Shown here: piece after piece, positions 1-64,000 of the stretch
How the letters are laid out: every line of letters starts with the position of its first letter
How positions within the stretch are numbered: the stretch's first letter is position 1
Virus record (IMG/VR): IMGVR_UViG_3300030107_003448
Location: 36,679 to 100,678 of that record
Origin: a virus
Strand: one strand, 5' to 3'
DNA length: 64,000 bases
Program-made: the position numbers and the translations under genes
Notes under the pieces: generated by a model
The model's database searches: none
Seen by the model: the letters and a program-made list of their open reading frames with translations, nothing else
Told to the model about the DNA's origin: nothing

Positions 1-2
1 GG

Positions 3-230
3 CAAGCAACCGAAGAAGGTACAATACCAAATGAAACTCAAGAAGATATTGATGCTGATAAGAAAAGATTTGCAGAAGGTGCACCAGAAGAAGGAGCATC
101 TGCAAGTGCTCCAGTTCCTACAGGACAAAGAAGCCTAGATGAATGGATGAGCGATGAAAAGAAAACTTCCTTTGACCCACACCCCGGAGACGTAATGCTA
201 AAAGCCATCCGTGCACGTCTTGGATGGTGA
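3..230 (+). CDS. 3' end of an acidic hypothetical protein (partial, runs off the window)
   Basis: Frame 3 is open from base 3 to TGA at 228-230 (…GQRSLDEWMSDEKK…ARLGW*). It is not in the ORF track. Confidence 0.6.
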   Translation, partial: QATEEGTIPNETQEDIDADKKRFAEGAPEEGASASAPVPTGQRSLDEWMSDEKKTSFDPHPGDVMLKAIRARLGW

Positions 231-242
231 GGGGGATGAAGG

Positions 243-1829
243 ATGCCAATAGTTTACTCACCCGGTGAAGCAGAAGTAAGACCTCTTGACCCTACTGCTG
301 TTGTATATACTACTGCACAAAGAGTAGCAGATTTACTTGAAATTGATAAACCAGAGCCAGTCTTAGTTTCTGCTAATTCTGACACTGGGGCTATGTATAT
401 TCTTGGCTCTGATTTAAGAGAACATGGTTTTGAAGCAGGAGATACTGTATTTGTATACAGCGATGCAGACCCTGTTGGTGAAACATTAACAATTAACACA
501 GTAGCAAGTAGTGCAGGAGGAGATAGTGCAGGTGTAGGATATGTTAAAATTACATTTACTACTAGCCCTTTAACTGCTGCTGATTATCAAGTAGCAGATA
601 ATGCATATATTCAAAATCAAGCAAGTTTCACAAATCGTAAAGGCAGAGGAGTTACTAAATCTAAAGTAGAAAATCTTATTCTTCGTGCCCAAGATATTAT
701 CGATAATAAAACACATAATTCTTGGAGACCATATTTGGTTGCTGGAGAATACCTTAATTTTGATACATATAAGCCATATAGAAGGCGATATTATACAGAT
801 TATGTAGGTACAGCCCCTCTTTTATTCCGTAATGTTCAACAAATCCTTCGTCTTGAATTATGGCAAGGTGACGATTATAGGGAAATAGGAGCAGCAGAAG
901 CACGAATTCATTTACCCGAAGATGTAAGAGCCATTTCTGGTTCTATTGTGATGTCTCCCGGTAATGGTAGTGCGGCTACACTTACTGCTGGAACTAGTAG
1001 TGCACAATGGAGAGCAGACTTTGATTCAACAACTACTGCTCAAAATCTTGCTGACTTAATTAACAAAGAAGATAGAGTAAGTAAAGGCCAAGTTGCATTT
1101 TCTCCTACTTTTACATTAGAAGGTAGTTCTAATCCTGTAGCAATTCATAATGAGTTTTTGGCAAGTGCTAATTCTGATTATGGAACTGGTAAAGTTAAAG
1201 TCACTAGTATGAGACCAGTAAAAGCAGGAGAGAGTTGCTCTATTGTTACTACAGATAGTAGTATTACATTTAAAGAAACTTCAACCCATACTGCTACTGT
1301 TACTAGTGTTGTCTCTACTACAATTAACGTAGACTCTACTGCGGATTTTGCAACTGCTGGAGTTTGTGTAAAAGGAGATACTGTCTTTAGGTATACAGGA
1401 AAAACAGCAACAAGTTTTACTGGTTGTGTATCAGTTACAGGTAGCCCTATTGCTGATATTACTGCAACTATTACTCAAGATACATTTGTGGTAGACCTCC
1501 AAGGAGGCAGCAGTAGTGGAGATAGTGGCCGTCTTAGAGATTGGTGGTATGATGCAGAAATGGGTATTATTTATTTTAACAACTCATATCCTTTCTTTGA
1601 ATGGAATGCTATTAAAGTAGCATATATTTATGGAGAAAGATATATAGAAAAAGCCATTGAAGATGTATGCACTAAGATGGTCGCAATTGAATTGTTAATG
1701 AGTGATGACCGTAGTGTGCTTATTCCAGAGGGTACACAGAATGTTGATTTAACATCTAAAATACAACTCTGGCAAAAAGACATTGAAACTATATTACCCC
1801 GATACCGAGAAGTGGTGGTGTTTGAGTAA
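243..1829 (+). CDS. Head-tail adaptor/connector protein (SPP1 gp15/HK97 gp6-like) with inserted beta domains
   Basis: Helical segments YTTAQRVADLL, VENLILRAQDIIDNKT and C-terminal AIEDVCTKMVAIELL…LPRYR resemble adaptors. It lies upstream of the tail genes. Confidence 0.6.
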   Translation: MPIVYSPGEAEVRPLDPTAVVYTTAQRVADLLEIDKPEPVLVSANSDTGAMYILGSDLREHGFEAGDTVFVYSDADPVGETLTINTVASSAGGDSAGVGYVKITFTTSPLTAADYQVADNAYIQNQASFTNRKGRGVTKSKVENLILRAQDIIDNKTHNSWRPYLVAGEYLNFDTYKPYRRRYYTDYVGTAPLLFRNVQQILRLELWQGDDYREIGAAEARIHLPEDVRAISGSIVMSPGNGSAATLTAGTSSAQWRADFDSTTTAQNLADLINKEDRVSKGQVAFSPTFTLEGSSNPVAIHNEFLASANSDYGTGKVKVTSMRPVKAGESCSIVTTDSSITFKETSTHTATVTSVVSTTINVDSTADFATAGVCVKGDTVFRYTGKTATSFTGCVSVTGSPIADITATITQDTFVVDLQGGSSSGDSGRLRDWWYDAEMGIIYFNNSYPFFEWNAIKVAYIYGERYIEKAIEDVCTKMVAIELLMSDDRSVLIPEGTQNVDLTSKIQLWQKDIETILPRYREVVVFE

Positions 1830-2245
1830 TGCCCGATAATAGCGTGCAAGTGGGTTCTAAGTTTTTCCCTGCTGACCCTAAATTTGAACCAGATAAATGG
1901 GAAAAAGAAACAATTGGTAGAGACCCTACATCTCGTGCTTATGCTAAAGACTTAAGAAAAGAGTTTGATATAACTACTAATGCTCAAATGATGCAAGAGA
2001 CATTAGACCAAATGAGGAATAGTGACCCTGCTAAAAAACAACGATTAATGAATATAGAAGCACAAAATGAAGATTATTTCATAAGTGAAACAGGAGGATA
2101 TATACATGCAGATAGTAAGAGGCCAGCGACAGAAGGAGCAATTAAAAAATGGGAAACAAGAGTTAATCGCACCTTAGTTCTAAATCACCCTTCAATGAGA
2201 GACTTTCCACCATATGCCCGTGATGCAATAAGGAGGGCTGCATAA
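1829..2245 (+). CDS. Hypothetical protein in the neck module
   Basis: ORF coupled by TAATG overlaps on both sides. Confidence 0.5.
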   Translation: MPDNSVQVGSKFFPADPKFEPDKWEKETIGRDPTSRAYAKDLRKEFDITTNAQMMQETLDQMRNSDPAKKQRLMNIEAQNEDYFISETGGYIHADSKRPATEGAIKKWETRVNRTLVLNHPSMRDFPPYARDAIRRAA

Positions 2246-2694
2246 TGGTAGCAACATGGACAGAAACAATCCCTTTAGTAAAAGGGCTATTAGATGATGG
2301 ATGGAATAGAGGTAACACAAATAACATTAAACCTATTATTCAAGATATTGCAGAAATAGCACCAGAGAGAGGAAAGCGTTTAGACCTCAATAAACACGAT
2401 TATGTGTTGATTTATGAGACAGCACATAACGAAGAAGCACCAGAACTATTCTATGATTTTGTAACAACTCGTGTAAATCTAACTGTAGATATGAGAACAA
2501 TAAGAAGCAGAGAACATTTATACAAGATGGAAAATGAAGTGCGGAGAGTTATACACGCAAACAGAAAGGGAGATGCGACCAATTATGACCGTTTACTATT
2601 TAAAGTAAGGACAGATTTGAGTGACAGAACTAAGCGCTTATGGCGGTTTACATTTCAAATCGAGGTCATTACATTTGCAGAATTGATTCCATAA
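2245..2694 (+). CDS. Putative tail terminator/tail completion protein
   Basis: 149 aa, immediately before the tail tube gene, with an alpha/beta pattern ending in a WRFTFQIEV strand. Confidence 0.5.
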   Translation: MVATWTETIPLVKGLLDDGWNRGNTNNIKPIIQDIAEIAPERGKRLDLNKHDYVLIYETAHNEEAPELFYDFVTTRVNLTVDMRTIRSREHLYKMENEVRRVIHANRKGDATNYDRLLFKVRTDLSDRTKRLWRFTFQIEVITFAELIP

Positions 2695-2732
2695 GGTTTA
2701 GAGGCTAATTAGTTATCGGAGGGACGAAGCGC

Positions 2733-5264
2733 ATGCCATCAACAGTATACAAGGGAGATTTAGCAGAAGTAACAATGGGTCACGAAAGTGGTCTATATAT
2801 CGAAGATGACCATTGGGGAGCATTAGTTTTTACAACATCAGCAGGGACTGGAGATTCTTCAATTATTACTTTTTCTGGCACAAGTAGTCACGCTACTGGC
2901 TATCTTTTTGATAGTAGCCATAGATTACTTTATCCAACTAATATGCTTGTAGGAGCACGTTTAATTGTAAAAGGTGGTGGAAATTTTGGGGATGATGATT
3001 GGGAGGCTACTGGTAGAGAATATACAATTATCGCTAATAGTCTTACTACAATCACAGTATCTCCTGCTATGAAGTATACTGGTGGTTCTGATACTGGTGA
3101 TGTTCTTATTATACCTGCATTTAGTGTGCCTTCGCCAGATGTAACTAATACATCTTATGCTGTTGGAACATCAGCAAAAGAAGCCAAAGAATCATTACTT
3201 ACAGACCAATTTATTGGAATTGCTGGAACAGTAGGATTACCAGAAACTAAAGTAGATTTGAAACGTTATCATGTAGTTGGTGTCGGTAGAGATGTTGTAG
3301 TACAAGCGCCGGGTAAATTCACTAATGAAGGAGGTTCATTGGAAGTTATGGTAAATAATGCTAGATGGTTTTATTATTGTTTAGGTAAAATGTCATCTGT
3401 CCCAAGCCATAAAGCACTTATCGAAGCGTCTAATTGGTACACAACTGCACCAATTGCTTCTGCACTTGATGCAGGACAGATATATATTGATACACCAGAT
3501 AGAACCCTAAAAACAACTGCTGGTTCTACTCTTGCTCCCGGCCACTATGTGTATATTAGAGACGGTAATGCAGGTTCAGATGCTAACGATGTTGTCGGTT
3601 CTAATTTGCTACCTATACATCAACATAAAGAAGTGAATTTGGCTACCGCAGGTGATGTGACAAGTAGCCCTTCTTATTTTGGTTCATTACATTCTGCTAA
3701 TGTACCTAGCCACGATGCGCCCCATTTTGATGCAACTGGTAGGTCTGAAATTAGAAGAATCGCAGCGATAGATACTGATAACGATAGAATTTATTTAGAT
3801 GAACCGCTTTGTTTTTCACATAAAGTATCAGCAACAACTACTACAATCAACGATGTTAGTGGATATGCAATAGGAGAAACTGGTGCGATGACTGTAGATG
3901 AAGGGGGCAGTGCTGGTGTAGCATTACAACACTTTGCAGTAGGAGATACTATTTTTACGGCTAATGGTGCTGAAATTGGAGTTTTAACTGCTGTTACAGA
4001 TACCCAACTTACTTGCGGTGGGGGCACTAGAACAGCAGTTGCGAATAATGATATTATACATTTATCTGCTATTTCGTTCCTTGAATTTAGAGCGGCTGTA
4101 GCAAATACTACTATAAAAATAAATAATGGTGGAGGATATGCAGTAGGAGAAACTGGTGCTATGACTGTAGACACTACTAACCCTAATACAATATTGGCTG
4201 TTGGGACAACTCTTTACAATGCTAGTGGTGGAATACTAGGTAAAGTTACAGTAATGGCTTCTAATTCAATTACAATAGGCGGTGGATTAGAAATAGCAGT
4301 AATTGATAACCAAGATTTGTATTGGATGAGAAGCCCTAATATTACTTCTGATGGAGAATTAGGAGATTCTGTAGACCATCTTATATTTAGTAAAGATACT
4401 ATTCCGTCTTTTTCAATTGAGACATCTCTGCGTAGCCGTGATGTAGGGGCGTATAACCAAGAAGATGCTTCTAATGCGCCGGGTAGTTCTACTGATGCTA
4501 AAATATTGACTAGAGTATTCCGTGGTTGTAAAGTAAAAGATTGGTCTTTAACTGCTGATACAGATGCCGCAGTAAAAATGAGTGTGAATTTTGATTCGGC
4601 TTATTGTTATACTGATACTGGTAGACTAGAAGCAACAGCCTCTAATCGTGGTGACCGATTACAAGCACATAGAATGTTTGAAAATACAGCCAATACATTA
4701 GAAGCACGTAAAGAATCTGGTATTGCTCAATATGGACAAAAACCATATTTCTTTTACAATGGCACACTTACTGTTGGTGGAGTAGCAATAGCACAAGTAA
4801 CTAACTTTACCCTAAGTGGAAGCACTGGTGTAACTTATCATCACACAATTCGTGGCACACCAGCCGCTAGTAGCACAGGTATGACTGGAGCAGCAGGTCA
4901 TGTTTTATCTACAGAACAAGTGCCATTTGGTGGTAGCCGTAATGCCTCTTTAGCAGTTGAAGGAAAAGAAACCTTTGATTTGAATATGGAAGTTATCGTA
5001 GATGACCCAATTTTCTGGCATCATATGAGAACTACAACTGAATTTAATAATGCTATTGGTTCTAATGCAGATGGTATAGTTTTGAAATTACACAAACAAG
5101 GAGCAGGTACAAGTAGAGAACGTATGACAATAATTATAGATGATTTCTTTATTACAGAAGCACCTTTACCGATTCCAGAAGATAAAGGTGTAATCCGCAG
5201 CAGTCTAAAAATTGCACCAAAGCATGTGCGTATTTTGGCTACTGATACATTGTATCATTATTGA
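2733..5264 (+). CDS. Major tail (tube) protein with multiple inserted decoration domains
   Basis: Tube-like segments (RVFRGCKVKDWSLTA, AQVTNFTLSG, DDFFITEAPLPIPEDKG). It lies upstream of the chaperone and tape measure genes. Confidence 0.7.
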   Translation: MPSTVYKGDLAEVTMGHESGLYIEDDHWGALVFTTSAGTGDSSIITFSGTSSHATGYLFDSSHRLLYPTNMLVGARLIVKGGGNFGDDDWEATGREYTIIANSLTTITVSPAMKYTGGSDTGDVLIIPAFSVPSPDVTNTSYAVGTSAKEAKESLLTDQFIGIAGTVGLPETKVDLKRYHVVGVGRDVVVQAPGKFTNEGGSLEVMVNNARWFYYCLGKMSSVPSHKALIEASNWYTTAPIASALDAGQIYIDTPDRTLKTTAGSTLAPGHYVYIRDGNAGSDANDVVGSNLLPIHQHKEVNLATAGDVTSSPSYFGSLHSANVPSHDAPHFDATGRSEIRRIAAIDTDNDRIYLDEPLCFSHKVSATTTTINDVSGYAIGETGAMTVDEGGSAGVALQHFAVGDTIFTANGAEIGVLTAVTDTQLTCGGGTRTAVANNDIIHLSAISFLEFRAAVANTTIKINNGGGYAVGETGAMTVDTTNPNTILAVGTTLYNASGGILGKVTVMASNSITIGGGLEIAVIDNQDLYWMRSPNITSDGELGDSVDHLIFSKDTIPSFSIETSLRSRDVGAYNQEDASNAPGSSTDAKILTRVFRGCKVKDWSLTADTDAAVKMSVNFDSAYCYTDTGRLEATASNRGDRLQAHRMFENTANTLEARKESGIAQYGQKPYFFYNGTLTVGGVAIAQVTNFTLSGSTGVTYHHTIRGTPAASSTGMTGAAGHVLSTEQVPFGGSRNASLAVEGKETFDLNMEVIVDDPIFWHHMRTTTEFNNAIGSNADGIVLKLHKQGAGTSRERMTIIIDDFFITEAPLPIPEDKGVIRSSLKIAPKHVRILATDTLYHY

Positions 5265-5273
5265 GGTGACAGA

Positions 5274-5690
5274 ATGGCTAGAATTTACATGAATCCATCT
5301 ACTGCTCAAAACATGATGAAATCTATAGATGACCCGTCATGGGTTAAATCTGCTAAAGAAGTATTAGCATCAGCCGATACATTTGACCCAGAAGCAGGTA
5401 AAGCAACCGATGTTCCTTTTGTAGAAGAAGTTACAGACGAATATGATAACCTTACTGTTGCTGAATTAAAAGAATTATTAAAAGCAAGAGGGTTATCTAT
5501 TGCTGGCGTTAAAGCCGACCTTATCCAACGTTTGCGTCTCGATGATGCAAATACATCAAATTCCACCGAAGCCCCCGTTGAAGAAGCGGCTGTTGAGGAG
5601 GAAACGGAAGCACCATCCACGCAAGAGGATGCTGTTACCAATGAAGCCAATGAAGGTGAAGTAAGTGAGTCAAAGGAGAATAGCGGATAA
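5274..5690 (+). CDS. SAP-domain protein with acidic tail
   Basis: YDNLTVAELKELLKARGLSIAGVKADLIQRL matches the SAP consensus. Confidence 0.75.
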   Translation: MARIYMNPSTAQNMMKSIDDPSWVKSAKEVLASADTFDPEAGKATDVPFVEEVTDEYDNLTVAELKELLKARGLSIAGVKADLIQRLRLDDANTSNSTEAPVEEAAVEEETEAPSTQEDAVTNEANEGEVSESKENSG

Positions 5691-6048
5691 AAATACACTA
5701 ATAAGAAATGAACAAACAGTGCAAAAGCATGAAATTGAAACAGACCCAGAAGACCCCGATGTCTTTATGGAGGTCTGGATTAAAGAATTAACATTTCTGG
5801 ACATACAAAAAGCAGCACAGAATATGCTAAAATTAAATGATTCCGGAGGAGTTGATTTTTCTTTTGAAGGTTATTGGTCACATGCTTTTGAAAATTTCAT
5901 AGTGAAAACAAACCCTCCTATGACAACACAAGAATTATTAAATCTCAAAGGATTTGTCGGTGACAAACTCTCTAAAGTGCTTCCTCAACCTAATGAATTA
6001 GTGGAGGAAATGCAAGGGGGGTTTCACAACGCTACCGAGACAGAGTAA
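5665..6048 (+). CDS. Tail assembly chaperone (gpG-like)
   Basis: Lies between the tube and tape measure genes, has a GTG start after a GGTGA RBS, and has a G6 slippery run near its 3' end. Confidence 0.7.
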   Translation: MSQRRIADKNTLIRNEQTVQKHEIETDPEDPDVFMEVWIKELTFLDIQKAAQNMLKLNDSGGVDFSFEGYWSHAFENFIVKTNPPMTTQELLNLKGFVGDKLSKVLPQPNELVEEMQGGFHNATETE

Positions 6049-6323
6049 AGAGATTCTTATCTCAAAAACAGGTAGCGAGCCCAGAAGACCACGCTTTACA
6101 TTTAGAATATTGGGCGGTAATAATTGCTCAACATTTTCATATTTCTCCAATGGAGGTTTATTCAATGCCTCCTTTAATGGTACAGAAATTATTAGGATGG
6201 GTATTAGCACTAACTGATGAGAGGGAGAGGATGATGCAAGAAACTAAAGGAAAAAGCAGCACTACAAGCAAAGATGTTGTAAGCCTTGACTATTCTGCTT
6301 GGTTCAACGAGGAGGGCATCTAA
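6016..6323 (+). CDS. -1 frameshift extension of the tail chaperone (gpGT-like C-terminal part)
   Basis: The -1 frame is open 5997-6323 (VSQRYRDRVKRF…IAQHFHISPMEVYSMPP…FNEEGI*). Its TAA overlaps the tape measure ATG. The candidate shift site is GGGGGGTTT at 6016-6024. Confidence 0.7.
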
Positions 6324-7585
6324 TGGTAGCAGTATCGGCGGCAGTTACTTTGGCTAATGCTTTTTCGGCAGCAAGTGCTGGTGCTGCTAAAGTTCAACAA
6401 AAAATAACTGAAATAAGTAATACTTTGAGCACTAAATGGAATGAATTCAAAAACAAAGTTAAAGAAAATTGGCCAGATGTTTTAACTAAATCATATTGGA
6501 CTAATGAAGAAGGGACAGGAGTATTTGATTTTAATATTGATTGGGGAGCGTTATTTGCGTGGATTCCAGAAGGAATATTCACTAAGGCATATTGGACTAA
6601 TGACGAGGGGTCGGGTGTTTTAGACTTCGATATAGATTGGGGCGCATTATTTTCATGGGTCCCAGAAGGAATTTTTACAAAAGCATATTGGAGTAATGAT
6701 GAAGGTACTGGTGTTTTAGATTTTGATATAGATTGGGGTGCTTTATTTTCATGGGACCCTTCTCCCAATAGTGTTTTTCATGAAGATTATTGGTTTAATG
6801 ACGAAGGTACAGGAGCATTAGATTTTGATATAGATTGGGGTGCTTTGTTTAGTTGGGTGCCCGATGGCATTTTTACTAAAGATTATTGGACAAATAATGA
6901 AGGGACAGGTGTATTAAATTTTGATATAGATTGGGGAGGAATATTCTCATGGGTGCCTACTGGTGTCTTTTCAAAAACATATTGGACAAACAACGAAGGC
7001 ACAGGTGTATTAGATTTTGATATAGATTGGGATGGTATTTTTTCTTTTTCTCTACCCGCAATATTAACTAAAGATTATTGGACAAATAATGAAGGCACAG
7101 GTGTATTAGATTTTAATATCGATTGGAGTGAAATATGGAGTGGTTTTATTCCAGATTGGTTAGAAGATTTTAGTATAGGAGATAGTATGAATGCTATAGG
7201 AGATACTCTTTGGAGCGCTGTAAAAGGCCCTTTAAACGATATGATTGGCGGACTTAATTCATTGGTGGCTTATGATTTACCAGTGATTGGTCCTATACAA
7301 GATTTAGAATTATTAAGCGGTATGTTTCCTATCCCTGCATTGGCGGCAGGTGGTGTAGTAACAGGTCCTACTCTTGCTATGATTGGTGAAGCAGGACCAG
7401 AAGCCGTAATACCATTAGATAGGTCTGGTTTACAAACTGGTAGTCAAACTTTCAATATGTCATTCAACTTAAGTGGTATGACAGACCGTTCAGATAAAAG
7501 ACAAATGGCTCGTGAAATCAGTGATTTAATTCAACAAGAATTGAGAAGAACTGTGGGAGCAAATACAACAAGAGGTAGGTTCTAA
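6323..7585 (+). CDS. Short tape measure protein (about 420 aa; likely true start ATG 6323)
   Basis: Follows the chaperone pair, has Trp-rich repeats, and carries the C-terminal PALAAGGVVTGPTLAMIGEAGPEAVIPL motif typical of tape measure proteins. Confidence 0.75.
   Translation: MVAVSAAVTLANAFSAASAGAAKVQQKITEISNTLSTKWNEFKNKVKENWPDVLTKSYWTNEEGTGVFDFNIDWGALFAWIPEGIFTKAYWTNDEGSGVLDFDIDWGALFSWVPEGIFTKAYWSNDEGTGVLDFDIDWGALFSWDPSPNSVFHEDYWFNDEGTGALDFDIDWGALFSWVPDGIFTKDYWTNNEGTGVLNFDIDWGGIFSWVPTGVFSKTYWTNNEGTGVLDFDIDWDGIFSFSLPAILTKDYWTNNEGTGVLDFNIDWSEIWSGFIPDWLEDFSIGDSMNAIGDTLWSAVKGPLNDMIGGLNSLVAYDLPVIGPIQDLELLSGMFPIPALAAGGVVTGPTLAMIGEAGPEAVIPLDRSGLQTGSQTFNMSFNLSGMTDRSDKRQMAREISDLIQQELRRTVGANTTRGRF
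6494..7137 (+). repeat. Seven tandem 96-bp (32-aa) coding repeats, one of them 102 bp
   Basis: The unit YWTNxEGTGVLDFDIDWGALFSWVPEGIFTKx starts at about 6494, 6590, 6686, 6788, 6884, 6980 and 7076. Confidence 0.9.
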
Positions 7586-8775
7586 TGGCTTCGACAGGTG
7601 TACCCATTCGTTTAGTTAGAAATGATGGTGAACTTATTCCTTTAATGGCTGAAAATATAACTTTTACAGTCGATAGAAGTGTGCCTACTATGTCTATGCC
7701 TTTGACTGGAAATACTAGAGTAGGTATGGATTTGAATCGGTCTAAAGCAATGATTGTCGTAACTGGAATATTAACAGACGATGAATCAAATCTTATTCAA
7801 ACAGGTTCATATTCCAAAGCCACTGTTGATTTTTCTTTTACACAAACAAATGGTCAAACTTGGTATCATAGTGATTTTGCTTCTGATTCTAATTTTACCA
7901 GAACGTTAGGCATATATTCCGATGAAGGTAGTAAAAACTTTGTTTTTTATTTAGATAGCAGTGTGTCTATTGGTACGGGAGTAAGTAGCATGGGAGTTGG
8001 TAATACAATAGTAAAAGTGCCTGTGGGAGGTGCGTCAAGTGCCAGTGCTATTACTGCTAAATTAGTAACTGCGATTACTCAAACTAGTCATCCTACTGGC
8101 TATAGCGCAGGGCAAAGACCGGGTGATTTTTTTACAGCCACACAAGCAAATAGTTCAAGAAATAGTTCTAGTGTAGGAACTAATGCTGTTCTTGAAATTA
8201 CACATAAAAAAATTGGACCAACAAAGAGTAGTACACCTAACTGGGGAGGAGGATGGGGTGTTGGTAATGAGACTTATTGGAAACATCCTTACATTACTAC
8301 ATTTGCTGGAGGCAGTGAAAATGTAGGAAAATCGGCAGGAGATAAAGCCATGGATTTGTATGGCACATTAAACAATATGAATAACGGTGGTGCTGTTGGG
8401 GGTAGTCTTACTTGGATAGCAGGATTATTCGGTGTTGATGATGAAGAAGGTTGGGGTGGGCCGCAAGCCGCTTTAGATAATAAATATGGAGATTATATTA
8501 TAGGTATTCAAATCCCTTATGATTCTAAAGTTCAAGCGACTACAGGAACAGTCCAACGTAATTTTTTCATGCCCACAGGAGGCTCTCATACAAGACATAG
8601 TAAAGGCTCTACAGCAAATGAAAATGAAGTCAGTGTGGATTTTAACCCATATTGGAAAGAAGGAGACTATACTGGAATAAAAGGCACTGTTAAACAATTC
8701 CAAATGAGTTATGATGCTGGTGAAACAGTTTATAATTACCAACTATCATTTTTACCAGTTGATTGGATTTTATGA
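7585..8775 (+). CDS. Putative distal tail (Dit-like) protein with insertion
   Basis: Directly after the tape measure gene, with Dit-like terminal strands (GIKGTVKQFQMSYDAGETVYNYQLSF). Confidence 0.5.
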   Translation: MASTGVPIRLVRNDGELIPLMAENITFTVDRSVPTMSMPLTGNTRVGMDLNRSKAMIVVTGILTDDESNLIQTGSYSKATVDFSFTQTNGQTWYHSDFASDSNFTRTLGIYSDEGSKNFVFYLDSSVSIGTGVSSMGVGNTIVKVPVGGASSASAITAKLVTAITQTSHPTGYSAGQRPGDFFTATQANSSRNSSSVGTNAVLEITHKKIGPTKSSTPNWGGGWGVGNETYWKHPYITTFAGGSENVGKSAGDKAMDLYGTLNNMNNGGAVGGSLTWIAGLFGVDDEEGWGGPQAALDNKYGDYIIGIQIPYDSKVQATTGTVQRNFFMPTGGSHTRHSKGSTANENEVSVDFNPYWKEGDYTGIKGTVKQFQMSYDAGETVYNYQLSFLPVDWIL

Positions 8776-8784
8776 GGTTTTAAT

Positions 8785-11700
8785 ATGGTAGTAGTATCAA
8801 AGGCAGGGCACGCTCTTGTATTAAATGGTATCAGTGATGGTATTATTATCCCAGATTCTCATTTTTCTCATACAGGTATTCAAAGTGAAAGAGGGGATTT
8901 TTCTGGCCCTAGTATAGATAATGTTGCTTTAAACACACAATCAGATACAACTGGTATAGGTAGATTACATACTTTAACTATTGAAGCATGGGTAAAACCA
9001 GATTGCGGTGGAGTGGTTCTTAGTAAAGATGGTTTGTTTGAATTAAAAGTAGGACAAGTAGGAGAACCCGGGCCTGCTGTTTTAACTGCTCATATGAATA
9101 ATCCACATCAAAATAAAACAATTATCGTTGCTAGTGCTATTAAAAATACAGGCACCCCTAGATGGGAAGGTACAGTTTTTCCTCGGCATGGAGTTGATGT
9201 ACACGGCTCTTACAATAGTGATGCTTCTGCTACAATTGCTACTGGATTAAATATAGGACATAGGGAATTATTACATGTAGTCGGTCTTATCAGTAGCAAT
9301 AAAGTTGCTTTATTTATTAATGGGACTTTAATGGCTCAAGAATTATTACCGACAGGAGATTTCATGCTTGATTTTTCTAGCAGTGATATATTTATCGGGG
9401 GTAAAGGAGGAGAATTTCGTGGAGCAATTGAATCTGTTCATTTATCAAGAGGGTTTGATGCTCAAATTCTTAAACCAGACCCCCCTATAATAAATAATAA
9501 TACAATTGCTATTTGGAGATTTGAAGAACCTGCTGAAGTCCATAATACTGTTTATCAAAGTGGAGGGGAAACAGCAGCAGCCGATGGTAGCACGAAAACT
9601 GTTTCATTGTCAACTGCTGATGCTCAATCTTTAATTGCTACAATTACAGGTAATGCATATGATTCTACTTCTCCTTCCCTTGATTTAACTGCTTCTCCTT
9701 ACTCTAGTGGTAATTATAAAGTAATGGATTTAGTTAGCGCCCCTGCTAGTCCTACTACAATTTTAGTGCCTCATACTCCTTATAATATTCTATTTAACCC
9801 AGATGGTTTAAATTTGAGCACTAAAAAGCCTAATCAAAAACCCCCAGAACGTTTGCGTTTATTAGGAATAAATGGCTCTACTGGTGTAATTAGTGTTGAA
9901 AGTATTCATTTAGATTTTTCAATAGCAGGGGCACGTAGAGGGTTATTGCATAGTAAAACAGCAAATGTAGATGACCATTTTGTATTAATTTCTGGAGATT
10001 TATTAATTGATGGTGGAACTGGTCAACCTTATCAGCCCCCTCATTATGGTTCACAAGTTATTGATAGAACAGGACAAATGGTAATTGACGAAGGTAACTT
10101 TCAATACCATGGTTTAATTTATTCTTCCAGAATGGCTACTACTACAACAGATAGTGATAATCCATATGCTGTCGTCTGGCCTTCTATAGATACAAAATTC
10201 CAAATGGGACATACTGGTAGACACACATTATCTATTCAAGAAGGACATCATTATTTACGACAATTACCAACACCGAATAATGAAATTATACACCAAAGCA
10301 CAGACGCATCTGCTGATATTGCAGAAATTTATTTTGACGCATCCCACAAAGGATTAGAATCTGTTATACCTATTAATAGTAGATTAGATATTTATCGTGA
10401 AAGTCTAATATCGCCTGTTAGTAATATTATTAATTCTAGTTGGGCCTTTGGATTAGTCGATAATGGTAAAGCAGAAGGAAGTGGTCGAGAATTATTAGCC
10501 ATAGGTGGAGTAGGTGCTAAAACTGGAATAGGGCAGACGATATTTGACTATACTCCATTTTTATTGAAAGGTCCTATTGAAGCGCCATCGATGTCGCACG
10601 ATTTTACTAATTATCGTAAACATCATTTGCGACCAATTACTAAAAGTAGAATTGCTATTTTATCTGTACCTTCTTTAAATGATGCCTCTTTTGTAGGTGC
10701 AGGAAATCAAATAGCGCCTTTTGTTCAAATTCATTATAATGCTGTAGATATAACTGGACAAAGCGTAGGCTGTAAAGATAGTGGAGTAGAAATTGATAAT
10801 GGTGGTGGATATACCGCAGGTACTGCAACTTCTATGCAAGTATCTACTGTGGATATTAGAACAAAATTTGTAGTAGGCGATGCCGTATTTACTTCAAACG
10901 GAGATTTACTTGGTGTGATTACTGCTATACCAGATGGTACACATTTTACTATAGGAGCAGGGACTAATGTAGCAGTAGCAGATAATGATAATTTATTTTC
11001 AATTAATCCTTTTTTACTAATAGAAAAAACTGTGCCTTCTGCTGATACTGTTTTAAATTCTACTGGGCCTGTAACAGTATACGATGCTATTCTTAATGAC
11101 TTAGCAGATGCTGCAAAAGATACACAATTATATGCGCCGGGTGGTTTAATTACTTTAGATACTTCAAATTCAGATGGGCAGTTACCCGATGTTGAATTAG
11201 AAAGTTTATTTCAATCAGACCCAGAAGAAGGAATCCATAATGAAGACGAATTAAATGAATCTTTAACTCCTCAAAATTATAGTTTGGTTCATCCTAGTGA
11301 TGTGGCGAAAGCAAATCCTCAACTCATCAATGCAGAACATACTACTATTGCTCATGATGCTGTATTCCATAGACTAGTGATTAATCAACAAAATATAGAT
11401 TTAATAAATCAGTTAACAGAAAGTGCAAATTATTTTAGAAGAAATTCAAGTATTACAGGTAGTGGCGCAGGCGGTTACGATATAGGCAACACTAGTGCTG
11501 CTAGTCATTTAAATGAATCTTTTGATATTATATCTGCTAGAAAAATAGATGGGATGGAAAGTCAGTCTAAGCAGTTTTTGATACACCCTAGCGATAGGGC
11601 TCGTTTTTCTCAATTAACTAAATTAAATACTACAAATAGTCGCCCCGAAGAACCAAATATAGTTTCTATTCAATATTTAATGACAAAAACAAGAGCGACT

Positions 11701-14700
11701 TCTATATCTTCTCAAGAGGGGTCTTCTGATAGACAAGTAGAAATGATATGCACTGGATTAATAGGAGATGCTGGAGCAATAGGTATTGATGTATTAGGTA
11801 GTGGGGCACCAGATTCTCATGCTATTAAAGAAGTAATGCCGGGCGCACCTGTTGTAACTGTTACATTAGGAGGACCCGGGCAAGGTGCTGTGAATACTAA
11901 ACCTACGTATGACCCATCACCATTCACGAGACTGGGTTGGAATACTCGTAAAGATTGCGGGGCTATTATTACTAATATAGCAGCCACTGGAGGCACAGTA
12001 GCATGGACTGTCGCTCCTTTAAATAACGCTTCTACAGATTTGGCCAGTTGGGGAACATATTGTTTCCCTAGGGTAGGAAGAATTTATTTAGAAAATGGAG
12101 CGCACGCTGCATATAATGCTAAATCGGGTGCTTCTTTCACTATGGATGGCACTGCTTCTGGCCTAGCCTCATCTGGTAAATATATCAAACCAGATGGCAC
12201 CCCTGCTGATGGATATGCTGAATGGTTAGTTGCTTGTGGTTTAACTGCTAATTCTAAATGTAATTTCAAAGTATTTGTTGATGGTAGTTTTGGAGAAGAT
12301 ACTGTTTGTAATGACGGCTCTACTATTAATGATAGAATGTTTCAAACTATGGACAGTGTCACCCATGATTATCAATTAGGGACACAATATGCTTCTACTC
12401 GTTCATTAGTAGAAATACCAATATTCCCAGATTTATTATTTACTAATACAGAAAGATGTATTAATCCGGGACCAGATAACTCATTAAAACTCCATATAGA
12501 TGCTACATATACAGCACACAATTGGGCACCAAGCCCTGTAGGAAGAAGATGTCCTTCTTATTCGCCTAGAGATAGAACTGCTTTTGGTGTTTCTGGGCAT
12601 AAAATATCATTACAAAGTTCACTCAAAGGCGCTCATATTACAGGCGACCCTTATCTAAATGGTGGTGATTTACGTTTACCAGTTTCTAATTACTCATTAT
12701 TTCAAAATAGCACAACAACCCCTACTACATTAGGGGGTAAAAATCTCAGCACTCGTTACTTTAAAGCATTTTTAGCAAATGGAGAATGGGCTACTTATAC
12801 GACATCTCATTCTGGTGGCTATTTAATTTTAACAAATGGACCAAGCACCGATGTAGGTAAAGATATGTCGGATAATTTCTTAGAAACTGTTGAGCCCGGT
12901 ATGAGTATTTTTCCGGGACCTTCTTTAATTAATGATAATCTTATGCCTATTAGAGACCACCCAACAGTAGCATCTGCTGCTTATGAAGGCAGGTCTTCGT
13001 ATTATTATAATAGGTCTAACGTGCAAACCCAAGGCGGAAATATAGATTATGGTTTAAGGCAATATGTATCAGCAATCGAATTGAAAGCAGGCCCTCGTGA
13101 GAATCCTCATTTACCTAAAACCAAAAATAAAAGAGCACGCAGCACAGTAGTTTCGTGGACTGCGGGCAGTCATCTTTTGATATTAGATGATGCGTCTGAT
13201 TTCCCGTTAGGTGGAACTACTCTATTATATTTGAATGGGGCTACTCATCAATTTCAATATAGAGTAGCATATATTGACACCAGTGGAAATGAGCAAACTG
13301 CTCATTATAAAGCCGAAGCCGTTACTGGAAATAATATTATTTTATCTTCTGGATTATATAGTGGAAGTTGGAATCCTCCTGTAGGCACAGAAATTTATGT
13401 TAAAGATTTCCATAATATTACAGCAAATAAATACCCCGAAGTAATAGAAGAAATACCATTGAGTAATGCTTGGCTTAATCCATATGCTGCTGGTGGTTTG
13501 AGAGAAGGAGATACTGTTTGGATGAATATGCATTATACAAATCCGCACGCAGTTGAAGGATTGTTTTGTAAAAGCCATGGAGTATTCGATGAATCAAAAG
13601 TGCATACTATGTTTAATGGGGGCGAAGGTCTATTTACTACAACCCCAAGAAGCAGTATTCCTATGGAAAATTTCCTTATTGGTAATACATGTTTAGAAAC
13701 AGCCAAAAATTTAGTGCAACATATTAACCAAACTGTAACTAAAAACTTTGAAACATTAGGAAGAAAGAAGACTTTTACTGATAATACTTGTGATACTAAC
13801 CACACTTCTGGTTTATCTGATGGCACAACTACAAGCGTTAGGCATATCACACACACTGCTAATTCTAATATTGTAGCAGGTTTGTTGGTAAGCGGCACAG
13901 GCATCCCAGATGGGGCATATATTACTGCAATTAACACTGCTACTTGTTTTACTATAAGTGCAGATACTAGTGCCACAAATACAAATACAACTCTTACTTT
14001 TACCACTCCTACACATGCTCCTGTTGCCTTTTTAGACCCATATCAAGCAACAGAAACATTTGCTCGTGTATTACTTTATGATGTATCGCAAGATAGAGAA
14101 TTTATCGCTATGCAAGATTTACATATGCAAGTGCAAACATCTCCTCAAACACCTAAACTTGGCAGCCCTGCTAGTTACTTAGTATCAGGGCCTGCTGCCT
14201 TTGATGGGACTCCAGTTAGTGCTAATTATAGCACAGAAATAGATGTTGCTAATGGTTTCCCGTCACAAGTTAAATCTCATTCTCCTACTGCTGCTTCTGA
14301 ATATATAGAATCTGCATACACACATAGTGCTCATTGGAACCAATATGCCCCTGTAGGTTTAAGCGCAGGATTTGAACATACAATCAATTCTTTTAGTTGT
14401 TTAGGAGATTTTGGTCATGCAAGAGTGAAAGAGTCTGCTTGTTGCCCCGATACTGCTTATTTGACACATGCGTATAGACAAAGCGGTGCTGCTGAGACTT
14501 CAGAAACAATTTATTCTACTACTTTTGATACCCCAATGGGAACAAGAGTAATTCCTTCTTTTTTATGTTTGAAAGGAATTCGTAATGAAGCATTAGATTT
14601 ATCTCAATATGCTGACACTAAGTTGCAATATTTACCTCAATGGACTCAAATGGATTTCGTAAGACGATTGACTGTCGACCTTGGTGAAATTGGGCTAAGA

Positions 14701-17700
14701 GAAGGAGTAACAGATATAGAAGCAGCCATAAATGAAGTAGTGCGCTTAATTAATCAAGCAGGAGCATTAAAAGGCAGAACACACGCTAGAAGACCTGCTA
14801 GTCAATATCCCGGTGAAACAGATAGATTAGATATTGATAACGTTGGTCCTAACCCAGATGTATCTCATTCTGATTCTGATGCATCTGCTCCTCATTTATC
14901 TGCTGATTTCTCTGCAACAGGCTCTACTCATGACCCTGCTCCGTTTTGGGAAAATAGTATTAGTTTTGCAAGTCATGATAGAGGTTCTCATATGGGTTAT
15001 GTAAGAGCCCATGTAGGTAGAGTTGTAGAAGATTCAGATGGAAATGAAGGCTATACTATAGTCATACACAGCACTATACCGGGAGCAAGTGGGCGTAATT
15101 TCTGTATATGGTTGGATAATTCTAAAGGACAATCCGCATATAAGCCTCAATTTTTAATTGGCCATGGTGGAAGATTCCGTAATTTCTGGTGTAGACCAGA
15201 TGAAATGACTTTAGAAAACATGCACCCTGCTCCTATGCCTATCAATAAAGACGGGAGGCCCTTTGCTCCTATTACAACTCTTAAAGAAATATTACCACCA
15301 GAAGAATCGACTGATGAATATGTGAATAATTTGTATTTAGGTAAAGGAGTATTAAGCACAGCAGGGGCTTCTAGTGATGGTACAGAAAATGCCAATACTG
15401 TAGGTGTAACTGGTAATCACCAAAATACTGTATATGACGAATCTTATGAAACTCAAGGGACAGAATCTGTATTAGTAGAAGGACTGCGTGCAGGTACTCC
15501 TGCTTTGGCTCGTATCAATTTTGGAGGTATGGTCATGGCAGGTATTCCCGGTTGGTCACCTAAAGCGGGCCAGTGGGGTTGTGGCCGAACTGGTAATACC
15601 CGCTACCTAGCAGCATATGGTCAAACTACTGTTGGGGGTTTTAATTATGTTAAGTATAATTCAAGCACTAATGGACATGTTCCTAGCGATGATTATAAAG
15701 ATGAAAATATCGGTAATGGTAATTTATATGGAATTAAATTAACTGACCATTTAGGTAGAACTCATATTATTCGTTTTATTTATTCCCAATTTGAAGAATC
15801 TTTCACAAACGATTTAACAGAATTACCCCCAACAATCGACCAAGAAATTTGTATTTGGTTTGACGATAGGGATGTAGGACAAGGCGGTTTTACAATTGGC
15901 CGACATATGTTAGGCGAAGGTGATGTATGTGCTAAATCTGCTTTAAGTGTAAACGATGAGTTTGTAGGAAATAAATGGGGCCCTTACCCTTCTCCATTCG
16001 TAGGATTAGGAGTTACTGCTAGTACAGCATGGGATGCTGCCAATACCAAATTAACTGTAGTATTAGCGGCACCTTATGATACATCTAGTGCTTTAGGTGC
16101 TCACCCAGATATATTAGGATATATGGGATTCCCAGATTCTGGTGTCTTACAATATAACGGTAATAGTAAATCTGGTGTTACTTTATCTTATACATCTCGT
16201 ACCCATAATAATGAAAACGGACCACATGTATTTTATGGAGTGACAGGTAATGGTGCTTTGGCTCATAATCAAGCAGGTAATATTACTTCTCGTATAAATT
16301 GGAATACGTTATTAACAGACGAAATTATTGCTGCTGCTGTCGAATTTGCTATTAATATGGATGACCCTAATAGTATTAGTGTTACTAAAACTAGATTTGA
16401 TTGCACAGAAATGTATGCTGCTGATGGTAAAAAATTAAAAGATTGGGGTTTAACTAAAAATTCTATACGAATAAGAGCGCATAGTAAAACAAGTAGAGTT
16501 ACTCCTTTAAATTGTTTATTTGAAGCAACTACTGCAAAAGATTGGGGAATCCACGCTAGTACTATTTTAGCAGAACACGGCACTGCTGAAACTAGTGAAA
16601 CACGTATACCGACAGGGTATTTACCTGCCACTGTATTAAATTTAAAAACAAGATATTATGGAACTAATGCAAATACTGCTACACCTGTTGTAGTAGATAG
16701 TGCAAATAATGTTATCGATACTACAGTATGGAAAGATAATTTACGTGGCACTCGTTTTATAGATACGCCCGGAGATTTAATCATACCTAGGATTGACAGC
16801 CCTTCTGTCGAAATTGATGGCAGTACACATAGCGCAGGCGAAGTGCAGACTACGAATGGGGATTCATTCTGGCATGTATTAAGACCTACATCAACTGGTG
16901 GATTTGGAGAAAGAAAACGTATTTGGTGGAATGAAAAAGAATGGGCATTAGTTACTGGTTCTGTCCAGAGTGGGCCTCGTCATCAGTTCGATTGGCCTAC
17001 TACAGCAGAACAAGCAATATCTGCTAACTGGGAAACCGAATTAACAGATTTAGGCACTAATGCCGCTTTGGTTTATACTCATACAAATATAGAACATGCT
17101 AACGAATTTGATGGACTAAGGTTAACAGGTAATACAGGTGGGGAGCCATTAGTATATTTCCGTGGAGCACGAGATAGTGTTGACCATGAGGTTCCACTAT
17201 ACTTTGGTGGTGGATTTAGTGGTGTAACATTAGATATTAATGATGGCACACAAAATGACTATAGTGATTTCTATACTCACCCATATGCTAATGGTCCAAC
17301 AGGTAGCACAGGTTTACAAAACATAGGTGAAAAATCTACTTCTTATTGTTTGCTAGATGCACATGCTATGTTGGCTATGTTCCCCGGAACTCCTTATTTA
17401 GATGACCATAAAGGACAAAACAATCCTCCATATTTTAATCAAAATTCTATTTTGAGTCATGATATGGCAGGAGGGGCTATGACTCATCCTGACGGAAATA
17501 CTCGATATGGTGCTGTCGCAAGAGGTAGTAGAAGTGTTAGTAAATACGTCCCAGTTACAGTCCCTAGCCCTATAGTATTGCGGTTTTCACATCCACACGC
17601 TCGTTATCATCCTGCTTTATTTTCAGAAGGAGGCTATCAAGATTCAGATACTTATAGTATGTATGTGGTATTTGGTCCCGGACAATCTTTTCCTATGAAT

Positions 17701-20700
17701 AATGCGGTTTCTACTGAACCCCAAGTAGGTATATTCCATGCTCTATCAGGTAATATGTGGTCTTCTACACCACCATATAGTGATTGGACAGGCGGCGGCA
17801 CTCCTGAATCTACCTATTTACCTAATTTATTAGTTTGTGGAGGAGGAGACCATATAAGTATGGCAGGTTCTTTAGATGTATATTTACCTCCTAGTAATAA
17901 TCAACAAAGAGGAAATTTAGCAGGGTGGAATTATGAAATGAATTGGGAGCCTGCTCAAGGCATGCCTAATCTTATTACAGAAATTAATTCTGCTACTTCT
18001 TCTATCCGCTATGGGTTTGACCAAGGGGCTAACGAAGGAAGATATTATGGTAATCATTTTAAAGCACCTACTACTAATTCAACTTCTCCACCATTTTCGC
18101 ATCCATTCGATTCTCCTGCTCTTAATTCAGTTCCTGCGAGCACTTCTGTTATACGGACTAGTGGATTTAAATGGCATATGGATGGGGGTTATCATCCCGG
18201 TGGACATTGGCTTGATAATTGTGTATTGAAAAATACATATCAACCTATAGCCAATGCCCCTATTCCTAATAAATTCACTTCTGGAAGCAGTCCCGGTGAC
18301 AAAGGCACCCCTTATCCTGCTGCTTTTAGAGTAGGCTCACTTTTAACAGCAGCATATATGAATAGTGATTCTGCACAAGCGGCAAGTGGAGATACTACTG
18401 GTAACGATGTAATTTTAATTGATGCTACCCGTTGCCAAAACGCAGAAGAATTAGCCACAGTTATATCTTGCGCTATTAATGAATTTCCCGGAAAGGCAGG
18501 ATTAAAATCATTAGGAGGTACATTTTTACCTTCATTCCAAAATAGTCATAAACAAGATAAATATGGGTGGGTTCCACTTCTTGGAGAAAATGCTAGTTAC
18601 ACCGAAGGGACTTCTATACCTAATGGTCATGTAACTATAACTAACCCTAATGGAGGAGGTTCGACTGTTATGCCTCCTATACCACGTTATGGTTGGATTA
18701 GAACTGTTAGAGGAGGAAACCATGGTCCTATAGTCGGAGATTATAGTGCAGGGGCAACAGGAACTTTTGCTCCATATGTTGCTGTAGATTCTACTACTAC
18801 AGCAGGAGACCTCAAATTTATTCTTGGAGCAAATGGTGGAGGGCATATGAAATTTTGTGACCCTATTAGCACAACAGCCACTCCTCCATATGTTACTGCC
18901 GCTACATTAAACGCTGAATTAGACCATGGTGTATATGTTTGGTCTAAAACTGGTAATTGGATTTACAACAATGGTAGACCTACTGGTAGAATGTCTAAGA
19001 ATGCAGATACTAGTAGTGCTATCAACGCTAATAGCCAAGACCATATGTGTCATGTTCATTTTAATGGTCTCACTGATGCAATAGACCGCACTAGACCTAT
19101 TGGGGCAATAGGCTGGCATGGAGAAAGATATTCTTATTTAAATAGTTTAATTTTAGATAACGGAGCGCCTGTAGCAGGCACTGCTGTATATTCAGCAGGA
19201 TTAGGAGCATGGTATAGTGAGTTAGGTTTTTCTCCTTATGGTTCTATGACAACTTGTAATTCTATAGCAAGTAAAGTATCAAGAAATGATAATCAACAAC
19301 TTTTCCCTGCACAATGTCCTAGTGGTTTAAGTTCTCGACATTTAATAGCCGTAACATATGAATCAGAAATGGCTATAGTAGCCAAGGCTATGCAAGATGG
19401 TCAAGTGTGTGGTGGAGATTGGTTGTATAAAGCACAAGCAGTTGGAACAGGTACAACTTCTGCTGTTACCCCTCCTAACACAACCGCAGGCACACGTAAA
19501 TGGAGTCCTAATATTCAAAATCTTTCTCGATATACTGCTCCTGCTACAGGAGGACCTAATGTTGAGGCTCAATTCATTAAAGACCAAATCCAACCTTATC
19601 AAGCAGGAGTAATAACTGGTCTTACTATCACTAGTGGAGGAAGTGGGTATAGTGCTGGCACTGCTGATTTAACTGGTGGTTCTGGAAGTGGAGCATCTAT
19701 TACTTATACAGTAAATTCTGGTGCTGTTAACGCTATCACGGCTATCGCATCCGCAGGGACAGGTTATCAGATAGGTGATGTGTTAACAGTCGGTGGCGGT
19801 GGAGGTAATGCTACAGTTACTGTAAGCGCTGGTACAGGTTATTGGTCTTCTGAAGTTACCACTACTGCTCATTTATTGCATCCTGTAATTAGTGCAGATG
19901 GTGGAGCATCTGAAGGAGTGTTATCTACTCCTTGCGCTTCTCCTACAGGCGATTTATTTTGGGAAGAATCTACTGTTGTAGGTAATAGGTTTCATGTAGA
20001 TGACAATAATTATCGAGTAAAATGCACTGAAAATACTGATGCTAATTTTAATGCTGTCGAAGATGATACAGACCCTTGGGGATATTGGAAAGATAAATCA
20101 GCAGGGCGTAATTTCAATGTTGAACATATTGTTTGGAAAAGAATGGATGGCGGAAATCTTACTATGCCTGCTTCTAATGCTCGTGGTTTAGGAGCAGTGC
20201 CTTGGTTATGGAGAGGAACTCCCGGATATGCAGGTAGTTACAAAACAGGAGAGACCATTTATGGTAATTGTAGATTTAGTTTTGAAACTACTAATTCGGC
20301 AATGTTCCCAATTATACAAGCACAAGAGTTAAGCCATCCTCAATTGGCTGAACAACATCCTTTTGAATTAAGAAATATTTTGATGATACCTAATGAAGAT
20401 TTACAATTTGAATCTATGGAAGTAATAGATGATACAGGCCAAACCCACACAATAGAAGGTGGGTCTCCATTAGGTACAATTATTCGTGACTTTGAAAAAA
20501 TTAGCGATAGAGGCTCAGAAGGTTTGTCTCCGTCTTTAGCAAATAGTGGATTAGCACCTAATATGAAAATTCAACTACCTCATCCAGATGCTATTCCGGG
20601 CAACATAGTAGTTCGTTCTGGATTCGATAGAATACAATCATACCAAAATGAAACAATTGGTAGTGGAGGTATGATGCATCCTGCTCAACCAGAACAAGGG

Positions 20701-23700
20701 GTCAAAGACATGTTTGCAGAACCAGATAGTGCACTTGGTCCAAGGACGTGGCCTACATGGGAAAATAAAGGATGGGAACATATTTCTCAAGATGCAGATG
20801 ATGTTAGTATAGAAGCAGGTAAAACTAGATTATCTTTCCCAGACACCCATAGTCAAGGCTGGCCGAATCATACTAATGATAATCCTTTAGAAACAGCATA
20901 TGAACAACACGATAGAACTCTATATTTCCATATTACTAAAATGGGTCACACTAGTACAAGCAGAGAGCCTACTTGTATTAGCACCAGCACTGGTATGGTA
21001 GAAAGTCAAACTATTACTTATTCAAGTCATAATGCTTCTGCGGGCACATTAACTGCTAGTGCTACTATTAATGCTAATATATTCAAAGCAGAGACAGGAA
21101 CTTCTGATAGTAGATATTTTGCTCGTGTAGAAGATAGCACAGGGCAAGGTGCTGTATTTTCTTTTACTAATACGAGCAGTGCTAATTTTACAGGTGTTAA
21201 ATTTGAGCCAAACTTTGAAACATTTATAGCAGGTAAAACAGGATTAACTATCAAGCCTTCTTATTATGTACCTGCTGGTTCTACTAGATTTTTTGCTGCT
21301 AGAAGATTAAGAGACCACTGTGAAATTTCTGGTAATAGTCCAGATATGAGAAAATTACCATGGCATACAATCATTAATGACGCTGCTGATGCGTTTTCTG
21401 CTATAATTGTACCAGAAACCATGATGACTCCTATGCCTATTCCAAGAATGGGCCACCATTATGTGACACCTACTATGTCTTTTATGCCGGGGCATTTTAC
21501 TCATCCGTTTTATGAAAATGCTTTTTCATTACAATTTGGTTGTAGCAATGCTAATGTTTCTCCTGAAGAAGACAAATATACACAAAGCGCTTTAGACCCA
21601 GACACAGGAGTACATCCTGTCATTAATAATATATCTACACATAATCCTTTAGTTTGGTTTTCAACTCCTTCTAGTCCTTATCGTCCTAGTGATATACATG
21701 GAGGAGCATTTACATTACTTACGGAAACTAAAGTAGCCTACGATGGATATGGAATTGCTGCTTCTAAAGGAGATGCAGGAACAGAAAATGCTACAGGCCG
21801 ACATATATTATATTTAGAAGCGGCTTCGTCTTATAGTTTAAAATCACATTTCCCCGACCCTATGGAAGTAGGTGCATATCAAATCATAATTCAACCTAAT
21901 GTGCACAAACAACAATTACAAGGGTTTCATAATAATCATGGCACAGCCACTAAAGGTCCTGATGAAGGAGGGACTAAAGTAGTAGAGTTAACTGGTCAAC
22001 AAGTCAATTTGGTAGTAGGTATTTCCCATGACCCGGGAGGCACTGTGAACCCAGATGGTAGTATAGCCTTATTGTTAGCAGAAGCAACCATGGCTGATAC
22101 TCGTGGGTGTGAAATTTTTATCAACGAAGTCATGTTAGATTTCAGTCCAGATTCTGGAGAACAATTTACTAATATTCCTCCGTTGGGATTATACAATCCA
22201 TTAGGTGTAAATGAAAATACATCACCGCCTTTCTCAAGAAAGAGCCTTCCATATAGACCGGGAACTTTTGATAGGGCTACTCCGGGATATACTATTACCG
22301 TTCCTTGGTGGGCTATTTTACATAGAGAAAGACCACCAGCGCCCGGCGCTTCTGCTAATACAACTGCTGGATTTAGGCATTTAGAATGGCATAAGCCAGA
22401 TGATTATTATCAATTTTGTAGAGCGACATATGGGGCAATAGGAGCGCAGATTACTTTAGCGGGTTACCCTTCTTTATATGCAGATACATATGCCCCACAT
22501 CAAAATTTACGTAGTTTAAATCCTCATTGTAAAGTATTGAGTGCTACATTAGATAGTGGTAGTGGTATTGGAGGAGTAGGCACAATCGTTGTCGACAATA
22601 ATGAAACATTCCCAGTTTATCCATATTATGGAGAAATATTAGAATACATAGATTACCTTGGAGTTAGACAACGTGCTACATATGCGACTAGAGATGGTCA
22701 TTTAGGTTCTAATATAACTAATGGTCCTGCTATATTCAAAAATGTAACTGCTCTTACTTTGGATTTTTGGCCTAATATAGTATCAGTCCCTAAAATGAAA
22801 GATGGTATTATTAAATTATCAAGACCTTATGATAATTTTGTTACAGGAGATATTTTCACAAAATCTACTAGCAGTGCTATTACTCGTGTATTACCTCAAA
22901 CATTACATGGTACAAGAGATACTAATAGTCTGCATATGGGAGATGCATATCTATGTTTATGGCACCCTAATTTAGGTAGACCATATACTTTTTATAGTGA
23001 TAACACAAGTAGAAGTTTCCAAGTATATGCTGCGGTAGATGCTTCTGTAAATAAAAATCCATACAACGCTCCTCCAGAACATTTTGAAACTATACACTAT
23101 CATGATTTCTTATACAGTATTAGTAAAGGTCCTTTCGGCTTCCATATGGGAGCAACTGACCCCGAAGGAGACGGTACATATGCTGAAATGAAAGGGCTGT
23201 TAACAGGTACTATTACGGCAGGTGGTAGTGGACATGCAGCCACAGATGTACTTACTTTAACCGCAGGGACTGGATTCTTAGGCACTTCTGCGACTGTTAC
23301 AGTTTCTACCGTAAGCACAGGAGCAGTAACTGCGTTTGCTATAACTACAGCAGGGGCAGGATATTCAGTAGGTGACGTTTTATCACAAACAGCCACTACT
23401 GGTAGTGGTTCTAGTTTCCAATTAACGATAACTGCTATAGGTTCATTTGATTCAACAAAAGTCCCTCAAGGAGATGCTACTAGACATTACACAGGTTTCT
23501 GGCCCGGAGGTAGTCGTGGTGGTCCGGGAGCAAGTAGATTAGATGGTTATGGATATATCAAAGCGGGGTGGGGAGACAATGATTTCGGTATGGATTGTAA
23601 ACCTTATGCTTTAGATGGGGGTGTTGCTGGTGGTATTGCAAGAAGTACCCACGCTACTTTATTAGCAGCAGGCGATAATATACACGGTAGACAATTTTGT

Positions 23701-25887
23701 TTTGGATATAGATTTGCTGTAAGACCTCCGTTCAATAGGCCACGTTGGGCATTAAGTGTAAGAGGAATAGATGAAGCAGGCGGTAGCGCCACTAGTCCAC
23801 ATTTATTAGCAGGTTATGGGCATGGTCCTTTTGTTGCTCAAGATAATTTAACAAGCGGGTGGAAAGAAAATGCCCATGCTAATTTAGGCACAACAGATGT
23901 AAATTGGAGTGCTACTACTACAGGTATTCTGGAGAGACAGACACAAGCCAGCGCTATGTTACAGAACGACCAATTAGGTAAACAAGTAAGATATAGTGAA
24001 GGTAGGCGTATTACTCGACCATTTGGTTGTCCTGTAAGAACAATACGTAATGCTTCTACTATGAGGAAGAAATTCCCGGGCGACAATAGAGGAAAAGATA
24101 TTGATGAATTAGCCGATGCTCATCGTTTCTATATGATAGATTGGTGGGGTAATACTCGTGGTGAAGATGTGCGTAGATTCCCTGCACGTGGATTTGGTAT
24201 ACGCCCTGCTTGGGACCCACAAGATGTATACACACACGCAGGTAATACTACTAATCCTCAACTCCATGAGACTACTGTTATGTTATATCCTGCTGGTCTT
24301 AGTGATTGGTCTAGTGTGGGTGGAGTTGTTGCGGCGACCATCAGTGCAGGTGGTAGTGGATATAGTGCAGCCACAGCAGCAACAACTGGAGGAAGTGGAA
24401 CAGGCTGCACTGTTACTTATACAATAAGTGGCTCTGCTGTTAATGGTATTACTGCTTTTGCTACAAGAGGAACTGGATATGTAGTAGGCGATGTATTAAC
24501 TATTTCTGGTGGTGGTGGTAATGCAACAATTACAATAACTACTTTAGATGATTATCCAAGTGAACAACAAGGTAATGCTAATTCTGGTAACCAAGTAGGG
24601 CTGTCTCCTTCTGATATGAAAGTAGATTGGTTTAATCCTTTATCTGCACATAGAGTAGGAGATAGAGGGGATGGTAGAGGAGTTAGATGGTCTACTGCAT
24701 TTAATGAAAATTTATTACAAGAAATTGATGTGCCTGTATTAACTACTGGTCTAGTAGTTTCACATAGCACAGCAGAGCCCCCATTTGGTACAGGATATTT
24801 ACGGCCTTCAAATGATATATTAGGGGCTAAAGAGTTGCCTCGTGGTATTAGTAGTAGATTAGGTATTGCTGAACATGGTTTATTAAAACCAGAGGCTAAT
24901 GTTAGTGAAAATGTAGAAACATTAACTGGCACATTTACTAGTGGTGGTGAAACTTTAGCAGACCCATTCTCTCGTGGTGCACCTCGTATTGGTCTTGATG
25001 CTGATACAGTCTCTGAATTAAGTGGAGGTCAAGAAATAGACCACATAGGTATATCTACACAAGCCTATAGTTTACACACTGATACAGAAGTAGGACAGAG
25101 ATTATCTATTAGAGGTGCTATTGATAGTGGAGATGAAAGTGTAACTTTAGATAACTTTGATTTAACATCTTTGTCTTTTGCTACAAATCCTACTAATAGT
25201 GTTGTAAGAGTTTCTAATGCGCACGCAATATGGGCTTTAGGTGGAACATATATTTTAGAAGCCAAGAGTTATGCTGGTACATTTAATGATGCTGAATGGG
25301 GAGAAGGAAGTGCATCTAGTTCTTCTAACCCATATCAAGATTCTAACCATGACCCTACTACTGGCACAGGAGTTCAAACAAATCGTGCAGATAAAACAAT
25401 TAGATTCTTAATGAGACCATTCCGTAGATTAGATAATAGGCATATAGAACTATTTAGACCAAAAGGAATGAACACAGGTCCACAAGTAAATAATGATGGT
25501 TATCGTGCTACAGCAGGTGGTAAATATGGATTGTTTAATTATGATATGCCTAATGCTCGTAGTGGCACAATCAATCCGACTAACCCTCCTTATCAACCAT
25601 CTTATACATTCAATACTAGTGGTGTAATTACTTCAACAGGACCAAAAATACCCGGTGCTGATGTATCAACTATGGGCTTAAGCACTACAGTAGGTCGTAT
25701 TATCATAAGTGAAAATACATTAGAACACTTTAGGTCTGATGCTCCTCGTAGAACAGCCGTTAAAGACGATGGTTCAAGTGCCACTAGAACAGACTATACA
25801 GTTCAACCACGACATAGTCAAACATTACATCCGAAAGGTGAATCGGGCACAGATAGTTTTAACACAGGAGACCACAGTGCGGAGTGA
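8785..25887 (+). CDS. Giant (5700 aa) virion adhesin/tail fibre-like protein with N-terminal LamG/concanavalin-A domain
   Basis: LamG motifs TLTIEAWVKP, HVVG…VALFING, FRGAIESVHLS and IAIWRFEE. It has many G/T/S-rich beta modules and sits in the tail module. Confidence 0.7.
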   Translation: MVVVSKAGHALVLNGISDGIIIPDSHFSHTGIQSERGDFSGPSIDNVALNTQSDTTGIGRLHTLTIEAWVKPDCGGVVLSKDGLFELKVGQVGEPGPAVLTAHMNNPHQNKTIIVASAIKNTGTPRWEGTVFPRHGVDVHGSYNSDASATIATGLNIGHRELLHVVGLISSNKVALFINGTLMAQELLPTGDFMLDFSSSDIFIGGKGGEFRGAIESVHLSRGFDAQILKPDPPIINNNTIAIWRFEEPAEVHNTVYQSGGETAAADGSTKTVSLSTADAQSLIATITGNAYDSTSPSLDLTASPYSSGNYKVMDLVSAPASPTTILVPHTPYNILFNPDGLNLSTKKPNQKPPERLRLLGINGSTGVISVESIHLDFSIAGARRGLLHSKTANVDDHFVLISGDLLIDGGTGQPYQPPHYGSQVIDRTGQMVIDEGNFQYHGLIYSSRMATTTTDSDNPYAVVWPSIDTKFQMGHTGRHTLSIQEGHHYLRQLPTPNNEIIHQSTDASADIAEIYFDASHKGLESVIPINSRLDIYRESLISPVSNIINSSWAFGLVDNGKAEGSGRELLAIGGVGAKTGIGQTIFDYTPFLLKGPIEAPSMSHDFTNYRKHHLRPITKSRIAILSVPSLNDASFVGAGNQIAPFVQIHYNAVDITGQSVGCKDSGVEIDNGGGYTAGTATSMQVSTVDIRTKFVVGDAVFTSNGDLLGVITAIPDGTHFTIGAGTNVAVADNDNLFSINPFLLIEKTVPSADTVLNSTGPVTVYDAILNDLADAAKDTQLYAPGGLITLDTSNSDGQLPDVELESLFQSDPEEGIHNEDELNESLTPQNYSLVHPSDVAKANPQLINAEHTTIAHDAVFHRLVINQQNIDLINQLTESANYFRRNSSITGSGAGGYDIGNTSAASHLNESFDIISARKIDGMESQSKQFLIHPSDRARFSQLTKLNTTNSRPEEPNIVSIQYLMTKTRATSISSQEGSSDRQVEMICTGLIGDAGAIGIDVLGSGAPDSHAIKEVMPGAPVVTVTLGGPGQGAVNTKPTYDPSPFTRLGWNTRKDCGAIITNIAATGGTVAWTVAPLNNASTDLASWGTYCFPRVGRIYLENGAHAAYNAKSGASFTMDGTASGLASSGKYIKPDGTPADGYAEWLVACGLTANSKCNFKVFVDGSFGEDTVCNDGSTINDRMFQTMDSVTHDYQLGTQYASTRSLVEIPIFPDLLFTNTERCINPGPDNSLKLHIDATYTAHNWAPSPVGRRCPSYSPRDRTAFGVSGHKISLQSSLKGAHITGDPYLNGGDLRLPVSNYSLFQNSTTTPTTLGGKNLSTRYFKAFLANGEWATYTTSHSGGYLILTNGPSTDVGKDMSDNFLETVEPGMSIFPGPSLINDNLMPIRDHPTVASAAYEGRSSYYYNRSNVQTQGGNIDYGLRQYVSAIELKAGPRENPHLPKTKNKRARSTVVSWTAGSHLLILDDASDFPLGGTTLLYLNGATHQFQYRVAYIDTSGNEQTAHYKAEAVTGNNIILSSGLYSGSWNPPVGTEIYVKDFHNITANKYPEVIEEIPLSNAWLNPYAAGGLREGDTVWMNMHYTNPHAVEGLFCKSHGVFDESKVHTMFNGGEGLFTTTPRSSIPMENFLIGNTCLETAKNLVQHINQTVTKNFETLGRKKTFTDNTCDTNHTSGLSDGTTTSVRHITHTANSNIVAGLLVSGTGIPDGAYITAINTATCFTISADTSATNTNTTLTFTTPTHAPVAFLDPYQATETFARVLLYDVSQDREFIAMQDLHMQVQTSPQTPKLGSPASYLVSGPAAFDGTPVSANYSTEIDVANGFPSQVKSHSPTAASEYIESAYTHSAHWNQYAPVGLSAGFEHTINSFSCLGDFGHARVKESACCPDTAYLTHAYRQSGAAETSETIYSTTFDTPMGTRVIPSFLCLKGIRNEALDLSQYADTKLQYLPQWTQMDFVRRLTVDLGEIGLREGVTDIEAAINEVVRLINQAGALKGRTHARRPASQYPGETDRLDIDNVGPNPDVSHSDSDASAPHLSADFSATGSTHDPAPFWENSISFASHDRGSHMGYVRAHVGRVVEDSDGNEGYTIVIHSTIPGASGRNFCIWLDNSKGQSAYKPQFLIGHGGRFRNFWCRPDEMTLENMHPAPMPINKDGRPFAPITTLKEILPPEESTDEYVNNLYLGKGVLSTAGASSDGTENANTVGVTGNHQNTVYDESYETQGTESVLVEGLRAGTPALARINFGGMVMAGIPGWSPKAGQWGCGRTGNTRYLAAYGQTTVGGFNYVKYNSSTNGHVPSDDYKDENIGNGNLYGIKLTDHLGRTHIIRFIYSQFEESFTNDLTELPPTIDQEICIWFDDRDVGQGGFTIGRHMLGEGDVCAKSALSVNDEFVGNKWGPYPSPFVGLGVTASTAWDAANTKLTVVLAAPYDTSSALGAHPDILGYMGFPDSGVLQYNGNSKSGVTLSYTSRTHNNENGPHVFYGVTGNGALAHNQAGNITSRINWNTLLTDEIIAAAVEFAINMDDPNSISVTKTRFDCTEMYAADGKKLKDWGLTKNSIRIRAHSKTSRVTPLNCLFEATTAKDWGIHASTILAEHGTAETSETRIPTGYLPATVLNLKTRYYGTNANTATPVVVDSANNVIDTTVWKDNLRGTRFIDTPGDLIIPRIDSPSVEIDGSTHSAGEVQTTNGDSFWHVLRPTSTGGFGERKRIWWNEKEWALVTGSVQSGPRHQFDWPTTAEQAISANWETELTDLGTNAALVYTHTNIEHANEFDGLRLTGNTGGEPLVYFRGARDSVDHEVPLYFGGGFSGVTLDINDGTQNDYSDFYTHPYANGPTGSTGLQNIGEKSTSYCLLDAHAMLAMFPGTPYLDDHKGQNNPPYFNQNSILSHDMAGGAMTHPDGNTRYGAVARGSRSVSKYVPVTVPSPIVLRFSHPHARYHPALFSEGGYQDSDTYSMYVVFGPGQSFPMNNAVSTEPQVGIFHALSGNMWSSTPPYSDWTGGGTPESTYLPNLLVCGGGDHISMAGSLDVYLPPSNNQQRGNLAGWNYEMNWEPAQGMPNLITEINSATSSIRYGFDQGANEGRYYGNHFKAPTTNSTSPPFSHPFDSPALNSVPASTSVIRTSGFKWHMDGGYHPGGHWLDNCVLKNTYQPIANAPIPNKFTSGSSPGDKGTPYPAAFRVGSLLTAAYMNSDSAQAASGDTTGNDVILIDATRCQNAEELATVISCAINEFPGKAGLKSLGGTFLPSFQNSHKQDKYGWVPLLGENASYTEGTSIPNGHVTITNPNGGGSTVMPPIPRYGWIRTVRGGNHGPIVGDYSAGATGTFAPYVAVDSTTTAGDLKFILGANGGGHMKFCDPISTTATPPYVTAATLNAELDHGVYVWSKTGNWIYNNGRPTGRMSKNADTSSAINANSQDHMCHVHFNGLTDAIDRTRPIGAIGWHGERYSYLNSLILDNGAPVAGTAVYSAGLGAWYSELGFSPYGSMTTCNSIASKVSRNDNQQLFPAQCPSGLSSRHLIAVTYESEMAIVAKAMQDGQVCGGDWLYKAQAVGTGTTSAVTPPNTTAGTRKWSPNIQNLSRYTAPATGGPNVEAQFIKDQIQPYQAGVITGLTITSGGSGYSAGTADLTGGSGSGASITYTVNSGAVNAITAIASAGTGYQIGDVLTVGGGGGNATVTVSAGTGYWSSEVTTTAHLLHPVISADGGASEGVLSTPCASPTGDLFWEESTVVGNRFHVDDNNYRVKCTENTDANFNAVEDDTDPWGYWKDKSAGRNFNVEHIVWKRMDGGNLTMPASNARGLGAVPWLWRGTPGYAGSYKTGETIYGNCRFSFETTNSAMFPIIQAQELSHPQLAEQHPFELRNILMIPNEDLQFESMEVIDDTGQTHTIEGGSPLGTIIRDFEKISDRGSEGLSPSLANSGLAPNMKIQLPHPDAIPGNIVVRSGFDRIQSYQNETIGSGGMMHPAQPEQGVKDMFAEPDSALGPRTWPTWENKGWEHISQDADDVSIEAGKTRLSFPDTHSQGWPNHTNDNPLETAYEQHDRTLYFHITKMGHTSTSREPTCISTSTGMVESQTITYSSHNASAGTLTASATINANIFKAETGTSDSRYFARVEDSTGQGAVFSFTNTSSANFTGVKFEPNFETFIAGKTGLTIKPSYYVPAGSTRFFAARRLRDHCEISGNSPDMRKLPWHTIINDAADAFSAIIVPETMMTPMPIPRMGHHYVTPTMSFMPGHFTHPFYENAFSLQFGCSNANVSPEEDKYTQSALDPDTGVHPVINNISTHNPLVWFSTPSSPYRPSDIHGGAFTLLTETKVAYDGYGIAASKGDAGTENATGRHILYLEAASSYSLKSHFPDPMEVGAYQIIIQPNVHKQQLQGFHNNHGTATKGPDEGGTKVVELTGQQVNLVVGISHDPGGTVNPDGSIALLLAEATMADTRGCEIFINEVMLDFSPDSGEQFTNIPPLGLYNPLGVNENTSPPFSRKSLPYRPGTFDRATPGYTITVPWWAILHRERPPAPGASANTTAGFRHLEWHKPDDYYQFCRATYGAIGAQITLAGYPSLYADTYAPHQNLRSLNPHCKVLSATLDSGSGIGGVGTIVVDNNETFPVYPYYGEILEYIDYLGVRQRATYATRDGHLGSNITNGPAIFKNVTALTLDFWPNIVSVPKMKDGIIKLSRPYDNFVTGDIFTKSTSSAITRVLPQTLHGTRDTNSLHMGDAYLCLWHPNLGRPYTFYSDNTSRSFQVYAAVDASVNKNPYNAPPEHFETIHYHDFLYSISKGPFGFHMGATDPEGDGTYAEMKGLLTGTITAGGSGHAATDVLTLTAGTGFLGTSATVTVSTVSTGAVTAFAITTAGAGYSVGDVLSQTATTGSGSSFQLTITAIGSFDSTKVPQGDATRHYTGFWPGGSRGGPGASRLDGYGYIKAGWGDNDFGMDCKPYALDGGVAGGIARSTHATLLAAGDNIHGRQFCFGYRFAVRPPFNRPRWALSVRGIDEAGGSATSPHLLAGYGHGPFVAQDNLTSGWKENAHANLGTTDVNWSATTTGILERQTQASAMLQNDQLGKQVRYSEGRRITRPFGCPVRTIRNASTMRKKFPGDNRGKDIDELADAHRFYMIDWWGNTRGEDVRRFPARGFGIRPAWDPQDVYTHAGNTTNPQLHETTVMLYPAGLSDWSSVGGVVAATISAGGSGYSAATAATTGGSGTGCTVTYTISGSAVNGITAFATRGTGYVVGDVLTISGGGGNATITITTLDDYPSEQQGNANSGNQVGLSPSDMKVDWFNPLSAHRVGDRGDGRGVRWSTAFNENLLQEIDVPVLTTGLVVSHSTAEPPFGTGYLRPSNDILGAKELPRGISSRLGIAEHGLLKPEANVSENVETLTGTFTSGGETLADPFSRGAPRIGLDADTVSELSGGQEIDHIGISTQAYSLHTDTEVGQRLSIRGAIDSGDESVTLDNFDLTSLSFATNPTNSVVRVSNAHAIWALGGTYILEAKSYAGTFNDAEWGEGSASSSSNPYQDSNHDPTTGTGVQTNRADKTIRFLMRPFRRLDNRHIELFRPKGMNTGPQVNNDGYRATAGGKYGLFNYDMPNARSGTINPTNPPYQPSYTFNTSGVITSTGPKIPGADVSTMGLSTTVGRIIISENTLEHFRSDAPRRTAVKDDGSSATRTDYTVQPRHSQTLHPKGESGTDSFNTGDHSAE

Positions 25888-25891
25888 TAAT

Positions 25892-27364
25892 ATGGCTTTA
25901 GTAAAAAATACCAATACAGGCAGGTCTGATGCAGACCAACCTAGTGCTATGAAACATATTCGTTCTCCAGTATTTGTTGATAACTGTATACATTATGCTA
26001 TTTATTCCACAGATTCTACTAGTAAGAAAATGAAAGTTACACCATCCACGGGCGGGGAATTTCAACTAACTCATGACCGTTCTTATCTAACTGTTGAAGA
26101 AGAAAGCGCTATCAGATTGGTCCATAATCCTATATCGGGTCACAATTATACAGGAAGTGTGTTTTTCAATGATGGAAAATTGACTAGCACAGCCACTATT
26201 CCTTCTATTCTATATGGAGCAGAAGATGACTCTTTACGTCTAGTAGGTAAAGAGTTAGAAAACGCTACTATAGGTTCTCGTTTAATACTAAATAACATGA
26301 AAGGTAGGAATTTGTTTGGTATAGGTTTCGATGAGACCCATGTTAGATTAGGACAAGAAATAGATATAGGGTTAAGAACCACAGACCTTGCTTTAAAATT
26401 AGCAGAACCTACTATGGCTAAAATATTACCTTCTGTTAACATTTCAGATAAAAATAAAATCTCTACAACTAACGAAGAACGCATAAAACACAGTCGTAAA
26501 TTTTTATCCCAAGATTTCTATGGTGTTAATTTAGTAACAGCCTTAAGATATGTAGGTAGACATGATGGGCGCATTTTATACAATGACCGTTGGGGTAATT
26601 TGTTATATTTACCGTTCCGTTCTGGTGGTAAGGGTAGAACAATGCAAGGTTGGTATTCGTTTGGTAACCAAACTAAAACTTCTGTAGAAAATAGCCCAAA
26701 TCGAATCACTGTATTAGGTAAACAAAGAGCATTAAACCATCTTGCCCATGTTACTATGGATGACCGCTCTAATCAAACTGTAAAAGATGGAAGTAATATA
26801 ATAAAAGAAGGTCCTCCGATAAATGACCCTAGTGTTAAAAATTTATCTTCTGCTAGAAGGGTAGCAAGACAAATTTTACGCTCTCATGATGCTATGAAAA
26901 ATAAAAAAGCACAAACAGGGGTTCCACATTCTTGGGATATTAAAGCAGGGGATGTAGTTAGGTTTGAAGGGACAGCAAGTGGTGCTGAAATAGTTACAAT
27001 TTCTCGTGCTACCCATCGTTTACAGGAAAAGAAAAGTGATTTTGAATTTTTATCTTTATCTACAGGCGTAGAGGGCGTGTTACAAGGCGTGACTGAAAGC
27101 GCTTTGTCTATGGGTGATTTAATGGAAGATAATATAGTGCAATCACAAGAAGAAAATTTCAGTTTCTTTATGGGTATAGAAATTAAGATTAATTTATACA
27201 TGAGACAAAGAGTTGTCTCTGTTAAAGGGAAAAGGCTTGGTTCTCATAATGGAAGTATTATTGGGCGTAAACGTCAAACTAATTATGCAGCAGAAACTGA
27301 TAATAATGGAGAAACAATGGGCAGTAGTAAGTCAAAAACAAAAAGAATAAGGGTTGATAAATAA
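25892..27364 (+). CDS. Putative baseplate hub/tail tip protein (likely start ATG 25892)
   Basis: GGAGTGA RBS before ATG 25892. Hub-like segments NRITVLG, ARRVARQIL and DIKAGDVVRF. Confidence 0.5.
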   Translation: MALVKNTNTGRSDADQPSAMKHIRSPVFVDNCIHYAIYSTDSTSKKMKVTPSTGGEFQLTHDRSYLTVEEESAIRLVHNPISGHNYTGSVFFNDGKLTSTATIPSILYGAEDDSLRLVGKELENATIGSRLILNNMKGRNLFGIGFDETHVRLGQEIDIGLRTTDLALKLAEPTMAKILPSVNISDKNKISTTNEERIKHSRKFLSQDFYGVNLVTALRYVGRHDGRILYNDRWGNLLYLPFRSGGKGRTMQGWYSFGNQTKTSVENSPNRITVLGKQRALNHLAHVTMDDRSNQTVKDGSNIIKEGPPINDPSVKNLSSARRVARQILRSHDAMKNKKAQTGVPHSWDIKAGDVVRFEGTASGAEIVTISRATHRLQEKKSDFEFLSLSTGVEGVLQGVTESALSMGDLMEDNIVQSQEENFSFFMGIEIKINLYMRQRVVSVKGKRLGSHNGSIIGRKRQTNYAAETDNNGETMGSSKSKTKRIRVDK

Positions 27365-27711
27365 TGGCAACAGCAAATAGAATAAAACGATTAATGATAG
27401 AAACATTGGCTAATAACATCAATGAAATCACATTAGGATTTGATGGAACTTATGCCACAGGAGATGATGGTGCGGCAGGCAGACCTGCGGTTACAGTCAC
27501 CCCTACAGTGAGCGTTGTAGATGACAACACTTTGCTTGTAGAGGCTACCTTGGGAGTACAGTATAGTTATGCAGAAGAATTAAAGGAAGTAGCAGTGCAA
27601 TTTAGAGCAACAGATGGGACCTTCACCCCTGTTGGTAGATACACCATCCGTCCATTGACTAAGACTAATAGCAATGAAGTCCATATACAATTACTTGTAG
27701 AGGTGGTCTAA
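27364..27711 (+). CDS. Small tail/baseplate protein
   Basis: Pattern EITLGFDG…LKEVAV…PLTKTNSNEVHI resembles fibre-attachment domains. It has TAATG coupling. Confidence 0.4.
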   Translation: MATANRIKRLMIETLANNINEITLGFDGTYATGDDGAAGRPAVTVTPTVSVVDDNTLLVEATLGVQYSYAEELKEVAVQFRATDGTFTPVGRYTIRPLTKTNSNEVHIQLLVEVV

Positions 27712-28895
27712 TGGCGAATCCGTTATCTGGTCATACAAATCACAACATCACTGGTGGTGTTGATGGATTAGGAGATGGCGACCATATTTTAAGCCCCTCT
27801 TTAACTAACTTATACGAAGGAATACATGGTAATGGTATTATTTTACAAAACGATGGTGCTGCTGCTGATGCTAATAGAGGGACCCCTATTGATTTGCCGG
27901 GAGCAGTTATCCAATATACTGCTGGTGGAGGTGCTCCATACGAAGGTGTGACCATCAAAGGTGGCTTCTGTGTTCTCGATGGTGTGGTGTATAAATTTGC
28001 TAACGGTCCGGGAGGAACATTGAATATTGTATTTGATTCTATAGCAGGACCAATCGCCAATGACCGCACAGGTAATACAAGCACTGGTGGAGGAGGCGCT
28101 GCTTTAACTGCTGGTAAAGAATGCCTTTACACCATCTATGTAACTGCGGATAATGGAGGAGGAAGCGCTACAGCACATGTTTGTTATATGCAAAGTAGTG
28201 TTATCACAGTTGCTAGTGATTCTTATGCTGATGGTGCTACTGATTACTTAAGTGACCCCCACGGAGATGGAGCATTAAATAATCAACAAAGTGTTGTCTT
28301 AGCAGTAGTAAGAGCAGAATATCATTCTGGTAGTGCGGGAACAGATAAGGCGAATGTCATAGAAGTTAATGATAAAAGACACTTTTTAAATGGTGGTCCA
28401 TATTATTTCCACCCCTTAAAATTAGAATCGGGCTCTGGGCCTGTAGATAGTGCTACTGACCTTGATGCTTTACATGGGGGAGGAGATGAAGCGGGCGCTT
28501 TTACAGCCAGTGATTCTGATTTAGGTGCTTTGTGGCTCACCCAAAATGCTAACAATGTGCAGTCAATATATTTTAGTGGGCTAAGAGCAGCCAATGACCG
28601 TTTTGCTAGACCAATAGACACGCTAGGAGATGTAGAAGTTATTAGCACTAGTGGTCCTCAAACATTCAAGTTTAATGGTAAAAGGATATGGATAATTACT
28701 GCGGGGGCTGGTCTTAATTTAAACCCAAGTGGTAATTTTGAAGAAGGTTATACTGTGGAGGTGCAGGCTATTGGTAATACTGTGACTTTTGATAGTGCTG
28801 GAACGTGTAACCAAGCAGTGGCCGCAGGTAGATATGCTAGATTCGTATATACTGGTTCTGCTTGGGTCAAAGTGTTCATGGTGGCTACTCTTTGA
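27711..28895 (+). CDS. Putative tail fibre/receptor-binding protein
   Basis: G/A/T-rich protein at the end of the tail module, with a C-terminal ARFVYTGSAW motif. Confidence 0.5.
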   Translation: MANPLSGHTNHNITGGVDGLGDGDHILSPSLTNLYEGIHGNGIILQNDGAAADANRGTPIDLPGAVIQYTAGGGAPYEGVTIKGGFCVLDGVVYKFANGPGGTLNIVFDSIAGPIANDRTGNTSTGGGGAALTAGKECLYTIYVTADNGGGSATAHVCYMQSSVITVASDSYADGATDYLSDPHGDGALNNQQSVVLAVVRAEYHSGSAGTDKANVIEVNDKRHFLNGGPYYFHPLKLESGSGPVDSATDLDALHGGGDEAGAFTASDSDLGALWLTQNANNVQSIYFSGLRAANDRFARPIDTLGDVEVISTSGPQTFKFNGKRIWIITAGAGLNLNPSGNFEEGYTVEVQAIGNTVTFDSAGTCNQAVAAGRYARFVYTGSAWVKVFMVATL

Positions 28896-29153
28896 GTGAT
28901 AATAATGGGTAGATTATTAGACAAGTTAAAACATACATGCCCTAAATGTAGGGTTATTGGATTTCCTACTCGTATTATGGGAACTTATGCTAACCATAGT
29001 AGAAGTAAAGTATACTTATGGGAATGCGATTCTTGTGACCATATCTGGAAGGACACACAAAAACACCCTAAACCTGTAGAAAACAAAAAGGAACATGCTG
29101 TGCTTAGATTAGAGCACTGGAAAACAGTAGCAGAAAAAGAACTAGACTTGTAA
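28896..29153 (+). CDS. Zinc-ribbon protein (likely start ATG 28905)
   Basis: CPKC…CDSC. Confidence 0.6.
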   Translation: MIIMGRLLDKLKHTCPKCRVIGFPTRIMGTYANHSRSKVYLWECDSCDHIWKDTQKHPKPVENKKEHAVLRLEHWKTVAEKELDL

Positions 29154-30062
29154 ATCTAATTTTAGTGATTTATTGATTTGTTTATACCTATTTCTAATTG
29201 TAACTTCTGTTACCCCAGAAACTTCTGATATTTCTTTTTGGGTCCTACGTTGATTATTGAGCACGCCTGCGATATACAGCGTTGCTGCACCTACGCTTGG
29301 TGGGCTAACTCCAATATCCATTTCTTTCTCCTCTAGTTCTTCACATAACCTAAGAGCAATTAATTCTGTAGATGCACTAACACCTAAATCACTAGCAAAT
29401 CTACCTAAGTAATCTACCCCACGTAAATGGGGCAATCTGATGCCTAATTTACGTTTGATAACACGCTCTACTCTACCTATTTCTTTTCTGCCACATCTAC
29501 TAACAGAAGTAATTTCATCTAATGTCCTAGGAACACCACATTGACGACAGGCGATATACAGAGCACTCGCTATTACTAAATCAATAGACCTTCCCCTAGT
29601 GATTCTTTCCTCTACTGATTTTTTATAAATGACAGCGCCTGCTTCTCTTACTATTTTAGGTAAAGACATCCTACTTGCCATTCGGTCTAGTTCTGCTAAG
29701 GCTACTGCTAGGTTACGTTCTAATGAATTACTCACACGTGCTCGTTTTTGCCATTTACGCATACGATACATTTGTGAACGAGAATGACTAGGTAGGTTTT
29801 TGCCACTATAGTCTTTATTCTGCCAACCAATATCTGTAGACAGCCCTTTGTCATGTAATAAAACCGACATAGGTGCACCTGTGCGCTTCTTCTTTTCTGC
29901 ATCTTCCATGCTGTAAATGCTCCATTCCCCTCTAGGGTCTATCATAGCATCTTGTAATACTAAACCGCAGTCTTGGCATACTATTTCTCCTCTGTCTATA
30001 TCCTTATCCAGATTGCGACTATCACATTCTGGACACTTTACAGTGTCGGAGGTTTCTACCAT
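29142..30062 (-). CDS. tfb: Transcription initiation factor IIB
   Basis: Zn ribbon CPEC…CQDCG, B-reader region, HDKGLST, two cyclin repeats and C-terminal VTEVTIRNRYK. Confidence 0.95.
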   Translation of the reverse strand: MVETSDTVKCPECDSRNLDKDIDRGEIVCQDCGLVLQDAMIDPRGEWSIYSMEDAEKKKRTGAPMSVLLHDKGLSTDIGWQNKDYSGKNLPSHSRSQMYRMRKWQKRARVSNSLERNLAVALAELDRMASRMSLPKIVREAGAVIYKKSVEERITRGRSIDLVIASALYIACRQCGVPRTLDEITSVSRCGRKEIGRVERVIKRKLGIRLPHLRGVDYLGRFASDLGVSASTELIALRLCEELEEKEMDIGVSPPSVGAATLYIAGVLNNQRRTQKEISEVSGVTEVTIRNRYKQINKSLKLDLQV

Positions 30063-30067
30063 TTTAC

Positions 30068-31615
30068 CTACTCCATTCTTTTACTGATGATGTCATCAAT
30101 ACGTAAGATGGAGATGGCTACTTCAGATGAACTACGAATTGCTTGTGTAATAACAGATAGTGGTTCAATGACACCTATTTCGGTCATACTCACAGTGCCA
30201 CCATTTGTTACATCTACTCCTCTATCTGACATGCCTTGTGCATGGTCATTTCTTAGAGCCAGAATGGTGTCTAATGGGTCATGTCCTGCGTTTTCTGCAA
30301 TAGTAGCAGGAATAATTTCTAAGGCTTCTGCAAATGCTTCTACAGCCATTTGTTCTCTCCCACCCATGTCTGCTGCTCTTTGTCTCAAATGGTTAGCCAT
30401 ACTGATATACACTGAACCTCCACCAGTTACGACTTTACCGTTCTTATATGCTAAACTGACTACACCTACAGAATCTGCGAATGCTCTTTCAAATTCATCT
30501 AGGGTTTGCATAGTCGCTCCCCTTAGAATTAATGTAGACACAGGGCATTGTTCACCTTCGTGCTCTATTATGACATATTTCATGTCTCCAATTTTGTCTT
30601 CTCTGATAGATAAGCACTCGCCTACATGCTGTTCACCTAGAGATTCAATGTCATGTGCTACTCCTATGGTAAGAAGGCGAGACAGAGAACCAAGGCTGCT
30701 TTCTGCTACTCTCCTAACCACTGCAATATTGGCTTCTGCTAGGAATTTAACTACACGTTCATCTACTCCATCACGAGAAAAGACTACACCACCTTTTGGT
30801 AGTATGTTTATCACTTTTTCAGCATTAGCGAATAAAGTCATTTTGCCTGCATCATTATATTCTTTGGCTTCTCTTGCCGATGAAAAATGCACGTTAGTTT
30901 TTTCTTCTTTTTTGGGTGTGTTTAAACCTGTGTTAATCAAAATAGCACTAGGTGTAGCGCCATCTTTCAAAGCCACTTGAAACTCTTTGTTTAATACAAT
31001 ACCCGGGAATAATTTAGATTCATCCATGCTTCCTCCAGATTGACAAATTACTCTCACTTTAGAAGCGTCTCCTTCTGCATCTAATACTGCATTGACACAT
31101 AGTTCAGATGCTTTATCTAAACAGTGTTCTACACTTTTACCTGTCATTGCTGTTTTTGCTACTAAGTTTAAATCTGCACTACCCGAATCTAAATCATTAC
31201 AATACTCAATTGCCCATTTAGACGCTTGATGATACCCACGACAGATAACATTAGGGTGCAATCCTTTTTGGAATAGTTGTTCACTATTCGCTAATAGTTG
31301 TCCACCTAAAACCACTGTGCTAGTTGTGCCATCATAGCATACATTTTCTTGTGTCTTAGCCATTTCAATAATCATTTTTGCTCCGGGATGGGCTACATCT
31401 AATTCACGTAGGATGGTCGCACCGTCATTTGTTACAATGACATTACCGTGACCATCTACCATCATCTTGTCCATACCCGCAGGCCCAAGTGTGCTACGCA
31501 CTGTATCTGCTACAGCCTTAGCCGCACGTATATTGTGCATTTGGGCTTGATTTCTGCCTGTTTGTTGTTGTTCGTCTCTTACTACTACTACTCTTTGTTC
31601 TTCACTCATATCCAA
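30068..31615 (-). CDS. ths: Group II chaperonin (thermosome subunit)
   Basis: STLGPAGMDKM, VTNDGATIL, DGTTS, TLILRG and ILRIDDII. Confidence 0.95.
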   Translation of the reverse strand: MDMSEEQRVVVVRDEQQQTGRNQAQMHNIRAAKAVADTVRSTLGPAGMDKMMVDGHGNVIVTNDGATILRELDVAHPGAKMIIEMAKTQENVCYDGTTSTVVLGGQLLANSEQLFQKGLHPNVICRGYHQASKWAIEYCNDLDSGSADLNLVAKTAMTGKSVEHCLDKASELCVNAVLDAEGDASKVRVICQSGGSMDESKLFPGIVLNKEFQVALKDGATPSAILINTGLNTPKKEEKTNVHFSSAREAKEYNDAGKMTLFANAEKVINILPKGGVVFSRDGVDERVVKFLAEANIAVVRRVAESSLGSLSRLLTIGVAHDIESLGEQHVGECLSIREDKIGDMKYVIIEHEGEQCPVSTLILRGATMQTLDEFERAFADSVGVVSLAYKNGKVVTGGGSVYISMANHLRQRAADMGGREQMAVEAFAEALEIIPATIAENAGHDPLDTILALRNDHAQGMSDRGVDVTNGGTVSMTEIGVIEPLSVITQAIRSSSEVAISILRIDDIISKRME

Positions 31616-32217
31616 TCTACCTCTATTTCTACTATTTCCCCTGTTTCTCTGGAGCGTGATTTAATGATGCCTTCTGTATGGCCATGTGTCCATAAGCGAT
31701 GGACCAATTGGCTGTCTTTTAAACAATATGCCGCCACTTCATTGTAACGGCCTTGTTTCCACATGATGGGCGCATCTACCCCTGCGGCTGTTTTTGTATC
31801 TTCTAATGTATGACGAGATAATGTATTCAAGTCATGATAATCTGCACCTGCTTTTCGGCATAGTAATGATGTGTCTACAAGAGACTCCATTTTACCTAGT
31901 AAATCCCCTGCTGTCCAACAATCTAATGCATCCCTTAAAACAGGTAAATCAAAGTTGACAATATTATGTCCTATAACTCGGCCACCTTCTTCTATATGCT
32001 TTATTAAGTCATCCCCTAATGTTTTGGGGTGTAACTCTTTCAATATTGTGCCTTTAGGCAAAGCCGCAGGGTCAAGTGATTTGTTACAATATATTGTGCC
32101 TACTTCTCCATCCCACGTTGTTACCACAGTCGGTTCAAACATGGCTGTTTTATCCCAACCCCCAATTTCATGGGAGTAGTTTGCTGTTTCTATGTCTAAT
32201 GCTAGTAATTTATTCAT
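31606..32217 (-). CDS. DEDD/RNase H-like 3'-5' exonuclease
   Basis: LALDIET, GHNIVNFDLPVL and YCLKD. Confidence 0.8.
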   Translation of the reverse strand: MNKLLALDIETANYSHEIGGWDKTAMFEPTVVTTWDGEVGTIYCNKSLDPAALPKGTILKELHPKTLGDDLIKHIEEGGRVIGHNIVNFDLPVLRDALDCWTAGDLLGKMESLVDTSLLCRKAGADYHDLNTLSRHTLEDTKTAAGVDAPIMWKQGRYNEVAAYCLKDSQLVHRLWTHGHTEGIIKSRSRETGEIVEIEVDWI

Positions 32218-33626
32218 TTCTGGTAGTCCTCCTTTAATCTACAGTATATCGATGCTCCTTCCCGAGTGGCATGGAACATATATTCGGAACGGTTGAAATG
32301 AGTGAAACAAGAAGTTTGAGATAAATTCCTCTCCTTCCCGTAGAACTCTATTAATTTGCTTTTGCGCACCCAACCTGCTCCTCTCCTGTCATCGAGGTCG
32401 AAAGTCTCACACTTTTTGAATGCGTCCTTCCAAGCGGCTTCTTTCTTGCGCCTCTCACTTGCCTTCGACCCAACTTCAACTTCCTCCTCTAACCACACGA
32501 TTAGGTTTTGGTATAAATCAAATAAAATTTGTTCAGCCATCATGACATGGTCTCCTGTCACGGTCCATACACCTTCTACCATAGCAAGATGTGTTGATAA
32601 TATGATAGTGTAGTTCATTAACCCGGGTATGAATGACGCAATTACTTCTGCTAACTTAGGGTCCATGTTTCCTACGAGTGTATAATAATCATCTACAGCA
32701 CCTAACATAGCGCCATCATATGTGTCGTCTTTATTGAATAAAACCCTAGCCACAGATTGCACTATAGTTTCTTTTTCGGGCCTACTCATTTCATTCCATT
32801 CAGTGGCTGTAATTTTTGCCAATGAAAAGATACGAGCCAATAGTGCTGTTTCTAAATCACGGAAGTGCTGAACAATGTCATCATATTCTATTGTGACATC
32901 GCTTATATCACCCCAAGGTAAGACAGCACGTTCTTCACTAATGGATTGTCTCATATCCATAGTCCAATTACGCCAATATAATAACACACGCTGGAATATA
33001 CCCTTGTGTAATACATATTCTTTAACTCCGTCTGGGGGATATGTCGTAATCCATAGTGACACTAAAGATTCCAATTCAATTGGGCCATCTTTTGTGTGTT
33101 TCTTGAGCACATTCTCCTCACTCCCAATAGGGTTACATGCTGTCTGTAAATATAGAACTGTATTTTGGCTAAACTTGCCGGGCTTTAATAGGATTGAACC
33201 TTCATCAAAGTTCAAGGCTTTATGCCCTGCTAATAATCCTTCTTTTTGGATTAAATGTGTTTCAGTCCTGCCCCCTTCTCCTTCTATTTCTTCTCTATCC
33301 CAACCACCAATTAAACCTGCATCTGTTCCTTCTGTGTAGGCTTCTGGTTGTAAGCCTAATTCACGAAGTAATTTTGCTATCACTCCCCATGAAATAGATT
33401 TCCCAGAACGAGAACCTTGAATCCAAAAGATGTGCACTCTGGGGTCAAGGAAAATTTTGTCCATGGGTATTCTTACGTAGGGGGCAGTTAGTTGTCCTTG
33501 TATAAAGAAGAAAGATAAGAAGCCGGGAATGTCGTTATTCTTAGAGACTCGTCTATAGTGGTCTAAATACCCACGAACAATGGGGTATTTTTGCACGGCC
33601 TCATATTCCATGTAATGCTTTACCAT
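32214..33626 (-). CDS. MCM-like AAA+ helicase lacking the usual N-terminal domain
   Basis: Walker A variant QGSRSGKS, TDAGLIG, Walker B LNFDEG, probable arginine finger GIFQRV and a C-terminal wHTH-like region. Confidence 0.65.
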   Translation of the reverse strand: MVKHYMEYEAVQKYPIVRGYLDHYRRVSKNNDIPGFLSFFFIQGQLTAPYVRIPMDKIFLDPRVHIFWIQGSRSGKSISWGVIAKLLRELGLQPEAYTEGTDAGLIGGWDREEIEGEGGRTETHLIQKEGLLAGHKALNFDEGSILLKPGKFSQNTVLYLQTACNPIGSEENVLKKHTKDGPIELESLVSLWITTYPPDGVKEYVLHKGIFQRVLLYWRNWTMDMRQSISEERAVLPWGDISDVTIEYDDIVQHFRDLETALLARIFSLAKITATEWNEMSRPEKETIVQSVARVLFNKDDTYDGAMLGAVDDYYTLVGNMDPKLAEVIASFIPGLMNYTIILSTHLAMVEGVWTVTGDHVMMAEQILFDLYQNLIVWLEEEVEVGSKASERRKKEAAWKDAFKKCETFDLDDRRGAGWVRKSKLIEFYGKERNLSQTSCFTHFNRSEYMFHATREGASIYCRLKEDYQK

Positions 33627-33644
33627 ATCTTTTCACCACTATTT

Positions 33645-33667
33645 TTATTGTTGTCGGTTCTTAAAGG
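33645..33667 (-). promoter_or_regulatory. Conserved viral promoter-like element, copy 1
   Basis: CCTTTAAGAACCGACAACAATAA upstream of the MCM-like gene. Confidence 0.75.
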
Positions 33668-33701
33668 AAAGTCGATAATTGCCTCTACCAGAGGGCACAC
33701 C

Positions 33702-34406
33702 TTAAGACTTGCGTGAACGTTTCTCAACTCGCACAGGTTGTTCACTAGTTAATACCTCAATCAACCGTGCTCTAAGCACGGGCCCTAATCCTCTCACTTC
33801 TTTCAATGATTTTTCATGTAACATTTCTTCTATACACCCACATTTTTCTAATAACTTTTCACACATTTCTTGCCCGAACCCGGGTATAGATAATAATAAA
33901 TCTAAACGGACATCATTTGTAGTAACTCTCCTCAATGCTTTCGCCCCATGTCTGGAAGCAGGCTTTTCCATTTTGTGATATAATTTCGCAATAAACTGGG
34001 CCGCTTCACTATGTGTAGGAGCGTAAAATACTTGACATTCAAAGTCAGACATGATGCGAGCAAGTGTTCCTGTGAGTTCGTTTTGAATTTTAGAATAAGT
34101 AGCACGAGTGTTTCCATTTTTTTTAATCTGTGCTAAGTGTTTAGCCACAGTCCCATGCACTACTAAGAAAAACCTCTCATAATTGGCATCCATATTATCT
34201 AACTGTCTCCATAAATGTCCACTATGGCTCGACTGGAATAAATCTGCAATGCTTTTTGCTTCTACACAGGCGTTACCTAATAGGTAATCTCCTACAGGTA
34301 AATTTTGTCTACTAATAGAAATACCTAAACGGTCAGCATTCCTTTCTACAGCGTTGCATAATGGGCCACGTTCATTAGTATCAATAACGATACTCAAAGG
34401 CTTCAT
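33702..34406 (-). CDS. ERCC4/XPF-family structure-specific nuclease with HhH
   Basis: IVIDTNE, GDYLLG…VEAKSIADL and C-terminal IPGFG/VRGLG hairpins. Confidence 0.85.
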   Translation of the reverse strand: MKPLSIVIDTNERGPLCNAVERNADRLGISISRQNLPVGDYLLGNACVEAKSIADLFQSSHSGHLWRQLDNMDANYERFFLVVHGTVAKHLAQIKKNGNTRATYSKIQNELTGTLARIMSDFECQVFYAPTHSEAAQFIAKLYHKMEKPASRHGAKALRRVTTNDVRLDLLLSIPGFGQEMCEKLLEKCGCIEEMLHEKSLKEVRGLGPVLRARLIEVLTSEQPVRVEKRSRKS

Positions 34407-35656
34407 ATATTCACCCCTTGTCCAACAAGTCCATTAATTTCTGTAGTGGCCATAGTAATATTATCAGCATTCCTGCTATCCCTATTGTTAGCAGTGCTGC
34501 CGTCAATGATATTACCCATAGAAACACCGTTTGCCATGAATTCACTGTCTCTGGTGGCTCTATCATGTATGACCCCAGTGCCATCATGGAATTGACATTT
34601 TCCCATACAGTAGCCCTTCCCATACAAAGTAGCACAAGAAGGATGGTCGTCATATTTATCTGCAATGTATCTTACATGCTTGCGTGTGACATCTGGGTCC
34701 CAATCTGCCCACCCTAACGTAGACATGAAACTTATAACTTGGTCTACTGCCTTTTCTTTTTCTTCATCGGACTGTGAATTGCGCCCATTAAACCAACGTA
34801 ATCTATGTAATAAAAATTGAGCCAAATACACTCTAGGATAGTGGTCTGGGTTCCCCTCTTGACAAGCCACTGCATTTAAGCAGGGTAAGATTTTTACCCC
34901 ATCCATTTTAGCAGTAGGGATATTCATTTTAGGGGTGTTTCTTTTGAATGGAGTAGCAGTTTGTTCTTTAACTTCTAAGTGAACCCCTAATTCTCCATAA
35001 GAAAAGTAACCACGTCTAGGATTGATAGCCAACTCCATAATAGATTCTGGGGTGCCTGTCAATATTTCATTGCTAGTCAAAGGTATGCTCCACAATCCCT
35101 TTTTATCATTAAAAGAGTTAGGTATACGAATCATACCTGCGGTGTCGAATGGAACAGCAGGGTCAGAACATGATAAATCTAAATCTGCTTCCCATATATT
35201 GAGTAGTCTCCTGCCTGCCTCTTTTATACGTGACACTTCTCTACCATTAGTAGGCATATAGTCTTCTTTTAATTTAATCCAAACATGAAAACCTCCACCA
35301 CTAAACCATACCCCATGATGGATGTCATGGTCTAATAGATACGTATGTAATGTTTGTATTTGTGATAATGGCACTGCCATATCTACATCTTTTCTTTTTC
35401 TAAAATCTTTACAATCAAAATCCATAACAAAATGACGGATTACTGGTGTATTATAATCACACCTATGATGCTTAGGGGGAGTGGTGGCTCTATATCCATA
35501 CACTGTCATGTATGCATTTGCTAAACCATTTTTACCTGCCCAATATCTTTCTAATTGTGTTCCAGTAGAAACTAATCTTCTGAAACCTTTTGCTCCAGAC
35601 GCTTGAATATCCAAGACTTCTCTTGGGAAATCCAAACGCAACAAATTCACGCACAC
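34403..35656 (-). CDS. Archaeo-eukaryotic primase, PriS fused to PriL C-terminal Fe-S domain
   Basis: MDFD, SGGGFHVW and IRIPNS, followed by LPCL…PSCATL…YCMGKC. Confidence 0.85.
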   Translation of the reverse strand: MCVNLLRLDFPREVLDIQASGAKGFRRLVSTGTQLERYWAGKNGLANAYMTVYGYRATTPPKHHRCDYNTPVIRHFVMDFDCKDFRKRKDVDMAVPLSQIQTLHTYLLDHDIHHGVWFSGGGFHVWIKLKEDYMPTNGREVSRIKEAGRRLLNIWEADLDLSCSDPAVPFDTAGMIRIPNSFNDKKGLWSIPLTSNEILTGTPESIMELAINPRRGYFSYGELGVHLEVKEQTATPFKRNTPKMNIPTAKMDGVKILPCLNAVACQEGNPDHYPRVYLAQFLLHRLRWFNGRNSQSDEEKEKAVDQVISFMSTLGWADWDPDVTRKHVRYIADKYDDHPSCATLYGKGYCMGKCQFHDGTGVIHDRATRDSEFMANGVSMGNIIDGSTANNRDSRNADNITMATTEINGLVGQGVNI

Positions 35657-35952
35657 ATCTCCTGTTCATTTAACAATGCGGCAAATTCTAATATTTCTTG
35701 GAGGACTTTTCTAAGTTCTTGTGGTTCTTTTATCAATACTACATTGATATGTATTGTAATGTCAGGCGGACCACCTTGTGTTTTATCGGGGAAAACATTT
35801 TCTCCGAAAAATTCATCCAAGGTAGTTTGACGAGACACAAACTTATCCCACGTTCCTTCTTTACCCATAGGTAAAAATTTCACATCTACCACACCACAAT
35901 TTAGAACACTTTGTAACAAAGTTTCAATCGCTACGCTTAATGCTTCTTTCAC
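35647..35952 (-). CDS. Small protein with PIP box
   Basis: QTTLDEFF matches QxxLxxFF. Confidence 0.6.
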   Translation of the reverse strand: MKEALSVAIETLLQSVLNCGVVDVKFLPMGKEGTWDKFVSRQTTLDEFFGENVFPDKTQGGPPDITIHINVVLIKEPQELRKVLQEILEFAALLNEQEMCA

Positions 35953-36905
35953 AGTATCACCTCGTTATCGCTAGTCCATGCAGGACAATAAGCCATTTGG
36001 TCACAGAAGGAACATTTGAACGCATCGCCTACTGTTGGGAAATCTTCCCGTAGGTGTGCTCTTATCAATTTCTCCAGACGTTTTTTCATGGCTTTCATAC
36101 TTGAAGTCTTACATTCTTCATAGTTCCAATGTGCTCCTTCTCCTCCATTGATGCCACCCATAGGAAAACGCCATCCAAAATGAGTGACTGGAGCATCTAG
36201 CCCACGTTCAGCAAGCCATGCCTTCCCTTCTTCTGTTTTTCTTTTTTCATCTAACAAAAATTTGTATACTGATAATTCAATTCTCATACTTGATACTTTA
36301 TTGCCTTTCCATTTCCCACTCTTTAATTCTAATAAAGCCAGACCTCCGTTTTCATCTTTGAATATACGGTCAACTATACCACATAAATGAACGGGCACTA
36401 TCACGCCATCTATTTCTATATCTGTGACTACTTCTATCCATAACTCATTTCCTACAGGTAGGAAGTCTTCTCCTCCAGTGGCTATTAATCGTTCCAATTC
36501 CCATTCAGCCAATTGACGTATACCATCTAACTCCCCATGCTTATACACAGACGTTCCTGTTGCATCGTCTTCTGGGTGTCTATCTAATTCTTCGGGAGAA
36601 GGAAATGCTTTCAAAGTAAGATTCAATGCCTTTTGCATTAAGTCTTCATCTGCTGCTTTTAATATGCCATCTATATGATTAGGCATACGTTCATAAAATC
36701 CTTCTAAAGCATTATGTAAATTAACTCCACGTATGTGATAGTCTTGAGTAATCGAAGGCAATCTCTGCATCTTCTCAAATTCGTATTGTTTAGCACACCA
36801 ATCAAAAGTGCCTAAAGAAGACTTAGTGACTCTGAGAATTTTACCATTGTCTTGTTTAGGTGACCAAGCATAAGTAGAAATATCAGTCGGCTTCAATGGA
36901 CTCAC
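35949..36905 (-). CDS. Cas4-like PD-(D/E)xK exonuclease
   Basis: GIVDRI…ELKSGK, an N-terminal Cys and C-terminal CSFCDQMAYC. Confidence 0.8.
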   Translation of the reverse strand: MSPLKPTDISTYAWSPKQDNGKILRVTKSSLGTFDWCAKQYEFEKMQRLPSITQDYHIRGVNLHNALEGFYERMPNHIDGILKAADEDLMQKALNLTLKAFPSPEELDRHPEDDATGTSVYKHGELDGIRQLAEWELERLIATGGEDFLPVGNELWIEVVTDIEIDGVIVPVHLCGIVDRIFKDENGGLALLELKSGKWKGNKVSSMRIELSVYKFLLDEKRKTEEGKAWLAERGLDAPVTHFGWRFPMGGINGGEGAHWNYEECKTSSMKAMKKRLEKLIRAHLREDFPTVGDAFKCSFCDQMAYCPAWTSDNEVIL

Positions 36906-37191
36906 CTTCCCCTAAGTGCACTAACACTAAAGAGCAATAACCCATTAAGTCATACCAAATATCTATATCTCTTTCCATGCTATCATTGCCACGTTTAAGA
37001 CGGCTTAGTTTGTCATCAATTCTCACGAACAACTGTTCGATAGGGCTAGAGTTACTAAATATTCTTAATGGGTCTACTACACTATCTCCATATTGTTTGT
37101 TTTTCTTACGGACCATGTTTACACATTTCCCGAATACTCTCACTATGCGTTGTTCTGTTGTTTGTTCCTTTTTCTTTTTTCTAAATCCCAT
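36883..37191 (-). CDS. DUF1599-like (nucleotide modification-associated) protein
   Basis: KKNKQYGDS, RIDDKLSRL and DLMGY. Confidence 0.65.
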   Translation of the reverse strand: MGFRKKKKEQTTEQRIVRVFGKCVNMVRKKNKQYGDSVVDPLRIFSNSSPIEQLFVRIDDKLSRLKRGNDSMERDIDIWYDLMGYCSLVLVHLGEGESIEAD

Positions 37192-37410
37192 TTACTCACC
37201 ATCCAATAAAACTTGTAACTTTCTTTTAATAGGCTCTACTCCTACTATCAATGTGCCATCTTCTAACTCTAAAGTAGGCACGCTACTTATTGTCATAGGG
37301 GCACCATCGTCTGTTAATTTAACCTTAACAATATCTTGTAGGTTGTTATCTTGAATCCATTGTTTTAATTGTTTACAAGGTCCGCACCATTCTGTTGTCC
37401 AGATAATCAT
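37192..37410 (-). CDS. Thioredoxin/glutaredoxin-like protein
   Basis: WCGPC and SVPTL. Confidence 0.85.
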   Translation of the reverse strand: MIIWTTEWCGPCKQLKQWIQDNNLQDIVKVKLTDDGAPMTISSVPTLELEDGTLIVGVEPIKRKLQVLLDGE

Positions 37411-37628
37411 TACAGTGACCCCCTGTATTTACGGGGGTTACTGCCCATCCCTACACTTTCTGTTGTTCCCATATCTAACCAATCTGTAATTTTTCTTTGT
37501 CCGTCATGTAACAATAGGTCTGGGTAAAATTCTAACAGTGTCGTCTGTCTTGTTATTTTACCACCACATTGGCACAGGTATGGTTTATTTTCTTGCTCTT
37601 TGTTTCTTAATCTTTTTAGCCATTTCAT
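37410..37628 (-). CDS. Microprotein with two PIP-like motifs
   Basis: CQCGG followed by QTTLLEFY and QRKITDWL. Confidence 0.55.
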   Translation of the reverse strand: MKWLKRLRNKEQENKPYLCQCGGKITRQTTLLEFYPDLLLHDGQRKITDWLDMGTTESVGMGSNPRKYRGSL

Positions 37629-37876
37629 TTTATCACCTTTCTTTTTGTTTTATATTCTATCATAGAAAGAAATTTATGAGCGTTAATTAAACACTTACCA
37701 TTATCAAATTCTAAAGTAGGTACTCCCCAATGGTATACACCACTAAGAACTCCTTCATATGAGTAGGTAGAGCCGTTATGATGACTCCATTCAATTATGT
37801 ATTTTCTACCTGTAAGGTTTTGGAATTTATCCATACCTGCTATTTTTTTAATAGGTTCATTTGTTTTTTGTTTCAT
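37625..37876 (-). CDS. Hypothetical protein
   Basis: ATGA-coupled ORF. Confidence 0.5.
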   Translation of the reverse strand: MKQKTNEPIKKIAGMDKFQNLTGRKYIIEWSHHNGSTYSYEGVLSGVYHWGVPTLEFDNGKCLINAHKFLSMIEYKTKRKVIK

Positions 37877-38229
37877 TTTATCACCTCTATCTTGAAGTAT
37901 ATTTCATCTGGAAAGTCTTCAAAGTAAAAGAGTGTAGCACCACAAAGCCAACCTATATCATCATCGGCATCACGATACCAGCACCCGCCCATATCTTTGT
38001 TTACTTTCTCGACTTTAATTGAATTGGGAAACTCTACATCTGAAAACAATAATCGTATATTCTTTTCAGATTTGCTACCCATTACATTCAATGCTTTATC
38101 TATGATAGCAGGCACACCTTCTACAAAAGGTTCAGCCACTAAGTCATTCTTCTCATCATCGAAAACCCAAGTTCCCGCATGTCTGTATAATTCTAGTATT
38201 TGTATTTTATTTTTATTCATCATTTTCAT
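37873..38229 (-). CDS. DUF6717-like protein
   Basis: GTWVFDD…LVAEPFVEG…GWLC…YF pattern, recalled from the family. Confidence 0.5.
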   Translation of the reverse strand: MKMMNKNKIQILELYRHAGTWVFDDEKNDLVAEPFVEGVPAIIDKALNVMGSKSEKNIRLLFSDVEFPNSIKVEKVNKDMGGCWYRDADDDIGWLCGATLFYFEDFPDEIYFKIEVIK

Positions 38230-38461
38230 TCACCTCTGGTGGTTCTATTGGTATCTCAAATCCACATCTAGGGCATCGTAATAACTTCGGGTCGTCTGTT
38301 AGTAAAGACTCTGGTTCGTTATCAATTAGCACTTCTAAACATAGAGCACGCTCCCAAGGTTCACAAATAAATTTCTTTTTCTGTTGTATAGATGTATCTA
38401 AAGACCCTCCCCATTGGGTATAGTCGCCTACTACATCTGGTTGTCCGTCTGGATATTTCAT
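38213..38461 (-). CDS. Small CPxCG zinc-finger protein
   Basis: CPRCG; first gene after promoter copy 2. Confidence 0.5.
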   Translation of the reverse strand: MKYPDGQPDVVGDYTQWGGSLDTSIQQKKKFICEPWERALCLEVLIDNEPESLLTDDPKLLRCPRCGFEIPIEPPEVNENDE

Positions 38462-38477
38462 TTCATCACCAATTGTT

Positions 38478-38500
38478 TTTTTGTTGTCGGTTCTTAAAGG
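38478..38500 (-). promoter_or_regulatory. Conserved viral promoter-like element, copy 2
   Basis: CCTTTAAGAACCGACAACAAAAA directly after the PolB stop. Confidence 0.75.
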
Positions 38501-38501
38501 G

Positions 38502-40907
38502 TTAAAAGTATCTCCTTGGAGAGGGTTTTCCGACAGCCCTCTTACTGTCCCATCCCATCGCTTCTTCTAACACAGTTATTTTTGATAGGATTAATTTATT
38601 CACAATAGTAGGCCAATCAATAGTAAAACCTGTGAGGTCTTTTTTTGTTTGGAAACTTACCACATTAGTATCGGGTAAATTGTTAGGAGTGCTAGACACA
38701 AATACCCAAGGCACACTGTCTCCTTTAGTGAATTTCTCACGGCCTGCTAAATGTTTGTTATAGAAGTGTGCCGCTTTAGCACCGTTAGGCATATGGGATG
38801 GGTTGTATGTCTCGGGCTTCTTTCCTAAGCGAGTCCATGAACATACTTCTTCTATGTCTACATCTCCTTTGAGCACCTTAGCCGCTATAGGTCTAACCGC
38901 ACCAATTACGTCACTCTCATTCTTACCTTCACTGATTAGATTAAACACTACACCTTGCACATGTTTAGAAATAGGAGCAGCATGGCTCGCTTTGTATTCA
39001 TACCCTGCTACTTTCATTTGGCCTGCTTCTTCTAGTGGCCATGATTTAATACCAAAGTATCTATTCTTTTTAGCCACTGTCCAGTAAGGGAAATAGCATT
39101 CTAATTCTACAAACAATTCTGGGGCATTCAGTTCACTCTGCACTTTTTCTGTAAGATGATTAGCAAGTTCAGTCGCTTTATCAAAAGGAACTTGTATCAT
39201 ACTAGAATCAGTGTGACCATATAGCGCTTTGAATCCTTGTTGTTCTGCTTCATTAAGAAGGAAATGAATACTCTCCCTACCTACTGCTGTGATACTACTG
39301 GCTATTTCATACGAACTCCATCCGTAACCTGCGCTCGCTGTCGCACCATATAGTGAGGCCATCACACGCTTCACTGCTTTCTGAAAAATATCCCATCCAT
39401 CTCTTTCTTCATCTGTTTCTGCATTTCTCATATTAGATTTTAATTCATCACGTAATTCAAATAATTCTTCTACAATTTGAGGAAGTAAACCTTTCTCTCT
39501 CTGATTCCAGACAGTGCCATTAGGTAAAATGTGCACAGCCTTAGATTGAATTTCTTCCTGTGTGGGTTTGTAATCTAATAGTAATGTCTCCCATGAGAGG
39601 TTATGTGATTTTACAATCGAAGGGTATAGTCCTTTGTAATCTACTACTGCTACTCCTTCATACCTACCCGGAGAAGGTGGAGGAATGTATGCTCCTTTTA
39701 ATGCAGGGTGTTCTCTCTTGTCACGGGTAGGCGCTTTCCATTTTGTTCTTCTGCCTAATAAGCCCCTAAAGAATTTAGTAACTCTATGTGTTGAAGAAAA
39801 GGTTACCCCACAGAATTTTTGTAAAGCCAAAAAGAAATCTGTCGCATGTAAACGTTTGTCTATATCACGTAACAATAACACATCTTGCACACAGTAGTCA
39901 ACATAATCTTTGAATGAAACACTTTCATGTGTGCCTTCCCATATAGTCCAGTCCGATGCGTCTACATCATGCTTGCTCCCTAGACCCAATTCGGTAGCGA
40001 TAGTATTCAACTTACGATTAGGTAACTGCCCTTTACCACTATCCATCCATACACGCTCAAAGCCACCGCCTAAACTACCACGAGTAGAACTATCAAATAC
40101 GATACGTCCTAGTATTGGTTGGTCGGTATCGTCATAATACCCTTTAGTTTTAGGGGGTCTACGAACTTGACCAATAGGGGATAGCCTAGTGAAATCAGAT
40201 TCTAATCTACGGACTAGATGAGGGACATCAAAAAAGTTAGCACCATGTGCTACTAATATGTCTGGGTCACACTCCTCTAAAAATTGTAAGAAGGCTTCTA
40301 ACAAAGCACCTTCACTACCATACAATCTCATCTCATACCCACCAACATCTTCACACCAATAGGTATCTGTGCAAGGCTTACCTTGTTCTTTAAGCGCTTG
40401 CTGTTCTTTATTCCAAGCAAATGTTACAGGGTATTTTAAGATAGAATCGTGCACACAAATAACAGTGGTCATTTCATTCTTAGTCCCTACATACACTGCT
40501 TCAATATCGAAGTGCCAAACACGAGGTGCCCAATCTGGAATTTTATTATATGTATCTATAAGATAACGGTCTGCATGATGCACGTCTGCTTCATAGGTGC
40601 GATAGAATTCATCACGCATTGACCCTATTTCAGAGGGCTTATGCGCTACAACTTTAACTAAATCTATTGACCCTTCTTTAGGGTCTGGTAATGACTTAGC
40701 CTTACAGTCCCATTCCACTCTTGAACCCGGGTATCTATTCAATACATTCTGTATCAAAGGTTTAGATGTAGAAGCAGGAATCCAAAAGTAAGGTTCATAT
40801 TCTCTAGGGGATATATTATTCTCAACCAATCTACCATCCTTATCACGATACCTTGTATAGAGCCACGCTCTACCATCGTAGTCTGGATAGTATTGGTCGA
40901 TTATCAT
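38502..40907 (-). CDS. polB: Family B DNA polymerase
   Basis: Exonuclease motifs FDIE, NFFD and YCVQD. Polymerase motifs DYKGLYPS, KRVMASLYG, YGHTDS and KNRYFG. Confidence 0.95.
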   Translation of the reverse strand: MIIDQYYPDYDGRAWLYTRYRDKDGRLVENNISPREYEPYFWIPASTSKPLIQNVLNRYPGSRVEWDCKAKSLPDPKEGSIDLVKVVAHKPSEIGSMRDEFYRTYEADVHHADRYLIDTYNKIPDWAPRVWHFDIEAVYVGTKNEMTTVICVHDSILKYPVTFAWNKEQQALKEQGKPCTDTYWCEDVGGYEMRLYGSEGALLEAFLQFLEECDPDILVAHGANFFDVPHLVRRLESDFTRLSPIGQVRRPPKTKGYYDDTDQPILGRIVFDSSTRGSLGGGFERVWMDSGKGQLPNRKLNTIATELGLGSKHDVDASDWTIWEGTHESVSFKDYVDYCVQDVLLLRDIDKRLHATDFFLALQKFCGVTFSSTHRVTKFFRGLLGRRTKWKAPTRDKREHPALKGAYIPPPSPGRYEGVAVVDYKGLYPSIVKSHNLSWETLLLDYKPTQEEIQSKAVHILPNGTVWNQREKGLLPQIVEELFELRDELKSNMRNAETDEERDGWDIFQKAVKRVMASLYGATASAGYGWSSYEIASSITAVGRESIHFLLNEAEQQGFKALYGHTDSSMIQVPFDKATELANHLTEKVQSELNAPELFVELECYFPYWTVAKKNRYFGIKSWPLEEAGQMKVAGYEYKASHAAPISKHVQGVVFNLISEGKNESDVIGAVRPIAAKVLKGDVDIEEVCSWTRLGKKPETYNPSHMPNGAKAAHFYNKHLAGREKFTKGDSVPWVFVSSTPNNLPDTNVVSFQTKKDLTGFTIDWPTIVNKLILSKITVLEEAMGWDSKRAVGKPSPRRYF

Positions 40908-41041
40908 TCTTTACACCTACACAATGCTTTCTTTGTTTCGGTAGTATAAATCAAAGTATGAGTCCAATGCCAATAGCCCTTATCTGATATTATGCAATAG
41001 ATACATTTTGGTCCGTAGGTTTTTTTATCAAAATCTATCAT
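40904..41041 (-). CDS. 45-aa Cys-rich microprotein (not in ORF track)
   Basis: MIDFDKKTYGPKCIYC…ALCRCKE*, with ATGA overlaps at both ends. Confidence 0.6.
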   Translation of the reverse strand: MIDFDKKTYGPKCIYCIISDKGYWHWTHTLIYTTETKKALCRCKE

Positions 41042-41817
41042 TCCCACCCCTCCTCATAGTCACAGTCGAATACAATCAAACATGCATCACTACCTTCGTG
41101 GGTAATTATCATGGGTGCGTCATCTCCCATATACACAGCAAGTTTGCCACTAGGTAATGACTTTAAGTTAATAGGAAAGTTAGCCCCGTATGTAGATGAG
41201 GTTTTCTTTTCTACTCCTTTGACATTCTCTAATGGCACAACAGCAAACATCCTACCTTTACTTTTCTTACCTGCTTTAACAATCATTTCTGAATTGTTTG
41301 TATAGAAATCAGTAGTATACAATGGGTTTTCACCTAACACTGTGTGTATAGCACTCACTTCTTCTAGGGATGATTTGTCTATCACTGCTGAACAAGTCAA
41401 AGGTCTGTCTGCCCATTTGGTCCATAGGTTTTTCTTGGTTTTTTCTAATAGTTTTTCAATAGAACCAACCAATGAATTGGAACTTATGTTACCTGCGCCG
41501 GGTAAATGTATTTTGGCTTTACCGCATGTTACATATAACATCTTAGACATACCATCTTGGAGAAGGGTGACTGTATCTTCTTTACCTGTTCTCAAGAATG
41601 AGGTCATAGTATTGACATCACTAATAGAGAACGCTCCTTTACTGTCTGTTGTGCAAGGTGTTGTCAATCTAAGATAGTGTGTATAATACCCAATAGATGC
41701 CGAGAGTGTAGGTGTTTCCTTATCGCCTGTAATCCTTAAACATAAGTCACCTATATTAGAACCCATAGAGTTGATTAACTTCAATAGGTTCTTTCTATTT
41801 ACTGTGCACTGAACCAT
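41038..41817 (-). CDS. Putative PCNA-like sliding clamp
   Basis: 259 aa with a clamp-like alpha/beta pattern ending in MGDDAPMIIT. It lies between PolB and RFC. Confidence 0.55.
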   Translation of the reverse strand: MVQCTVNRKNLLKLINSMGSNIGDLCLRITGDKETPTLSASIGYYTHYLRLTTPCTTDSKGAFSISDVNTMTSFLRTGKEDTVTLLQDGMSKMLYVTCGKAKIHLPGAGNISSNSLVGSIEKLLEKTKKNLWTKWADRPLTCSAVIDKSSLEEVSAIHTVLGENPLYTTDFYTNNSEMIVKAGKKSKGRMFAVVPLENVKGVEKKTSSTYGANFPINLKSLPSGKLAVYMGDDAPMIITHEGSDACLIVFDCDYEEGWE

Positions 41818-41832
41818 ATAACCACCCCCTCA

Positions 41833-42828
41833 TCAAAGGAGGTTGTCTCTTAGTTCTGGCAGACCATACCATATCGGTTCTTTACCCTTAGTCGTGCTAA
41901 ATATTATACGCTCTTGCCCTTCTAAGGCAGCATTGGTTTTACACTTAAAGAACTCAACAGCATACTGTGTCTCTCCTGTGAGTGAACCATCTGCATCTCT
42001 TACCTTTTTCTTACGGAACCATAAGATTTGATGTAAGTAATTACTCGCATGCTTTTCCCAGTCTGGTTTCCATCCACCTGTTTCTTGGTCACGGAATACC
42101 TCTGGTTTGATATGAGTCTCCCAAAATACAGAGACTCCATTGGCTACAAGTCTGCGACACAAAGCAGTTAGTTGATGGAAACGGGTAGTTCTAATACCCC
42201 AGTTCCATTGATTACCCACTGTCTTACTTGGGTCACTGGCTTCAATACCATCCTTCGCTATACCCATGTCTGTAATTTTCATGTTCACTTTACATACACT
42301 ATCCCATGAATCTACACTAGTCACCATAAAGTGAGTTAACATTGGTCCATCATAATCTGGTTGCATTTGTTTAACACTTTGCTCTACAGCATACTGCCCC
42401 CAATCCATTACACGTTGATGAGTTGCAGGATAATCATACGCTGTCCTGTCATCTGTTTGCATTACATAGGGGTCAATACATCTAATGTGAGGGGTGTTAT
42501 TCCAATGGGCACTACGACAAGCAGCCGCACCCCCATCAAAATCCAAGACCCACATCATACTTTTCGGTTCATTGTTTAGATGATGCATAAAAGCATCCAC
42601 TACTGTCCCTGTTTTTGTGGTGTTTTCATGTCCTACTACACCTGCAAATATAGGACGGGATGGTTTATAATCTGCCAACCTATTCATTTCTTCTTCTAAA
42701 GATGCGAACTTACCTGTGCTAACTACAGGTATTGCCTCTGCTATGACAGCCTTGTCTTTTACTTCGGCCTTTTTCTCCGCTACCTTTACTTCTTGTTTTT
42801 CTTTTTTTACCTTTCCAAATCCGCTCAT
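41833..42828 (-). CDS. RecA/Sak4-like P-loop ATPase
   Basis: Walker A GHENTTKT, VLDFDGG and Walker B-like MVTSVD. Confidence 0.55.
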   Translation of the reverse strand: MSGFGKVKKEKQEVKVAEKKAEVKDKAVIAEAIPVVSTGKFASLEEEMNRLADYKPSRPIFAGVVGHENTTKTGTVVDAFMHHLNNEPKSMMWVLDFDGGAAACRSAHWNNTPHIRCIDPYVMQTDDRTAYDYPATHQRVMDWGQYAVEQSVKQMQPDYDGPMLTHFMVTSVDSWDSVCKVNMKITDMGIAKDGIEASDPSKTVGNQWNWGIRTTRFHQLTALCRRLVANGVSVFWETHIKPEVFRDQETGGWKPDWEKHASNYLHQILWFRKKKVRDADGSLTGETQYAVEFFKCKTNAALEGQERIIFSTTKGKEPIWYGLPELRDNLL

Positions 42829-42838
42829 TTATATCTCC

Positions 42839-42967
42839 TCATTTATTTATTTCTCCTTTAGGATTACTCATACCACATTGAGGACAACTAGGTATTTTCA
42901 TACCCTTGTGTAAATCCTCACCTTCGTCATATCCATAATCACAACATGTCAATTTGTATTTTTTCAT
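42839..42967 (-). CDS. 42-aa CPxCG zinc-finger microprotein (not in ORF track)
   Basis: MKKYKLTCCDYGYD…SCPQCGMSNPKGEINK*, with a GAGGAG RBS. Confidence 0.6.
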   Translation of the reverse strand: MKKYKLTCCDYGYDEGEDLHKGMKIPSCPQCGMSNPKGEINK

Positions 42968-42977
42968 TCATATCTCC

Positions 42978-44267
42978 TCAATCAAATTGTCCTAGTCCTG
43001 TGTCCCCGCCGCTTTGTCTCCTACGTGCTCTGTTAGGGATAGCATGTATACCAAGCACATTCAGTTTAGGCACATACTTATCTCCTCTAACTTGTAGACC
43101 AATACGACCACACAATAACACAGTGCTACGTTCTGCATACTCTGCCCAACCAGAACCATCATTGAATTCAAATGGATGTCCTAGTTCACCTAATGCACCA
43201 GAAATCCAACATCTAACTTCTGCTCTTTCATCTCCAAAGGCTTGCTGTAGAGACATGCTAGATATATCCATGCTGTAATTCTTACCTGTTTGGTCCCAGT
43301 CTGCTGTTTGTGGTTCAGTGCTCATACGAGCCACGAAACCTTTTGTAATTACTATAGGACCAAAGTGCCCTTCACCATTTGACAATGATTGTTTACCTGC
43401 TTCATAGGCTTCTGCTAATTCATCCAATCCTACATAGTGTTCATGGAAGTCATCATTAGTCCAAAACTTATCTGCTCTCAAGTCACGTCTTAGGTCTGGG
43501 TCTACAAACTCATCTGTATATGATATGCTGCTTGCCCAATCATCCCATACTTCTACGACATCATCCCAACCTTCTTTTGCATCATCACGTATAGGCTTAC
43601 CATTAAACTTACATGGCACACCTAGTGTTACAACATCTTCTGGTTTCGCTGCTACACGTAGCATTCTAATCTCATCTTCAAAGTGTCCTTTCTGATTCCC
43701 AAGGAAATACAAGTATCTCACTTGGTCATATGCTGGATATGCTTTACCATAATTAGAAGACTCTGCGTTTTGCACAAGCAAACCTAACACACTATCTCCA
43801 AAACGGAATGCATTTTGTGGGAGTGTTCCTTCCACTACAGCCTCTCCTGTTTCTACTACACCATTCTTACCTTCCATGACCCATTGTCCTTCTTTAACAC
43901 GGAACACACCAACAGCACCACTTTCTATCAAAGCGTCTGGATTTTGTGCATAAGCCTTAGCAACTTTAGTTCTGTTAGATTCTCTACGGTCATTCCACTT
44001 GGCGGCAATGCCTATGAAATGTCCTACATATTCTACAGTGCTGCTACTGCCTGCTCCTTTGCGTCTAGTTTCCATAAAGAAACCTTCAGACAGGTCAATC
44101 AATACATCATCTTCTTCTACAGTCCAGTCATCCATACCGAAATCTTTCACTAGATATGCACTAAATTCTTTTAGCGCTTCATCTAAATCAATACCTACAC
44201 GGTCTGCATAGGCTTGAAGTCTTTCAGTTACTTCGTCTGGCCACTCTCTATCTTCGTTTTCATACAT
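42978..44267 (-). CDS. Putative ssDNA-binding (RPA-like) protein (likely start ATG 44267)
   Basis: Acidic, beta-rich protein between RFC and the ATPase, with an acidic/aromatic C-terminal tip. GAGGTGA RBS precedes 44267. Function is inferred from context. Confidence 0.4.
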   Translation of the reverse strand: MYENEDREWPDEVTERLQAYADRVGIDLDEALKEFSAYLVKDFGMDDWTVEEDDVLIDLSEGFFMETRRKGAGSSSTVEYVGHFIGIAAKWNDRRESNRTKVAKAYAQNPDALIESGAVGVFRVKEGQWVMEGKNGVVETGEAVVEGTLPQNAFRFGDSVLGLLVQNAESSNYGKAYPAYDQVRYLYFLGNQKGHFEDEIRMLRVAAKPEDVVTLGVPCKFNGKPIRDDAKEGWDDVVEVWDDWASSISYTDEFVDPDLRRDLRADKFWTNDDFHEHYVGLDELAEAYEAGKQSLSNGEGHFGPIVITKGFVARMSTEPQTADWDQTGKNYSMDISSMSLQQAFGDERAEVRCWISGALGELGHPFEFNDGSGWAEYAERSTVLLCGRIGLQVRGDKYVPKLNVLGIHAIPNRARRRQSGGDTGLGQFD

Positions 44268-44308
44268 TTTTATTTTCACCTCATTTGGTTTTTGTTTCCT
44301 CAATTACT

Positions 44309-44331
44309 TTATTTTTGTTGGTTCTTAAAGG
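44309..44331 (-). promoter_or_regulatory. Conserved viral promoter-like element, copy 3 (inside the RFC 3' end)
   Basis: CCTTTAAGAACCAACAAAAATAA also encodes FKNQQK*. Confidence 0.7.
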
Positions 44332-45271
44332 AATTTGATTTTTGGGCTAATTTCGCCACAAAATATTCAAAGAAAGAACGGTCATCAGCAGGCCACTCAT
44401 TGGCCATGCTCATGAACTCGCCCCATGTTAACATGAAGTTGAAGTAATCTTCATCCTCAAGTAAATCTCGGATGCGCCTACGGAGACCATGCAAGATAGA
44501 AAATCTATCGTCACCTCTCTCCAACGCTCCATTTAATCTAACAGATACTAATGATAAGTCACCCGCCATCAGCGCCATGCTTGCATCACTTAACTCACTA
44601 GACTCACTACGCACCGCACCTTCGATAGATGCCTCTGTGTATTCGGGTAGGCTTTCAAGAATAGATATAGCCTTACGTAGGTCTCCATTACATACTGCTA
44701 CCAATTGCTCAAGTTTTTCTTTCTTATCACATACTTTCATCCATTCCATTGGTGCTTCTTCTTTCAATATTTCATGGAGGAATAACACACCATCCTCTGG
44801 AGTCACTGGCCCAAACTTATAATGTCTACATCTTGATTTGATAGCAGGTTTTAATTTCTCTGGGTGATTTGCAGTGAGTATGAATAATGTGCTCTTGTTA
44901 GTGTTCTCAATGATTTGCCTCAAAGCATCTTGTGCGGCAGGGGTAAGTCCATCTGCCTCATCTAATAGTATAACTTTACGACCACCTGTAATAGAGCGAG
45001 TGCGTGCTACTTGTTTTAATTCATCACGAATGAAACCAATACCTCTGTCATCACTAGCGTTAGTGACAATAAGATTACCACTTAGGTGTTCACCATGCAT
45101 CATCTTAGCGATGGCTATAGCGGCTGTTGTTTTACCTGTGCCCGGCCCGCCAGAAAATAATAATGCAGGGGGGTAGCCTTTTTCTTCCCATCCCTTAGCG
45201 TCACGTTTCAAATCTGAAACTCCTGCCATGTCTGCTATGGTTTCTGGTCTATACTTCTCTGTCCAATTCAT
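44309..45271 (-). CDS. rfcS: Replication factor C (clamp loader) small subunit
   Basis: WTEKYRP, GGPGTGKT, NASDDRG, LDEAD, SRC and GDLRKAI. Confidence 0.93.
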   Translation of the reverse strand: MNWTEKYRPETIADMAGVSDLKRDAKGWEEKGYPPALLFSGGPGTGKTTAAIAIAKMMHGEHLSGNLIVTNASDDRGIGFIRDELKQVARTRSITGGRKVILLDEADGLTPAAQDALRQIIENTNKSTLFILTANHPEKLKPAIKSRCRHYKFGPVTPEDGVLFLHEILKEEAPMEWMKVCDKKEKLEQLVAVCNGDLRKAISILESLPEYTEASIEGAVRSESSELSDASMALMAGDLSLVSVRLNGALERGDDRFSILHGLRRRIRDLLEDEDYFNFMLTWGEFMSMANEWPADDRSFFEYFVAKLAQKSNSFKNQQK

Positions 45272-45453
45272 TCTATCACCTCAACATAGTCACGACTTTT
45301 AAGACTATAACCACACACTTCACATTCAATATATACTCTAAACACTATATCTCCATTAACCACTATTGGGTCAACTTCGGAAGACCATACATGTCCTCCA
45401 TGATAACATTCATGTTCTTCATTTTTCATTCCTTCCATGTCATCATACTTCAT
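45268..45453 (-). CDS. Small zinc-finger protein
   Basis: C…H…CEVCG. Confidence 0.55.
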   Translation of the reverse strand: MKYDDMEGMKNEEHECYHGGHVWSSEVDPIVVNGDIVFRVYIECEVCGYSLKSRDYVEVIE

Positions 45454-45566
45454 GCTGTCACCTCATCTAATATAGTTCCACACTTAGGACAATTAATTTC
45501 ATACACTTTTATTACTTCATATAACCCATTAGAGTTAATGTAATCTTCACAACATTTGTAACTCAT
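45450..45566 (-). CDS. 38-aa CPxCG microprotein (not in ORF track)
   Basis: MSYKCCEDY…NCPKCGTILDEVTA*, flanked by two GAGGTGACAGCATGA junctions. Confidence 0.65.
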   Translation of the reverse strand: MSYKCCEDYINSNGLYEVIKVYEINCPKCGTILDEVTA

Positions 45567-45570
45567 GCTG

Positions 45571-45786
45571 TCACCTCACCTTGTTGACCCTCTGGCATCT
45601 TTCCCATAGGTAATCCATAGCCCATTCAATATCTTCTACTGTGCAAATGAGAGGCGCACCGAATGTATCTGTGCCCCCATTGACTTCTTTAAAGTAGTCG
45701 TAACCGTTACCTTCAAGTTGAGTGTATTGCATAATACAGATATTCAATGCCTGTATCTTTCCTTTCGATTTAGGGAATCGTTTCAT
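45571..45786 (-). CDS. Hypothetical protein
   Basis: GGTGA RBS, in the operon. Confidence 0.5.
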   Translation of the reverse strand: MKRFPKSKGKIQALNICIMQYTQLEGNGYDYFKEVNGGTDTFGAPLICTVEDIEWAMDYLWERCQRVNKVR

Positions 45787-45887
45787 GCTCTCACCTTTAA
45801 GGGGTTTTCGCTAAGTAGGGGGGGAGGGGGGGTAGAAAAATTTCCCGTGCGAGGCATATTTATTATTGTGTTCAATTTCGTTTTCAT
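45783..45887 (-). CDS. Possible 34-aa polyproline leader peptide
   Basis: MKTKLNTIINMPRTGNFSTPPPPLLSENPLKVRA*. Its ATG is 29 nt after the TATA and its TGA overlaps the next ATG. Confidence 0.35.
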   Translation of the reverse strand: MKTKLNTIINMPRTGNFSTPPPPLLSENPLKVRA

Positions 45888-45895
45888 CAATAGTT

Positions 45896-45918
45896 TTATT
45901 GTTGTCGGTTCTTAAAGG
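45896..45918 (-). promoter_or_regulatory. Conserved viral promoter-like element, copy 4
   Basis: CCTTTAAGAACCGACAACAATAA. Its TAA is the stop of 45912..46304. Confidence 0.75.
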
Positions 45919-46304
45919 ATTGAATCAACATAGGTGACATATTCACGGAATGCGGGTATATCATCGTGAGGTGGAGGGTTCATCAAAATATACTCGGCTG
46001 CCTTTATTGGTTGTGTAGATGGGAAATAATCAGACCAAGGTTTGAGCATGTCCAGTAATTTAAGCAGGCTCTCCTCATCAGTCACTTGGTTACCCTCGGT
46101 TGTCTGTATATCTCGCCTTAGCAGGAAATCTCGTAGGAGGGATTTTGTGGCTGTAGATTTACGTAAACCTATATCAGCACTCACAAATAACCTATGCCCA
46201 CAAACGTTCCTTACACTGTTTTTCATACTTACTTTCAAATTAAAACATTGAATGAGCATACCTAAAGCAACACGGTCAGATTTGCTTAATTCATTCAAGA
46301 GCAT
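45912..46304 (-). CDS. Degenerate single-domain LAGLIDADG-fold protein
   Basis: By-eye similarity to I-CreI-type proteins (GHRLFVSADI, LLKLLDMLKPW, FREYVTYVDSI). There is no acidic residue at the end of the first helix. Confidence 0.45.
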   Translation of the reverse strand: MLLNELSKSDRVALGMLIQCFNLKVSMKNSVRNVCGHRLFVSADIGLRKSTATKSLLRDFLLRRDIQTTEGNQVTDEESLLKLLDMLKPWSDYFPSTQPIKAAEYILMNPPPHDDIPAFREYVTYVDSIL

Positions 46305-47716
46305 GCCTCCACTATATCTGTAAATTGACTAGTATCTCCTCTACCTAATTCTCCATTAATACCTGTAAATTCAAAGTTCAAAAACTTGTATGTTTCGGCC
46401 TCTATATTTGTGCAAGTGCCCTCTACTATAATGCCTAATTTCTCTATATCTTCCCAATCTTCTTCTGGGCTCACTCCTCTACGATTGAGTATCAAAATAA
46501 CATTTGTGCTCGCCTCTGCGTCAAGGGTAAGAGTGTGAATCGGGAAAGAGTCAAACCCGTCTAAAACAGCCAATCTTAAACAAATGAATCCTTCTTTGTC
46601 TTTTTTCATTTCTGTAATTAATAGGCGGAATTGGAATGCGTGGTGCACAAGAATCCACCCGTTATTATCTCCGGGTTTGTATGGGCCTCCATCGACAATA
46701 CGGGCTAGTTCATTATCGTCTAACAAAGACATAATTTGTGTAGCAGATTCATTACCTGTTAATTCCATTGGCTCTATCACTTTCATTCTTTTACCACTAC
46801 TAGCCCAAAAACGTAGTATGTGAATCCTGTCTTTGTAAGGGAGGTGTATTTTAGATTCATTGTAATATAAGCAATCAGTCACACACCATAATTTATTATT
46901 CATAGATTCTACTTCTACAATCCAATCTCCTCTAGGTTTGTAACCATCCCACATTGTTTTGAGACCAATTACCTTAGACCCGTCTCTATTTCTTAAGGTG
47001 GCTTTTCTGTTATGGATATATAAAAATCTACGTGGTCCTCTCACTATATCTACAAATGAGTCTTCGGGCATCGTAGTTTTTCCCCACTGTTGATAATGCC
47101 CCCCTTTCATAGCACAATCTGGTCTAGGTGTTAGCATGGGTAATGTTTCTGGTGATTTTAATAGTCTGATAACTACCTCAAGAAAAGGGATAGTAGAATA
47201 AGCGGCATGTATATCATTTGGTTTAAATTTCATATGAGGCACATGTGACCATGCTAGAGCATATAAAAACGAACCTTGGCTCATAGAAATGGGCCTACTT
47301 GTTAGAATAGTAGACCAAAATAATAGTGCTTCTAGTTCATCCATTTGATTGCATAATGTAAGAATATCATGATTGTATAAATCCTTAGCGATAGCCAAGC
47401 ATTGAGTAATGGTTATGCCAGTAGATGTTATTCCTTCAGATTCGGATGCTAATATTTCTGGTAAAGTTTCATGTCCTAAAGATTGTGAAATAGTATGAGG
47501 GTAAACATTTAGTTCCTCAGATAATTTAAGCCGTAAATTTTTGCTACTAATATAAGGGCCACAGAAAAGGAAATCACATAATTCTATAATTTCTTCGTGG
47601 TTTTTAGATTCCTCTATCACACCTTTGACAAAATCTTTACGATTCTCAAAATGGGGTTTTTTTATCCATAATTCAGCCGCTAGTTCAGCCACTTTTCTTA
47701 ATCGCATTTCAACCAT
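46295..47716 (-). CDS. ATP-dependent DNA ligase homolog, probably catalytically inactive
   Basis: Ligase motif order is kept (RNRDG, IVEVE, TDCLYYN, LPYKDRIHIL, PYKPG…W). Motif I reads DIVRGPR and motif V reads WILVH. Confidence 0.65.
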   Translation of the reverse strand: MVEMRLRKVAELAAELWIKKPHFENRKDFVKGVIEESKNHEEIIELCDFLFCGPYISSKNLRLKLSEELNVYPHTISQSLGHETLPEILASESEGITSTGITITQCLAIAKDLYNHDILTLCNQMDELEALLFWSTILTSRPISMSQGSFLYALAWSHVPHMKFKPNDIHAAYSTIPFLEVVIRLLKSPETLPMLTPRPDCAMKGGHYQQWGKTTMPEDSFVDIVRGPRRFLYIHNRKATLRNRDGSKVIGLKTMWDGYKPRGDWIVEVESMNNKLWCVTDCLYYNESKIHLPYKDRIHILRFWASSGKRMKVIEPMELTGNESATQIMSLLDDNELARIVDGGPYKPGDNNGWILVHHAFQFRLLITEMKKDKEGFICLRLAVLDGFDSFPIHTLTLDAEASTNVILILNRRGVSPEEDWEDIEKLGIIVEGTCTNIEAETYKFLNFEFTGINGELGRGDTSQFTDIVEACS

Positions 47717-48018
47717 CTCGGCTTAGGTTGTGTGCTTACTCCATAATTGTCTTTCAATTTTTTAGCGAATTGTCTAATTGTGACTTTCGCCCCATACTTA
47801 TTTGCTGTAAAATAAAGACAATCTACCATTGTCCCTTGTAAAGTGCGTGGAGCCTTGCCTGCATATTTATCATACAGAGACAAGGCGTGCTCTATAATAT
47901 CGGGAGACAAACCTAACGCTTGTCCCATTTTTATTCCTATATGATGTGCATTATCTTTAAAGCCACGGTAAGCATTGGCTTTAACTCTCATTCTTTCGGA
48001 ATGTCCTTTAACTCTCAT
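47698..48018 (-). CDS. Single-cyclin-repeat TFB-like protein
   Basis: MGQALGLSPDIIEHALSLY…MVDCLYFTANKYGAKVTIRQFAK parallels TFB cyclin repeats. Confidence 0.6.
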   Translation of the reverse strand: MRVKGHSERMRVKANAYRGFKDNAHHIGIKMGQALGLSPDIIEHALSLYDKYAGKAPRTLQGTMVDCLYFTANKYGAKVTIRQFAKKLKDNYGVSTQPKPRWLKCD

Positions 48019-48746
48019 TCTTCCTCATCGCCTTCATTTGTAGGTGAATAAAGACAGTATGTTCCTCTCATGTGAGGAGGCACTGGTTCATCGTTTAATG
48101 TTGAACCCAACGGAACACAAACAGTAGGGGCTAGATTGCTATCTACCATGTCTACAACTTGTTCACGAGTTAACACTGTATAGATTCCTTCCTCAGTAAC
48201 CCAACGGAAAAACAAATTATCTCCACCTAGTAAACCGTAGTCTTTCGGGTCAATTCTAATTACAGTATCACATTCACCACAGGGGAACTCCACAAACCAT
48301 CTTTCCATTTCTATACCTTGTGCATTTTCATCAAGGGCCGCCTGCATTCCTACAGTAACCCACCTAGAATCTTCTAATGGCATGTCGACTAATTTACAAT
48401 CACAACCTTCTGCGAGACATTCCCATTGTGCTGCTATTGCTTGTTGTCGTAAAAGTTGTTGATATTGTTCTTCTTGTGGATTAAGAGAAGGTAAAACCAT
48501 CTCTGCGTCTTCTTCTGTAATAACCCAATCTGTCCCATCTAAAGTTAGTAAAACCCTTCTATGCATTTCTCCAGAATCTGGATGCTGTGTAATTTTACGA
48601 AGGGCTAAGGAAGTCTCTCCTGTCCTTTCATATTCTAACCCAGAACCACCCGGGGCCCAGATACCCCCTACATTAATACTAGTCAAATGACTAATAGTCC
48701 ATTCTATATCCTGTTCTGTAGGAACCCATATTTCTTCTTCGCTCAT
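48015..48746 (-). CDS. Acidic hypothetical protein with Cys pairs
   Basis: CLAEGCDC…CGEC. Confidence 0.5.
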   Translation of the reverse strand: MSEEEIWVPTEQDIEWTISHLTSINVGGIWAPGGSGLEYERTGETSLALRKITQHPDSGEMHRRVLLTLDGTDWVITEEDAEMVLPSLNPQEEQYQQLLRQQAIAAQWECLAEGCDCKLVDMPLEDSRWVTVGMQAALDENAQGIEMERWFVEFPCGECDTVIRIDPKDYGLLGGDNLFFRWVTEEGIYTVLTREQVVDMVDSNLAPTVCVPLGSTLNDEPVPPHMRGTYCLYSPTNEGDEEE

Positions 48747-51214
48747 TTTCTCACCTCATATTCTCGGTCACTAGTTCCACCCCATCCACGTTGATGTGCT
48801 TTAACCCAAACCACTTTGCCCTGTTCTTTATATCTCTCGGATTTTAGCACTCTGAAATGTCTTCTTACTAAGTGGAACTTCCTCCCGTTGCCCTCTCCCA
48901 AGGCAATAGAGTTTACATATCTTTTGACTTCGCCCGTCAATCTAACGACTTGTGTTTTACCCCAAATAGGCTTGCCTTTAAGTTTCCTATTTCGTTTTAA
49001 TTTATCATGGAACTTTGATTTTGGTTTATCTACAAAACTAACATTGGGTAATTGGATAAAATATAACAAACCTATAATAAAATCTACTATCTCTCTCAAA
49101 TATTTAGTAGGCCCAGATTTTCTCGGTCTAGGAGGTAACATATTATCCCATGTAGATACTCCTATTTTGTTTGTTGTGACATATCGATATTTGCCATTTG
49201 TAATAACTGCTGATATTATCCAATGCCTTTTATTCGGTTGAGGGGGGTCTACCTTATCGTGACCTTCTAAAACATCTGTTTTCACATGAACTGCTTTTGA
49301 CCCATCGTCTTCTATATCTATTATCACACCTGCGTTTTGGTCTGCTAATCTTTTCATTCCTGTGTAATTATCGACACCAGTGTAAGAGCCTTCTTTAGCA
49401 TTATATTCACCAGCAAAAAGGACTTTTTTAGACCATTGTTCGTTAGTATACTCATCGAATTCTTGCCCTATACAGGCTGTGACCAATTTGTCACCTATAC
49501 TTTCTGTGTTTAGATTTGTTAAAAGCCCTTCTTCACCTGTTAGTAAATTACAATATATTTGGTCTCCATGTCCCTTTTCTACATATTCAGCATATTGTTC
49601 GTCATCTAATTCATGAATTAAAATACCTTCACATAACTCACCAGAAGATAATGGTAAATTGACATCTAAAAACATAGATTGATATGGTAAATACAAAAAT
49701 TCAGCATTAATTTTACTAGGTAAACCTGTGTTCAAAATAAGTTGTTTAGTGTCTGGGTCTATTACAAAATTCATAGCCTCTTTGGTGCGTTTGAAATAAG
49801 GACAATTAACCCTTCCTTGTAAACGATTTACAAAAGAGGCAGAGGCATGTGTGAATCTTTGTGTAGTTTCAAAAGAAATAGGGCTTTCTAATTGTATGAA
49901 ATCCTGCCTAAAAGGACCAAACTTACTAGTCATATAGTCTACTGACGCATATTGGTCAAATATACGATATAACAATGAATCGAATAAGAAATCTCTTGGT
50001 GGTGTATTAGTTTCTTTATGTAATACTTTGTCCTCATTCATGTCAAATGTAGGCACTGAATCATCTGTTAATTGTATTCTATAATTACTTGCGCTCATGT
50101 CCGATTCTATTTCCCATTTCTTAGCATAATTTATCAAATCTGTGATATAAGGAAGATATAAAGATATAGGAAGCATCCATAGTTTCCCACACAACCAAAG
50201 TAAATTATGACTCATTTCACGATTGATGTGTTGTTTATATATGTCTTCGTGGTTTCCCATTGTGTCTATAATGGTCCTTAAACCCCCAGTAAACTTATCC
50301 CTTGTAAAACAACGGAAAGCATAATTGAAATCATTATCTTCCATGAAGCCTACTTTTTCAAAAGGATTAAGAGTTTCCCACCATTCTCCAAATATACTCC
50401 TAAGAAAACTAGGATGAAAACAATCTGGTGAATTAAATTCAATATCAATAAACTTACCATTTATTGTAACGTCATCAATACTCACACGACTAAATTCATT
50501 AGAAAGGTAGAAATAAACAACAAATAAATGAAGATAGTCTATGTTATTAAATAAGTTAGTATCTATTAAAGCGTGCGCAATATTATATGGTTTGGGTTTA
50601 CTTCCAAATTTTAAACCTAGTGAATCCAATATTTTCTTATTGAGTCGTTTACCTCCGTGTATGAGGTTACTATATTCTGTTTGACCCAACATCAATATGT
50701 TTAATATCTCACTAGTTGTAAATATAGCCAAACCCTTAGTCGCAAATTTTGTCTGTTGGTGTTTATTTGAGTTAACTAAACAACACAAATCATGATACAA
50801 TTCTATATTAGGTGGCACATTTTTATTAAACCTTTTTAGTGCCATTCTCATTGTATCTATACTATCGCCTGTAGGTATTTTACCAAAACTAATCATGAAT
50901 GCTGTGTATAATAACGCACATTCCGCCCTATTTATTTCATTTATCATGAAATTACGTAATTTTGTTTTTTTACCACTTATATTATCCAGAAAGTTATCAA
51001 ATTCTTGTGGGCTTACAGAAATATCAAACTCCATTTCTATATCATCATAGTTATCTTTTGTTTGGAGTTCTATCATAGTTTGGAATAATTTATCTACAGC
51101 AAAGCGTTCTCTTTGCCTGTAAACTTTCTTCTTCTTCTGTTTTTTCTTATACTGATGTGCAATCGCCTTGCGTCTAGCCAATTCCCTTTTGGGGAGTTTG
51201 TTAGGTTTACCCAT
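48743..51214 (-). CDS. Large hypothetical viral protein with C-terminal HxVRxHxR…WVxxHxRG motif
   Basis: HLVRRHFR…WVKAHQRG and a basic N-terminus. Confidence 0.55.
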   Translation of the reverse strand: MGKPNKLPKRELARRKAIAHQYKKKQKKKKVYRQRERFAVDKLFQTMIELQTKDNYDDIEMEFDISVSPQEFDNFLDNISGKKTKLRNFMINEINRAECALLYTAFMISFGKIPTGDSIDTMRMALKRFNKNVPPNIELYHDLCCLVNSNKHQQTKFATKGLAIFTTSEILNILMLGQTEYSNLIHGGKRLNKKILDSLGLKFGSKPKPYNIAHALIDTNLFNNIDYLHLFVVYFYLSNEFSRVSIDDVTINGKFIDIEFNSPDCFHPSFLRSIFGEWWETLNPFEKVGFMEDNDFNYAFRCFTRDKFTGGLRTIIDTMGNHEDIYKQHINREMSHNLLWLCGKLWMLPISLYLPYITDLINYAKKWEIESDMSASNYRIQLTDDSVPTFDMNEDKVLHKETNTPPRDFLFDSLLYRIFDQYASVDYMTSKFGPFRQDFIQLESPISFETTQRFTHASASFVNRLQGRVNCPYFKRTKEAMNFVIDPDTKQLILNTGLPSKINAEFLYLPYQSMFLDVNLPLSSGELCEGILIHELDDEQYAEYVEKGHGDQIYCNLLTGEEGLLTNLNTESIGDKLVTACIGQEFDEYTNEQWSKKVLFAGEYNAKEGSYTGVDNYTGMKRLADQNAGVIIDIEDDGSKAVHVKTDVLEGHDKVDPPQPNKRHWIISAVITNGKYRYVTTNKIGVSTWDNMLPPRPRKSGPTKYLREIVDFIIGLLYFIQLPNVSFVDKPKSKFHDKLKRNRKLKGKPIWGKTQVVRLTGEVKRYVNSIALGEGNGRKFHLVRRHFRVLKSERYKEQGKVVWVKAHQRGWGGTSDREYEVRK

Positions 51215-51224
51215 AATATCACAC

Positions 51225-51587
51225 TCACGCTAAGTCGTTTAAGAAATTGTTATAGCCACCATTACGAATCCAAATCATATTACTACAACATAAAGCAGGG
51301 TAAATATGGAACTGTTCTAACATAAGAATCATACAATCGTTAGTTATTTTTTTCTTACAGTTAGGACATTGTTGATAATGGTCACATGCATTTAGCACAG
51401 CCATGACATGCTGTTCTTTATATGGCCCGCCTTTTACATGCTCTGGAACAGTAAATGATAACGATGTTATATCACAAGTAAGCCCATCTTCTCCTACCCA
51501 TTTACCATCAGTTAAACTATCTGGTGTGATTTTAAGACCAGAAATGTATATGGTTTCTTCATCGTCTTCACTCATCTTATCACTCAT
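51225..51587 (-). CDS. Zinc-finger protein
   Basis: CPNC…CC. Confidence 0.5.
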   Translation of the reverse strand: MSDKMSEDDEETIYISGLKITPDSLTDGKWVGEDGLTCDITSLSFTVPEHVKGGPYKEQHVMAVLNACDHYQQCPNCKKKITNDCMILMLEQFHIYPALCCSNMIWIRNGGYNNFLNDLA

Positions 51588-53217
51588 TCAATACTTTTAG
51601 CACTTCTGATACAGTAGGAACATCTTCTCCTAACCCTGTGATTCCTGCATCTTTCACATAGGATTTGAAATCGCCCCAATCAGTAATTGCTTCGCCATTT
51701 TCTCTAGCGTAGTCTTTCATTGTATTTGTTCCTATAGTGGTCAACAGACTATCGATTTTCTGTAGCCTCTTATTGAAAGTGTTCATCTTCAATGTGTTAC
51801 CTGTTAACTTACGTCTACCATCTGTCCATTCTGGTTTATGTGTTACTGCGCCTGTCATAACTTGGTATGCATGGAACAATGTTCCTTTATTCTCGGGTTG
51901 AACTGCTACCCATGGTTCATTGTAATTTGTCCAACCATGACCGAACAATTCCCACATATGACTACCAATAAGATTACCATCTTTGTTGGGTCTTGGATAT
52001 GAAATTAAGCCCGCTCTTTCAGATAATGTGATTAGTCTTTCAAATTGAGCATCTTCAAGTCTTACATGTTTCAATGCTTCGACATGTCCTAGTCCTCTTT
52101 GTGCATCTACAATTACACTATCGATTGTGCCTGCAAAATCATCCCAATTAACAGGCTCCATCACTCCTCTAGTATGTCTCATAGCCGCAATAGTTCGCTG
52201 GCCACCAATAACACCTGCATTGGTGCAAGCATTACGTCTTGCTACTGCTTGTAGTTTGAGTGAACCGCTACCATCTAAAGAGTTATGAATACTGAATCCA
52301 TAACGCCACATTGAATGCACTTGTTCTTGTAATCCCATCATAGTTTCTGGGGCTAACCAACCACTATCTGCTTCTGCTACAGTAGTCCATTTATCCGATA
52401 TTACATCAGTGCCATACCCTCTCTTAAAGTGAACTGCTCCACTTACGTCACAATCTAACCTCATTTGTTTACCTCTATCAAAGGCTAACACACTTGCTTG
52501 CCAACCATTCAAAGCGGCTCTTTGTAGAATCGGCCTACATAATGTAGGATAAGATAAAGGATAGTATCTATCACTATATGTGCCTAATAATGCACCCGCA
52601 GGTTCTCTTGCACTTTTGAAATTAGTATTGAAACCCAAATATACTGCTGAATCCCCTTTAGTGTTATTCACTCTTTGCATACGAGGTGCTGTTTGTATTT
52701 TGAGCGGGTTGTTGTCTCCTTCTTGCACAGGCACATAAGCAGGTAAAAGGACTGGTTCAAAATCCCAATCACATATAGTTTCAAATCTACCACCTGTTAT
52801 CAATGCCCCTCCCCATATATCTTGTGGGATAGGGTCACCATTAGCATCTTCTAACTTAATGATATTAGGTGTATCAAATTTATGAAACGATGGTTTAGAA
52901 TCATCTAAAGACAATTCTGGTATGTCTTCATTGTTTTCAAAAGCAGACACAATCATAATATCTTTTTCATCTGTCACCAATGGTGCTGAATTTCCCATAA
53001 ACTGCTTATGGGGATTATATGTTCCTGCTTCTGTTTGTATCGTTTCTAAACTAAATACACTTCTTCCGTCTGTCAAGGCTTCCTGCCTTGTTATCGCTTT
53101 TCTAGGCACCCATTGATGTTGACCTCCAGTCTGTGCTTCGTATTGAATCAAAATCCTTTGACCACTAGCATCATCAACTTTACCTATTACAATTATTTTT
53201 TCTGTCATCTTTCTCAC
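51580..53217 (-). CDS. DUF932-family protein
   Basis: SDRYYPL and GFSIHNSLDGSGSL…RNACTN…MRHT. Confidence 0.7.
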   Translation of the reverse strand: MRKMTEKIIVIGKVDDASGQRILIQYEAQTGGQHQWVPRKAITRQEALTDGRSVFSLETIQTEAGTYNPHKQFMGNSAPLVTDEKDIMIVSAFENNEDIPELSLDDSKPSFHKFDTPNIIKLEDANGDPIPQDIWGGALITGGRFETICDWDFEPVLLPAYVPVQEGDNNPLKIQTAPRMQRVNNTKGDSAVYLGFNTNFKSAREPAGALLGTYSDRYYPLSYPTLCRPILQRAALNGWQASVLAFDRGKQMRLDCDVSGAVHFKRGYGTDVISDKWTTVAEADSGWLAPETMMGLQEQVHSMWRYGFSIHNSLDGSGSLKLQAVARRNACTNAGVIGGQRTIAAMRHTRGVMEPVNWDDFAGTIDSVIVDAQRGLGHVEALKHVRLEDAQFERLITLSERAGLISYPRPNKDGNLIGSHMWELFGHGWTNYNEPWVAVQPENKGTLFHAYQVMTGAVTHKPEWTDGRRKLTGNTLKMNTFNKRLQKIDSLLTTIGTNTMKDYARENGEAITDWGDFKSYVKDAGITGLGEDVPTVSEVLKVLNE

Positions 53218-53222
53218 TTCCT

Positions 53223-53245
53223 TTATTGTTGTTGGTTCTTAAAGG
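53223..53245 (-). promoter_or_regulatory. Conserved viral promoter-like element, copy 5 (inside the upstream gene end)
   Basis: CCTTTAAGAACCAACAACAATAA also encodes FKNQQQ*. Confidence 0.75.
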
Positions 53246-53849
53246 CTTCCAACTTTGCCTCTACTAATCCAGTAGCATCTAAAGTAGCCATACCAATTGG
53301 TATTGCTTCTACTTTGACTAAGGTGTCACCAGCACGAGTAGTCCAAGTCATATCCTTAATGTTCTGAACCACTATCTCGATTGCTTGTTTGTGTTTAGCA
53401 TATTCATCCTTCCAATGTTTGGCTAACTCTTTATCAGTGTTAATACACTTTTCTTGAGCCTCCACCATCGCTTCCGCAATTCTATTATAAGCCGCTTCTG
53501 CTAATGGTCCTACCTTTTCTGGAGGAGCATCAGAGGGCACTATCATCTTGACAAGCATGTCGAGCAGTATGCCTACCTGCAAGCCGGGTGGAACCTTGTG
53601 GGGTATTCTTTGACGCACATCTGGGCATCTACGATACCCATGCCCATCCGTCTTACCTCCACTATGCGCTTGTGTGTTTAGCACTACTGTCGTGCCTGTG
53701 ACTAAATCTTGTATCAATAACTGTGGGTCAGAATAGGTATCACCATTCCTGTCCGCACGAGCCATTTCTTGTTTGTGTATTACTTGTCCTAATTTGGTGA
53801 GAACCTTTCCTGCACCATCAGTCCATTCCATTTCTCCTGCTTGTTTCAT
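53223..53849 (-). CDS. Hypothetical protein
   Basis: ORF track; ATGA-coupled. Confidence 0.55.
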   Translation of the reverse strand: MKQAGEMEWTDGAGKVLTKLGQVIHKQEMARADRNGDTYSDPQLLIQDLVTGTTVVLNTQAHSGGKTDGHGYRRCPDVRQRIPHKVPPGLQVGILLDMLVKMIVPSDAPPEKVGPLAEAAYNRIAEAMVEAQEKCINTDKELAKHWKDEYAKHKQAIEIVVQNIKDMTWTTRAGDTLVKVEAIPIGMATLDATGLVEAKLEAFKNQQQ

Positions 53850-54070
53850 TCTTCATTCCTCCATTCAAGATATTCTTCTGTCGTCAATACTTTTTCCATG
53901 ATGGATAACAAAAATCCCGAAGGGTTTCTATCCATCTTACCTACTTCTCTAATGTAATCTATGGTGCTACGCAAATCCTTGACTTCTGCTTCCAGATTTC
54001 CATTTGCTTTATCCAGTTCAACTACTCGCTTATGCCAATAATTCATTAAATTCTTACTCATTTTTATCAC
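53846..54070 (-). CDS. Small coiled-coil protein
   Basis: ORF track; heptad-like segment. Confidence 0.45.
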   Translation of the reverse strand: MIKMSKNLMNYWHKRVVELDKANGNLEAEVKDLRSTIDYIREVGKMDRNPSGFLLSIMEKVLTTEEYLEWRNEE

Positions 54071-54467
54071 TCCAATCTACTACTGCAAATGATTTGCAAC
54101 CTATGATTCTACCATCGTCATCTCTTACAGTATCATTAACCATAAGTAAATCCTTACGTTCAGGGTAAGCATTTGCTACAAGTGCTGATACAATATAGTA
54201 TACACCTTCTTCATAGTCGGGTAAGTTAGACTCACCATAAACTACTTGCTTTACATCCACAATAGTAGTTGGTTTATAGTCATCCATTAATGGGCTTAGA
54301 CCCATAGTCATCCATAAATTTAACTTACTATAACATGGTATATTACCTACTACTTTTTGTGATGACTCTAATCTTATTGGCTCATCGCTTTTAGGGATTC
54401 TTATCAATACGTTCCCATCATCATCTACTAGGTTAATATCATGTGGTGTCCTATTCACTATCTTCAT
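54054..54467 (-). CDS. Conserved viral protein of unknown function (NxTPH family)
   Basis: VNRTPHDI…YYIVS…RDDDGRIIGC. Confidence 0.55.
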   Translation of the reverse strand: MKIVNRTPHDINLVDDDGNVLIRIPKSDEPIRLESSQKVVGNIPCYSKLNLWMTMGLSPLMDDYKPTTIVDVKQVVYGESNLPDYEEGVYYIVSALVANAYPERKDLLMVNDTVRDDDGRIIGCKSFAVVDWSDKNE

Positions 54468-56430
54468 CTTTCTTCACCTCTGGTATTCCTATTTCCATTT
54501 GCTTTACATGTTCAATCATATCAATTATTTTTTGTTTCCTTAGTTTATTATCATAGGTCGCTTTGCCAACACACGCCAACTCTGTATGATGTTTGTCAGC
54601 AACGATAACTATACCAGACTGAAGACCAATATCCTTCCAGTCTTTATCTACATACCAAGGGAGGAATGCTTCTGTAGGGGATAATTGTTCTGGTTTTTTG
54701 TATTTCAAATGGTCCGTTTTTTCTGTGGATTCCCAAGCCTCTGCATCCCAAGGAGTTACATATTTTAATTCCACGTTTCTATTCTGTTTTGATACTGTGT
54801 ATATAGGTGAACCACTTACCATCCACTCTATGAGATGGTTAGAATCATGGATTACCTTCTCAACATCTGCATTCAATTTCTTAGCAATATCTAATGCTTG
54901 GTTTTGGTCTATGTAATATTTGTCAAATACTTTCCTGTTTGTGAGTCCGCCGTTCTGGACTACGTTGTGTCTCTGAATATGATACACAGGCACCAAACCC
55001 GTCCATTTCCCTTTGGTTGAATTACGCCCAAGACTTTGAAATTTCCAACCATTAATTCGGTTCTCTTTACATTTATCTGCTATGAACTGTTGTCTCTCAA
55101 GTTTAGTCCTTTCTGTTTGTATTCTATTCCACCATCGTAATTGGTAATGGCCACGGACACCCATCTGTTTTTCAAGGTATACTTTCTTCGCATGGACCGT
55201 TCCATCGTATTTTGTGTATGTCTTCATCTCCCATTTCTGATTCCCATCTTCATCACGGTCTGGTTCTGTCCATGTAGATTTTAGCCAACATTTACTTTCA
55301 GTTCTGGAACGTTGAATTGCTTTACGGATTTCGTCTAACAAGAATGTTTCATCTAAACATTCTTCAAGCCATTTGTCTGGGTCTTCAAGGTCATTCAATC
55401 TCAATACTTGTGCAAGATATTGTTTACCATTATAAGTATAAGATTGAGGTTCTCGCACCTTCCATCCATACCCATACTGTTGCCAACTTACTTTCATAGG
55501 TAAAGGGTTACCTTCGTGGTCTGCATAGTAAACTAAAGCATTTTCATATGTTTGGCCATCATGATATAAACAATGATGGTCACCCTTATCGCTCCATCCG
55601 CATTCTCCTTTGTATGATTCATATCTAAACATGTAATAACTTAGAGTCTTATACCACCAATCTTCTGTATATGTTTCTGGTTTACTCAACATCCATTTAA
55701 GTTGAGCCCCTACTAATGTGGGCTTACCTTCATTTGTCACCCATTTATCATACTGGGGTAAAGAACCCCAGATAGATTCATCCATGTTCGTGCATGAAAT
55801 GATTCCCTTCCATGTATCACCTGTTGGTGCTGGCCAATCCTTTGTCATATCTCTCCATGAATCTAATTGCTTCCTTACATATTTCATTAAGAAATCTTTG
55901 TCTTTCTTTTCATTACCAATCACACGAATTTGTTTAATGTTTTTACCAGTTCTCCAATGTGATTGTGCTGCTAAATTAGAATTGCTATATCTTGGGTCCA
56001 TCTCTCTAATATAAAGTAATTGACCATTGAACATATCATGTCCACAAGACTTTAATCCTCTCACTGGCACATTCTTTTGACGTATAAGATGCCAGTAGGC
56101 TGCCGCTCTACGTGTATATTTGTTATACAAATCTTTAGCACGAGAGAATTTCTCTGGCCCTTTATCATAGAAGGTATCTAACACAGCCGCATCTATTGCC
56201 ATTAATTCTTTCGCTTGCCTATACCAACCACGTTTTTGTCCTATGCACGTCATCATTTCTGCTATTTTTCTTTCGTCACGAGAAGGCACTATACCCATAT
56301 CTCGCCATGTAGTCATCGTTTCACGAACATCAGTGCCATACCCATTATGTGATTTATAGTTTATATCTTCTATAGGTATTGCGCTCATCTTCGCTTTTTT
56401 CTTTTCTTTTGTTTTCATTTCCATTTGCAT
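54451..56430 (-). CDS. Large Trp/Lys-rich hypothetical protein
   Basis: 659-aa ORF with no recognised motif. Confidence 0.55.
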   Translation of the reverse strand: MQMEMKTKEKKKAKMSAIPIEDINYKSHNGYGTDVRETMTTWRDMGIVPSRDERKIAEMMTCIGQKRGWYRQAKELMAIDAAVLDTFYDKGPEKFSRAKDLYNKYTRRAAAYWHLIRQKNVPVRGLKSCGHDMFNGQLLYIREMDPRYSNSNLAAQSHWRTGKNIKQIRVIGNEKKDKDFLMKYVRKQLDSWRDMTKDWPAPTGDTWKGIISCTNMDESIWGSLPQYDKWVTNEGKPTLVGAQLKWMLSKPETYTEDWWYKTLSYYMFRYESYKGECGWSDKGDHHCLYHDGQTYENALVYYADHEGNPLPMKVSWQQYGYGWKVREPQSYTYNGKQYLAQVLRLNDLEDPDKWLEECLDETFLLDEIRKAIQRSRTESKCWLKSTWTEPDRDEDGNQKWEMKTYTKYDGTVHAKKVYLEKQMGVRGHYQLRWWNRIQTERTKLERQQFIADKCKENRINGWKFQSLGRNSTKGKWTGLVPVYHIQRHNVVQNGGLTNRKVFDKYYIDQNQALDIAKKLNADVEKVIHDSNHLIEWMVSGSPIYTVSKQNRNVELKYVTPWDAEAWESTEKTDHLKYKKPEQLSPTEAFLPWYVDKDWKDIGLQSGIVIVADKHHTELACVGKATYDNKLRKQKIIDMIEHVKQMEIGIPEVKKDEDSE

Positions 56431-56439
56431 TCTTTCACC

Positions 56440-57291
56440 TCAATTTTCAGAATATTTTAAAGCACGACTTACTAAGTCTGCTTTCTTACCTGCAACAGGT
56501 AATCCTCTTTCCACCATCCAATCAACTAACTCTGCTTTCTTCATAGATTCTAATTGCTGTGTTAACAGATGGTTGCCTGCCTCTACTGCTGATAATACTT
56601 CACCAGTAGTAATGCGCCCATCTTGCACAGCCTTCCTTAATTGTTCTTGAACCGATACAGGTTCTTCCTCGACAAGATTGAATGTGTTGTTTATGAACTC
56701 CTCTATCCTTGTCAACCGTTCATCTGCTACTGCATCTGTTAGTTTATTGGTATCTGCTACTGCATCTGTTAGTTTATTCCATTCCTCTTTAGTAACGACT
56801 TTGTAATCACACTCATCATAGTCATCTGCATCGGTTGCTCTCACTAAGATGTTCAAAGCCATGTCATCCATGACATCACATCCGTCTTCCACTAAGTCCT
56901 TTACTTTATTTTCAACAAATCCATCTAAATCTAACACGTCATCTGGGTCTACATATTCACCTACAAGGACGGTATCTAAAAGTGAGCCTGCATCTATGTG
57001 GTCAGTCCAGTCTACATCTCTTAATGTTCTCTTTACTTCGTAGTTAATGTCTATCCCTTGGTCTTCCCAATCTATATCTTCTATCAAATCATCTACATCT
57101 ATGTAATTATTTAGTATAACATCCTCCAAAATTGAGTCTGCGTCTATGTGTCTTATGTCTTCAACGACTCCTGCTATGGCTCTACCTAACTCCGCATTCT
57201 TATTTGTTAACGTAATTACACGTTCTTCTAGTTCTTTCATCTTAAGCAGCATCTTAAGCATGCTCGTCTCTGTCTGTGTATCATCCTTCAT
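56440..57291 (-). CDS. Highly acidic protein with N-terminal coiled coil and C-terminal SAP domain
   Basis: LESMKKAELVDWMVERGLPVAGKKADLVSRA and D/E-rich repeats. Confidence 0.65.
   Translation of the reverse strand: MKDDTQTETSMLKMLLKMKELEERVITLTNKNAELGRAIAGVVEDIRHIDADSILEDVILNNYIDVDDLIEDIDWEDQGIDINYEVKRTLRDVDWTDHIDAGSLLDTVLVGEYVDPDDVLDLDGFVENKVKDLVEDGCDVMDDMALNILVRATDADDYDECDYKVVTKEEWNKLTDAVADTNKLTDAVADERLTRIEEFINNTFNLVEEEPVSVQEQLRKAVQDGRITTGEVLSAVEAGNHLLTQQLESMKKAELVDWMVERGLPVAGKKADLVSRALKYSEN
56722..56778. repeat. Perfect 27-bp direct repeat with 30-bp period
   Basis: atctgctactgcatctgttagtttatt at 56722 and 56752, encoding NKLTDAVAD twice. Confidence 0.9.
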
Positions 57292-57318
57292 AATAGTTCC
57301 ACCTTTTCTTCATTCTTT

Positions 57319-57341
57319 TTATTGTTGTTGGTTCTTAAAGG
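57319..57341 (-). promoter_or_regulatory. Conserved viral promoter-like element, copy 6
   Basis: CCTTTAAGAACCAACAACAATAA, with a second TATA (TTTATATA) just upstream. Confidence 0.75.
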
Positions 57342-57382
57342 AATTGGCTTCCTATATAAATAACGGACACCTCTGTGCATAC

Positions 57383-57883
57383 TCACTCACACTCCTCTAA
57401 TGCTATGCGTAACATCGCAAGCGAAGAACGTCCGTCTAAGAATTGTTGCACTGCTTCTCGTAAACCTGCATGCTGTCTGTCTATTTCTTTACGTAGCATT
57501 ACAATTAATTCATCAACAGTGTGTTTAGGTTTTCGTTTTTGTTGTTCACCTTTGTAATAATTATGTGTATATGGTTCCTTGGGCCGTTCTCTAAATCTAG
57601 TTGCATCAAGTATAGGATTATTATATCCACTACTTTGTAGGTCTTCCCATGTTGTTTCATTCGCAAAATCTATTGCATGGTATTGATGCGACCCTATCTT
57701 TCTTATGTGCCCGTCCCTTGTTAGTTCTTCTAAATAGTTCTGACAAGTGGCACCAGTTATACCATACTCTTTTTGCCCCCATACATAAATTTCTTTTTCA
57801 GTCATTCCTTTCCAGCCCTTTAATCGCATATGCTCTACAAGTGCTTTCATTCTTTCTTTCTTTGTTGTTCCTTTCTTCATCAT
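57383..57883 (-). CDS. Winged-helix DNA-binding protein
   Basis: MTEKEIY…YGITGATCQNYLEELTRDGHIRK. Confidence 0.55.
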   Translation of the reverse strand: MMKKGTTKKERMKALVEHMRLKGWKGMTEKEIYVWGQKEYGITGATCQNYLEELTRDGHIRKIGSHQYHAIDFANETTWEDLQSSGYNNPILDATRFRERPKEPYTHNYYKGEQQKRKPKHTVDELIVMLRKEIDRQHAGLREAVQQFLDGRSSLAMLRIALEECE

Positions 57884-58026
57884 TGTTCACCCTTTTTCTT
57901 TCTCATCTCCGCTTTCTTTTTTAAATAACATTTACCACAAGTATTCTTTTTATCTTTTTTAGTATACCAATAAGTGCTTGTGTTTCTTCTATTAATATAT
58001 TCGCCGCATACCTCACATTTACTCAT
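57880..58026 (-). CDS. 48-aa zinc-finger microprotein (not in ORF track)
   Basis: MSKCEVCG…TCGKCYLKKK…GEQ*. Confidence 0.6.
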   Translation of the reverse strand: MSKCEVCGEYINRRNTSTYWYTKKDKKNTCGKCYLKKKAEMRKKKGEQ

Positions 58027-58027
58027 A

Positions 58028-60343
58028 CTATCGCCCAAGGAAACTTTCGTTCTCTTGTATCTTTTTAAGTAATGCGGACACTATACCCGCACGTTGTTCT
58101 TGTTCTCCTCCGTCTAACACAGCCTTAACTACTGTTCTCTTTTCTTCTATGATTCTATCGAAGTGCTCATCTATCGTGCCTGCGCAGGATAAATATATAG
58201 CATGGACTTTATCACTTTCTTGTCCTATACGTAACACTCTATCTTCTGCCTGTTCTTCCCAAGCAGGAGTCCACTCACGCTCTATGAATACTACTGTGTC
58301 GGCTGCTGTTAATGTGATACCTTCCTTGGCCGCTACTGTGGAGCACACTAGAACATCTAAGTCTCCTCTCTGAAATTCCTCTACAATTTCAGCACGCCTA
58401 ATAGAGGGAGTCTCTCCTGTTATTTTCTCATAAACAAATGGTTCTTTCTCTTGTTCCATGAGTTCACATAACTGGGTAATCACTTCCCTATGATGAGCAT
58501 ACACTACCAATGGTTTGTCTGTTTGGTATCTATACTCACGCATCCATTCTATAGTCGGGCCTACTTTTAATTGACCACAAGTATGTCTTAGGTCTGTAAG
58601 CATATTCAATACGAAACCTTTAGGCATACCTCCTCCTGTTTGATAACTCTCATATTTTCTTATCCAATCTAAACGTGCTTGTCTATATTGTTTCCTTGCT
58701 TTAGCATCCATAATCACAGGCACAAAGGAACGAGTCTTAGGAGGTAACTCGGAGAGCACTTCACTCTTTAATCTACGAATACAAAAGTCTCTAATCCTTT
58801 CATTTAATTCTGTGACATTAGAAGACCCAGAATAATTCCAGCCCCAACCATTATGATATGGGTTACAATATCTTTGTGCAAATTGAAACCAATTGTTGAA
58901 ATTAGATGGGCGCAATAAATTGAGTGTAGTATAAAATTCAATAGGTCTGTTAGTAATAGCAGTGCCAGATAAACATAGAACTGCTTCGCATGTATTGGCT
59001 ACATATAATGTGGCTTCTGTTCTTTGTGTATTAGCATCTTTAAGATAATGTGATTCATCTATGATACACGTCTTGACTCCTGCTATGACTAAGTTCTCAC
59101 ATTGTTTATTCATTAACGAATAACTAATCACAACAAAGTCTGTAGGCTCTATGTCTTGTTTACCATTATCTATTACAGAACAAGTAGCATTAGGAATCCA
59201 TTCTTGTATTTCTTTTAGCCAATTGTATTTGACATTAGCAGGGCATACTACAACTACAGGCCATTGCTCTGGGTGTAAAGATGCATAGGCTAATGATTGT
59301 ATTGTTTTACCTATACCCATATCATCACCAATTAAACATCTACCCTTTGAATACTCAGCAAAGGCGAGCCCTGCATACTGGAATGGGTAGAGTTCTTTAC
59401 CTGCTGGTAATACTTTCGATAGCCTCTCTTTATATGAGTTCAACAAATCAATGTCTTCTAGTTCTGGTGCTTGGCTTAACTCTACTCTCTTAATAGCCTC
59501 TCCTAGATATTCATCTACTTCTGGAATAGATGCTATAGCATTCGCTAAAGGAGGGTAGAGTTCATCTAACTCTTTGTATAATGTGTGGCCGTGTGATAAT
59601 GGTATCGACCAATGCAACTTAGTTCCATCAAATTTGAAACTAGGTATACTCTTTACTGCTAACCTAACCTTGTCTCTTAACTCTGCGTTAGGTATAAACG
59701 GCCAACGTAATATTAGTTTGTCTTTATTTAATTGAGCATACTTATGTATCTGTTTACTTTGATAACAATAAAACTCATGCTCTTTTGATTCTGAAGTGGA
59801 GGAGGGGGGAGGTGGCTTAGAGTCACCGATAAGGGAGGTTGTTTGGCTTCCATACCCCTCCTCCGTTAGAAGCCATGTTGAGAAATCATATCCATGCTTC
59901 TTGAGTATATTTACTGCTGTTCTTATTATGTGTTCGTCATCCATAATAGACCAGACTTTATCGTTTTGTTCCCACCTACTTTGTGGGAAAGGTAATGTAT
60001 TCTTTAATTCGTTTTTCGCCTCTTGATTATAAGGCATGTGTAATGCTATCCTAGGACCATACTTATCTTTGAATCTCATGATACTAATCTTAGGTGCGTC
60101 AGCCACAGGCTGTCTGCTAAAATGGTCTAGTGCTTCTGCATCAAACTTAATACCTAACTCACTAGCGAGTATAGGTAATTGTTTGTCGCTATATCTTTTT
60201 AATCTCTTAGCCACAAAGATTGATTGTTGGGTAGTTAGATGTGATAGGTGTGACAACTTATTGAAGGCATCGTAATCTGATTTACTATTACAGCCACGCT
60301 CGGCCATGCCTTTCACCAGTAGGTGTATCACTTGGTTGTCCAT
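58028..60343 (-). CDS. SNF2-family helicase, SMARCAL1/HARP-like
   Basis: LYPFQ, DDMGIGKT, IDESH, SGTAITNRP, EGITLTAA and QAEDRVLRIGQ, plus two N-terminal HARP-like segments. Confidence 0.85.
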   Translation of the reverse strand: MDNQVIHLLVKGMAERGCNSKSDYDAFNKLSHLSHLTTQQSIFVAKRLKRYSDKQLPILASELGIKFDAEALDHFSRQPVADAPKISIMRFKDKYGPRIALHMPYNQEAKNELKNTLPFPQSRWEQNDKVWSIMDDEHIIRTAVNILKKHGYDFSTWLLTEEGYGSQTTSLIGDSKPPPPSSTSESKEHEFYCYQSKQIHKYAQLNKDKLILRWPFIPNAELRDKVRLAVKSIPSFKFDGTKLHWSIPLSHGHTLYKELDELYPPLANAIASIPEVDEYLGEAIKRVELSQAPELEDIDLLNSYKERLSKVLPAGKELYPFQYAGLAFAEYSKGRCLIGDDMGIGKTIQSLAYASLHPEQWPVVVVCPANVKYNWLKEIQEWIPNATCSVIDNGKQDIEPTDFVVISYSLMNKQCENLVIAGVKTCIIDESHYLKDANTQRTEATLYVANTCEAVLCLSGTAITNRPIEFYTTLNLLRPSNFNNWFQFAQRYCNPYHNGWGWNYSGSSNVTELNERIRDFCIRRLKSEVLSELPPKTRSFVPVIMDAKARKQYRQARLDWIRKYESYQTGGGMPKGFVLNMLTDLRHTCGQLKVGPTIEWMREYRYQTDKPLVVYAHHREVITQLCELMEQEKEPFVYEKITGETPSIRRAEIVEEFQRGDLDVLVCSTVAAKEGITLTAADTVVFIEREWTPAWEEQAEDRVLRIGQESDKVHAIYLSCAGTIDEHFDRIIEEKRTVVKAVLDGGEQEQRAGIVSALLKKIQENESFLGR

Positions 60344-60352
60344 CTACTCACC

Positions 60353-60601
60353 TTATTGGTTCTTTAGTTTCCATTCAGCAGGGTAACTATATTTATTAAC
60401 ACGCTCAAATTCACTGTTTACATTTAGAACACACGCTAGTTTTTGTATGCTCGGTGTATGTTTAACTCTAACTATGCGCCCGCAAGTTTCATATTCTCTA
60501 TTCGCTATCGCTGATTGTATTTGTATAGTAGACAGGACTTTATCGCCTAAAGCATCCTTAATCCATTTCTTTAATCTAGCATGTCTTTCGGGTCTAGGCA
60601 T
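60353..60601 (-). CDS. Small wHTH-like protein
   Basis: LSTIQIQSAI…PSIQKLACVL…FERV. Confidence 0.4.
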   Translation of the reverse strand: MPRPERHARLKKWIKDALGDKVLSTIQIQSAIANREYETCGRIVRVKHTPSIQKLACVLNVNSEFERVNKYSYPAEWKLKNQ

Positions 60602-60840
60602 TATTCTTCCTCTCCCCAGAACCCAATCGGTAGTTCTCGTAACTGCATAGCATAGTATCTAGTCATAGAGTTCTCGTCTACGCAAGATAGTATTATTGAG
60701 TGATACCCATCTGCTGCGGCCTCAAGAAATAAATAGTCACGGTCTTGGCAACTATGTAATTCCTGTTTCACTCTGCCTATCATTTTTAGTTCTCTATTGT
60801 GTGCTTCAATTTGTAGTTCATTCATTTTTATCTTCTCCAT
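60601..60840 (-). CDS. Hypothetical protein, probably leaderless
   Basis: ATG lies 26 nt after the TATA of promoter copy 7, with no RBS. Confidence 0.5.
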   Translation of the reverse strand: MEKIKMNELQIEAHNRELKMIGRVKQELHSCQDRDYLFLEAAADGYHSIILSCVDENSMTRYYAMQLRELPIGFWGEEE

Positions 60841-60845
60841 ATATT

Positions 60846-60868
60846 TTATTGTTGTTGGTTCTTAAAGA
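60846..60868 (-). promoter_or_regulatory. Conserved viral promoter-like element, copy 7
   Basis: TCTTTAAGAACCAACAACAATAA. Confidence 0.75.
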
Positions 60869-60870
60869 AA

Positions 60871-61365
60871 TCAATACTCCACATTGTTGTCTCTTGTCTT
60901 AAACATAGATGAGGTATCGACACGATAAGCCCCAGTGTTTGTTTCTTCTTGGTTTAGTCTCTCTCTTGACTCTTTAAACTCTTTAACTTGTTGTTGCGCA
61001 TTAGCGTTCAACTCATCAATGGCTGTTGTATCAACCAATTCATCATAATCCCATTCAATCTCTGGTTCTTCATATACATCCTCTACAGTCATGTCTTTGA
61101 ATGGACCAGAGTCCCACCACCATGAACCACCATCGTTTTCATCTCCATTATCCTTGATTGAAATTACAGCATTACAGCGCTTGCATTGATATGATACTCT
61201 ACTCCCGCCATTAAAATCTATATCACTTTCAAGGAATTCTAAGTGGTGTCCTTTCCTTTTACATTCTCTTAGTGCTTCGACAATTACAAGTTTCTCTTGT
61301 AGTAGTCTGCCTTCTTCTGTTACCCTTTTCATTTCTTCTTCTATCTGTTTTCTATTCATAGTCAT
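60871..61365 (-). CDS. Zinc-finger-like acidic protein
   Basis: CKRKGH…CKRC. Confidence 0.5.
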   Translation of the reverse strand: MTMNRKQIEEEMKRVTEEGRLLQEKLVIVEALRECKRKGHHLEFLESDIDFNGGSRVSYQCKRCNAVISIKDNGDENDGGSWWWDSGPFKDMTVEDVYEEPEIEWDYDELVDTTAIDELNANAQQQVKEFKESRERLNQEETNTGAYRVDTSSMFKTRDNNVEY

Positions 61366-61456
61366 GCCTCCTCATATGTCCAGAGTTCCCACATGGGTAA
61401 CCCTGTTTGTTCATCTATTGGCCCTATTGTATATGTTACGTAATCGTCTTTCATTT

Positions 61457-61681
61457 TTAGTCCTCCTTGAATATGATAACACAGGGTATAGGTAAACCTT
61501 TCTTTTTAGATGCATTAGATTGTAGTAATATACCCCTGTGTTTGTTTGTGCCATCTAATCCCTCATCTAATACGTGTAACATATCTTGCACTGTTTTACC
61601 ATCTTCGGGAAAGAACTGAACACATTGTCTACCTTTCACTTCATGTATCTTAATAGTGCCAACATCTGTGAAGTCAATCAT
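61457..61681 (-). CDS. Hypothetical protein (likely start ATG 61681)
   Basis: Starts within a GAGGTGACAGCATGA junction. Confidence 0.5.
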   Translation of the reverse strand: MIDFTDVGTIKIHEVKGRQCVQFFPEDGKTVQDMLHVLDEGLDGTNKHRGILLQSNASKKKGLPIPCVIIFKED

Positions 61682-62193
61682 GCTGTCACCTCCACACCTT
61701 TCCACCAACTAGGAGCAGGTGTTCCCTTCTCCCACTTGGCGAACTGCTTGGAATGGTAGTAGGCTCGGTATGCCTTGACCACATCATCGTCACGATACTC
61801 CTCGGGCATAGCCAGTGCGAATGGTGTGAGATATCTTGAATCTGTAAATGGAATTAACCCACATATACAGTGCATATCTATGATAGGGTCGTGACAAGCA
61901 TGACGCTTACCAAACCTCTTTGTATATTCTTCACACAAAGCAACTGCGTGTCGAACAAGCCATAGAAAATTGGAACGACTGTTACCTGCCCATACTGTGC
62001 AAGGGTGATGTTTATGACCACCCTTGTATGGTGTTCCCGCTTTAGTCAACGGCATCTGTTCATCAGTCGCACCGTGGTAACGCAAAGCACTAGCCATCAT
62101 CTGTGCTGCTTCTACACACATCTTGGGGATGTGTTTGTCACAGTGCATACGTGCTGCTGCTACTGGGTCTAAGTCTAATACGAATATGTTCAT
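61678..62193 (-). CDS. Pyrimidine-dimer DNA glycosylase (endonuclease V)-like family protein
   Basis: MNIFVLD…HCDKHIPKM…AQM, HHPCTVW and AYRAYY. Confidence 0.65.
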   Translation of the reverse strand: MNIFVLDLDPVAAARMHCDKHIPKMCVEAAQMMASALRYHGATDEQMPLTKAGTPYKGGHKHHPCTVWAGNSRSNFLWLVRHAVALCEEYTKRFGKRHACHDPIIDMHCICGLIPFTDSRYLTPFALAMPEEYRDDDVVKAYRAYYHSKQFAKWEKGTPAPSWWKGVEVTA

Positions 62194-62315
62194 TCTGTCA
62201 CCTCATCACAAGTGCATGTAGATTCTTCATAATCCCACCAAGTATTTTCACATTCATTACAACCCAGTCTGATGTAAAGTATTTCCCAACTATTTAGTTG
62301 AAGTATGTGTTTCAT
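62190..62315 (-). CDS. 41-aa Cys-rich microprotein (not in ORF track)
   Basis: MKHILQ…CNEC…CTCDEVTE*, with ATGA overlaps at both ends. Confidence 0.55.
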   Translation of the reverse strand: MKHILQLNSWEILYIRLGCNECENTWWDYEESTCTCDEVTE

Positions 62316-62587
62316 GCTGTCACCCCTTTGTCTAAACAACTACCACACATGTTTAGTCTACCTGTTTCTTCTTCTATCTCTCCACCATAATCGGGGTCGA
62401 AACTACCACCACAACCATTACATCCGTATTGGTCAAGCACTGCTGAACAGCAATTGAAATCATCTACACATTCAGCGTCTCCAATTGATGTGTCACATAC
62501 CCAACACACACCGTTGGATATTGCATCATCTAATTCTTCTTTCTTATATTCATATAAGTATGGTATTTCAAACACCTCCCATTTCAT
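62312..62587 (-). CDS. Cys-rich acidic zinc-finger protein
   Basis: CWVC…CC…CNGC…CGSC. Confidence 0.55.
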   Translation of the reverse strand: MKWEVFEIPYLYEYKKEELDDAISNGVCWVCDTSIGDAECVDDFNCCSAVLDQYGCNGCGGSFDPDYGGEIEEETGRLNMCGSCLDKGVTA

Positions 62588-62780
62588 TTACAATCATATC
62601 TTGTTTGTTCACAAACTCATGGTAAGTCATGTGTCCTGCTATGAATCCACCTGCACCACGCTTGGTGCCAATGAACTCCTCTCCACAAGCAGGGCAATAC
62701 ACACGCACAATCTCTGCTTCAATACAAACTCCTTCTGCTGTCTCTATTGTTTTAATCGTTCCTATATCTTCTTCATTCAT
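62568..62780 (-). CDS. C2H2-like zinc-finger microprotein
   Basis: CPACG…HMTYH. Confidence 0.55.
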   Translation of the reverse strand: MNEEDIGTIKTIETAEGVCIEAEIVRVYCPACGEEFIGTKRGAGGFIAGHMTYHEFVNKQDMIVNEMGGV

Positions 62781-62936
62781 CTTCCATCTCTCCTAGTATT
62801 TCATTTTCAATATCACTCATTTGATTTAATATTTCTTGAAACAGAAAAGCGTGTGTATCTTGGCCCCAAGATATAAATTTGCGCCTCCGTTTATGCAAGT
62901 AGGAATGTAATGCATCCCAACATTCTTCATAAGGTG

Positions 62937-63242
62937 TCATTTTGTTTCACACTCCACACACAATCTATTTTTCTCCCAGTCTTTACTCATGACTGCTCCG
63001 TCTCCATCAACATCATTACCACATTCATCACAGTAAGCGGCTTCATACACTTCTTCTCTTGTGCAGTTAGTCCTCTTACATACGTGACATAACCATGCTT
63101 CATCTTGCATACCCTCATTGACCAAAGTAAACATAGTAAAGTCACTACGCTTTTGGTCTACTGGTATTGATTCTAAGTTATCACATCCGTTAGTGTTATC
63201 ACACAGCACACATAAAAATGGGTCAATCATATCTTCACTCAT
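62937..63242 (-). CDS. Multi-CxxC zinc-finger protein
   Basis: Four CxxC pairs. Confidence 0.55.
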   Translation of the reverse strand: MSEDMIDPFLCVLCDNTNGCDNLESIPVDQKRSDFTMFTLVNEGMQDEAWLCHVCKRTNCTREEVYEAAYCDECGNDVDGDGAVMSKDWEKNRLCVECETK

Positions 63243-63361
63243 TCTTCCTCGTCTCCTTTGTTTCTTTTACCTCCGCAATCTTTACTGTAACAGAATCTAA
63301 ACCCTGCTCTAGTTATGTTTGCGCATCCTCTCTTGTTACATATATTAACTGTAAATCTCAT

Positions 63362-63607
63362 TTACTCATCTCCTAATACCTTTTTCTTTGTCATCTTTCT
63401 GTCACCTAGTGTCCAGCGTAATGCATTGATTACTCCTTCCAATCCTTTGAATGCCCTTGCATGAGCCATTCTTTCTTTCTTCTTAAGAGAACTATCTCCT
63501 GTCTTGATAGAGTGAAAGTGTTGCTTACGCTCTGCGTGGTCTAGCATTTCTTCTATTTCTTCCCATGTTCTATTGTATGTATATTCTTCAGCCATTTTAA
63601 TCACCAA
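63362..63607 (-). CDS. Hypothetical helical protein
   Basis: ORF track. Confidence 0.5.
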   Translation of the reverse strand: MVIKMAEEYTYNRTWEEIEEMLDHAERKQHFHSIKTGDSSLKKKERMAHARAFKGLEGVINALRWTLGDRKMTKKKVLGDE

Positions 63608-63959
63608 CTGTTCTGTGTATCATAGTCCATTCTACTTCACATCCCTCGTCACATAATCCACTCTCAACATTCTCATCGCAAGTGGGACATCGCTCAACCA
63701 TGCTCTCGCAATACAAGTCTAAACATGAATGTTCTACATCATTAAAACCACAACGGTTTATAGCATCTTTTAATTTCTTATTTTCTTCTTGTAACCGCTT
63801 GACTTCTGCTAGGAGAAGTGGTGCGTTTCTTGCTAAGTCTTGGTTCGCCTCTGCTACAAGATATAAATCAGGGTCACACGCTTGCATCTGTGCTAAATCA
63901 TACACCTCTACATTCAAACCAAGCATCTGCTTGTCTTTACACCAAGTAGTGAAAACCAT
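63597..63959 (-). CDS. Hypothetical protein with coiled coil and CxxC (may extend beyond the window)
   Basis: NAPLLLAEVKRLQEEN and CPTC. Confidence 0.45.
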   Translation of the reverse strand: MVFTTWCKDKQMLGLNVEVYDLAQMQACDPDLYLVAEANQDLARNAPLLLAEVKRLQEENKKLKDAINRCGFNDVEHSCLDLYCESMVERCPTCDENVESGLCDEGCEVEWTMIHRTVGD

Positions 63960-64000
63960 ACGCCATTCATCAGCAGGTGTATGTCCTTTGTATTTATCTG

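Follow-up and report, generated by a model that had tools for sequence, protein, structure and literature searches.

The replication arm of a magrovirus genome carries a 23-bp element in several nearly identical copies, which raises the question of what this element is and which protein, viral or host, reads it. By its gene set (thermosome, SNF2 helicase, PolB, RFC and TFB) the virus is a group-A-type magrovirus; the hosts of the lineage are marine Group II archaea (Poseidoniales) and the genome is roughly 100 kb. The stretch of DNA that was analysed (the window, 64,000 nt) comprises bases 36679-100678 of the 100,678-bp virus record. The magrovirus literature, as far as accessible, does not mention promoters, while one ICTV profile lists a TFB gene on its genome map.

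Number and Distribution of the Element

A search for CCTTTAAGAACCRACAAMAAWAA returned exactly seven matches in the window, all on the minus strand, with starts at 33645, 38478, 44309, 45896, 53223, 57319 and 60846. The count, strand and positions of the original prediction were thereby reproduced exactly. Six of these copies are exact and copy 7 has one mismatch (it begins TC), and 100 dinucleotide-preserving shuffles gave no match. All seven lie within the minus-strand arm (window 29142-64000), and no copy was found in the 36.7 kb of the genome beyond the window. The plus-strand arm, which had been described as structural and free of copies, indeed has none in the 29 kb that fall within the window, nor in its 65.8 kb genome-wide; its large proteins in the window had no Pfam match except for one ConA-like lectin domain, in a 5700-aa ORF.

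A weight matrix was then built from 24 sites of this virus and two relatives, G003 and G002. The seven copies score 38-45 bits by this matrix, no site above 8 bits occurs in the rest of the whole genome on either strand, and the best score in shuffled genomes was at most 11 bits. The motif is a discrete class, with weaker copies absent from the 100,678-bp genome.

Conservation in Related Viruses and Occurrence in Host Genomes

The two relatives, at 60-77% protein identity, carry 12 (G003) and 5 (G002) copies at orthologous operon starts, and at orthologous sites the motif is 84% identical as against 39% for the flanks. Further copies were found in metagenome contigs, including one contig of 59% G+C.

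In 101 Poseidoniales genomes, the 11-mer core CTTTAAGAACC occurs 5 times compared with about 329 times for the reversed word, although part of this gap is general word bias. The 15-mer was absent from three Poseidoniales genomes and a mis-binned bacterial MAG, the four genomes in which it was sought, and the block downstream of the TATA-type box occurs on its own at most 4 times per genome, or 55 times in all vs. 24 for the control. Comparison with related viruses and hosts thus indicates that the motif is not the common host promoter, and it supports the proposal of a virus-specific promoter class that defines a replication-arm regulon, kept by relatives and with a core nearly absent from host genomes.

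Anatomy of the Putative Core Promoter

The eight-base box TTTAAGAA is invariant in all 24 sites and, judging from its counterparts elsewhere, behaves as a TATA box. Distant TFB-encoding magroviruses have TTTATAT, TTAAATA or TTTATAA at the orthologous site, and boxes of the ccTTAAAT type (TTAAAT, TTAAATAA or TTGAAAC) precede the tRNA, TFB and thermosome genes of the host, 29-33 nt ahead of the mature 5' ends in the case of the tRNAs. The earlier assignment of TTTAAG as a TATA element is well supported by these equivalents. Upstream of the box there is C at positions -1 and 0 and mostly T at -3 and -2, with no information beyond -3. A purine-rich BRE is missing, but this may not be distinctive, as the host promoters sampled in Poseidoniales likewise have cc or tc directly ahead of their TATA boxes, so that the textbook BRE may not hold for this lineage.

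Between the box and the predicted start lies the conserved block CC-R-W-C-A-R-C-A-A-T-A, at about -20 to -8. It had been recognised in the original prediction and is real, and the core of the motif is almost unused by host genomes. In the distant magroviruses, each TATA box is followed by that lineage's own repeated block.

Counting from the first T of TTTAAG onward, the bases at positions 28 and 29 are a pyrimidine and a purine, respectively, each in 34 of 35 non-identical sites (binomial P about 1e-17 against a pyrimidine background of 0.29, these sites being partly orthologous and so not independent). This pyrimidine-purine step would represent the transcription start. A start had been expected 23-28 nt after TTTAAG, and the step, as the predicted start, falls at the end of that interval. 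With a start at position 29 the centre of the TATA box would be at about -24.5, 2 nt closer than the classical -26/-27, which counts against this start. It could be that the T-G-R at positions 28-30 is partly a Shine-Dalgarno sequence at a preferred distance, but sites with the Shine-Dalgarno further downstream also retain the step. Taken together, the equivalence of the TATA box, the lineage-specific block and the fixed pyrimidine-purine step point to the element being a whole core promoter, and we consider it likely that the copies are promoters which start at position 29.

The element resembles the canonical archaeal core promoter in its TATA-type box of eight bases, in the A-rich stretch that precedes the start, in its orientation, which matches that of the genes, and in a pyrimidine-purine initiator that follows the TATA box at about 25-28 nt. 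It departs from the canonical form in having a proximal region that is sequence-specific and not merely A/T-rich, no upstream information beyond -3 and a TATA-to-start distance about 2 nt shorter than the textbook value.

Operons Headed by the Element

The copies had been placed just upstream of gene starts in the replication arm. Each was found to occupy one of the few true gaps between otherwise abutting or overlapping genes, just before a start codon, and a start codon on the same strand lies downstream of all seven copies and of all 17 in the two relatives. The genes inside the motif-headed units abut or overlap, and these units are operons of 1.6-7.3 kb containing replication genes.

Copy 1 (promoter 33636..33667, motif 33645-33667, with the first T of the TATA box at 33665 and a predicted start at G 33637) precedes genes for a 470-aa protein (ATG 33626), a 203-aa exonuclease-like protein, the thermosome and TFB; its orthologues lie upstream of the MVKHY gene in both relatives. 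Copy 2 (promoter 38469..38500, motif 38478-38500, predicted start 38470) stands directly after the PolB stop codon and heads an operon that begins with an 82-aa gene (ATG 38461), continues through small genes, a PD-(D/E)XK nuclease and a primase-like protein, and ends at the ERCC4 nuclease. It too lies after PolB in G003, and a degenerate form does so in G002. Copy 3 (promoter 44300..44331, motif 44309-44331, predicted start 44301) has the RFC stop codon as the last TAA of its motif and heads the operon that runs from a 429-aa gene (ATG 44267, preceded by GAGGTGA) to PolB. In copy 4 (promoter 45887..45918, motif 45896-45918, predicted start 45888) the TAA of TTTAAG is the stop codon of a 130-aa gene, and the operon comprises a proline-rich micro-ORF, which is retained in G003 also, small genes and RFC. 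Copy 5 (promoter 53214..53245, motif 53223-53245, predicted start 53215) ends in a TAA that is the stop codon of a 208-aa gene, and is followed by genes for a DUF932 protein (ATG 53208), an 823-aa protein, the mini-TFB, a 473-aa protein and the 130-aa protein. Copies 3, 4 and 5 all have orthologous copies in G003 and G002. Copy 6 (promoter 57310..57341, motif 57319-57341, predicted start 57311) heads a SAP-domain protein (ATG 57291), a 659-aa protein and the 208-aa protein; a G003 copy stands before the orthologue of the 659-aa protein. Copy 7 (promoter 60837..60868, motif 60846-60868, predicted start 60838) heads an operon running from a 74-aa gene (ATG 60825) through the SNF2 helicase to a 166-aa protein. 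All of these promoters are on the minus strand. The building of an upstream gene's stop codon into three of the copies indicates that the constraint on the DNA overrides coding.

According to the model that we favour, each copy would be a complete archaeal core promoter at the head of one replication-arm operon. TBP would bind TTTAAGAA at about -28 to -21 and be joined by TFB, that of the host at the onset of infection and later, probably, also the viral one, which has the same DNA-reading residues. Host RNA polymerase would then initiate on the purine that lies 28 nt past the first T, producing 5' UTRs of about 7-34 nt, which in the tightest arrangements open with the Shine-Dalgarno sequence. 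The block at about -20 to -8 would serve as a virus-private proximal element, making the seven operons one co-regulated set that is separate from host promoters and from the other promoters of the virus.

Candidate Readers of the Proximal Block

If the copies are promoters, a dedicated viral regulator may tentatively be proposed as reader of the block; that the basal machinery alone suffices is possible at best, and reading by the viral TFB is rather doubtful.

The block could be an operator for a dedicated DNA-binding regulator, viral or less likely from the host, which would time the whole replication regulon on or off. We regard this explanation as possible but somewhat unlikely. Thirteen positions are strongly selected, which is beyond the needs of a generic melting region, and the block is uniform within each genome yet differs among magrovirus lineages. 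Position 12 is A in 7/7 copies here and T or C in 12/12 of G003 at orthologous sites. There are also precedents: Aca8 has been proposed as a temporal switch for the early promoters of SIRV2, and repressors are known in archaea that prevent the polymerase from being recruited by acting 3' of the TATA box (PMC11065993, PMC5569661). However, typical dimeric operators contain an inverted repeat, whereas the block has none and is asymmetric, and G002 mixes both variants of position 12, so that the constraint there is loose. A screen of 30 arm proteins recognised no regulator of the HTH, RHH or zinc-finger type, the nearest signals being a weak Mnd1-HTH match and a SAP domain.

The full-length viral TFB (29142..30062, minus strand) is the last gene of the copy-1 operon and consists of a Zn ribbon, a B-reader/linker and two cyclin repeats (TFIIB repeat E 1e-35; Zn ribbon E 3e-12). 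Its sequence, which has 59% identity with the host protein, is that of an ordinary TFB1 of the Poseidoniales type. The original prediction that this protein reads the downstream block was right in that the gene is real, but viral and host TFB1 do not differ in the BRE-reading C-terminal helix GVTEVTIRNRYK or in the RGRS loop of repeat 1, and the gene itself lies behind a copy of the motif. The viral TFB is a candidate reader or user of these promoters.

In its strongest form this proposal holds that the viral TFB, alone or with the mini-TFB helping where present, recognises the block as a downstream element and redirects host polymerase like an alternative sigma factor, as an archaeal equivalent of the sigma switch in which TFB and promoter would have co-evolved as pairs in each lineage. 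We consider it improbable, and the sigma-switch programme is purely inferential. The first cyclin repeat of TFB and TFIIB does contact DNA just 3' of the TATA box, where the eukaryotic BREd lies, although the BREd consensus is unrelated and the block described here reaches much further towards the start. A full-length TFB is retained in 18 related viral loci, covering every lineage with such private promoters, and the TFB of the present virus has a relatively long terminal branch. The viral TFBs nevertheless fall together with host TFB1 in a polytomy that is not resolved, and their divergence is not exceptional. With the gene last in a motif-headed operon, the motif has to be active with host factors before viral TFB can be made, except if virions bring the protein along, and this gene order argues against strict dependence of the promoters on it.

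The mini-TFB (106 aa, 47698..48018, minus strand), which had also been suggested as a reader, is a candidate part of the system only. It has no Pfam match and an hhalign probability of 2%, and its Atlas model aligns with TFIIB proteins at a TM of 0.60-0.67, a lead only, from which a single TFIIB-type cyclin fold is probable. An orthologue is present in G002 (62.5%). In G003, a genome rated complete, tblastn detected no homologue at E up to 10 and there is no gene-sized gap at the syntenic spot. As this genome has 12 copies of the motif, the mini-TFB cannot be a required reader.

An action of the element in RNA, where it might mark long polycistronic transcripts for processing or termination or form an unstructured C/A-rich leader that helps ribosomes to the next Shine-Dalgarno sequence, appears very unlikely. 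Every copy is on the sense strand upstream of a Shine-Dalgarno sequence and ATG, and the block is G-poor and, from the sequence itself, cannot fold. However, the pyrimidine-purine step lies at a fixed distance, the Shine-Dalgarno sequence and ATG anywhere between 7 and about 40 nt away, the most conserved part is a TATA-type box that is replaced by canonical TATA in distant relatives, and there is no T-run typical of archaeal termination.

Least credible is the idea that the virus encodes an RNA polymerase of its own, so far unrecognised, and that the element is its promoter. The length, invariance and discreteness of the motif recall the promoters of T7-like phages, also of 23 bp, and several large arm proteins have no recognisable family. 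However, no polymerase among the entries of Pfam, PHROGs or PDB matches these proteins, this virus and G003 have no DxDGD-type catalytic signature in common, the virus encodes TFB, a factor serving host polymerase, and archaeal viruses depend on host RNA polymerase, none being known to encode one (PMC5569661).

Comparison with Known Viral Promoters

The arrangement preferred here, a core promoter with a virus-private proximal block, has its closest parallel in the Sulfolobus rudiviruses SIRV1 and SIRV2, which have a virus-specific GTC element just 3' of the TATA box (Kessler et al., 2004, as summarised in PMC5569661). In both cases a private conserved sequence lies directly 3' of a host-type TATA box, and according to that summary most SIRV promoters have the GTC, but the latter is only three bases long and belongs to a crenarchaeal rod-shaped virus with no TFB gene. 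The present block is about 13 bp, fills the interval from TATA to start and occurs in a tailed Poseidoniales virus with its own TFB, and the two sequences are unrelated. A virus-private element beside a host-type TATA box has been known since that work, as it is summarised, and the advance is therefore incremental unless the link to TFB is true.

The promoters of SIRV2 early (anti-defence) genes and SSV T6 have a consensus regulatory sequence (PMC11065993) and similarly combine a near-identical core promoter with a conserved flanking sequence common to a set of genes. The genes are co-expressed, the flanks vary between viruses and a virus-encoded regulator has been proposed as the reader; a strong purine-rich BRE is present in these promoters, each of which drives one small early gene, and transcriptomes support them (PMC11065993). 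The magrovirus element differs in having no purine-rich BRE and in heading predicted operons of replication genes. As an analogy only, the 23-bp promoters of T7 and the middle and late promoters of T4 (MotA/AsiA, gp55), which are read by phage factors, are also discrete, uniform and virus-private classes that organise a temporal gene set, but here neither a viral polymerase signature nor a factor whose DNA-reading residues are altered was detected.

The element provides a precise promoter model with seven predicted start sites and an operon map of the magrovirus replication arm. As the virus encodes a host-like TFB, the pair of promoter and TFB is a compact system for studying viral bias of basal transcription. 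Were TFB to read the block, viral lineages would capture host RNA polymerase for their own replication genes.

Start Codons and Shine-Dalgarno Sequences

Nearly all of the 24 aligned sites have GGTGA, GGAGA or GAGGTG ahead of the start codon; within the window there is no Shine-Dalgarno sequence at copy 4 and a weak one at copy 5. The motif-headed genes are thus not RBS-less. The ATG at 60840, which had been described as such, was misassigned: the conserved pyrimidine-purine step (positions 28/29) is made up of its T and G, and the in-frame ATG at 60825 is preceded by GGAGA. Starts are accordingly corrected to 60825 rather than 60840, and to 44267 and 53208 rather than the TTG/GTG of the mechanical ORF list. 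The distance from the predicted transcription start to the start codon is 7-34 nt in five of the seven window copies. At copy 1, GGTGA begins at the predicted +1 and the 5' UTR would be 11 nt. In the most compact of these arrangements the Shine-Dalgarno sequence would occupy the extreme 5' end of the transcript, a further point against the predicted start.

Distribution of the Predicted Promoter Element

A pattern search with CCTTTAAGAACCRACAAMAAWAA returned seven matches in the window, all on the - strand (copies 1–7, starting at 33645, 38478, 44309, 45896, 53223, 57319, and 60846), and none in any of 100 shuffles; these are the coordinates and the strand at which the original prediction had placed seven near-identical elements. 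The window covers the final 64 kb of a record of 100,678 bp rated 94% complete, and no copy was found in the first 36.7 kb of that record. Scored with a 24-site weight matrix, the copies reached 38–45 bits while the rest of the genome gave at most 8 bits, so that the motif class is a discrete one. Genes are read from the + strand as far as genome position 65.8 kb (window 29153); beyond it they lie on the - strand to the end, and it is this minus arm, the replication half, that holds all seven copies. The observation is confirmed, and the element extends to a probable core promoter of approximately 32 bp with a predicted start.

Conservation in Related Viruses and Predicted Start

Two related IMG/VR genomes, G002 and G003, are collinear with the present genome and share 60–77% protein identity with it. 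In G003, a genome of 108,650 bp that is rated complete, ccTTTAAGAACCAYCARCAATA occurs 12 times, and G002 (91 kb) has five copies; all lie in the same arm and on the coding strand. Five of the sites are shared by orthology among the three genomes; at these, identity is 84% across the 23-bp motif but 39% across the 30 bp on each side. Exact-pattern scans were extended to IMG/VR and to metagenomes, keeping only contigs with several copies or the full context. Most single matches were due to chance, and five IMG/VR contigs were examined and discarded. Further multi-copy contigs were found in the metagenomes, one of which, at 59% G+C, keeps CTTTAAGAACCGACRACAAC upstream of the same MVKHY gene. This comparative evidence supports well the proposal, made in the original prediction, that the element is a virus promoter class which would define a regulon.

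Counting from the first T of TTTAAG as position 1, an alignment of 24 sites is invariant from position 0 to 10 and strongly conserved up to position 21; there is no information upstream of -3, positions 22–27 are A-rich, and a second peak occurs at 28–30. Among 35 non-identical sites, a pyrimidine is found at position 28 in 34 (pyrimidine background downstream of the motif, 0.29) and a purine at position 29 likewise in 34. As this pyrimidine-purine step is also kept at sites with a far more distant downstream Shine-Dalgarno sequence, we read it as a putative initiator, with transcription predicted to start at position 29.

A second promoter class was sought by repeated-word searches of the three genomes, and the other frequent words (GATATAGATTGG in the present genome, GCGAACCAATGGAC in G003, and a tandem CCGGGCATCATA in G002) proved to be coding repeats. 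A scan for TATA words in the plus arms of the present genome and G003 found no motif common to both. The G003 word belongs to the coding sequence of a peptide, G-E-P-M-D-L/I-A-M-R-L-L-K, present in at least eight proteins near the genome ends (508–2545, 6084, and 108100–108577). Six tandem coding repeats of 96–102 nt containing GATATAGATTGGGG also occur at window 6382–7140 (+), within the ORF at 6299–7585, and encode a recurring peptide of approximately 32 aa.

Position Relative to Genes

Genes of the minus arm abut or overlap, and most of the few true gaps are taken up by copies of the motif, which split the arm into seven units of 1.6–7.3 kb each. In three copies a stop codon is built into the motif, so that the DNA signal constrains coding sequence: the RFC gene ends on the final TAA of copy 3, the gene for a 208-aa protein on the final TAA of copy 5, and that for a 130-aa protein on the TAA within TTTAAG of copy 4. 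Downstream of the copies, most sites have a Shine-Dalgarno-like GGTGA, GGAGA or GAGGTG followed by ATG, the tightest layout being TTTAAGAA-N20-GGTGA-N4-ATG. The ATG at 60840, earlier described as lacking a ribosome-binding site, was a misreading, there being an in-frame ATG at 60825 preceded by GGAGA. Directly 3' of copy 4 lies a proline-rich micro-ORF (45857–45887, - strand; MPRTGNFSTPPPPP...), which is kept in G003 as MPQKNTPTPPSP... with GGTGA-N4-ATG and may represent a leader or a short conserved peptide.

Comparison with Distant Magroviruses and Host Genes

Searching with a TFB profile gave 18 viral loci. In those with the gene order ERCC4, 470-aa protein, exonuclease-like, thermosome, and TFB, the gap before the gene for the 470-aa protein contains TTTATAT or TTTATAA with CC or CA just upstream, and each distant lineage repeats a block of its own 3' of this TATA box (TTAAATACCTTTGAMACCCCATAGAAT three times in locus L198, TTTATATGCATCTSNAATWCCAC three times in L187, and TTTATAATCCTCAACGGWTMCA twice in L196). 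TFB-bearing magroviruses thus combine, as their general layout, a host-type TATA box with a lineage-private proximal block downstream of it, and on this comparison TTTAAGAA is the predicted TATA box of the clade studied here.

Host promoters were compared through the upstream regions of tRNA, TFB, and thermosome genes. In a low-G+C Poseidoniales genome, 30 tRNA genes have boxes such as cccTTAAAT, cTTAAAT, TTCAAAT, and TTGAAAT at 29–33 nt upstream of the mature 5' end, and host TFB1 and thermosome genes have ccTTAAATAA, ccTTAAAAG, and TTGAAACA. As no purine-rich BRE precedes these host boxes either, its absence from the viral element appears to be normal for the lineage. A distance of 28 nt between the first T and the predicted start in the virus likewise agrees with the host layout. 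A profile of TATA and Shine-Dalgarno words before host ORFs, which used a crude longest-ORF rule with poor start calls, was uninformative. In two distant TFB-bearing magroviruses (L197, 2023–3573; L188, 3589–4551), the region around the translation start, AGGAGGCTTCACAATG, is identical in four or five genes; it is a conserved cassette for ribosome binding and not a promoter.

That the motif is simply the common host promoter is contradicted by its rarity in host genomes. Its 15-mer core was absent from the four genomes checked (three Poseidoniales and a mis-binned bacterial MAG), and the 11-mer core occurs five times in 101 Poseidoniales genomes compared with approximately 329 times for the reversed word, the five contexts appearing random bar one possible host promoter. 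This deficit of approximately 66-fold is largely compounded word bias (approximately 4-fold for TTTAAG, for example) and for that reason is not read as active avoidance. The block without the TATA box is near background in host genomes, with at most four occurrences per genome.

Candidate Readers of the Block

Position 12 is A in all seven copies of the present genome and T or C in all 12 copies of G003, orthologous sites included, with G002 mixed. Such uniformity within a genome set against difference between genomes points to either a trans-acting reader or homogenisation. The original prediction had named the viral TFB (29142–30062, - strand) or a 106-aa mini-TFB (47698–48018, - strand) as reader; this would, if true, be the most interesting possibility, but the analyses made here do not support it for either protein.

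The viral TFB, the sole confidently recognized transcription factor in the window, is a typical relative of Poseidoniales TFB1 (59% identical to the host protein) and shows essentially the host sequence in its BRE-reading helix, RGRS loop, and B-reader/linker. In a tree that included four host sequences, with no rows otherwise omitted, it and host TFB1 were part of one unresolved polytomy, and one versus several viral acquisitions could not be told apart. Its gene also lies behind the motif, as the last in the unit headed by copy 1, from which we infer that a host factor must be able to fire the motif ahead of any synthesis of viral TFB, unless virions bring the protein with them.

The mini-TFB had no match in a Pfam search and matched a TFB profile weakly; its Atlas structural model resembles TFIIB cyclin repeats (TM 0.60–0.67), a possible likeness that serves as a lead only. 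An orthologue with 62.5% identity is present in G002, and tblastn found no homologue in G003, the genome with most copies of the motif. Among 20 small minus-arm proteins no DNA-binding regulator was recognized, all matches being sub-threshold. Pfam, PHROGs, and PDB sequence searches of the large unknown proteins and a DxDGD scan likewise gave no viral RNA polymerase, although a very divergent enzyme could escape them.

Comparison with Known Viral Promoters

The nearest parallels are found in rudiviruses SIRV1 and SIRV2, for which a passage of PMC5569661 citing Kessler et al. (2004) describes a virus-private GTC element directly 3' of the TATA box, the same position as that of the magrovirus block. 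In early genes of SIRV2, as well as in other archaeal viruses, a near-identical core promoter is flanked by conserved regulatory sequences (PMC11065993), a counterpart to the magrovirus promoter set. No mention of promoters or TFB was found in the magrovirus papers examined; a TFB gene is drawn on the genome map in the ICTV Aoguangviridae profile.

Virus Identity and Gene Content

The minus arm encodes a full-length TFB and a thermosome subunit, replication proteins (family B DNA polymerase, RFC small subunit, and a primase-like protein), ERCC4 and PD-(D/E)XK nucleases, a SNF2 helicase, a DUF932 protein, and a SAP-domain protein. Group A magroviruses, which infect Marine Group II archaea, are marked in the literature by the pairing of thermosome and SNF2 helicase (PMC5434244), and the virus has both. 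The top cellular matches of the viral thermosome are from Poseidoniaceae, leaving aside two contigs filed in a bacterial MAG, "Parvibaculum sp." (NZQM01000180.1 and NZQM01000043.1), whose thermosomes share 56 and 46% identity with the viral protein, respectively, and which are probably mis-binned magrovirus contigs.

In the plus arm, one ORF of 5700 aa (8785–25887, + strand) has a single recognizable domain in its first 2000 residues, of the ConA-like lectin type (Laminin_G_3), and its product is probably a giant tail protein or adhesin. Auxiliary redox and repair genes of the replication arm are those for a 72-aa thioredoxin/glutaredoxin-like protein (37192–37410, - strand; sub-threshold match) and a pyrimidine-dimer DNA glycosylase (61678–62193, - strand; E 9e-8). 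The latter lies in the distal 3 kb of the arm (60871–63959, - strand), a region of small genes that also includes one for a TRASH-like zinc protein and has no copy of the motif; its non-homologous counterpart in G003 carries five further copies.

Follow-up and report, generated by a model that had tools for sequence, protein, structure and literature searches.

Magroviruses rank among the most abundant viruses of archaea in the surface ocean, and their replisome has been described as nearly complete, "including ATP-dependent DNA ligase." The fold of such enzymes can also serve without catalysis. The m3G-cap-binding domain of snurportin-1 (PF21974) is a noncatalytic derivative of the ligase/capping-enzyme nucleotidyltransferase fold and acts as a binding module. 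The bacterial transcription factor WhiA, likewise, retains the LAGLIDADG scaffold without its nuclease residues for gene regulation, and consists of two LAGLIDADG domains and a C-terminal helix-turn-helix that binds DNA. In T4, a clamp loaded by replication couples replication to late transcription (gp45/gp33/gp55).

The "ATP-dependent DNA ligase" genes in the replicative block of magroviruses have been treated as functional ligases, with no mention of lost catalytic residues (PMC5434244, Philosof et al. 2017; Magrovirales ICTV profiles). The replicative ligase of the group A magroviruses has been described as being of the "thermostable ligase" type (PMC5434244). Here we compare these systems with three adjacent genes, for g106, g473, and g130, that resemble a transcription factor B (TFB) repeat, a DNA ligase, and a LAGLIDADG endonuclease.

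Results

The three genes lie on the minus strand of the window, by which we mean the whole 64,000-nt stretch of viral DNA that was analyzed. The genome is that of a Magrovirales-type virus, whose presumed hosts are marine Poseidoniales (MG-II) archaea. It shares thermosome, SNF2, TFB, RFC, and PolB genes with the magroviruses, and g473 lies in the matching genomic block. In the list of open reading frames, g106 is at 47698 to 48018, g473 at 46295 to 47716, and g130 at 45912 to 46304. The overlaps that an earlier note on this DNA had reported are present: g106 and g473 share 19 nt, and g473 and g130 share 10 nt. The surrounding genes encode PolB, RFC, XPF, a PD-(D/E)XK nuclease, SNF2, and a thermosome. 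The conserved downstream neighbor is the RFC small-subunit-like clamp loader (44309 to 45271, minus strand), which matched phrog_168 (E value of 5e-48) and the Pfam families AAA and DNA_pol3_delta2.

The overlaps continue upstream of the trio. The start codon of g106 overlaps the stop codon of g243 (48015 to 48746, minus strand) as ATGA, and a second ATGA overlap joins g243 to g823 (48743 to 51214, minus strand), a large basic protein. The g243 protein is acidic (pI 4.1), has a CxC...CxxC cysteine cluster, and is present in every relative; its model was poor, and a structural search of the Atlas returned nothing informative. Equally tight overlaps extend to g243 and g823, so the coupling is not peculiar to these three genes, which are only the distal part of the chain. 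In the replication arm, then, the trio closes a longer operon whose genes are translationally coupled. The earlier note had described a coupled trio. The coupling stands, with two corrections: g823 and g243 are joined to the trio as well, and g106 is missing from one complete related genome (G001).

A 20-nt promoter-like element, CCTTTAAGAACCRACAACAA, is found seven times in the window, where chance would give 0.01 copies, and is confined to the replication arm. Copy 4 (45899 to 45918, minus strand) holds the TAA stop codon of g130 (45912 to 45914) within its TTTAAG box, as had been noticed before, and the same arrangement is repeated in a related locus (L002). Copy 5 (53226 to 53245, minus strand) is the nearest copy upstream of the trio, and transcription of the unit whose last genes are these three therefore probably starts there.

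Single-sequence searches of Pfam, PHROG, and the PDB (phmmer) gave no match above threshold for g106, g473, or g130. The fold assignments below rest on family profiles and predicted structures. The AF2 model of g473 (473 aa) had a pLDDT of 88.4. All of the top 50 Foldseek matches were DNA ligases (best E value of 1.7e-16), and the VIA comparison gave a Z score of 19.0 over 444 residues. When the g473 family profile was run against the PDB, archaeal ligases came out on top with a collinear alignment. The protein has the three-domain fold of a Lig1-type ligase, with a DNA-binding domain (DBD), a nucleotidyltransferase (NTase) domain, and an OB domain. Residues 1 to 195 (47132 to 47716, minus strand) are equivalent to the N-terminal helical DBD, were aligned by profile to residues 1 to 204 of Pfu ligase (2CFM), and carry conserved LASES and EAxLFW patches. 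The NTase (adenylation) domain equivalent comprises residues 196 to 362 (46631 to 47131, minus strand) and matches the NTase domain of human Lig3a at 2.6 Å over 166 residues (Z score of 16.5). Residues 363 to 473 (46298 to 46630, minus strand) are equivalent to the OB-fold domain. The whole chain aligns with Lig1/Lig4, and residues 196 to 467 align with the ligase domain of LigD. The protein is mildly acidic (pI 5.6; 4.35 for the OB domain).

The closest described proteins are the archaeal and eukaryotic three-domain ligases of Thermococcus (3RR5/6WBO), P. furiosus (2CFM), A. fulgidus (3GDE), and human (LIG1; 1X9N). With these, g473 shares the DBD-NTase-OB organization over its full length (Z scores of 17 to 19, with 432 to 465 residues aligned), motif IIIa with the following Y-x-E-R, and the Gly, Arg, and His of motif I. 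However, the sequence identity is 10 to 16%, g473 is about 90 residues shorter, and it has no Pfam match. "Thermostable ligase" is also the molecule name of 2CFM, and in this respect g473 was compared with the group A magrovirus ligase by description only. The Pfam ligase domains (PF04675/PF01068/PF04679) did not match g473, and one of 25 relatives matched at an E value of 0.1. A six-frame search of the genome for ligase Pfam domains was empty, and no ligase domain elsewhere in the viral genome reached threshold. The virus has a second ligase-like domain in its structural arm. A phmmer search of the PDB gave no match for that region, and its best Pfam match was snurportin-1 (PF21974).

The catalytic motifs of g473 differ from those of the ligases. 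The equivalent of motif I, which is K-x-D-G-x-R in ligases, is I-V-R-G-P-R (residues 224 to 229; 47030 to 47047, minus strand), with a hydrophobic residue in place of the nucleophilic lysine; the residue assignment here is based on the sequence pattern and secondary structure. None of the 32 family representatives has a lysine at this position (likewise 0 of 25 in a smaller set), which is hydrophobic or otherwise occupied by a residue other than lysine. The equivalents of motif IV (L-A-R-I-V) and motif V (G-W-I-L-V-H-H) lie at 46640 to 46708 (minus strand) and were located by HMM alignment to residues 340 to 424 of A. fulgidus 3GDE. In motif IV, the Glu and Lys of E-G-x-x-x-K are gone, and Arg339 is invariant. 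In motif V (x-K-x-K in ligases), both lysines are gone; the first is missing in every family member, and the second position is K or R in distant members only. Because the whole family lacks the lysines of motif I, motif IV, and the first position of motif V, g473 would be unable to form the lysyl-AMP intermediate. With the motif IV Glu also absent family-wide, g473 cannot be assigned as a ligase. We predict that it is noncatalytic as a DNA ligase, and the loss of the catalytic residues is real and family-wide. A recent loss was ruled out by the alignment columns across the family. We found no description of noncatalytic ligase homologs in archaeal viruses in the literature.

An alternative is that g473 is still an enzyme, with a noncanonical nucleophile or other chemistry such as nucleotidyl transfer, or that it reads a capped or adenylylated end. 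It retains motif III (E-V-E), motif IIIa (T-D-C-L-Y), the Gly, Arg, and His of motif I, and the invariant Arg339, and the K or R of distant members at the second motif V position also fits this alternative. Pseudoenzymes with "migrated" catalytic residues are among those described in a review (PMC10211241), which is a further point in its favor. However, there is no invariant or nearly invariant lysine anywhere in the g473 family. All covalent nucleotidyltransferases of the ligase superfamily known to us use the motif I lysine, which also argues against activity, and we consider an active g473 highly unlikely. Snurportin-1 is a conceptual precedent for a noncatalytic g473; the two have no specific relationship, and snurportin-1 lacks the DBD and the Lig1-type organization.

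The g130 protein (130 aa) consists of one LAGLIDADG domain, in which the catalytic acidic residue is missing. Its AF2 model (pLDDT of 89.9, pTM of 0.82) has the alpha-beta-beta-alpha-beta-beta-alpha fold of this family. The best VIA match was I-Vdi141I (Z score of 10.6), the top 12 were all LAGLIDADG enzymes, and unrelated folds scored 4.4 or less. The top 50 Foldseek matches were all LAGLIDADG proteins, and the profile matched I-LtrI with an E value of 0.006. Pfam LAGLIDADG_1/2/3 did not match g130, and genome scans with PF14528 and PF00961 also missed it. The homodimeric endonucleases I-Vdi141I (3E54), I-TnaI (5GKK), I-CreI (1BP7), and I-CvuI (5A72) are of similar size and align with 118 to 123 of the 130 residues (Z scores of 9 to 10.6), and g130 keeps the N-terminal packing helix with its small residue (L-G-M-L-I). 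However, the catalytic Asp/Glu of the homing endonucleases is replaced. Cys20 (codon at 46245 to 46247, minus strand), at the C-terminal end of the LAGLIDADG helix, aligns with the metal-binding E29 of I-LtrI, and the orthologs carry S, H, N, N, and R at this position. The beta3-beta4 hairpin is also shortened. With only one full beta-hairpin in the model, g130 may, like WhiA, have lost the saddle that binds DNA. Unlike the mobile endonucleases, g130 is found neither within an intron or intein nor as a sporadic insertion; it has a fixed position after the ligase-like gene in six of seven loci and is under purifying selection. WhiA itself matched g130 over one domain (Z scores of 7.2 for 8DY9_I and 5.3 for 3HYI) and provides a precedent for it, although g130 has one domain to the two of WhiA and no extra helix-turn-helix.

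The g106 protein (106 aa) is a probable stand-alone TFIIB-type cyclin repeat. A profile built from nine sequences matched the TFB 1AIS_B in the PDB with an E value of 4.9e-05 and human TFIIB with E values of 2 to 5e-03. The structural neighbors in the Atlas were clusters of archaeal TFBs (TM scores of 0.60 to 0.67), with 82 to 95 residues of g106 aligned on part of TFBs of 240 to 316 aa. The core of g106, residues 25 to 86 (47761 to 47946, minus strand), was HMM-aligned to residues 110 to 174 of 1AIS_B, which are helices 1 to 4 of the cyclin repeat. PF00382 hit three of five family members below threshold (best E value of 0.012). Like TFB/TFIIB (1AIS_B, 1D3U_B, 1VOL) and the viral TFB, g106 is basic (pI 9.97, net charge of +12). 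However, it matches one cyclin repeat and has no room for a second one in tandem. It also lacks the linker, the B-reader, and the Zn ribbon, having only Cys67 and Cys105 and no PF08271 match. By eye, the recognition-helix region of its C-terminal helix-turn-helix is truncated and proline-rich. Homologs of g106 occur in metagenomic sequences (P0002 to P0005). The full-length viral TFB (29142 to 30062, minus strand) has a Zn ribbon and two TFIIB repeats (122 bits for PF00382 and 46 bits for PF08271). It has no significant similarity to g106, which ruled out an alignment of the two made by eye. We did not find a TBP gene in the virus.

These features bear on whether the three proteins assemble into a complex that either links transcription to nicks or to replication or shuts off host transcription. 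In such a complex, g473 would sense nicks, g130 would provide sequence specificity, and g106 would contact TBP or RNAP. The virus runs its own transcription program with a full TFB and the seven-copy element, the three scaffolds are supported and conserved, and their genes are translationally coupled. The TFB-like charge of g106 and the match of g130 to WhiA, a dead LAGLIDADG protein that acts as a transcription factor, point the same way. However, the truncated recognition-helix region of g106, its dissimilarity to the viral TFB, and the lack of a viral TBP gene argue against it, as do the location of the genes in the replication block, the predicted cotranscription of the g473-g130 pair with RFC in one lineage, and a complete relative that has the other two genes without g106. 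We regard the complex as unlikely, and we give no better prospects to its being a functional analog of T4 gp45/gp33/gp55. With the T4 proteins the trio shares only the idea of a DNA-bound replication factor that activates viral transcription, and there is no homology.

Related loci were obtained from a metagenome scan; a five-sequence alignment had given none among viral contigs, and no GenBank phage or archaeal-virus record was matched by a tblastn search with g473. The order g243-[g106]-ligase-like-g130-RFC-g441-g331 is kept in eight related loci. Orthologs of g473 and g130 co-occur in all seven loci that cover the region, and in six of the seven that cover the junction they are adjacent, with an overlap of 4 to 10 nt. 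In the remaining one (L008), an unrelated 190-aa ORF lies between them. The linkage spans lineages that are only about 30% identical. Because small ORFs come and go in this region, the g473-g130 linkage exceeds what would be expected of unrelated neighbors. Pfam gave no match for the small ORFs that vary between loci and are inserted close to the pair in L003, L004, and L008. The LAGLIDADG-like gene of L005 and L007 continues directly into RFC, and the gene layout of one lineage predicts direct cotranscription of the ligase-like/LAGLIDADG-like pair with this clamp-loader gene. Three of four lineages have a gene in the mini-TFB slot. The complete genome G001 keeps g473 and g130 and lacks g106. 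An obligate three-part complex is therefore unlikely, because g106 is dispensable in this genome.

Alternatively, the trio may be three independent proteins that share an operon: for example, g106 a TFB or TBP decoy, g473 a decoy that sits on nicks or blocks host ligase or PCNA, and g130 a stand-alone regulator. The variable presence of g106, the ORF inserted in L008, and the equally tight overlaps at g243 and g823 are consistent with this. So is the absence of fused forms among the 32 g473 family representatives of all lengths. A "Rosetta stone" search for longer proteins that contain the g130 module found none, which is weak evidence. However, g473 and g130 co-occur in every locus that covers the region and overlap in six of seven across about 30% identity, which argues against independence of these two. 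We treat full independence as a tentative option that is somewhat unlikely.

All three genes are under strong purifying selection. The dN/dS values were 0.044 for g473, 0.074 for g106, and 0.08 to 0.095 for g130 (0.082 in one measure), a range of 0.04 to 0.10 over two independent pairs of relatives. The value for RFC was higher, at 0.26, from the window-L003 pair, the only pair measured for this gene. Could the trio be in decay, with g473 a ligase that broke recently, g130 a broken homing endonuclease, and g106 a piece of a TFB? The missing catalytic residues are the only point in favor. The reading frames are intact in all relatives, the losses are common to lineages with under 30% identity, and pseudogene decay is ruled out by the low dN/dS values. 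We give decay practically no weight.

The earlier note had proposed that each of the three genes encodes a scaffold without its catalytic or effector part. Profiles and structures bore this out, and the losses are family-wide. The note had named in advance what would count against it, namely, genes that are not syntenic, unrelated folds, and homologs with retained catalytic residues. The gene order is held in the related loci, with g473 and g130 adjacent in six of seven. The searches returned the proposed ligase, LAGLIDADG, and TFB-repeat folds, and no g473 or g130 homolog retains the catalytic residues. The dN/dS values are also below 1 for all three genes, the benchmark that the note had set.

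Discussion

On balance, we lean toward the reading that g473 and g130, together with g106, make up a noncatalytic module that binds DNA as an accessory of the viral replisome, encoded at the tail of the operon as three conserved nonenzymes. Replication genes flank the trio, and this context suggests a role in replication rather than transcription. We infer that g473 and g130 act together on DNA structure at the replisome. Most likely, g473 would bind DNA, duplex or nicked, but leave it unsealed, and g130, which is always encoded with g473, would be a noncleaving dimerizing or adaptor subunit. The two may form a joint DNA-structure-binding accessory alongside RFC, the clamp, and PolB, and possible roles are the marking, holding, or protection of nicks or ends. 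Several observations count against such a module. The neighborhood proteins that were scanned, the trio included, have no canonical PIP box, g473 and above all its OB domain are acidic, g130 has a single full beta-hairpin, an ORF separates the pair in L008, and G001 has no g106. We suggest that g106, which one lineage has lost, may be an accessory component that adds a DNA- or TBP-binding contact.

It is also conceivable, if very unlikely, that g473 and g130 are a virus-specific sensor of nicks or specific sites on replicating viral DNA, with g106 as the link that brings TBP/RNAP or else the viral TFB to viral promoters. The trio would then be a nonhomologous archaeal counterpart of the replication-coupled late transcription of T4, built entirely from deactivated enzymes.

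If the replicative-block "ligase" of this lineage cannot ligate, the virus must borrow the ligase of its host, the gene has another conserved job, and it is an error to transfer the "DNA ligase" annotation to the g473 family. Pseudoenzyme recruitment in DNA metabolism would be well exemplified by a Lig1-type ligase that has stayed full length without its lysine over tens of percent of sequence divergence and is always paired with a deactivated LAGLIDADG protein. To our knowledge, very few viral modulators of archaeal transcription have been described, and the putative stand-alone TFB repeat g106 is a candidate for one. Each of the three proteins is small, with a good structure prediction, and should be easy to express, which would open these questions to testing although the host is uncultured.

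Gene arrangement around the trio

The virus record is 100.7 kb long (IMG/VR), and the window is its final 64 kb. The earlier note had described three overlapping genes here, and we found the ORFs exactly where it had put them, on the minus strand: g106 (47698-48018), g473 (46295-47716), and g130 (45912-46304), each named for its length of 106, 473, or 130 aa. The overlap is 19 nt between g106 and g473 and 10 nt between g473 and g130. The start codon of g106 and the stop codon of g243, a 243-aa gene lying upstream, share an ATGA, and the same arrangement joins g243 to the 823-aa gene further upstream, g823. Therefore, a longer translationally coupled chain ends with the trio. The nearest upstream copy of a promoter-like element (53226-53245) precedes a DUF932 gene. 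From this position and the ORF map, the likely transcription unit runs from g545 through g130, as g545-g120-g823-g243-g106-g473-g130.

The g243 protein (48015-48746, minus strand) is very acidic (pI 4.1) and has a CxC...CxxC cysteine cluster. It is 40 to 82% identical across all relatives and has ATGA overlaps on both sides. Its linkage to the module is as tight as that of the trio members themselves.

The minus-strand arm around the trio encodes a thermosome subunit, a full TFB (Zn ribbon and two TFIIB repeats), a family B DNA polymerase (PolB), an RFC-like clamp loader, XPF/ERCC4 and PD-(D/E)XK nucleases, a SNF2 helicase, and a pyrimidine-dimer glycosylase. This gene set matches the description of magroviruses, tailed viruses of marine group II (Poseidoniales) archaea (PMC5434244; PMC10768690). 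Thermosome and SNF2 together are the combination reported for magrovirus group A (PMC5434244; ICTV profile PMC10768690).

g473 has a predicted ligase fold without the catalytic lysine

Single-sequence searches of Pfam, PHROG, and PDB with g473 gave no match. Exhaustive HMMER searching against 1.8 billion cluster representatives yielded 32 relatives, most of them 430 to 490 aa long. The best PDB matches of a 25-sequence profile were archaeal ATP-dependent ligases, collinear in all three domains, at E values of only 0.035 to 0.2. An AlphaFold model built from the same 25-sequence alignment had a pLDDT of 88.4. All of its top 50 Foldseek matches were three-domain DNA ligases (best E, 1.7e-16), and VIA-align gave a Z score of 19.0 across 444 residues. 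The nucleotidyltransferase core (residues 196 to 361) superimposed on human Lig3a at 2.6 Å over 166 residues. Among the viral structures in BFVD, the closest were annotated ligases of at most 15% identity, one of them from halovirus HGTV-1.

Ligases carry K-x-D-G-x-R-x-x-x-H as motif I, whereas the g473 family has [I/V/M/L/Y..]-[V/I/L]-x-G-x-R-x-[F/Y]-L-H; in g473 itself the equivalent is I224-V-R-G-P-R229. The Gly, Arg, and His are retained, and none of the 32 family members has a lysine at the nucleophile position. We mapped the later motifs by HMM alignment to the Archaeoglobus fulgidus ligase. Motif IIIa is retained (FDILY in the ligase, TDCLY in g473). However, motif IV changes from (E)GVMIK to L-A-R-I-V, so that the Glu and Lys are gone and an invariant Arg stands instead, and motif V changes from W-L-K-V-K to W-I-L-V-H. 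The first Lys of motif V is gone in all members, and the second is K/R in distant members only. The L002 sequence agrees with readings of DIVRGPR, DMARIV, and WILIH at these motifs. The family alignment contains no invariant or nearly invariant lysine anywhere, and the loss of lysine therefore does not depend on the exact alignment register. The alignment and model together indicate that g473 is a DNA ligase fold without ligase chemistry, with a loss of catalytic residues that is ancestral to the family. No other ligase domain above threshold was found in the genome.

g130 resembles a single de-activated LAGLIDADG domain

In seven loci, we took the g130 orthologue from the position that follows the ligase-like gene; identity between lineages is 30 to 38%. 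The best PDB matches of their profile were LAGLIDADG enzymes, with the I-LtrI family at E values of 0.006 to 0.015, matching both its halves, and with I-PnoMI and others also present. The g130 model (pLDDT, 89.9; pTM, 0.82) found only LAGLIDADG proteins among its top 50 Foldseek matches. In a Foldseek-independent search of 48,161 chains, it reached a Z of 10.6 to the archaeal intron enzyme I-Vdi141I and 10.4 to I-TnaI. LAGLIDADG endonucleases took all of the top 12 places, with 108 or more of 130 residues aligned in every case (118 or more in nine), and unrelated folds scored no higher than 4.4.

The HMM alignment pairs the catalytic Glu29 of I-LtrI with g130 Cys20, the final residue of the N-terminal helix; this residue is Ser, His, Asn, Asn, or Arg in the orthologues. 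Of the second β-hairpin in the DNA-binding saddle, the model retains only a few residues. By its profile and model, g130 is a single de-activated LAGLIDADG domain. The bacterial transcription factor WhiA is made of dead LAGLIDADG domains, and its structure also matches the g130 model (Z, 7.2).

g106 resembles a stand-alone TFIIB-type repeat

Five close homologues of g106 (61 to 85% identity) occur in independent metagenomes. The same slot in L004/L006 and L005/L007/L010 holds ORFs of 115 to 123 aa, with 14 invariant positions on alignment. A nine-sequence profile matched one repeat of Pyrococcus TFB (1AIS_B; E, 4.9e-05) and one repeat of human TFIIB cores (E, 2-5e-03). Pfam TFIIB was sub-threshold, in three of five members (best E, 0.012). 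The ESM Atlas model of the exact protein has a pTM of 0.69, and the neighbors listed there include six archaeal TFB clusters (TM, 0.60 to 0.67; 82 to 95 of 106 residues) and two viral clusters of ~100-aa hypothetical proteins. The protein is very basic (pI 9.97). Unlike TFB, it has no Zn ribbon, having two cysteines only, and it is too short to hold a B-reader or another repeat. It has no detectable similarity to the virus's own full TFB. The profile and model point to one TFIIB-type cyclin repeat, a fold call that we rate slightly below those for g473 and g130.

Synteny and selection

We compared the trio neighborhood with eight related loci by tblastn; g473 identity was 29 to 93%. The common order is g243-[g106]-g473-g130-(small ORFs)-RFC-g441-g331. 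The g473 and g130 orthologues are both present in all seven loci that cover their junction, and they overlap by 4 to 10 nt in six. In L008, a 190-aa ORF without a family match (L008:802-1374) lies between them. L003 and L004/L009 have extra ORFs of 96 to 107 aa directly after the pair, and the boundaries of the pair seem to tolerate insertions. The g106 slot is occupied in three lineages. In a complete relative genome (G001; 108.6 kb), it is empty: the ligase-like gene directly adjoins a 244-aa gene, and no g106 homologue was found anywhere in that genome.

The dN/dS of g473 was 0.044 (window versus L003) and 0.058 (L005 versus L007), which indicates strong purifying selection. Values for two pairs of relatives were 0.082 and 0.095 for g130 and 0.074 and 0.10 for g106. 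The three genes are thus intact, selected, and syntenic. The earlier note had viewed them as domesticated scaffolds and had proposed checking their synteny and the conservation of their catalytic losses at a dN/dS below 1. This view is supported: the three folds were recovered with enzyme-defining residues or factor-defining modules missing, the losses are family-wide, a common gene order, with g106 variable, is conserved in the eight related loci, and dN/dS across the trio is 0.044 to 0.10.

Proposed roles of the trio

Since g473 preserves all of the ligase ring architecture, it most likely would still bind duplex or nicked DNA, without adenylation or sealing. It most likely acts together with g130, since the two genes always occur together and in most cases the stop codon of one overlaps the start codon of the other. 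We favor a replication-linked role for the pair because its neighbors are the RFC and PolB genes and because, in one lineage, it is co-transcribed with RFC. They may recognize, hold, or protect nicks or ends, or take part in a hand-off with the clamp and clamp loader. The g106 protein may be an accessory contact to DNA or TBP that one lineage dispenses with. The earlier note had instead proposed that the trio forms a transcription-switch or host shut-off complex. The dispensability of g106 and the replication context of the genes both argue against such a switch, which we consider improbable. Fused forms were not found, which is weak evidence.

We regard g473 and g130 as pseudo-enzyme derivatives of Lig1-type ligases and LAGLIDADG endonucleases, and g106 as a stand-alone TFB repeat. 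The magrovirus papers include an "ATP-dependent DNA ligase" in the replisome gene set and say nothing of inactivation (PMC5434244; PMC10768690). The replicative ligase of group A, described as "thermostable-type," may belong to the g473 family. Our literature search found no described non-catalytic ligase homologues in archaeal viruses. This analysis corrects a likely mis-annotation ("DNA ligase") in an abundant virus group and defines the trio as a testable module.

Promoter-like element and nearby repeats

The 20-nt promoter-like element CCTTTAAGAACCRACAACAA has seven minus-strand copies, against 0.01 expected by chance. They lie at 33648, 38481, 44312, 45899, 53226, 57322, and 60849 (window 33648-60868), in the replication arm only. 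The g130 stop codon, which the earlier note had located in the TATA of the fourth copy (45899-45918), is a TAA inside the element's TTTAAG. The RFC stop codon likewise lies in the TTTAAG of a copy, and in several instances a copy overlaps the stop of the gene before it. L002 has a lineage-specific variant, CCTTTAAGAACCATCAGCAA, in the same place as the fourth copy, and L004/L009 have another, ...GACGACAA. An extra small ORF precedes the element in L003, L004, and L009. The element is missing from this place in L005 and L007, where the g130 orthologue overlaps RFC directly.

A C-rich tract, a C run broken by one or two T/A, lies at 45815-45835 (minus strand), ~65 to 85 nt downstream of the fourth copy; it falls in the stretch of ~125 nt that separates the g130 stop from a 71-aa gene. 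L002 has a similar tract after the element (about 7845-7865), and the tract may represent a leader or regulatory feature that is conserved. A 19-nt repeat, TCATGCTGTCACCTCATCT in plus-strand reading, occurs four times (45450-45468, 45563-45581, 61678-61696, and 62190-62208). Each copy extends across the start codon and ribosome-binding region of a small minus-strand gene; g61 and g71, just downstream of the trio, are two of the four genes. Inside a SAP-domain protein gene (56440-57291), a 27-nt sequence is repeated exactly at a distance of 30 nt, with a 3-nt spacer (56722-56778).

Related domains in the structural arm

The structural arm contains a single 5700-aa ORF (8785-25887, plus strand). 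Upstream of the window, a 1930-aa frame of this arm has a second ligase/capping-enzyme-fold domain (L015:1501-2991; G000:C1:29716-31206), with a G001 counterpart in a 1864-aa frame (L014:901-2400). In Pfam, it is matched best by the non-catalytic Snurportin-1 m3G-cap-binding domain (26 to 27 bits), versus only 15 to 21 bits for DNA_ligase_A_M. The ligase/capping-fold domain probably corresponds to the "structural-module ligase" of magroviruses and is possibly also inactive. A 465-aa frame of the structural arm, also upstream of the window, has a weak LAGLIDADG_3 match (L016; G000:C1:21765-21986; 16.7 bits; E, 7e-4), in agreement with the LAGLIDADG gene reported in magrovirus structural modules. 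By these matches, both genome arms carry a combination of ligase-like and LAGLIDADG-like domains.
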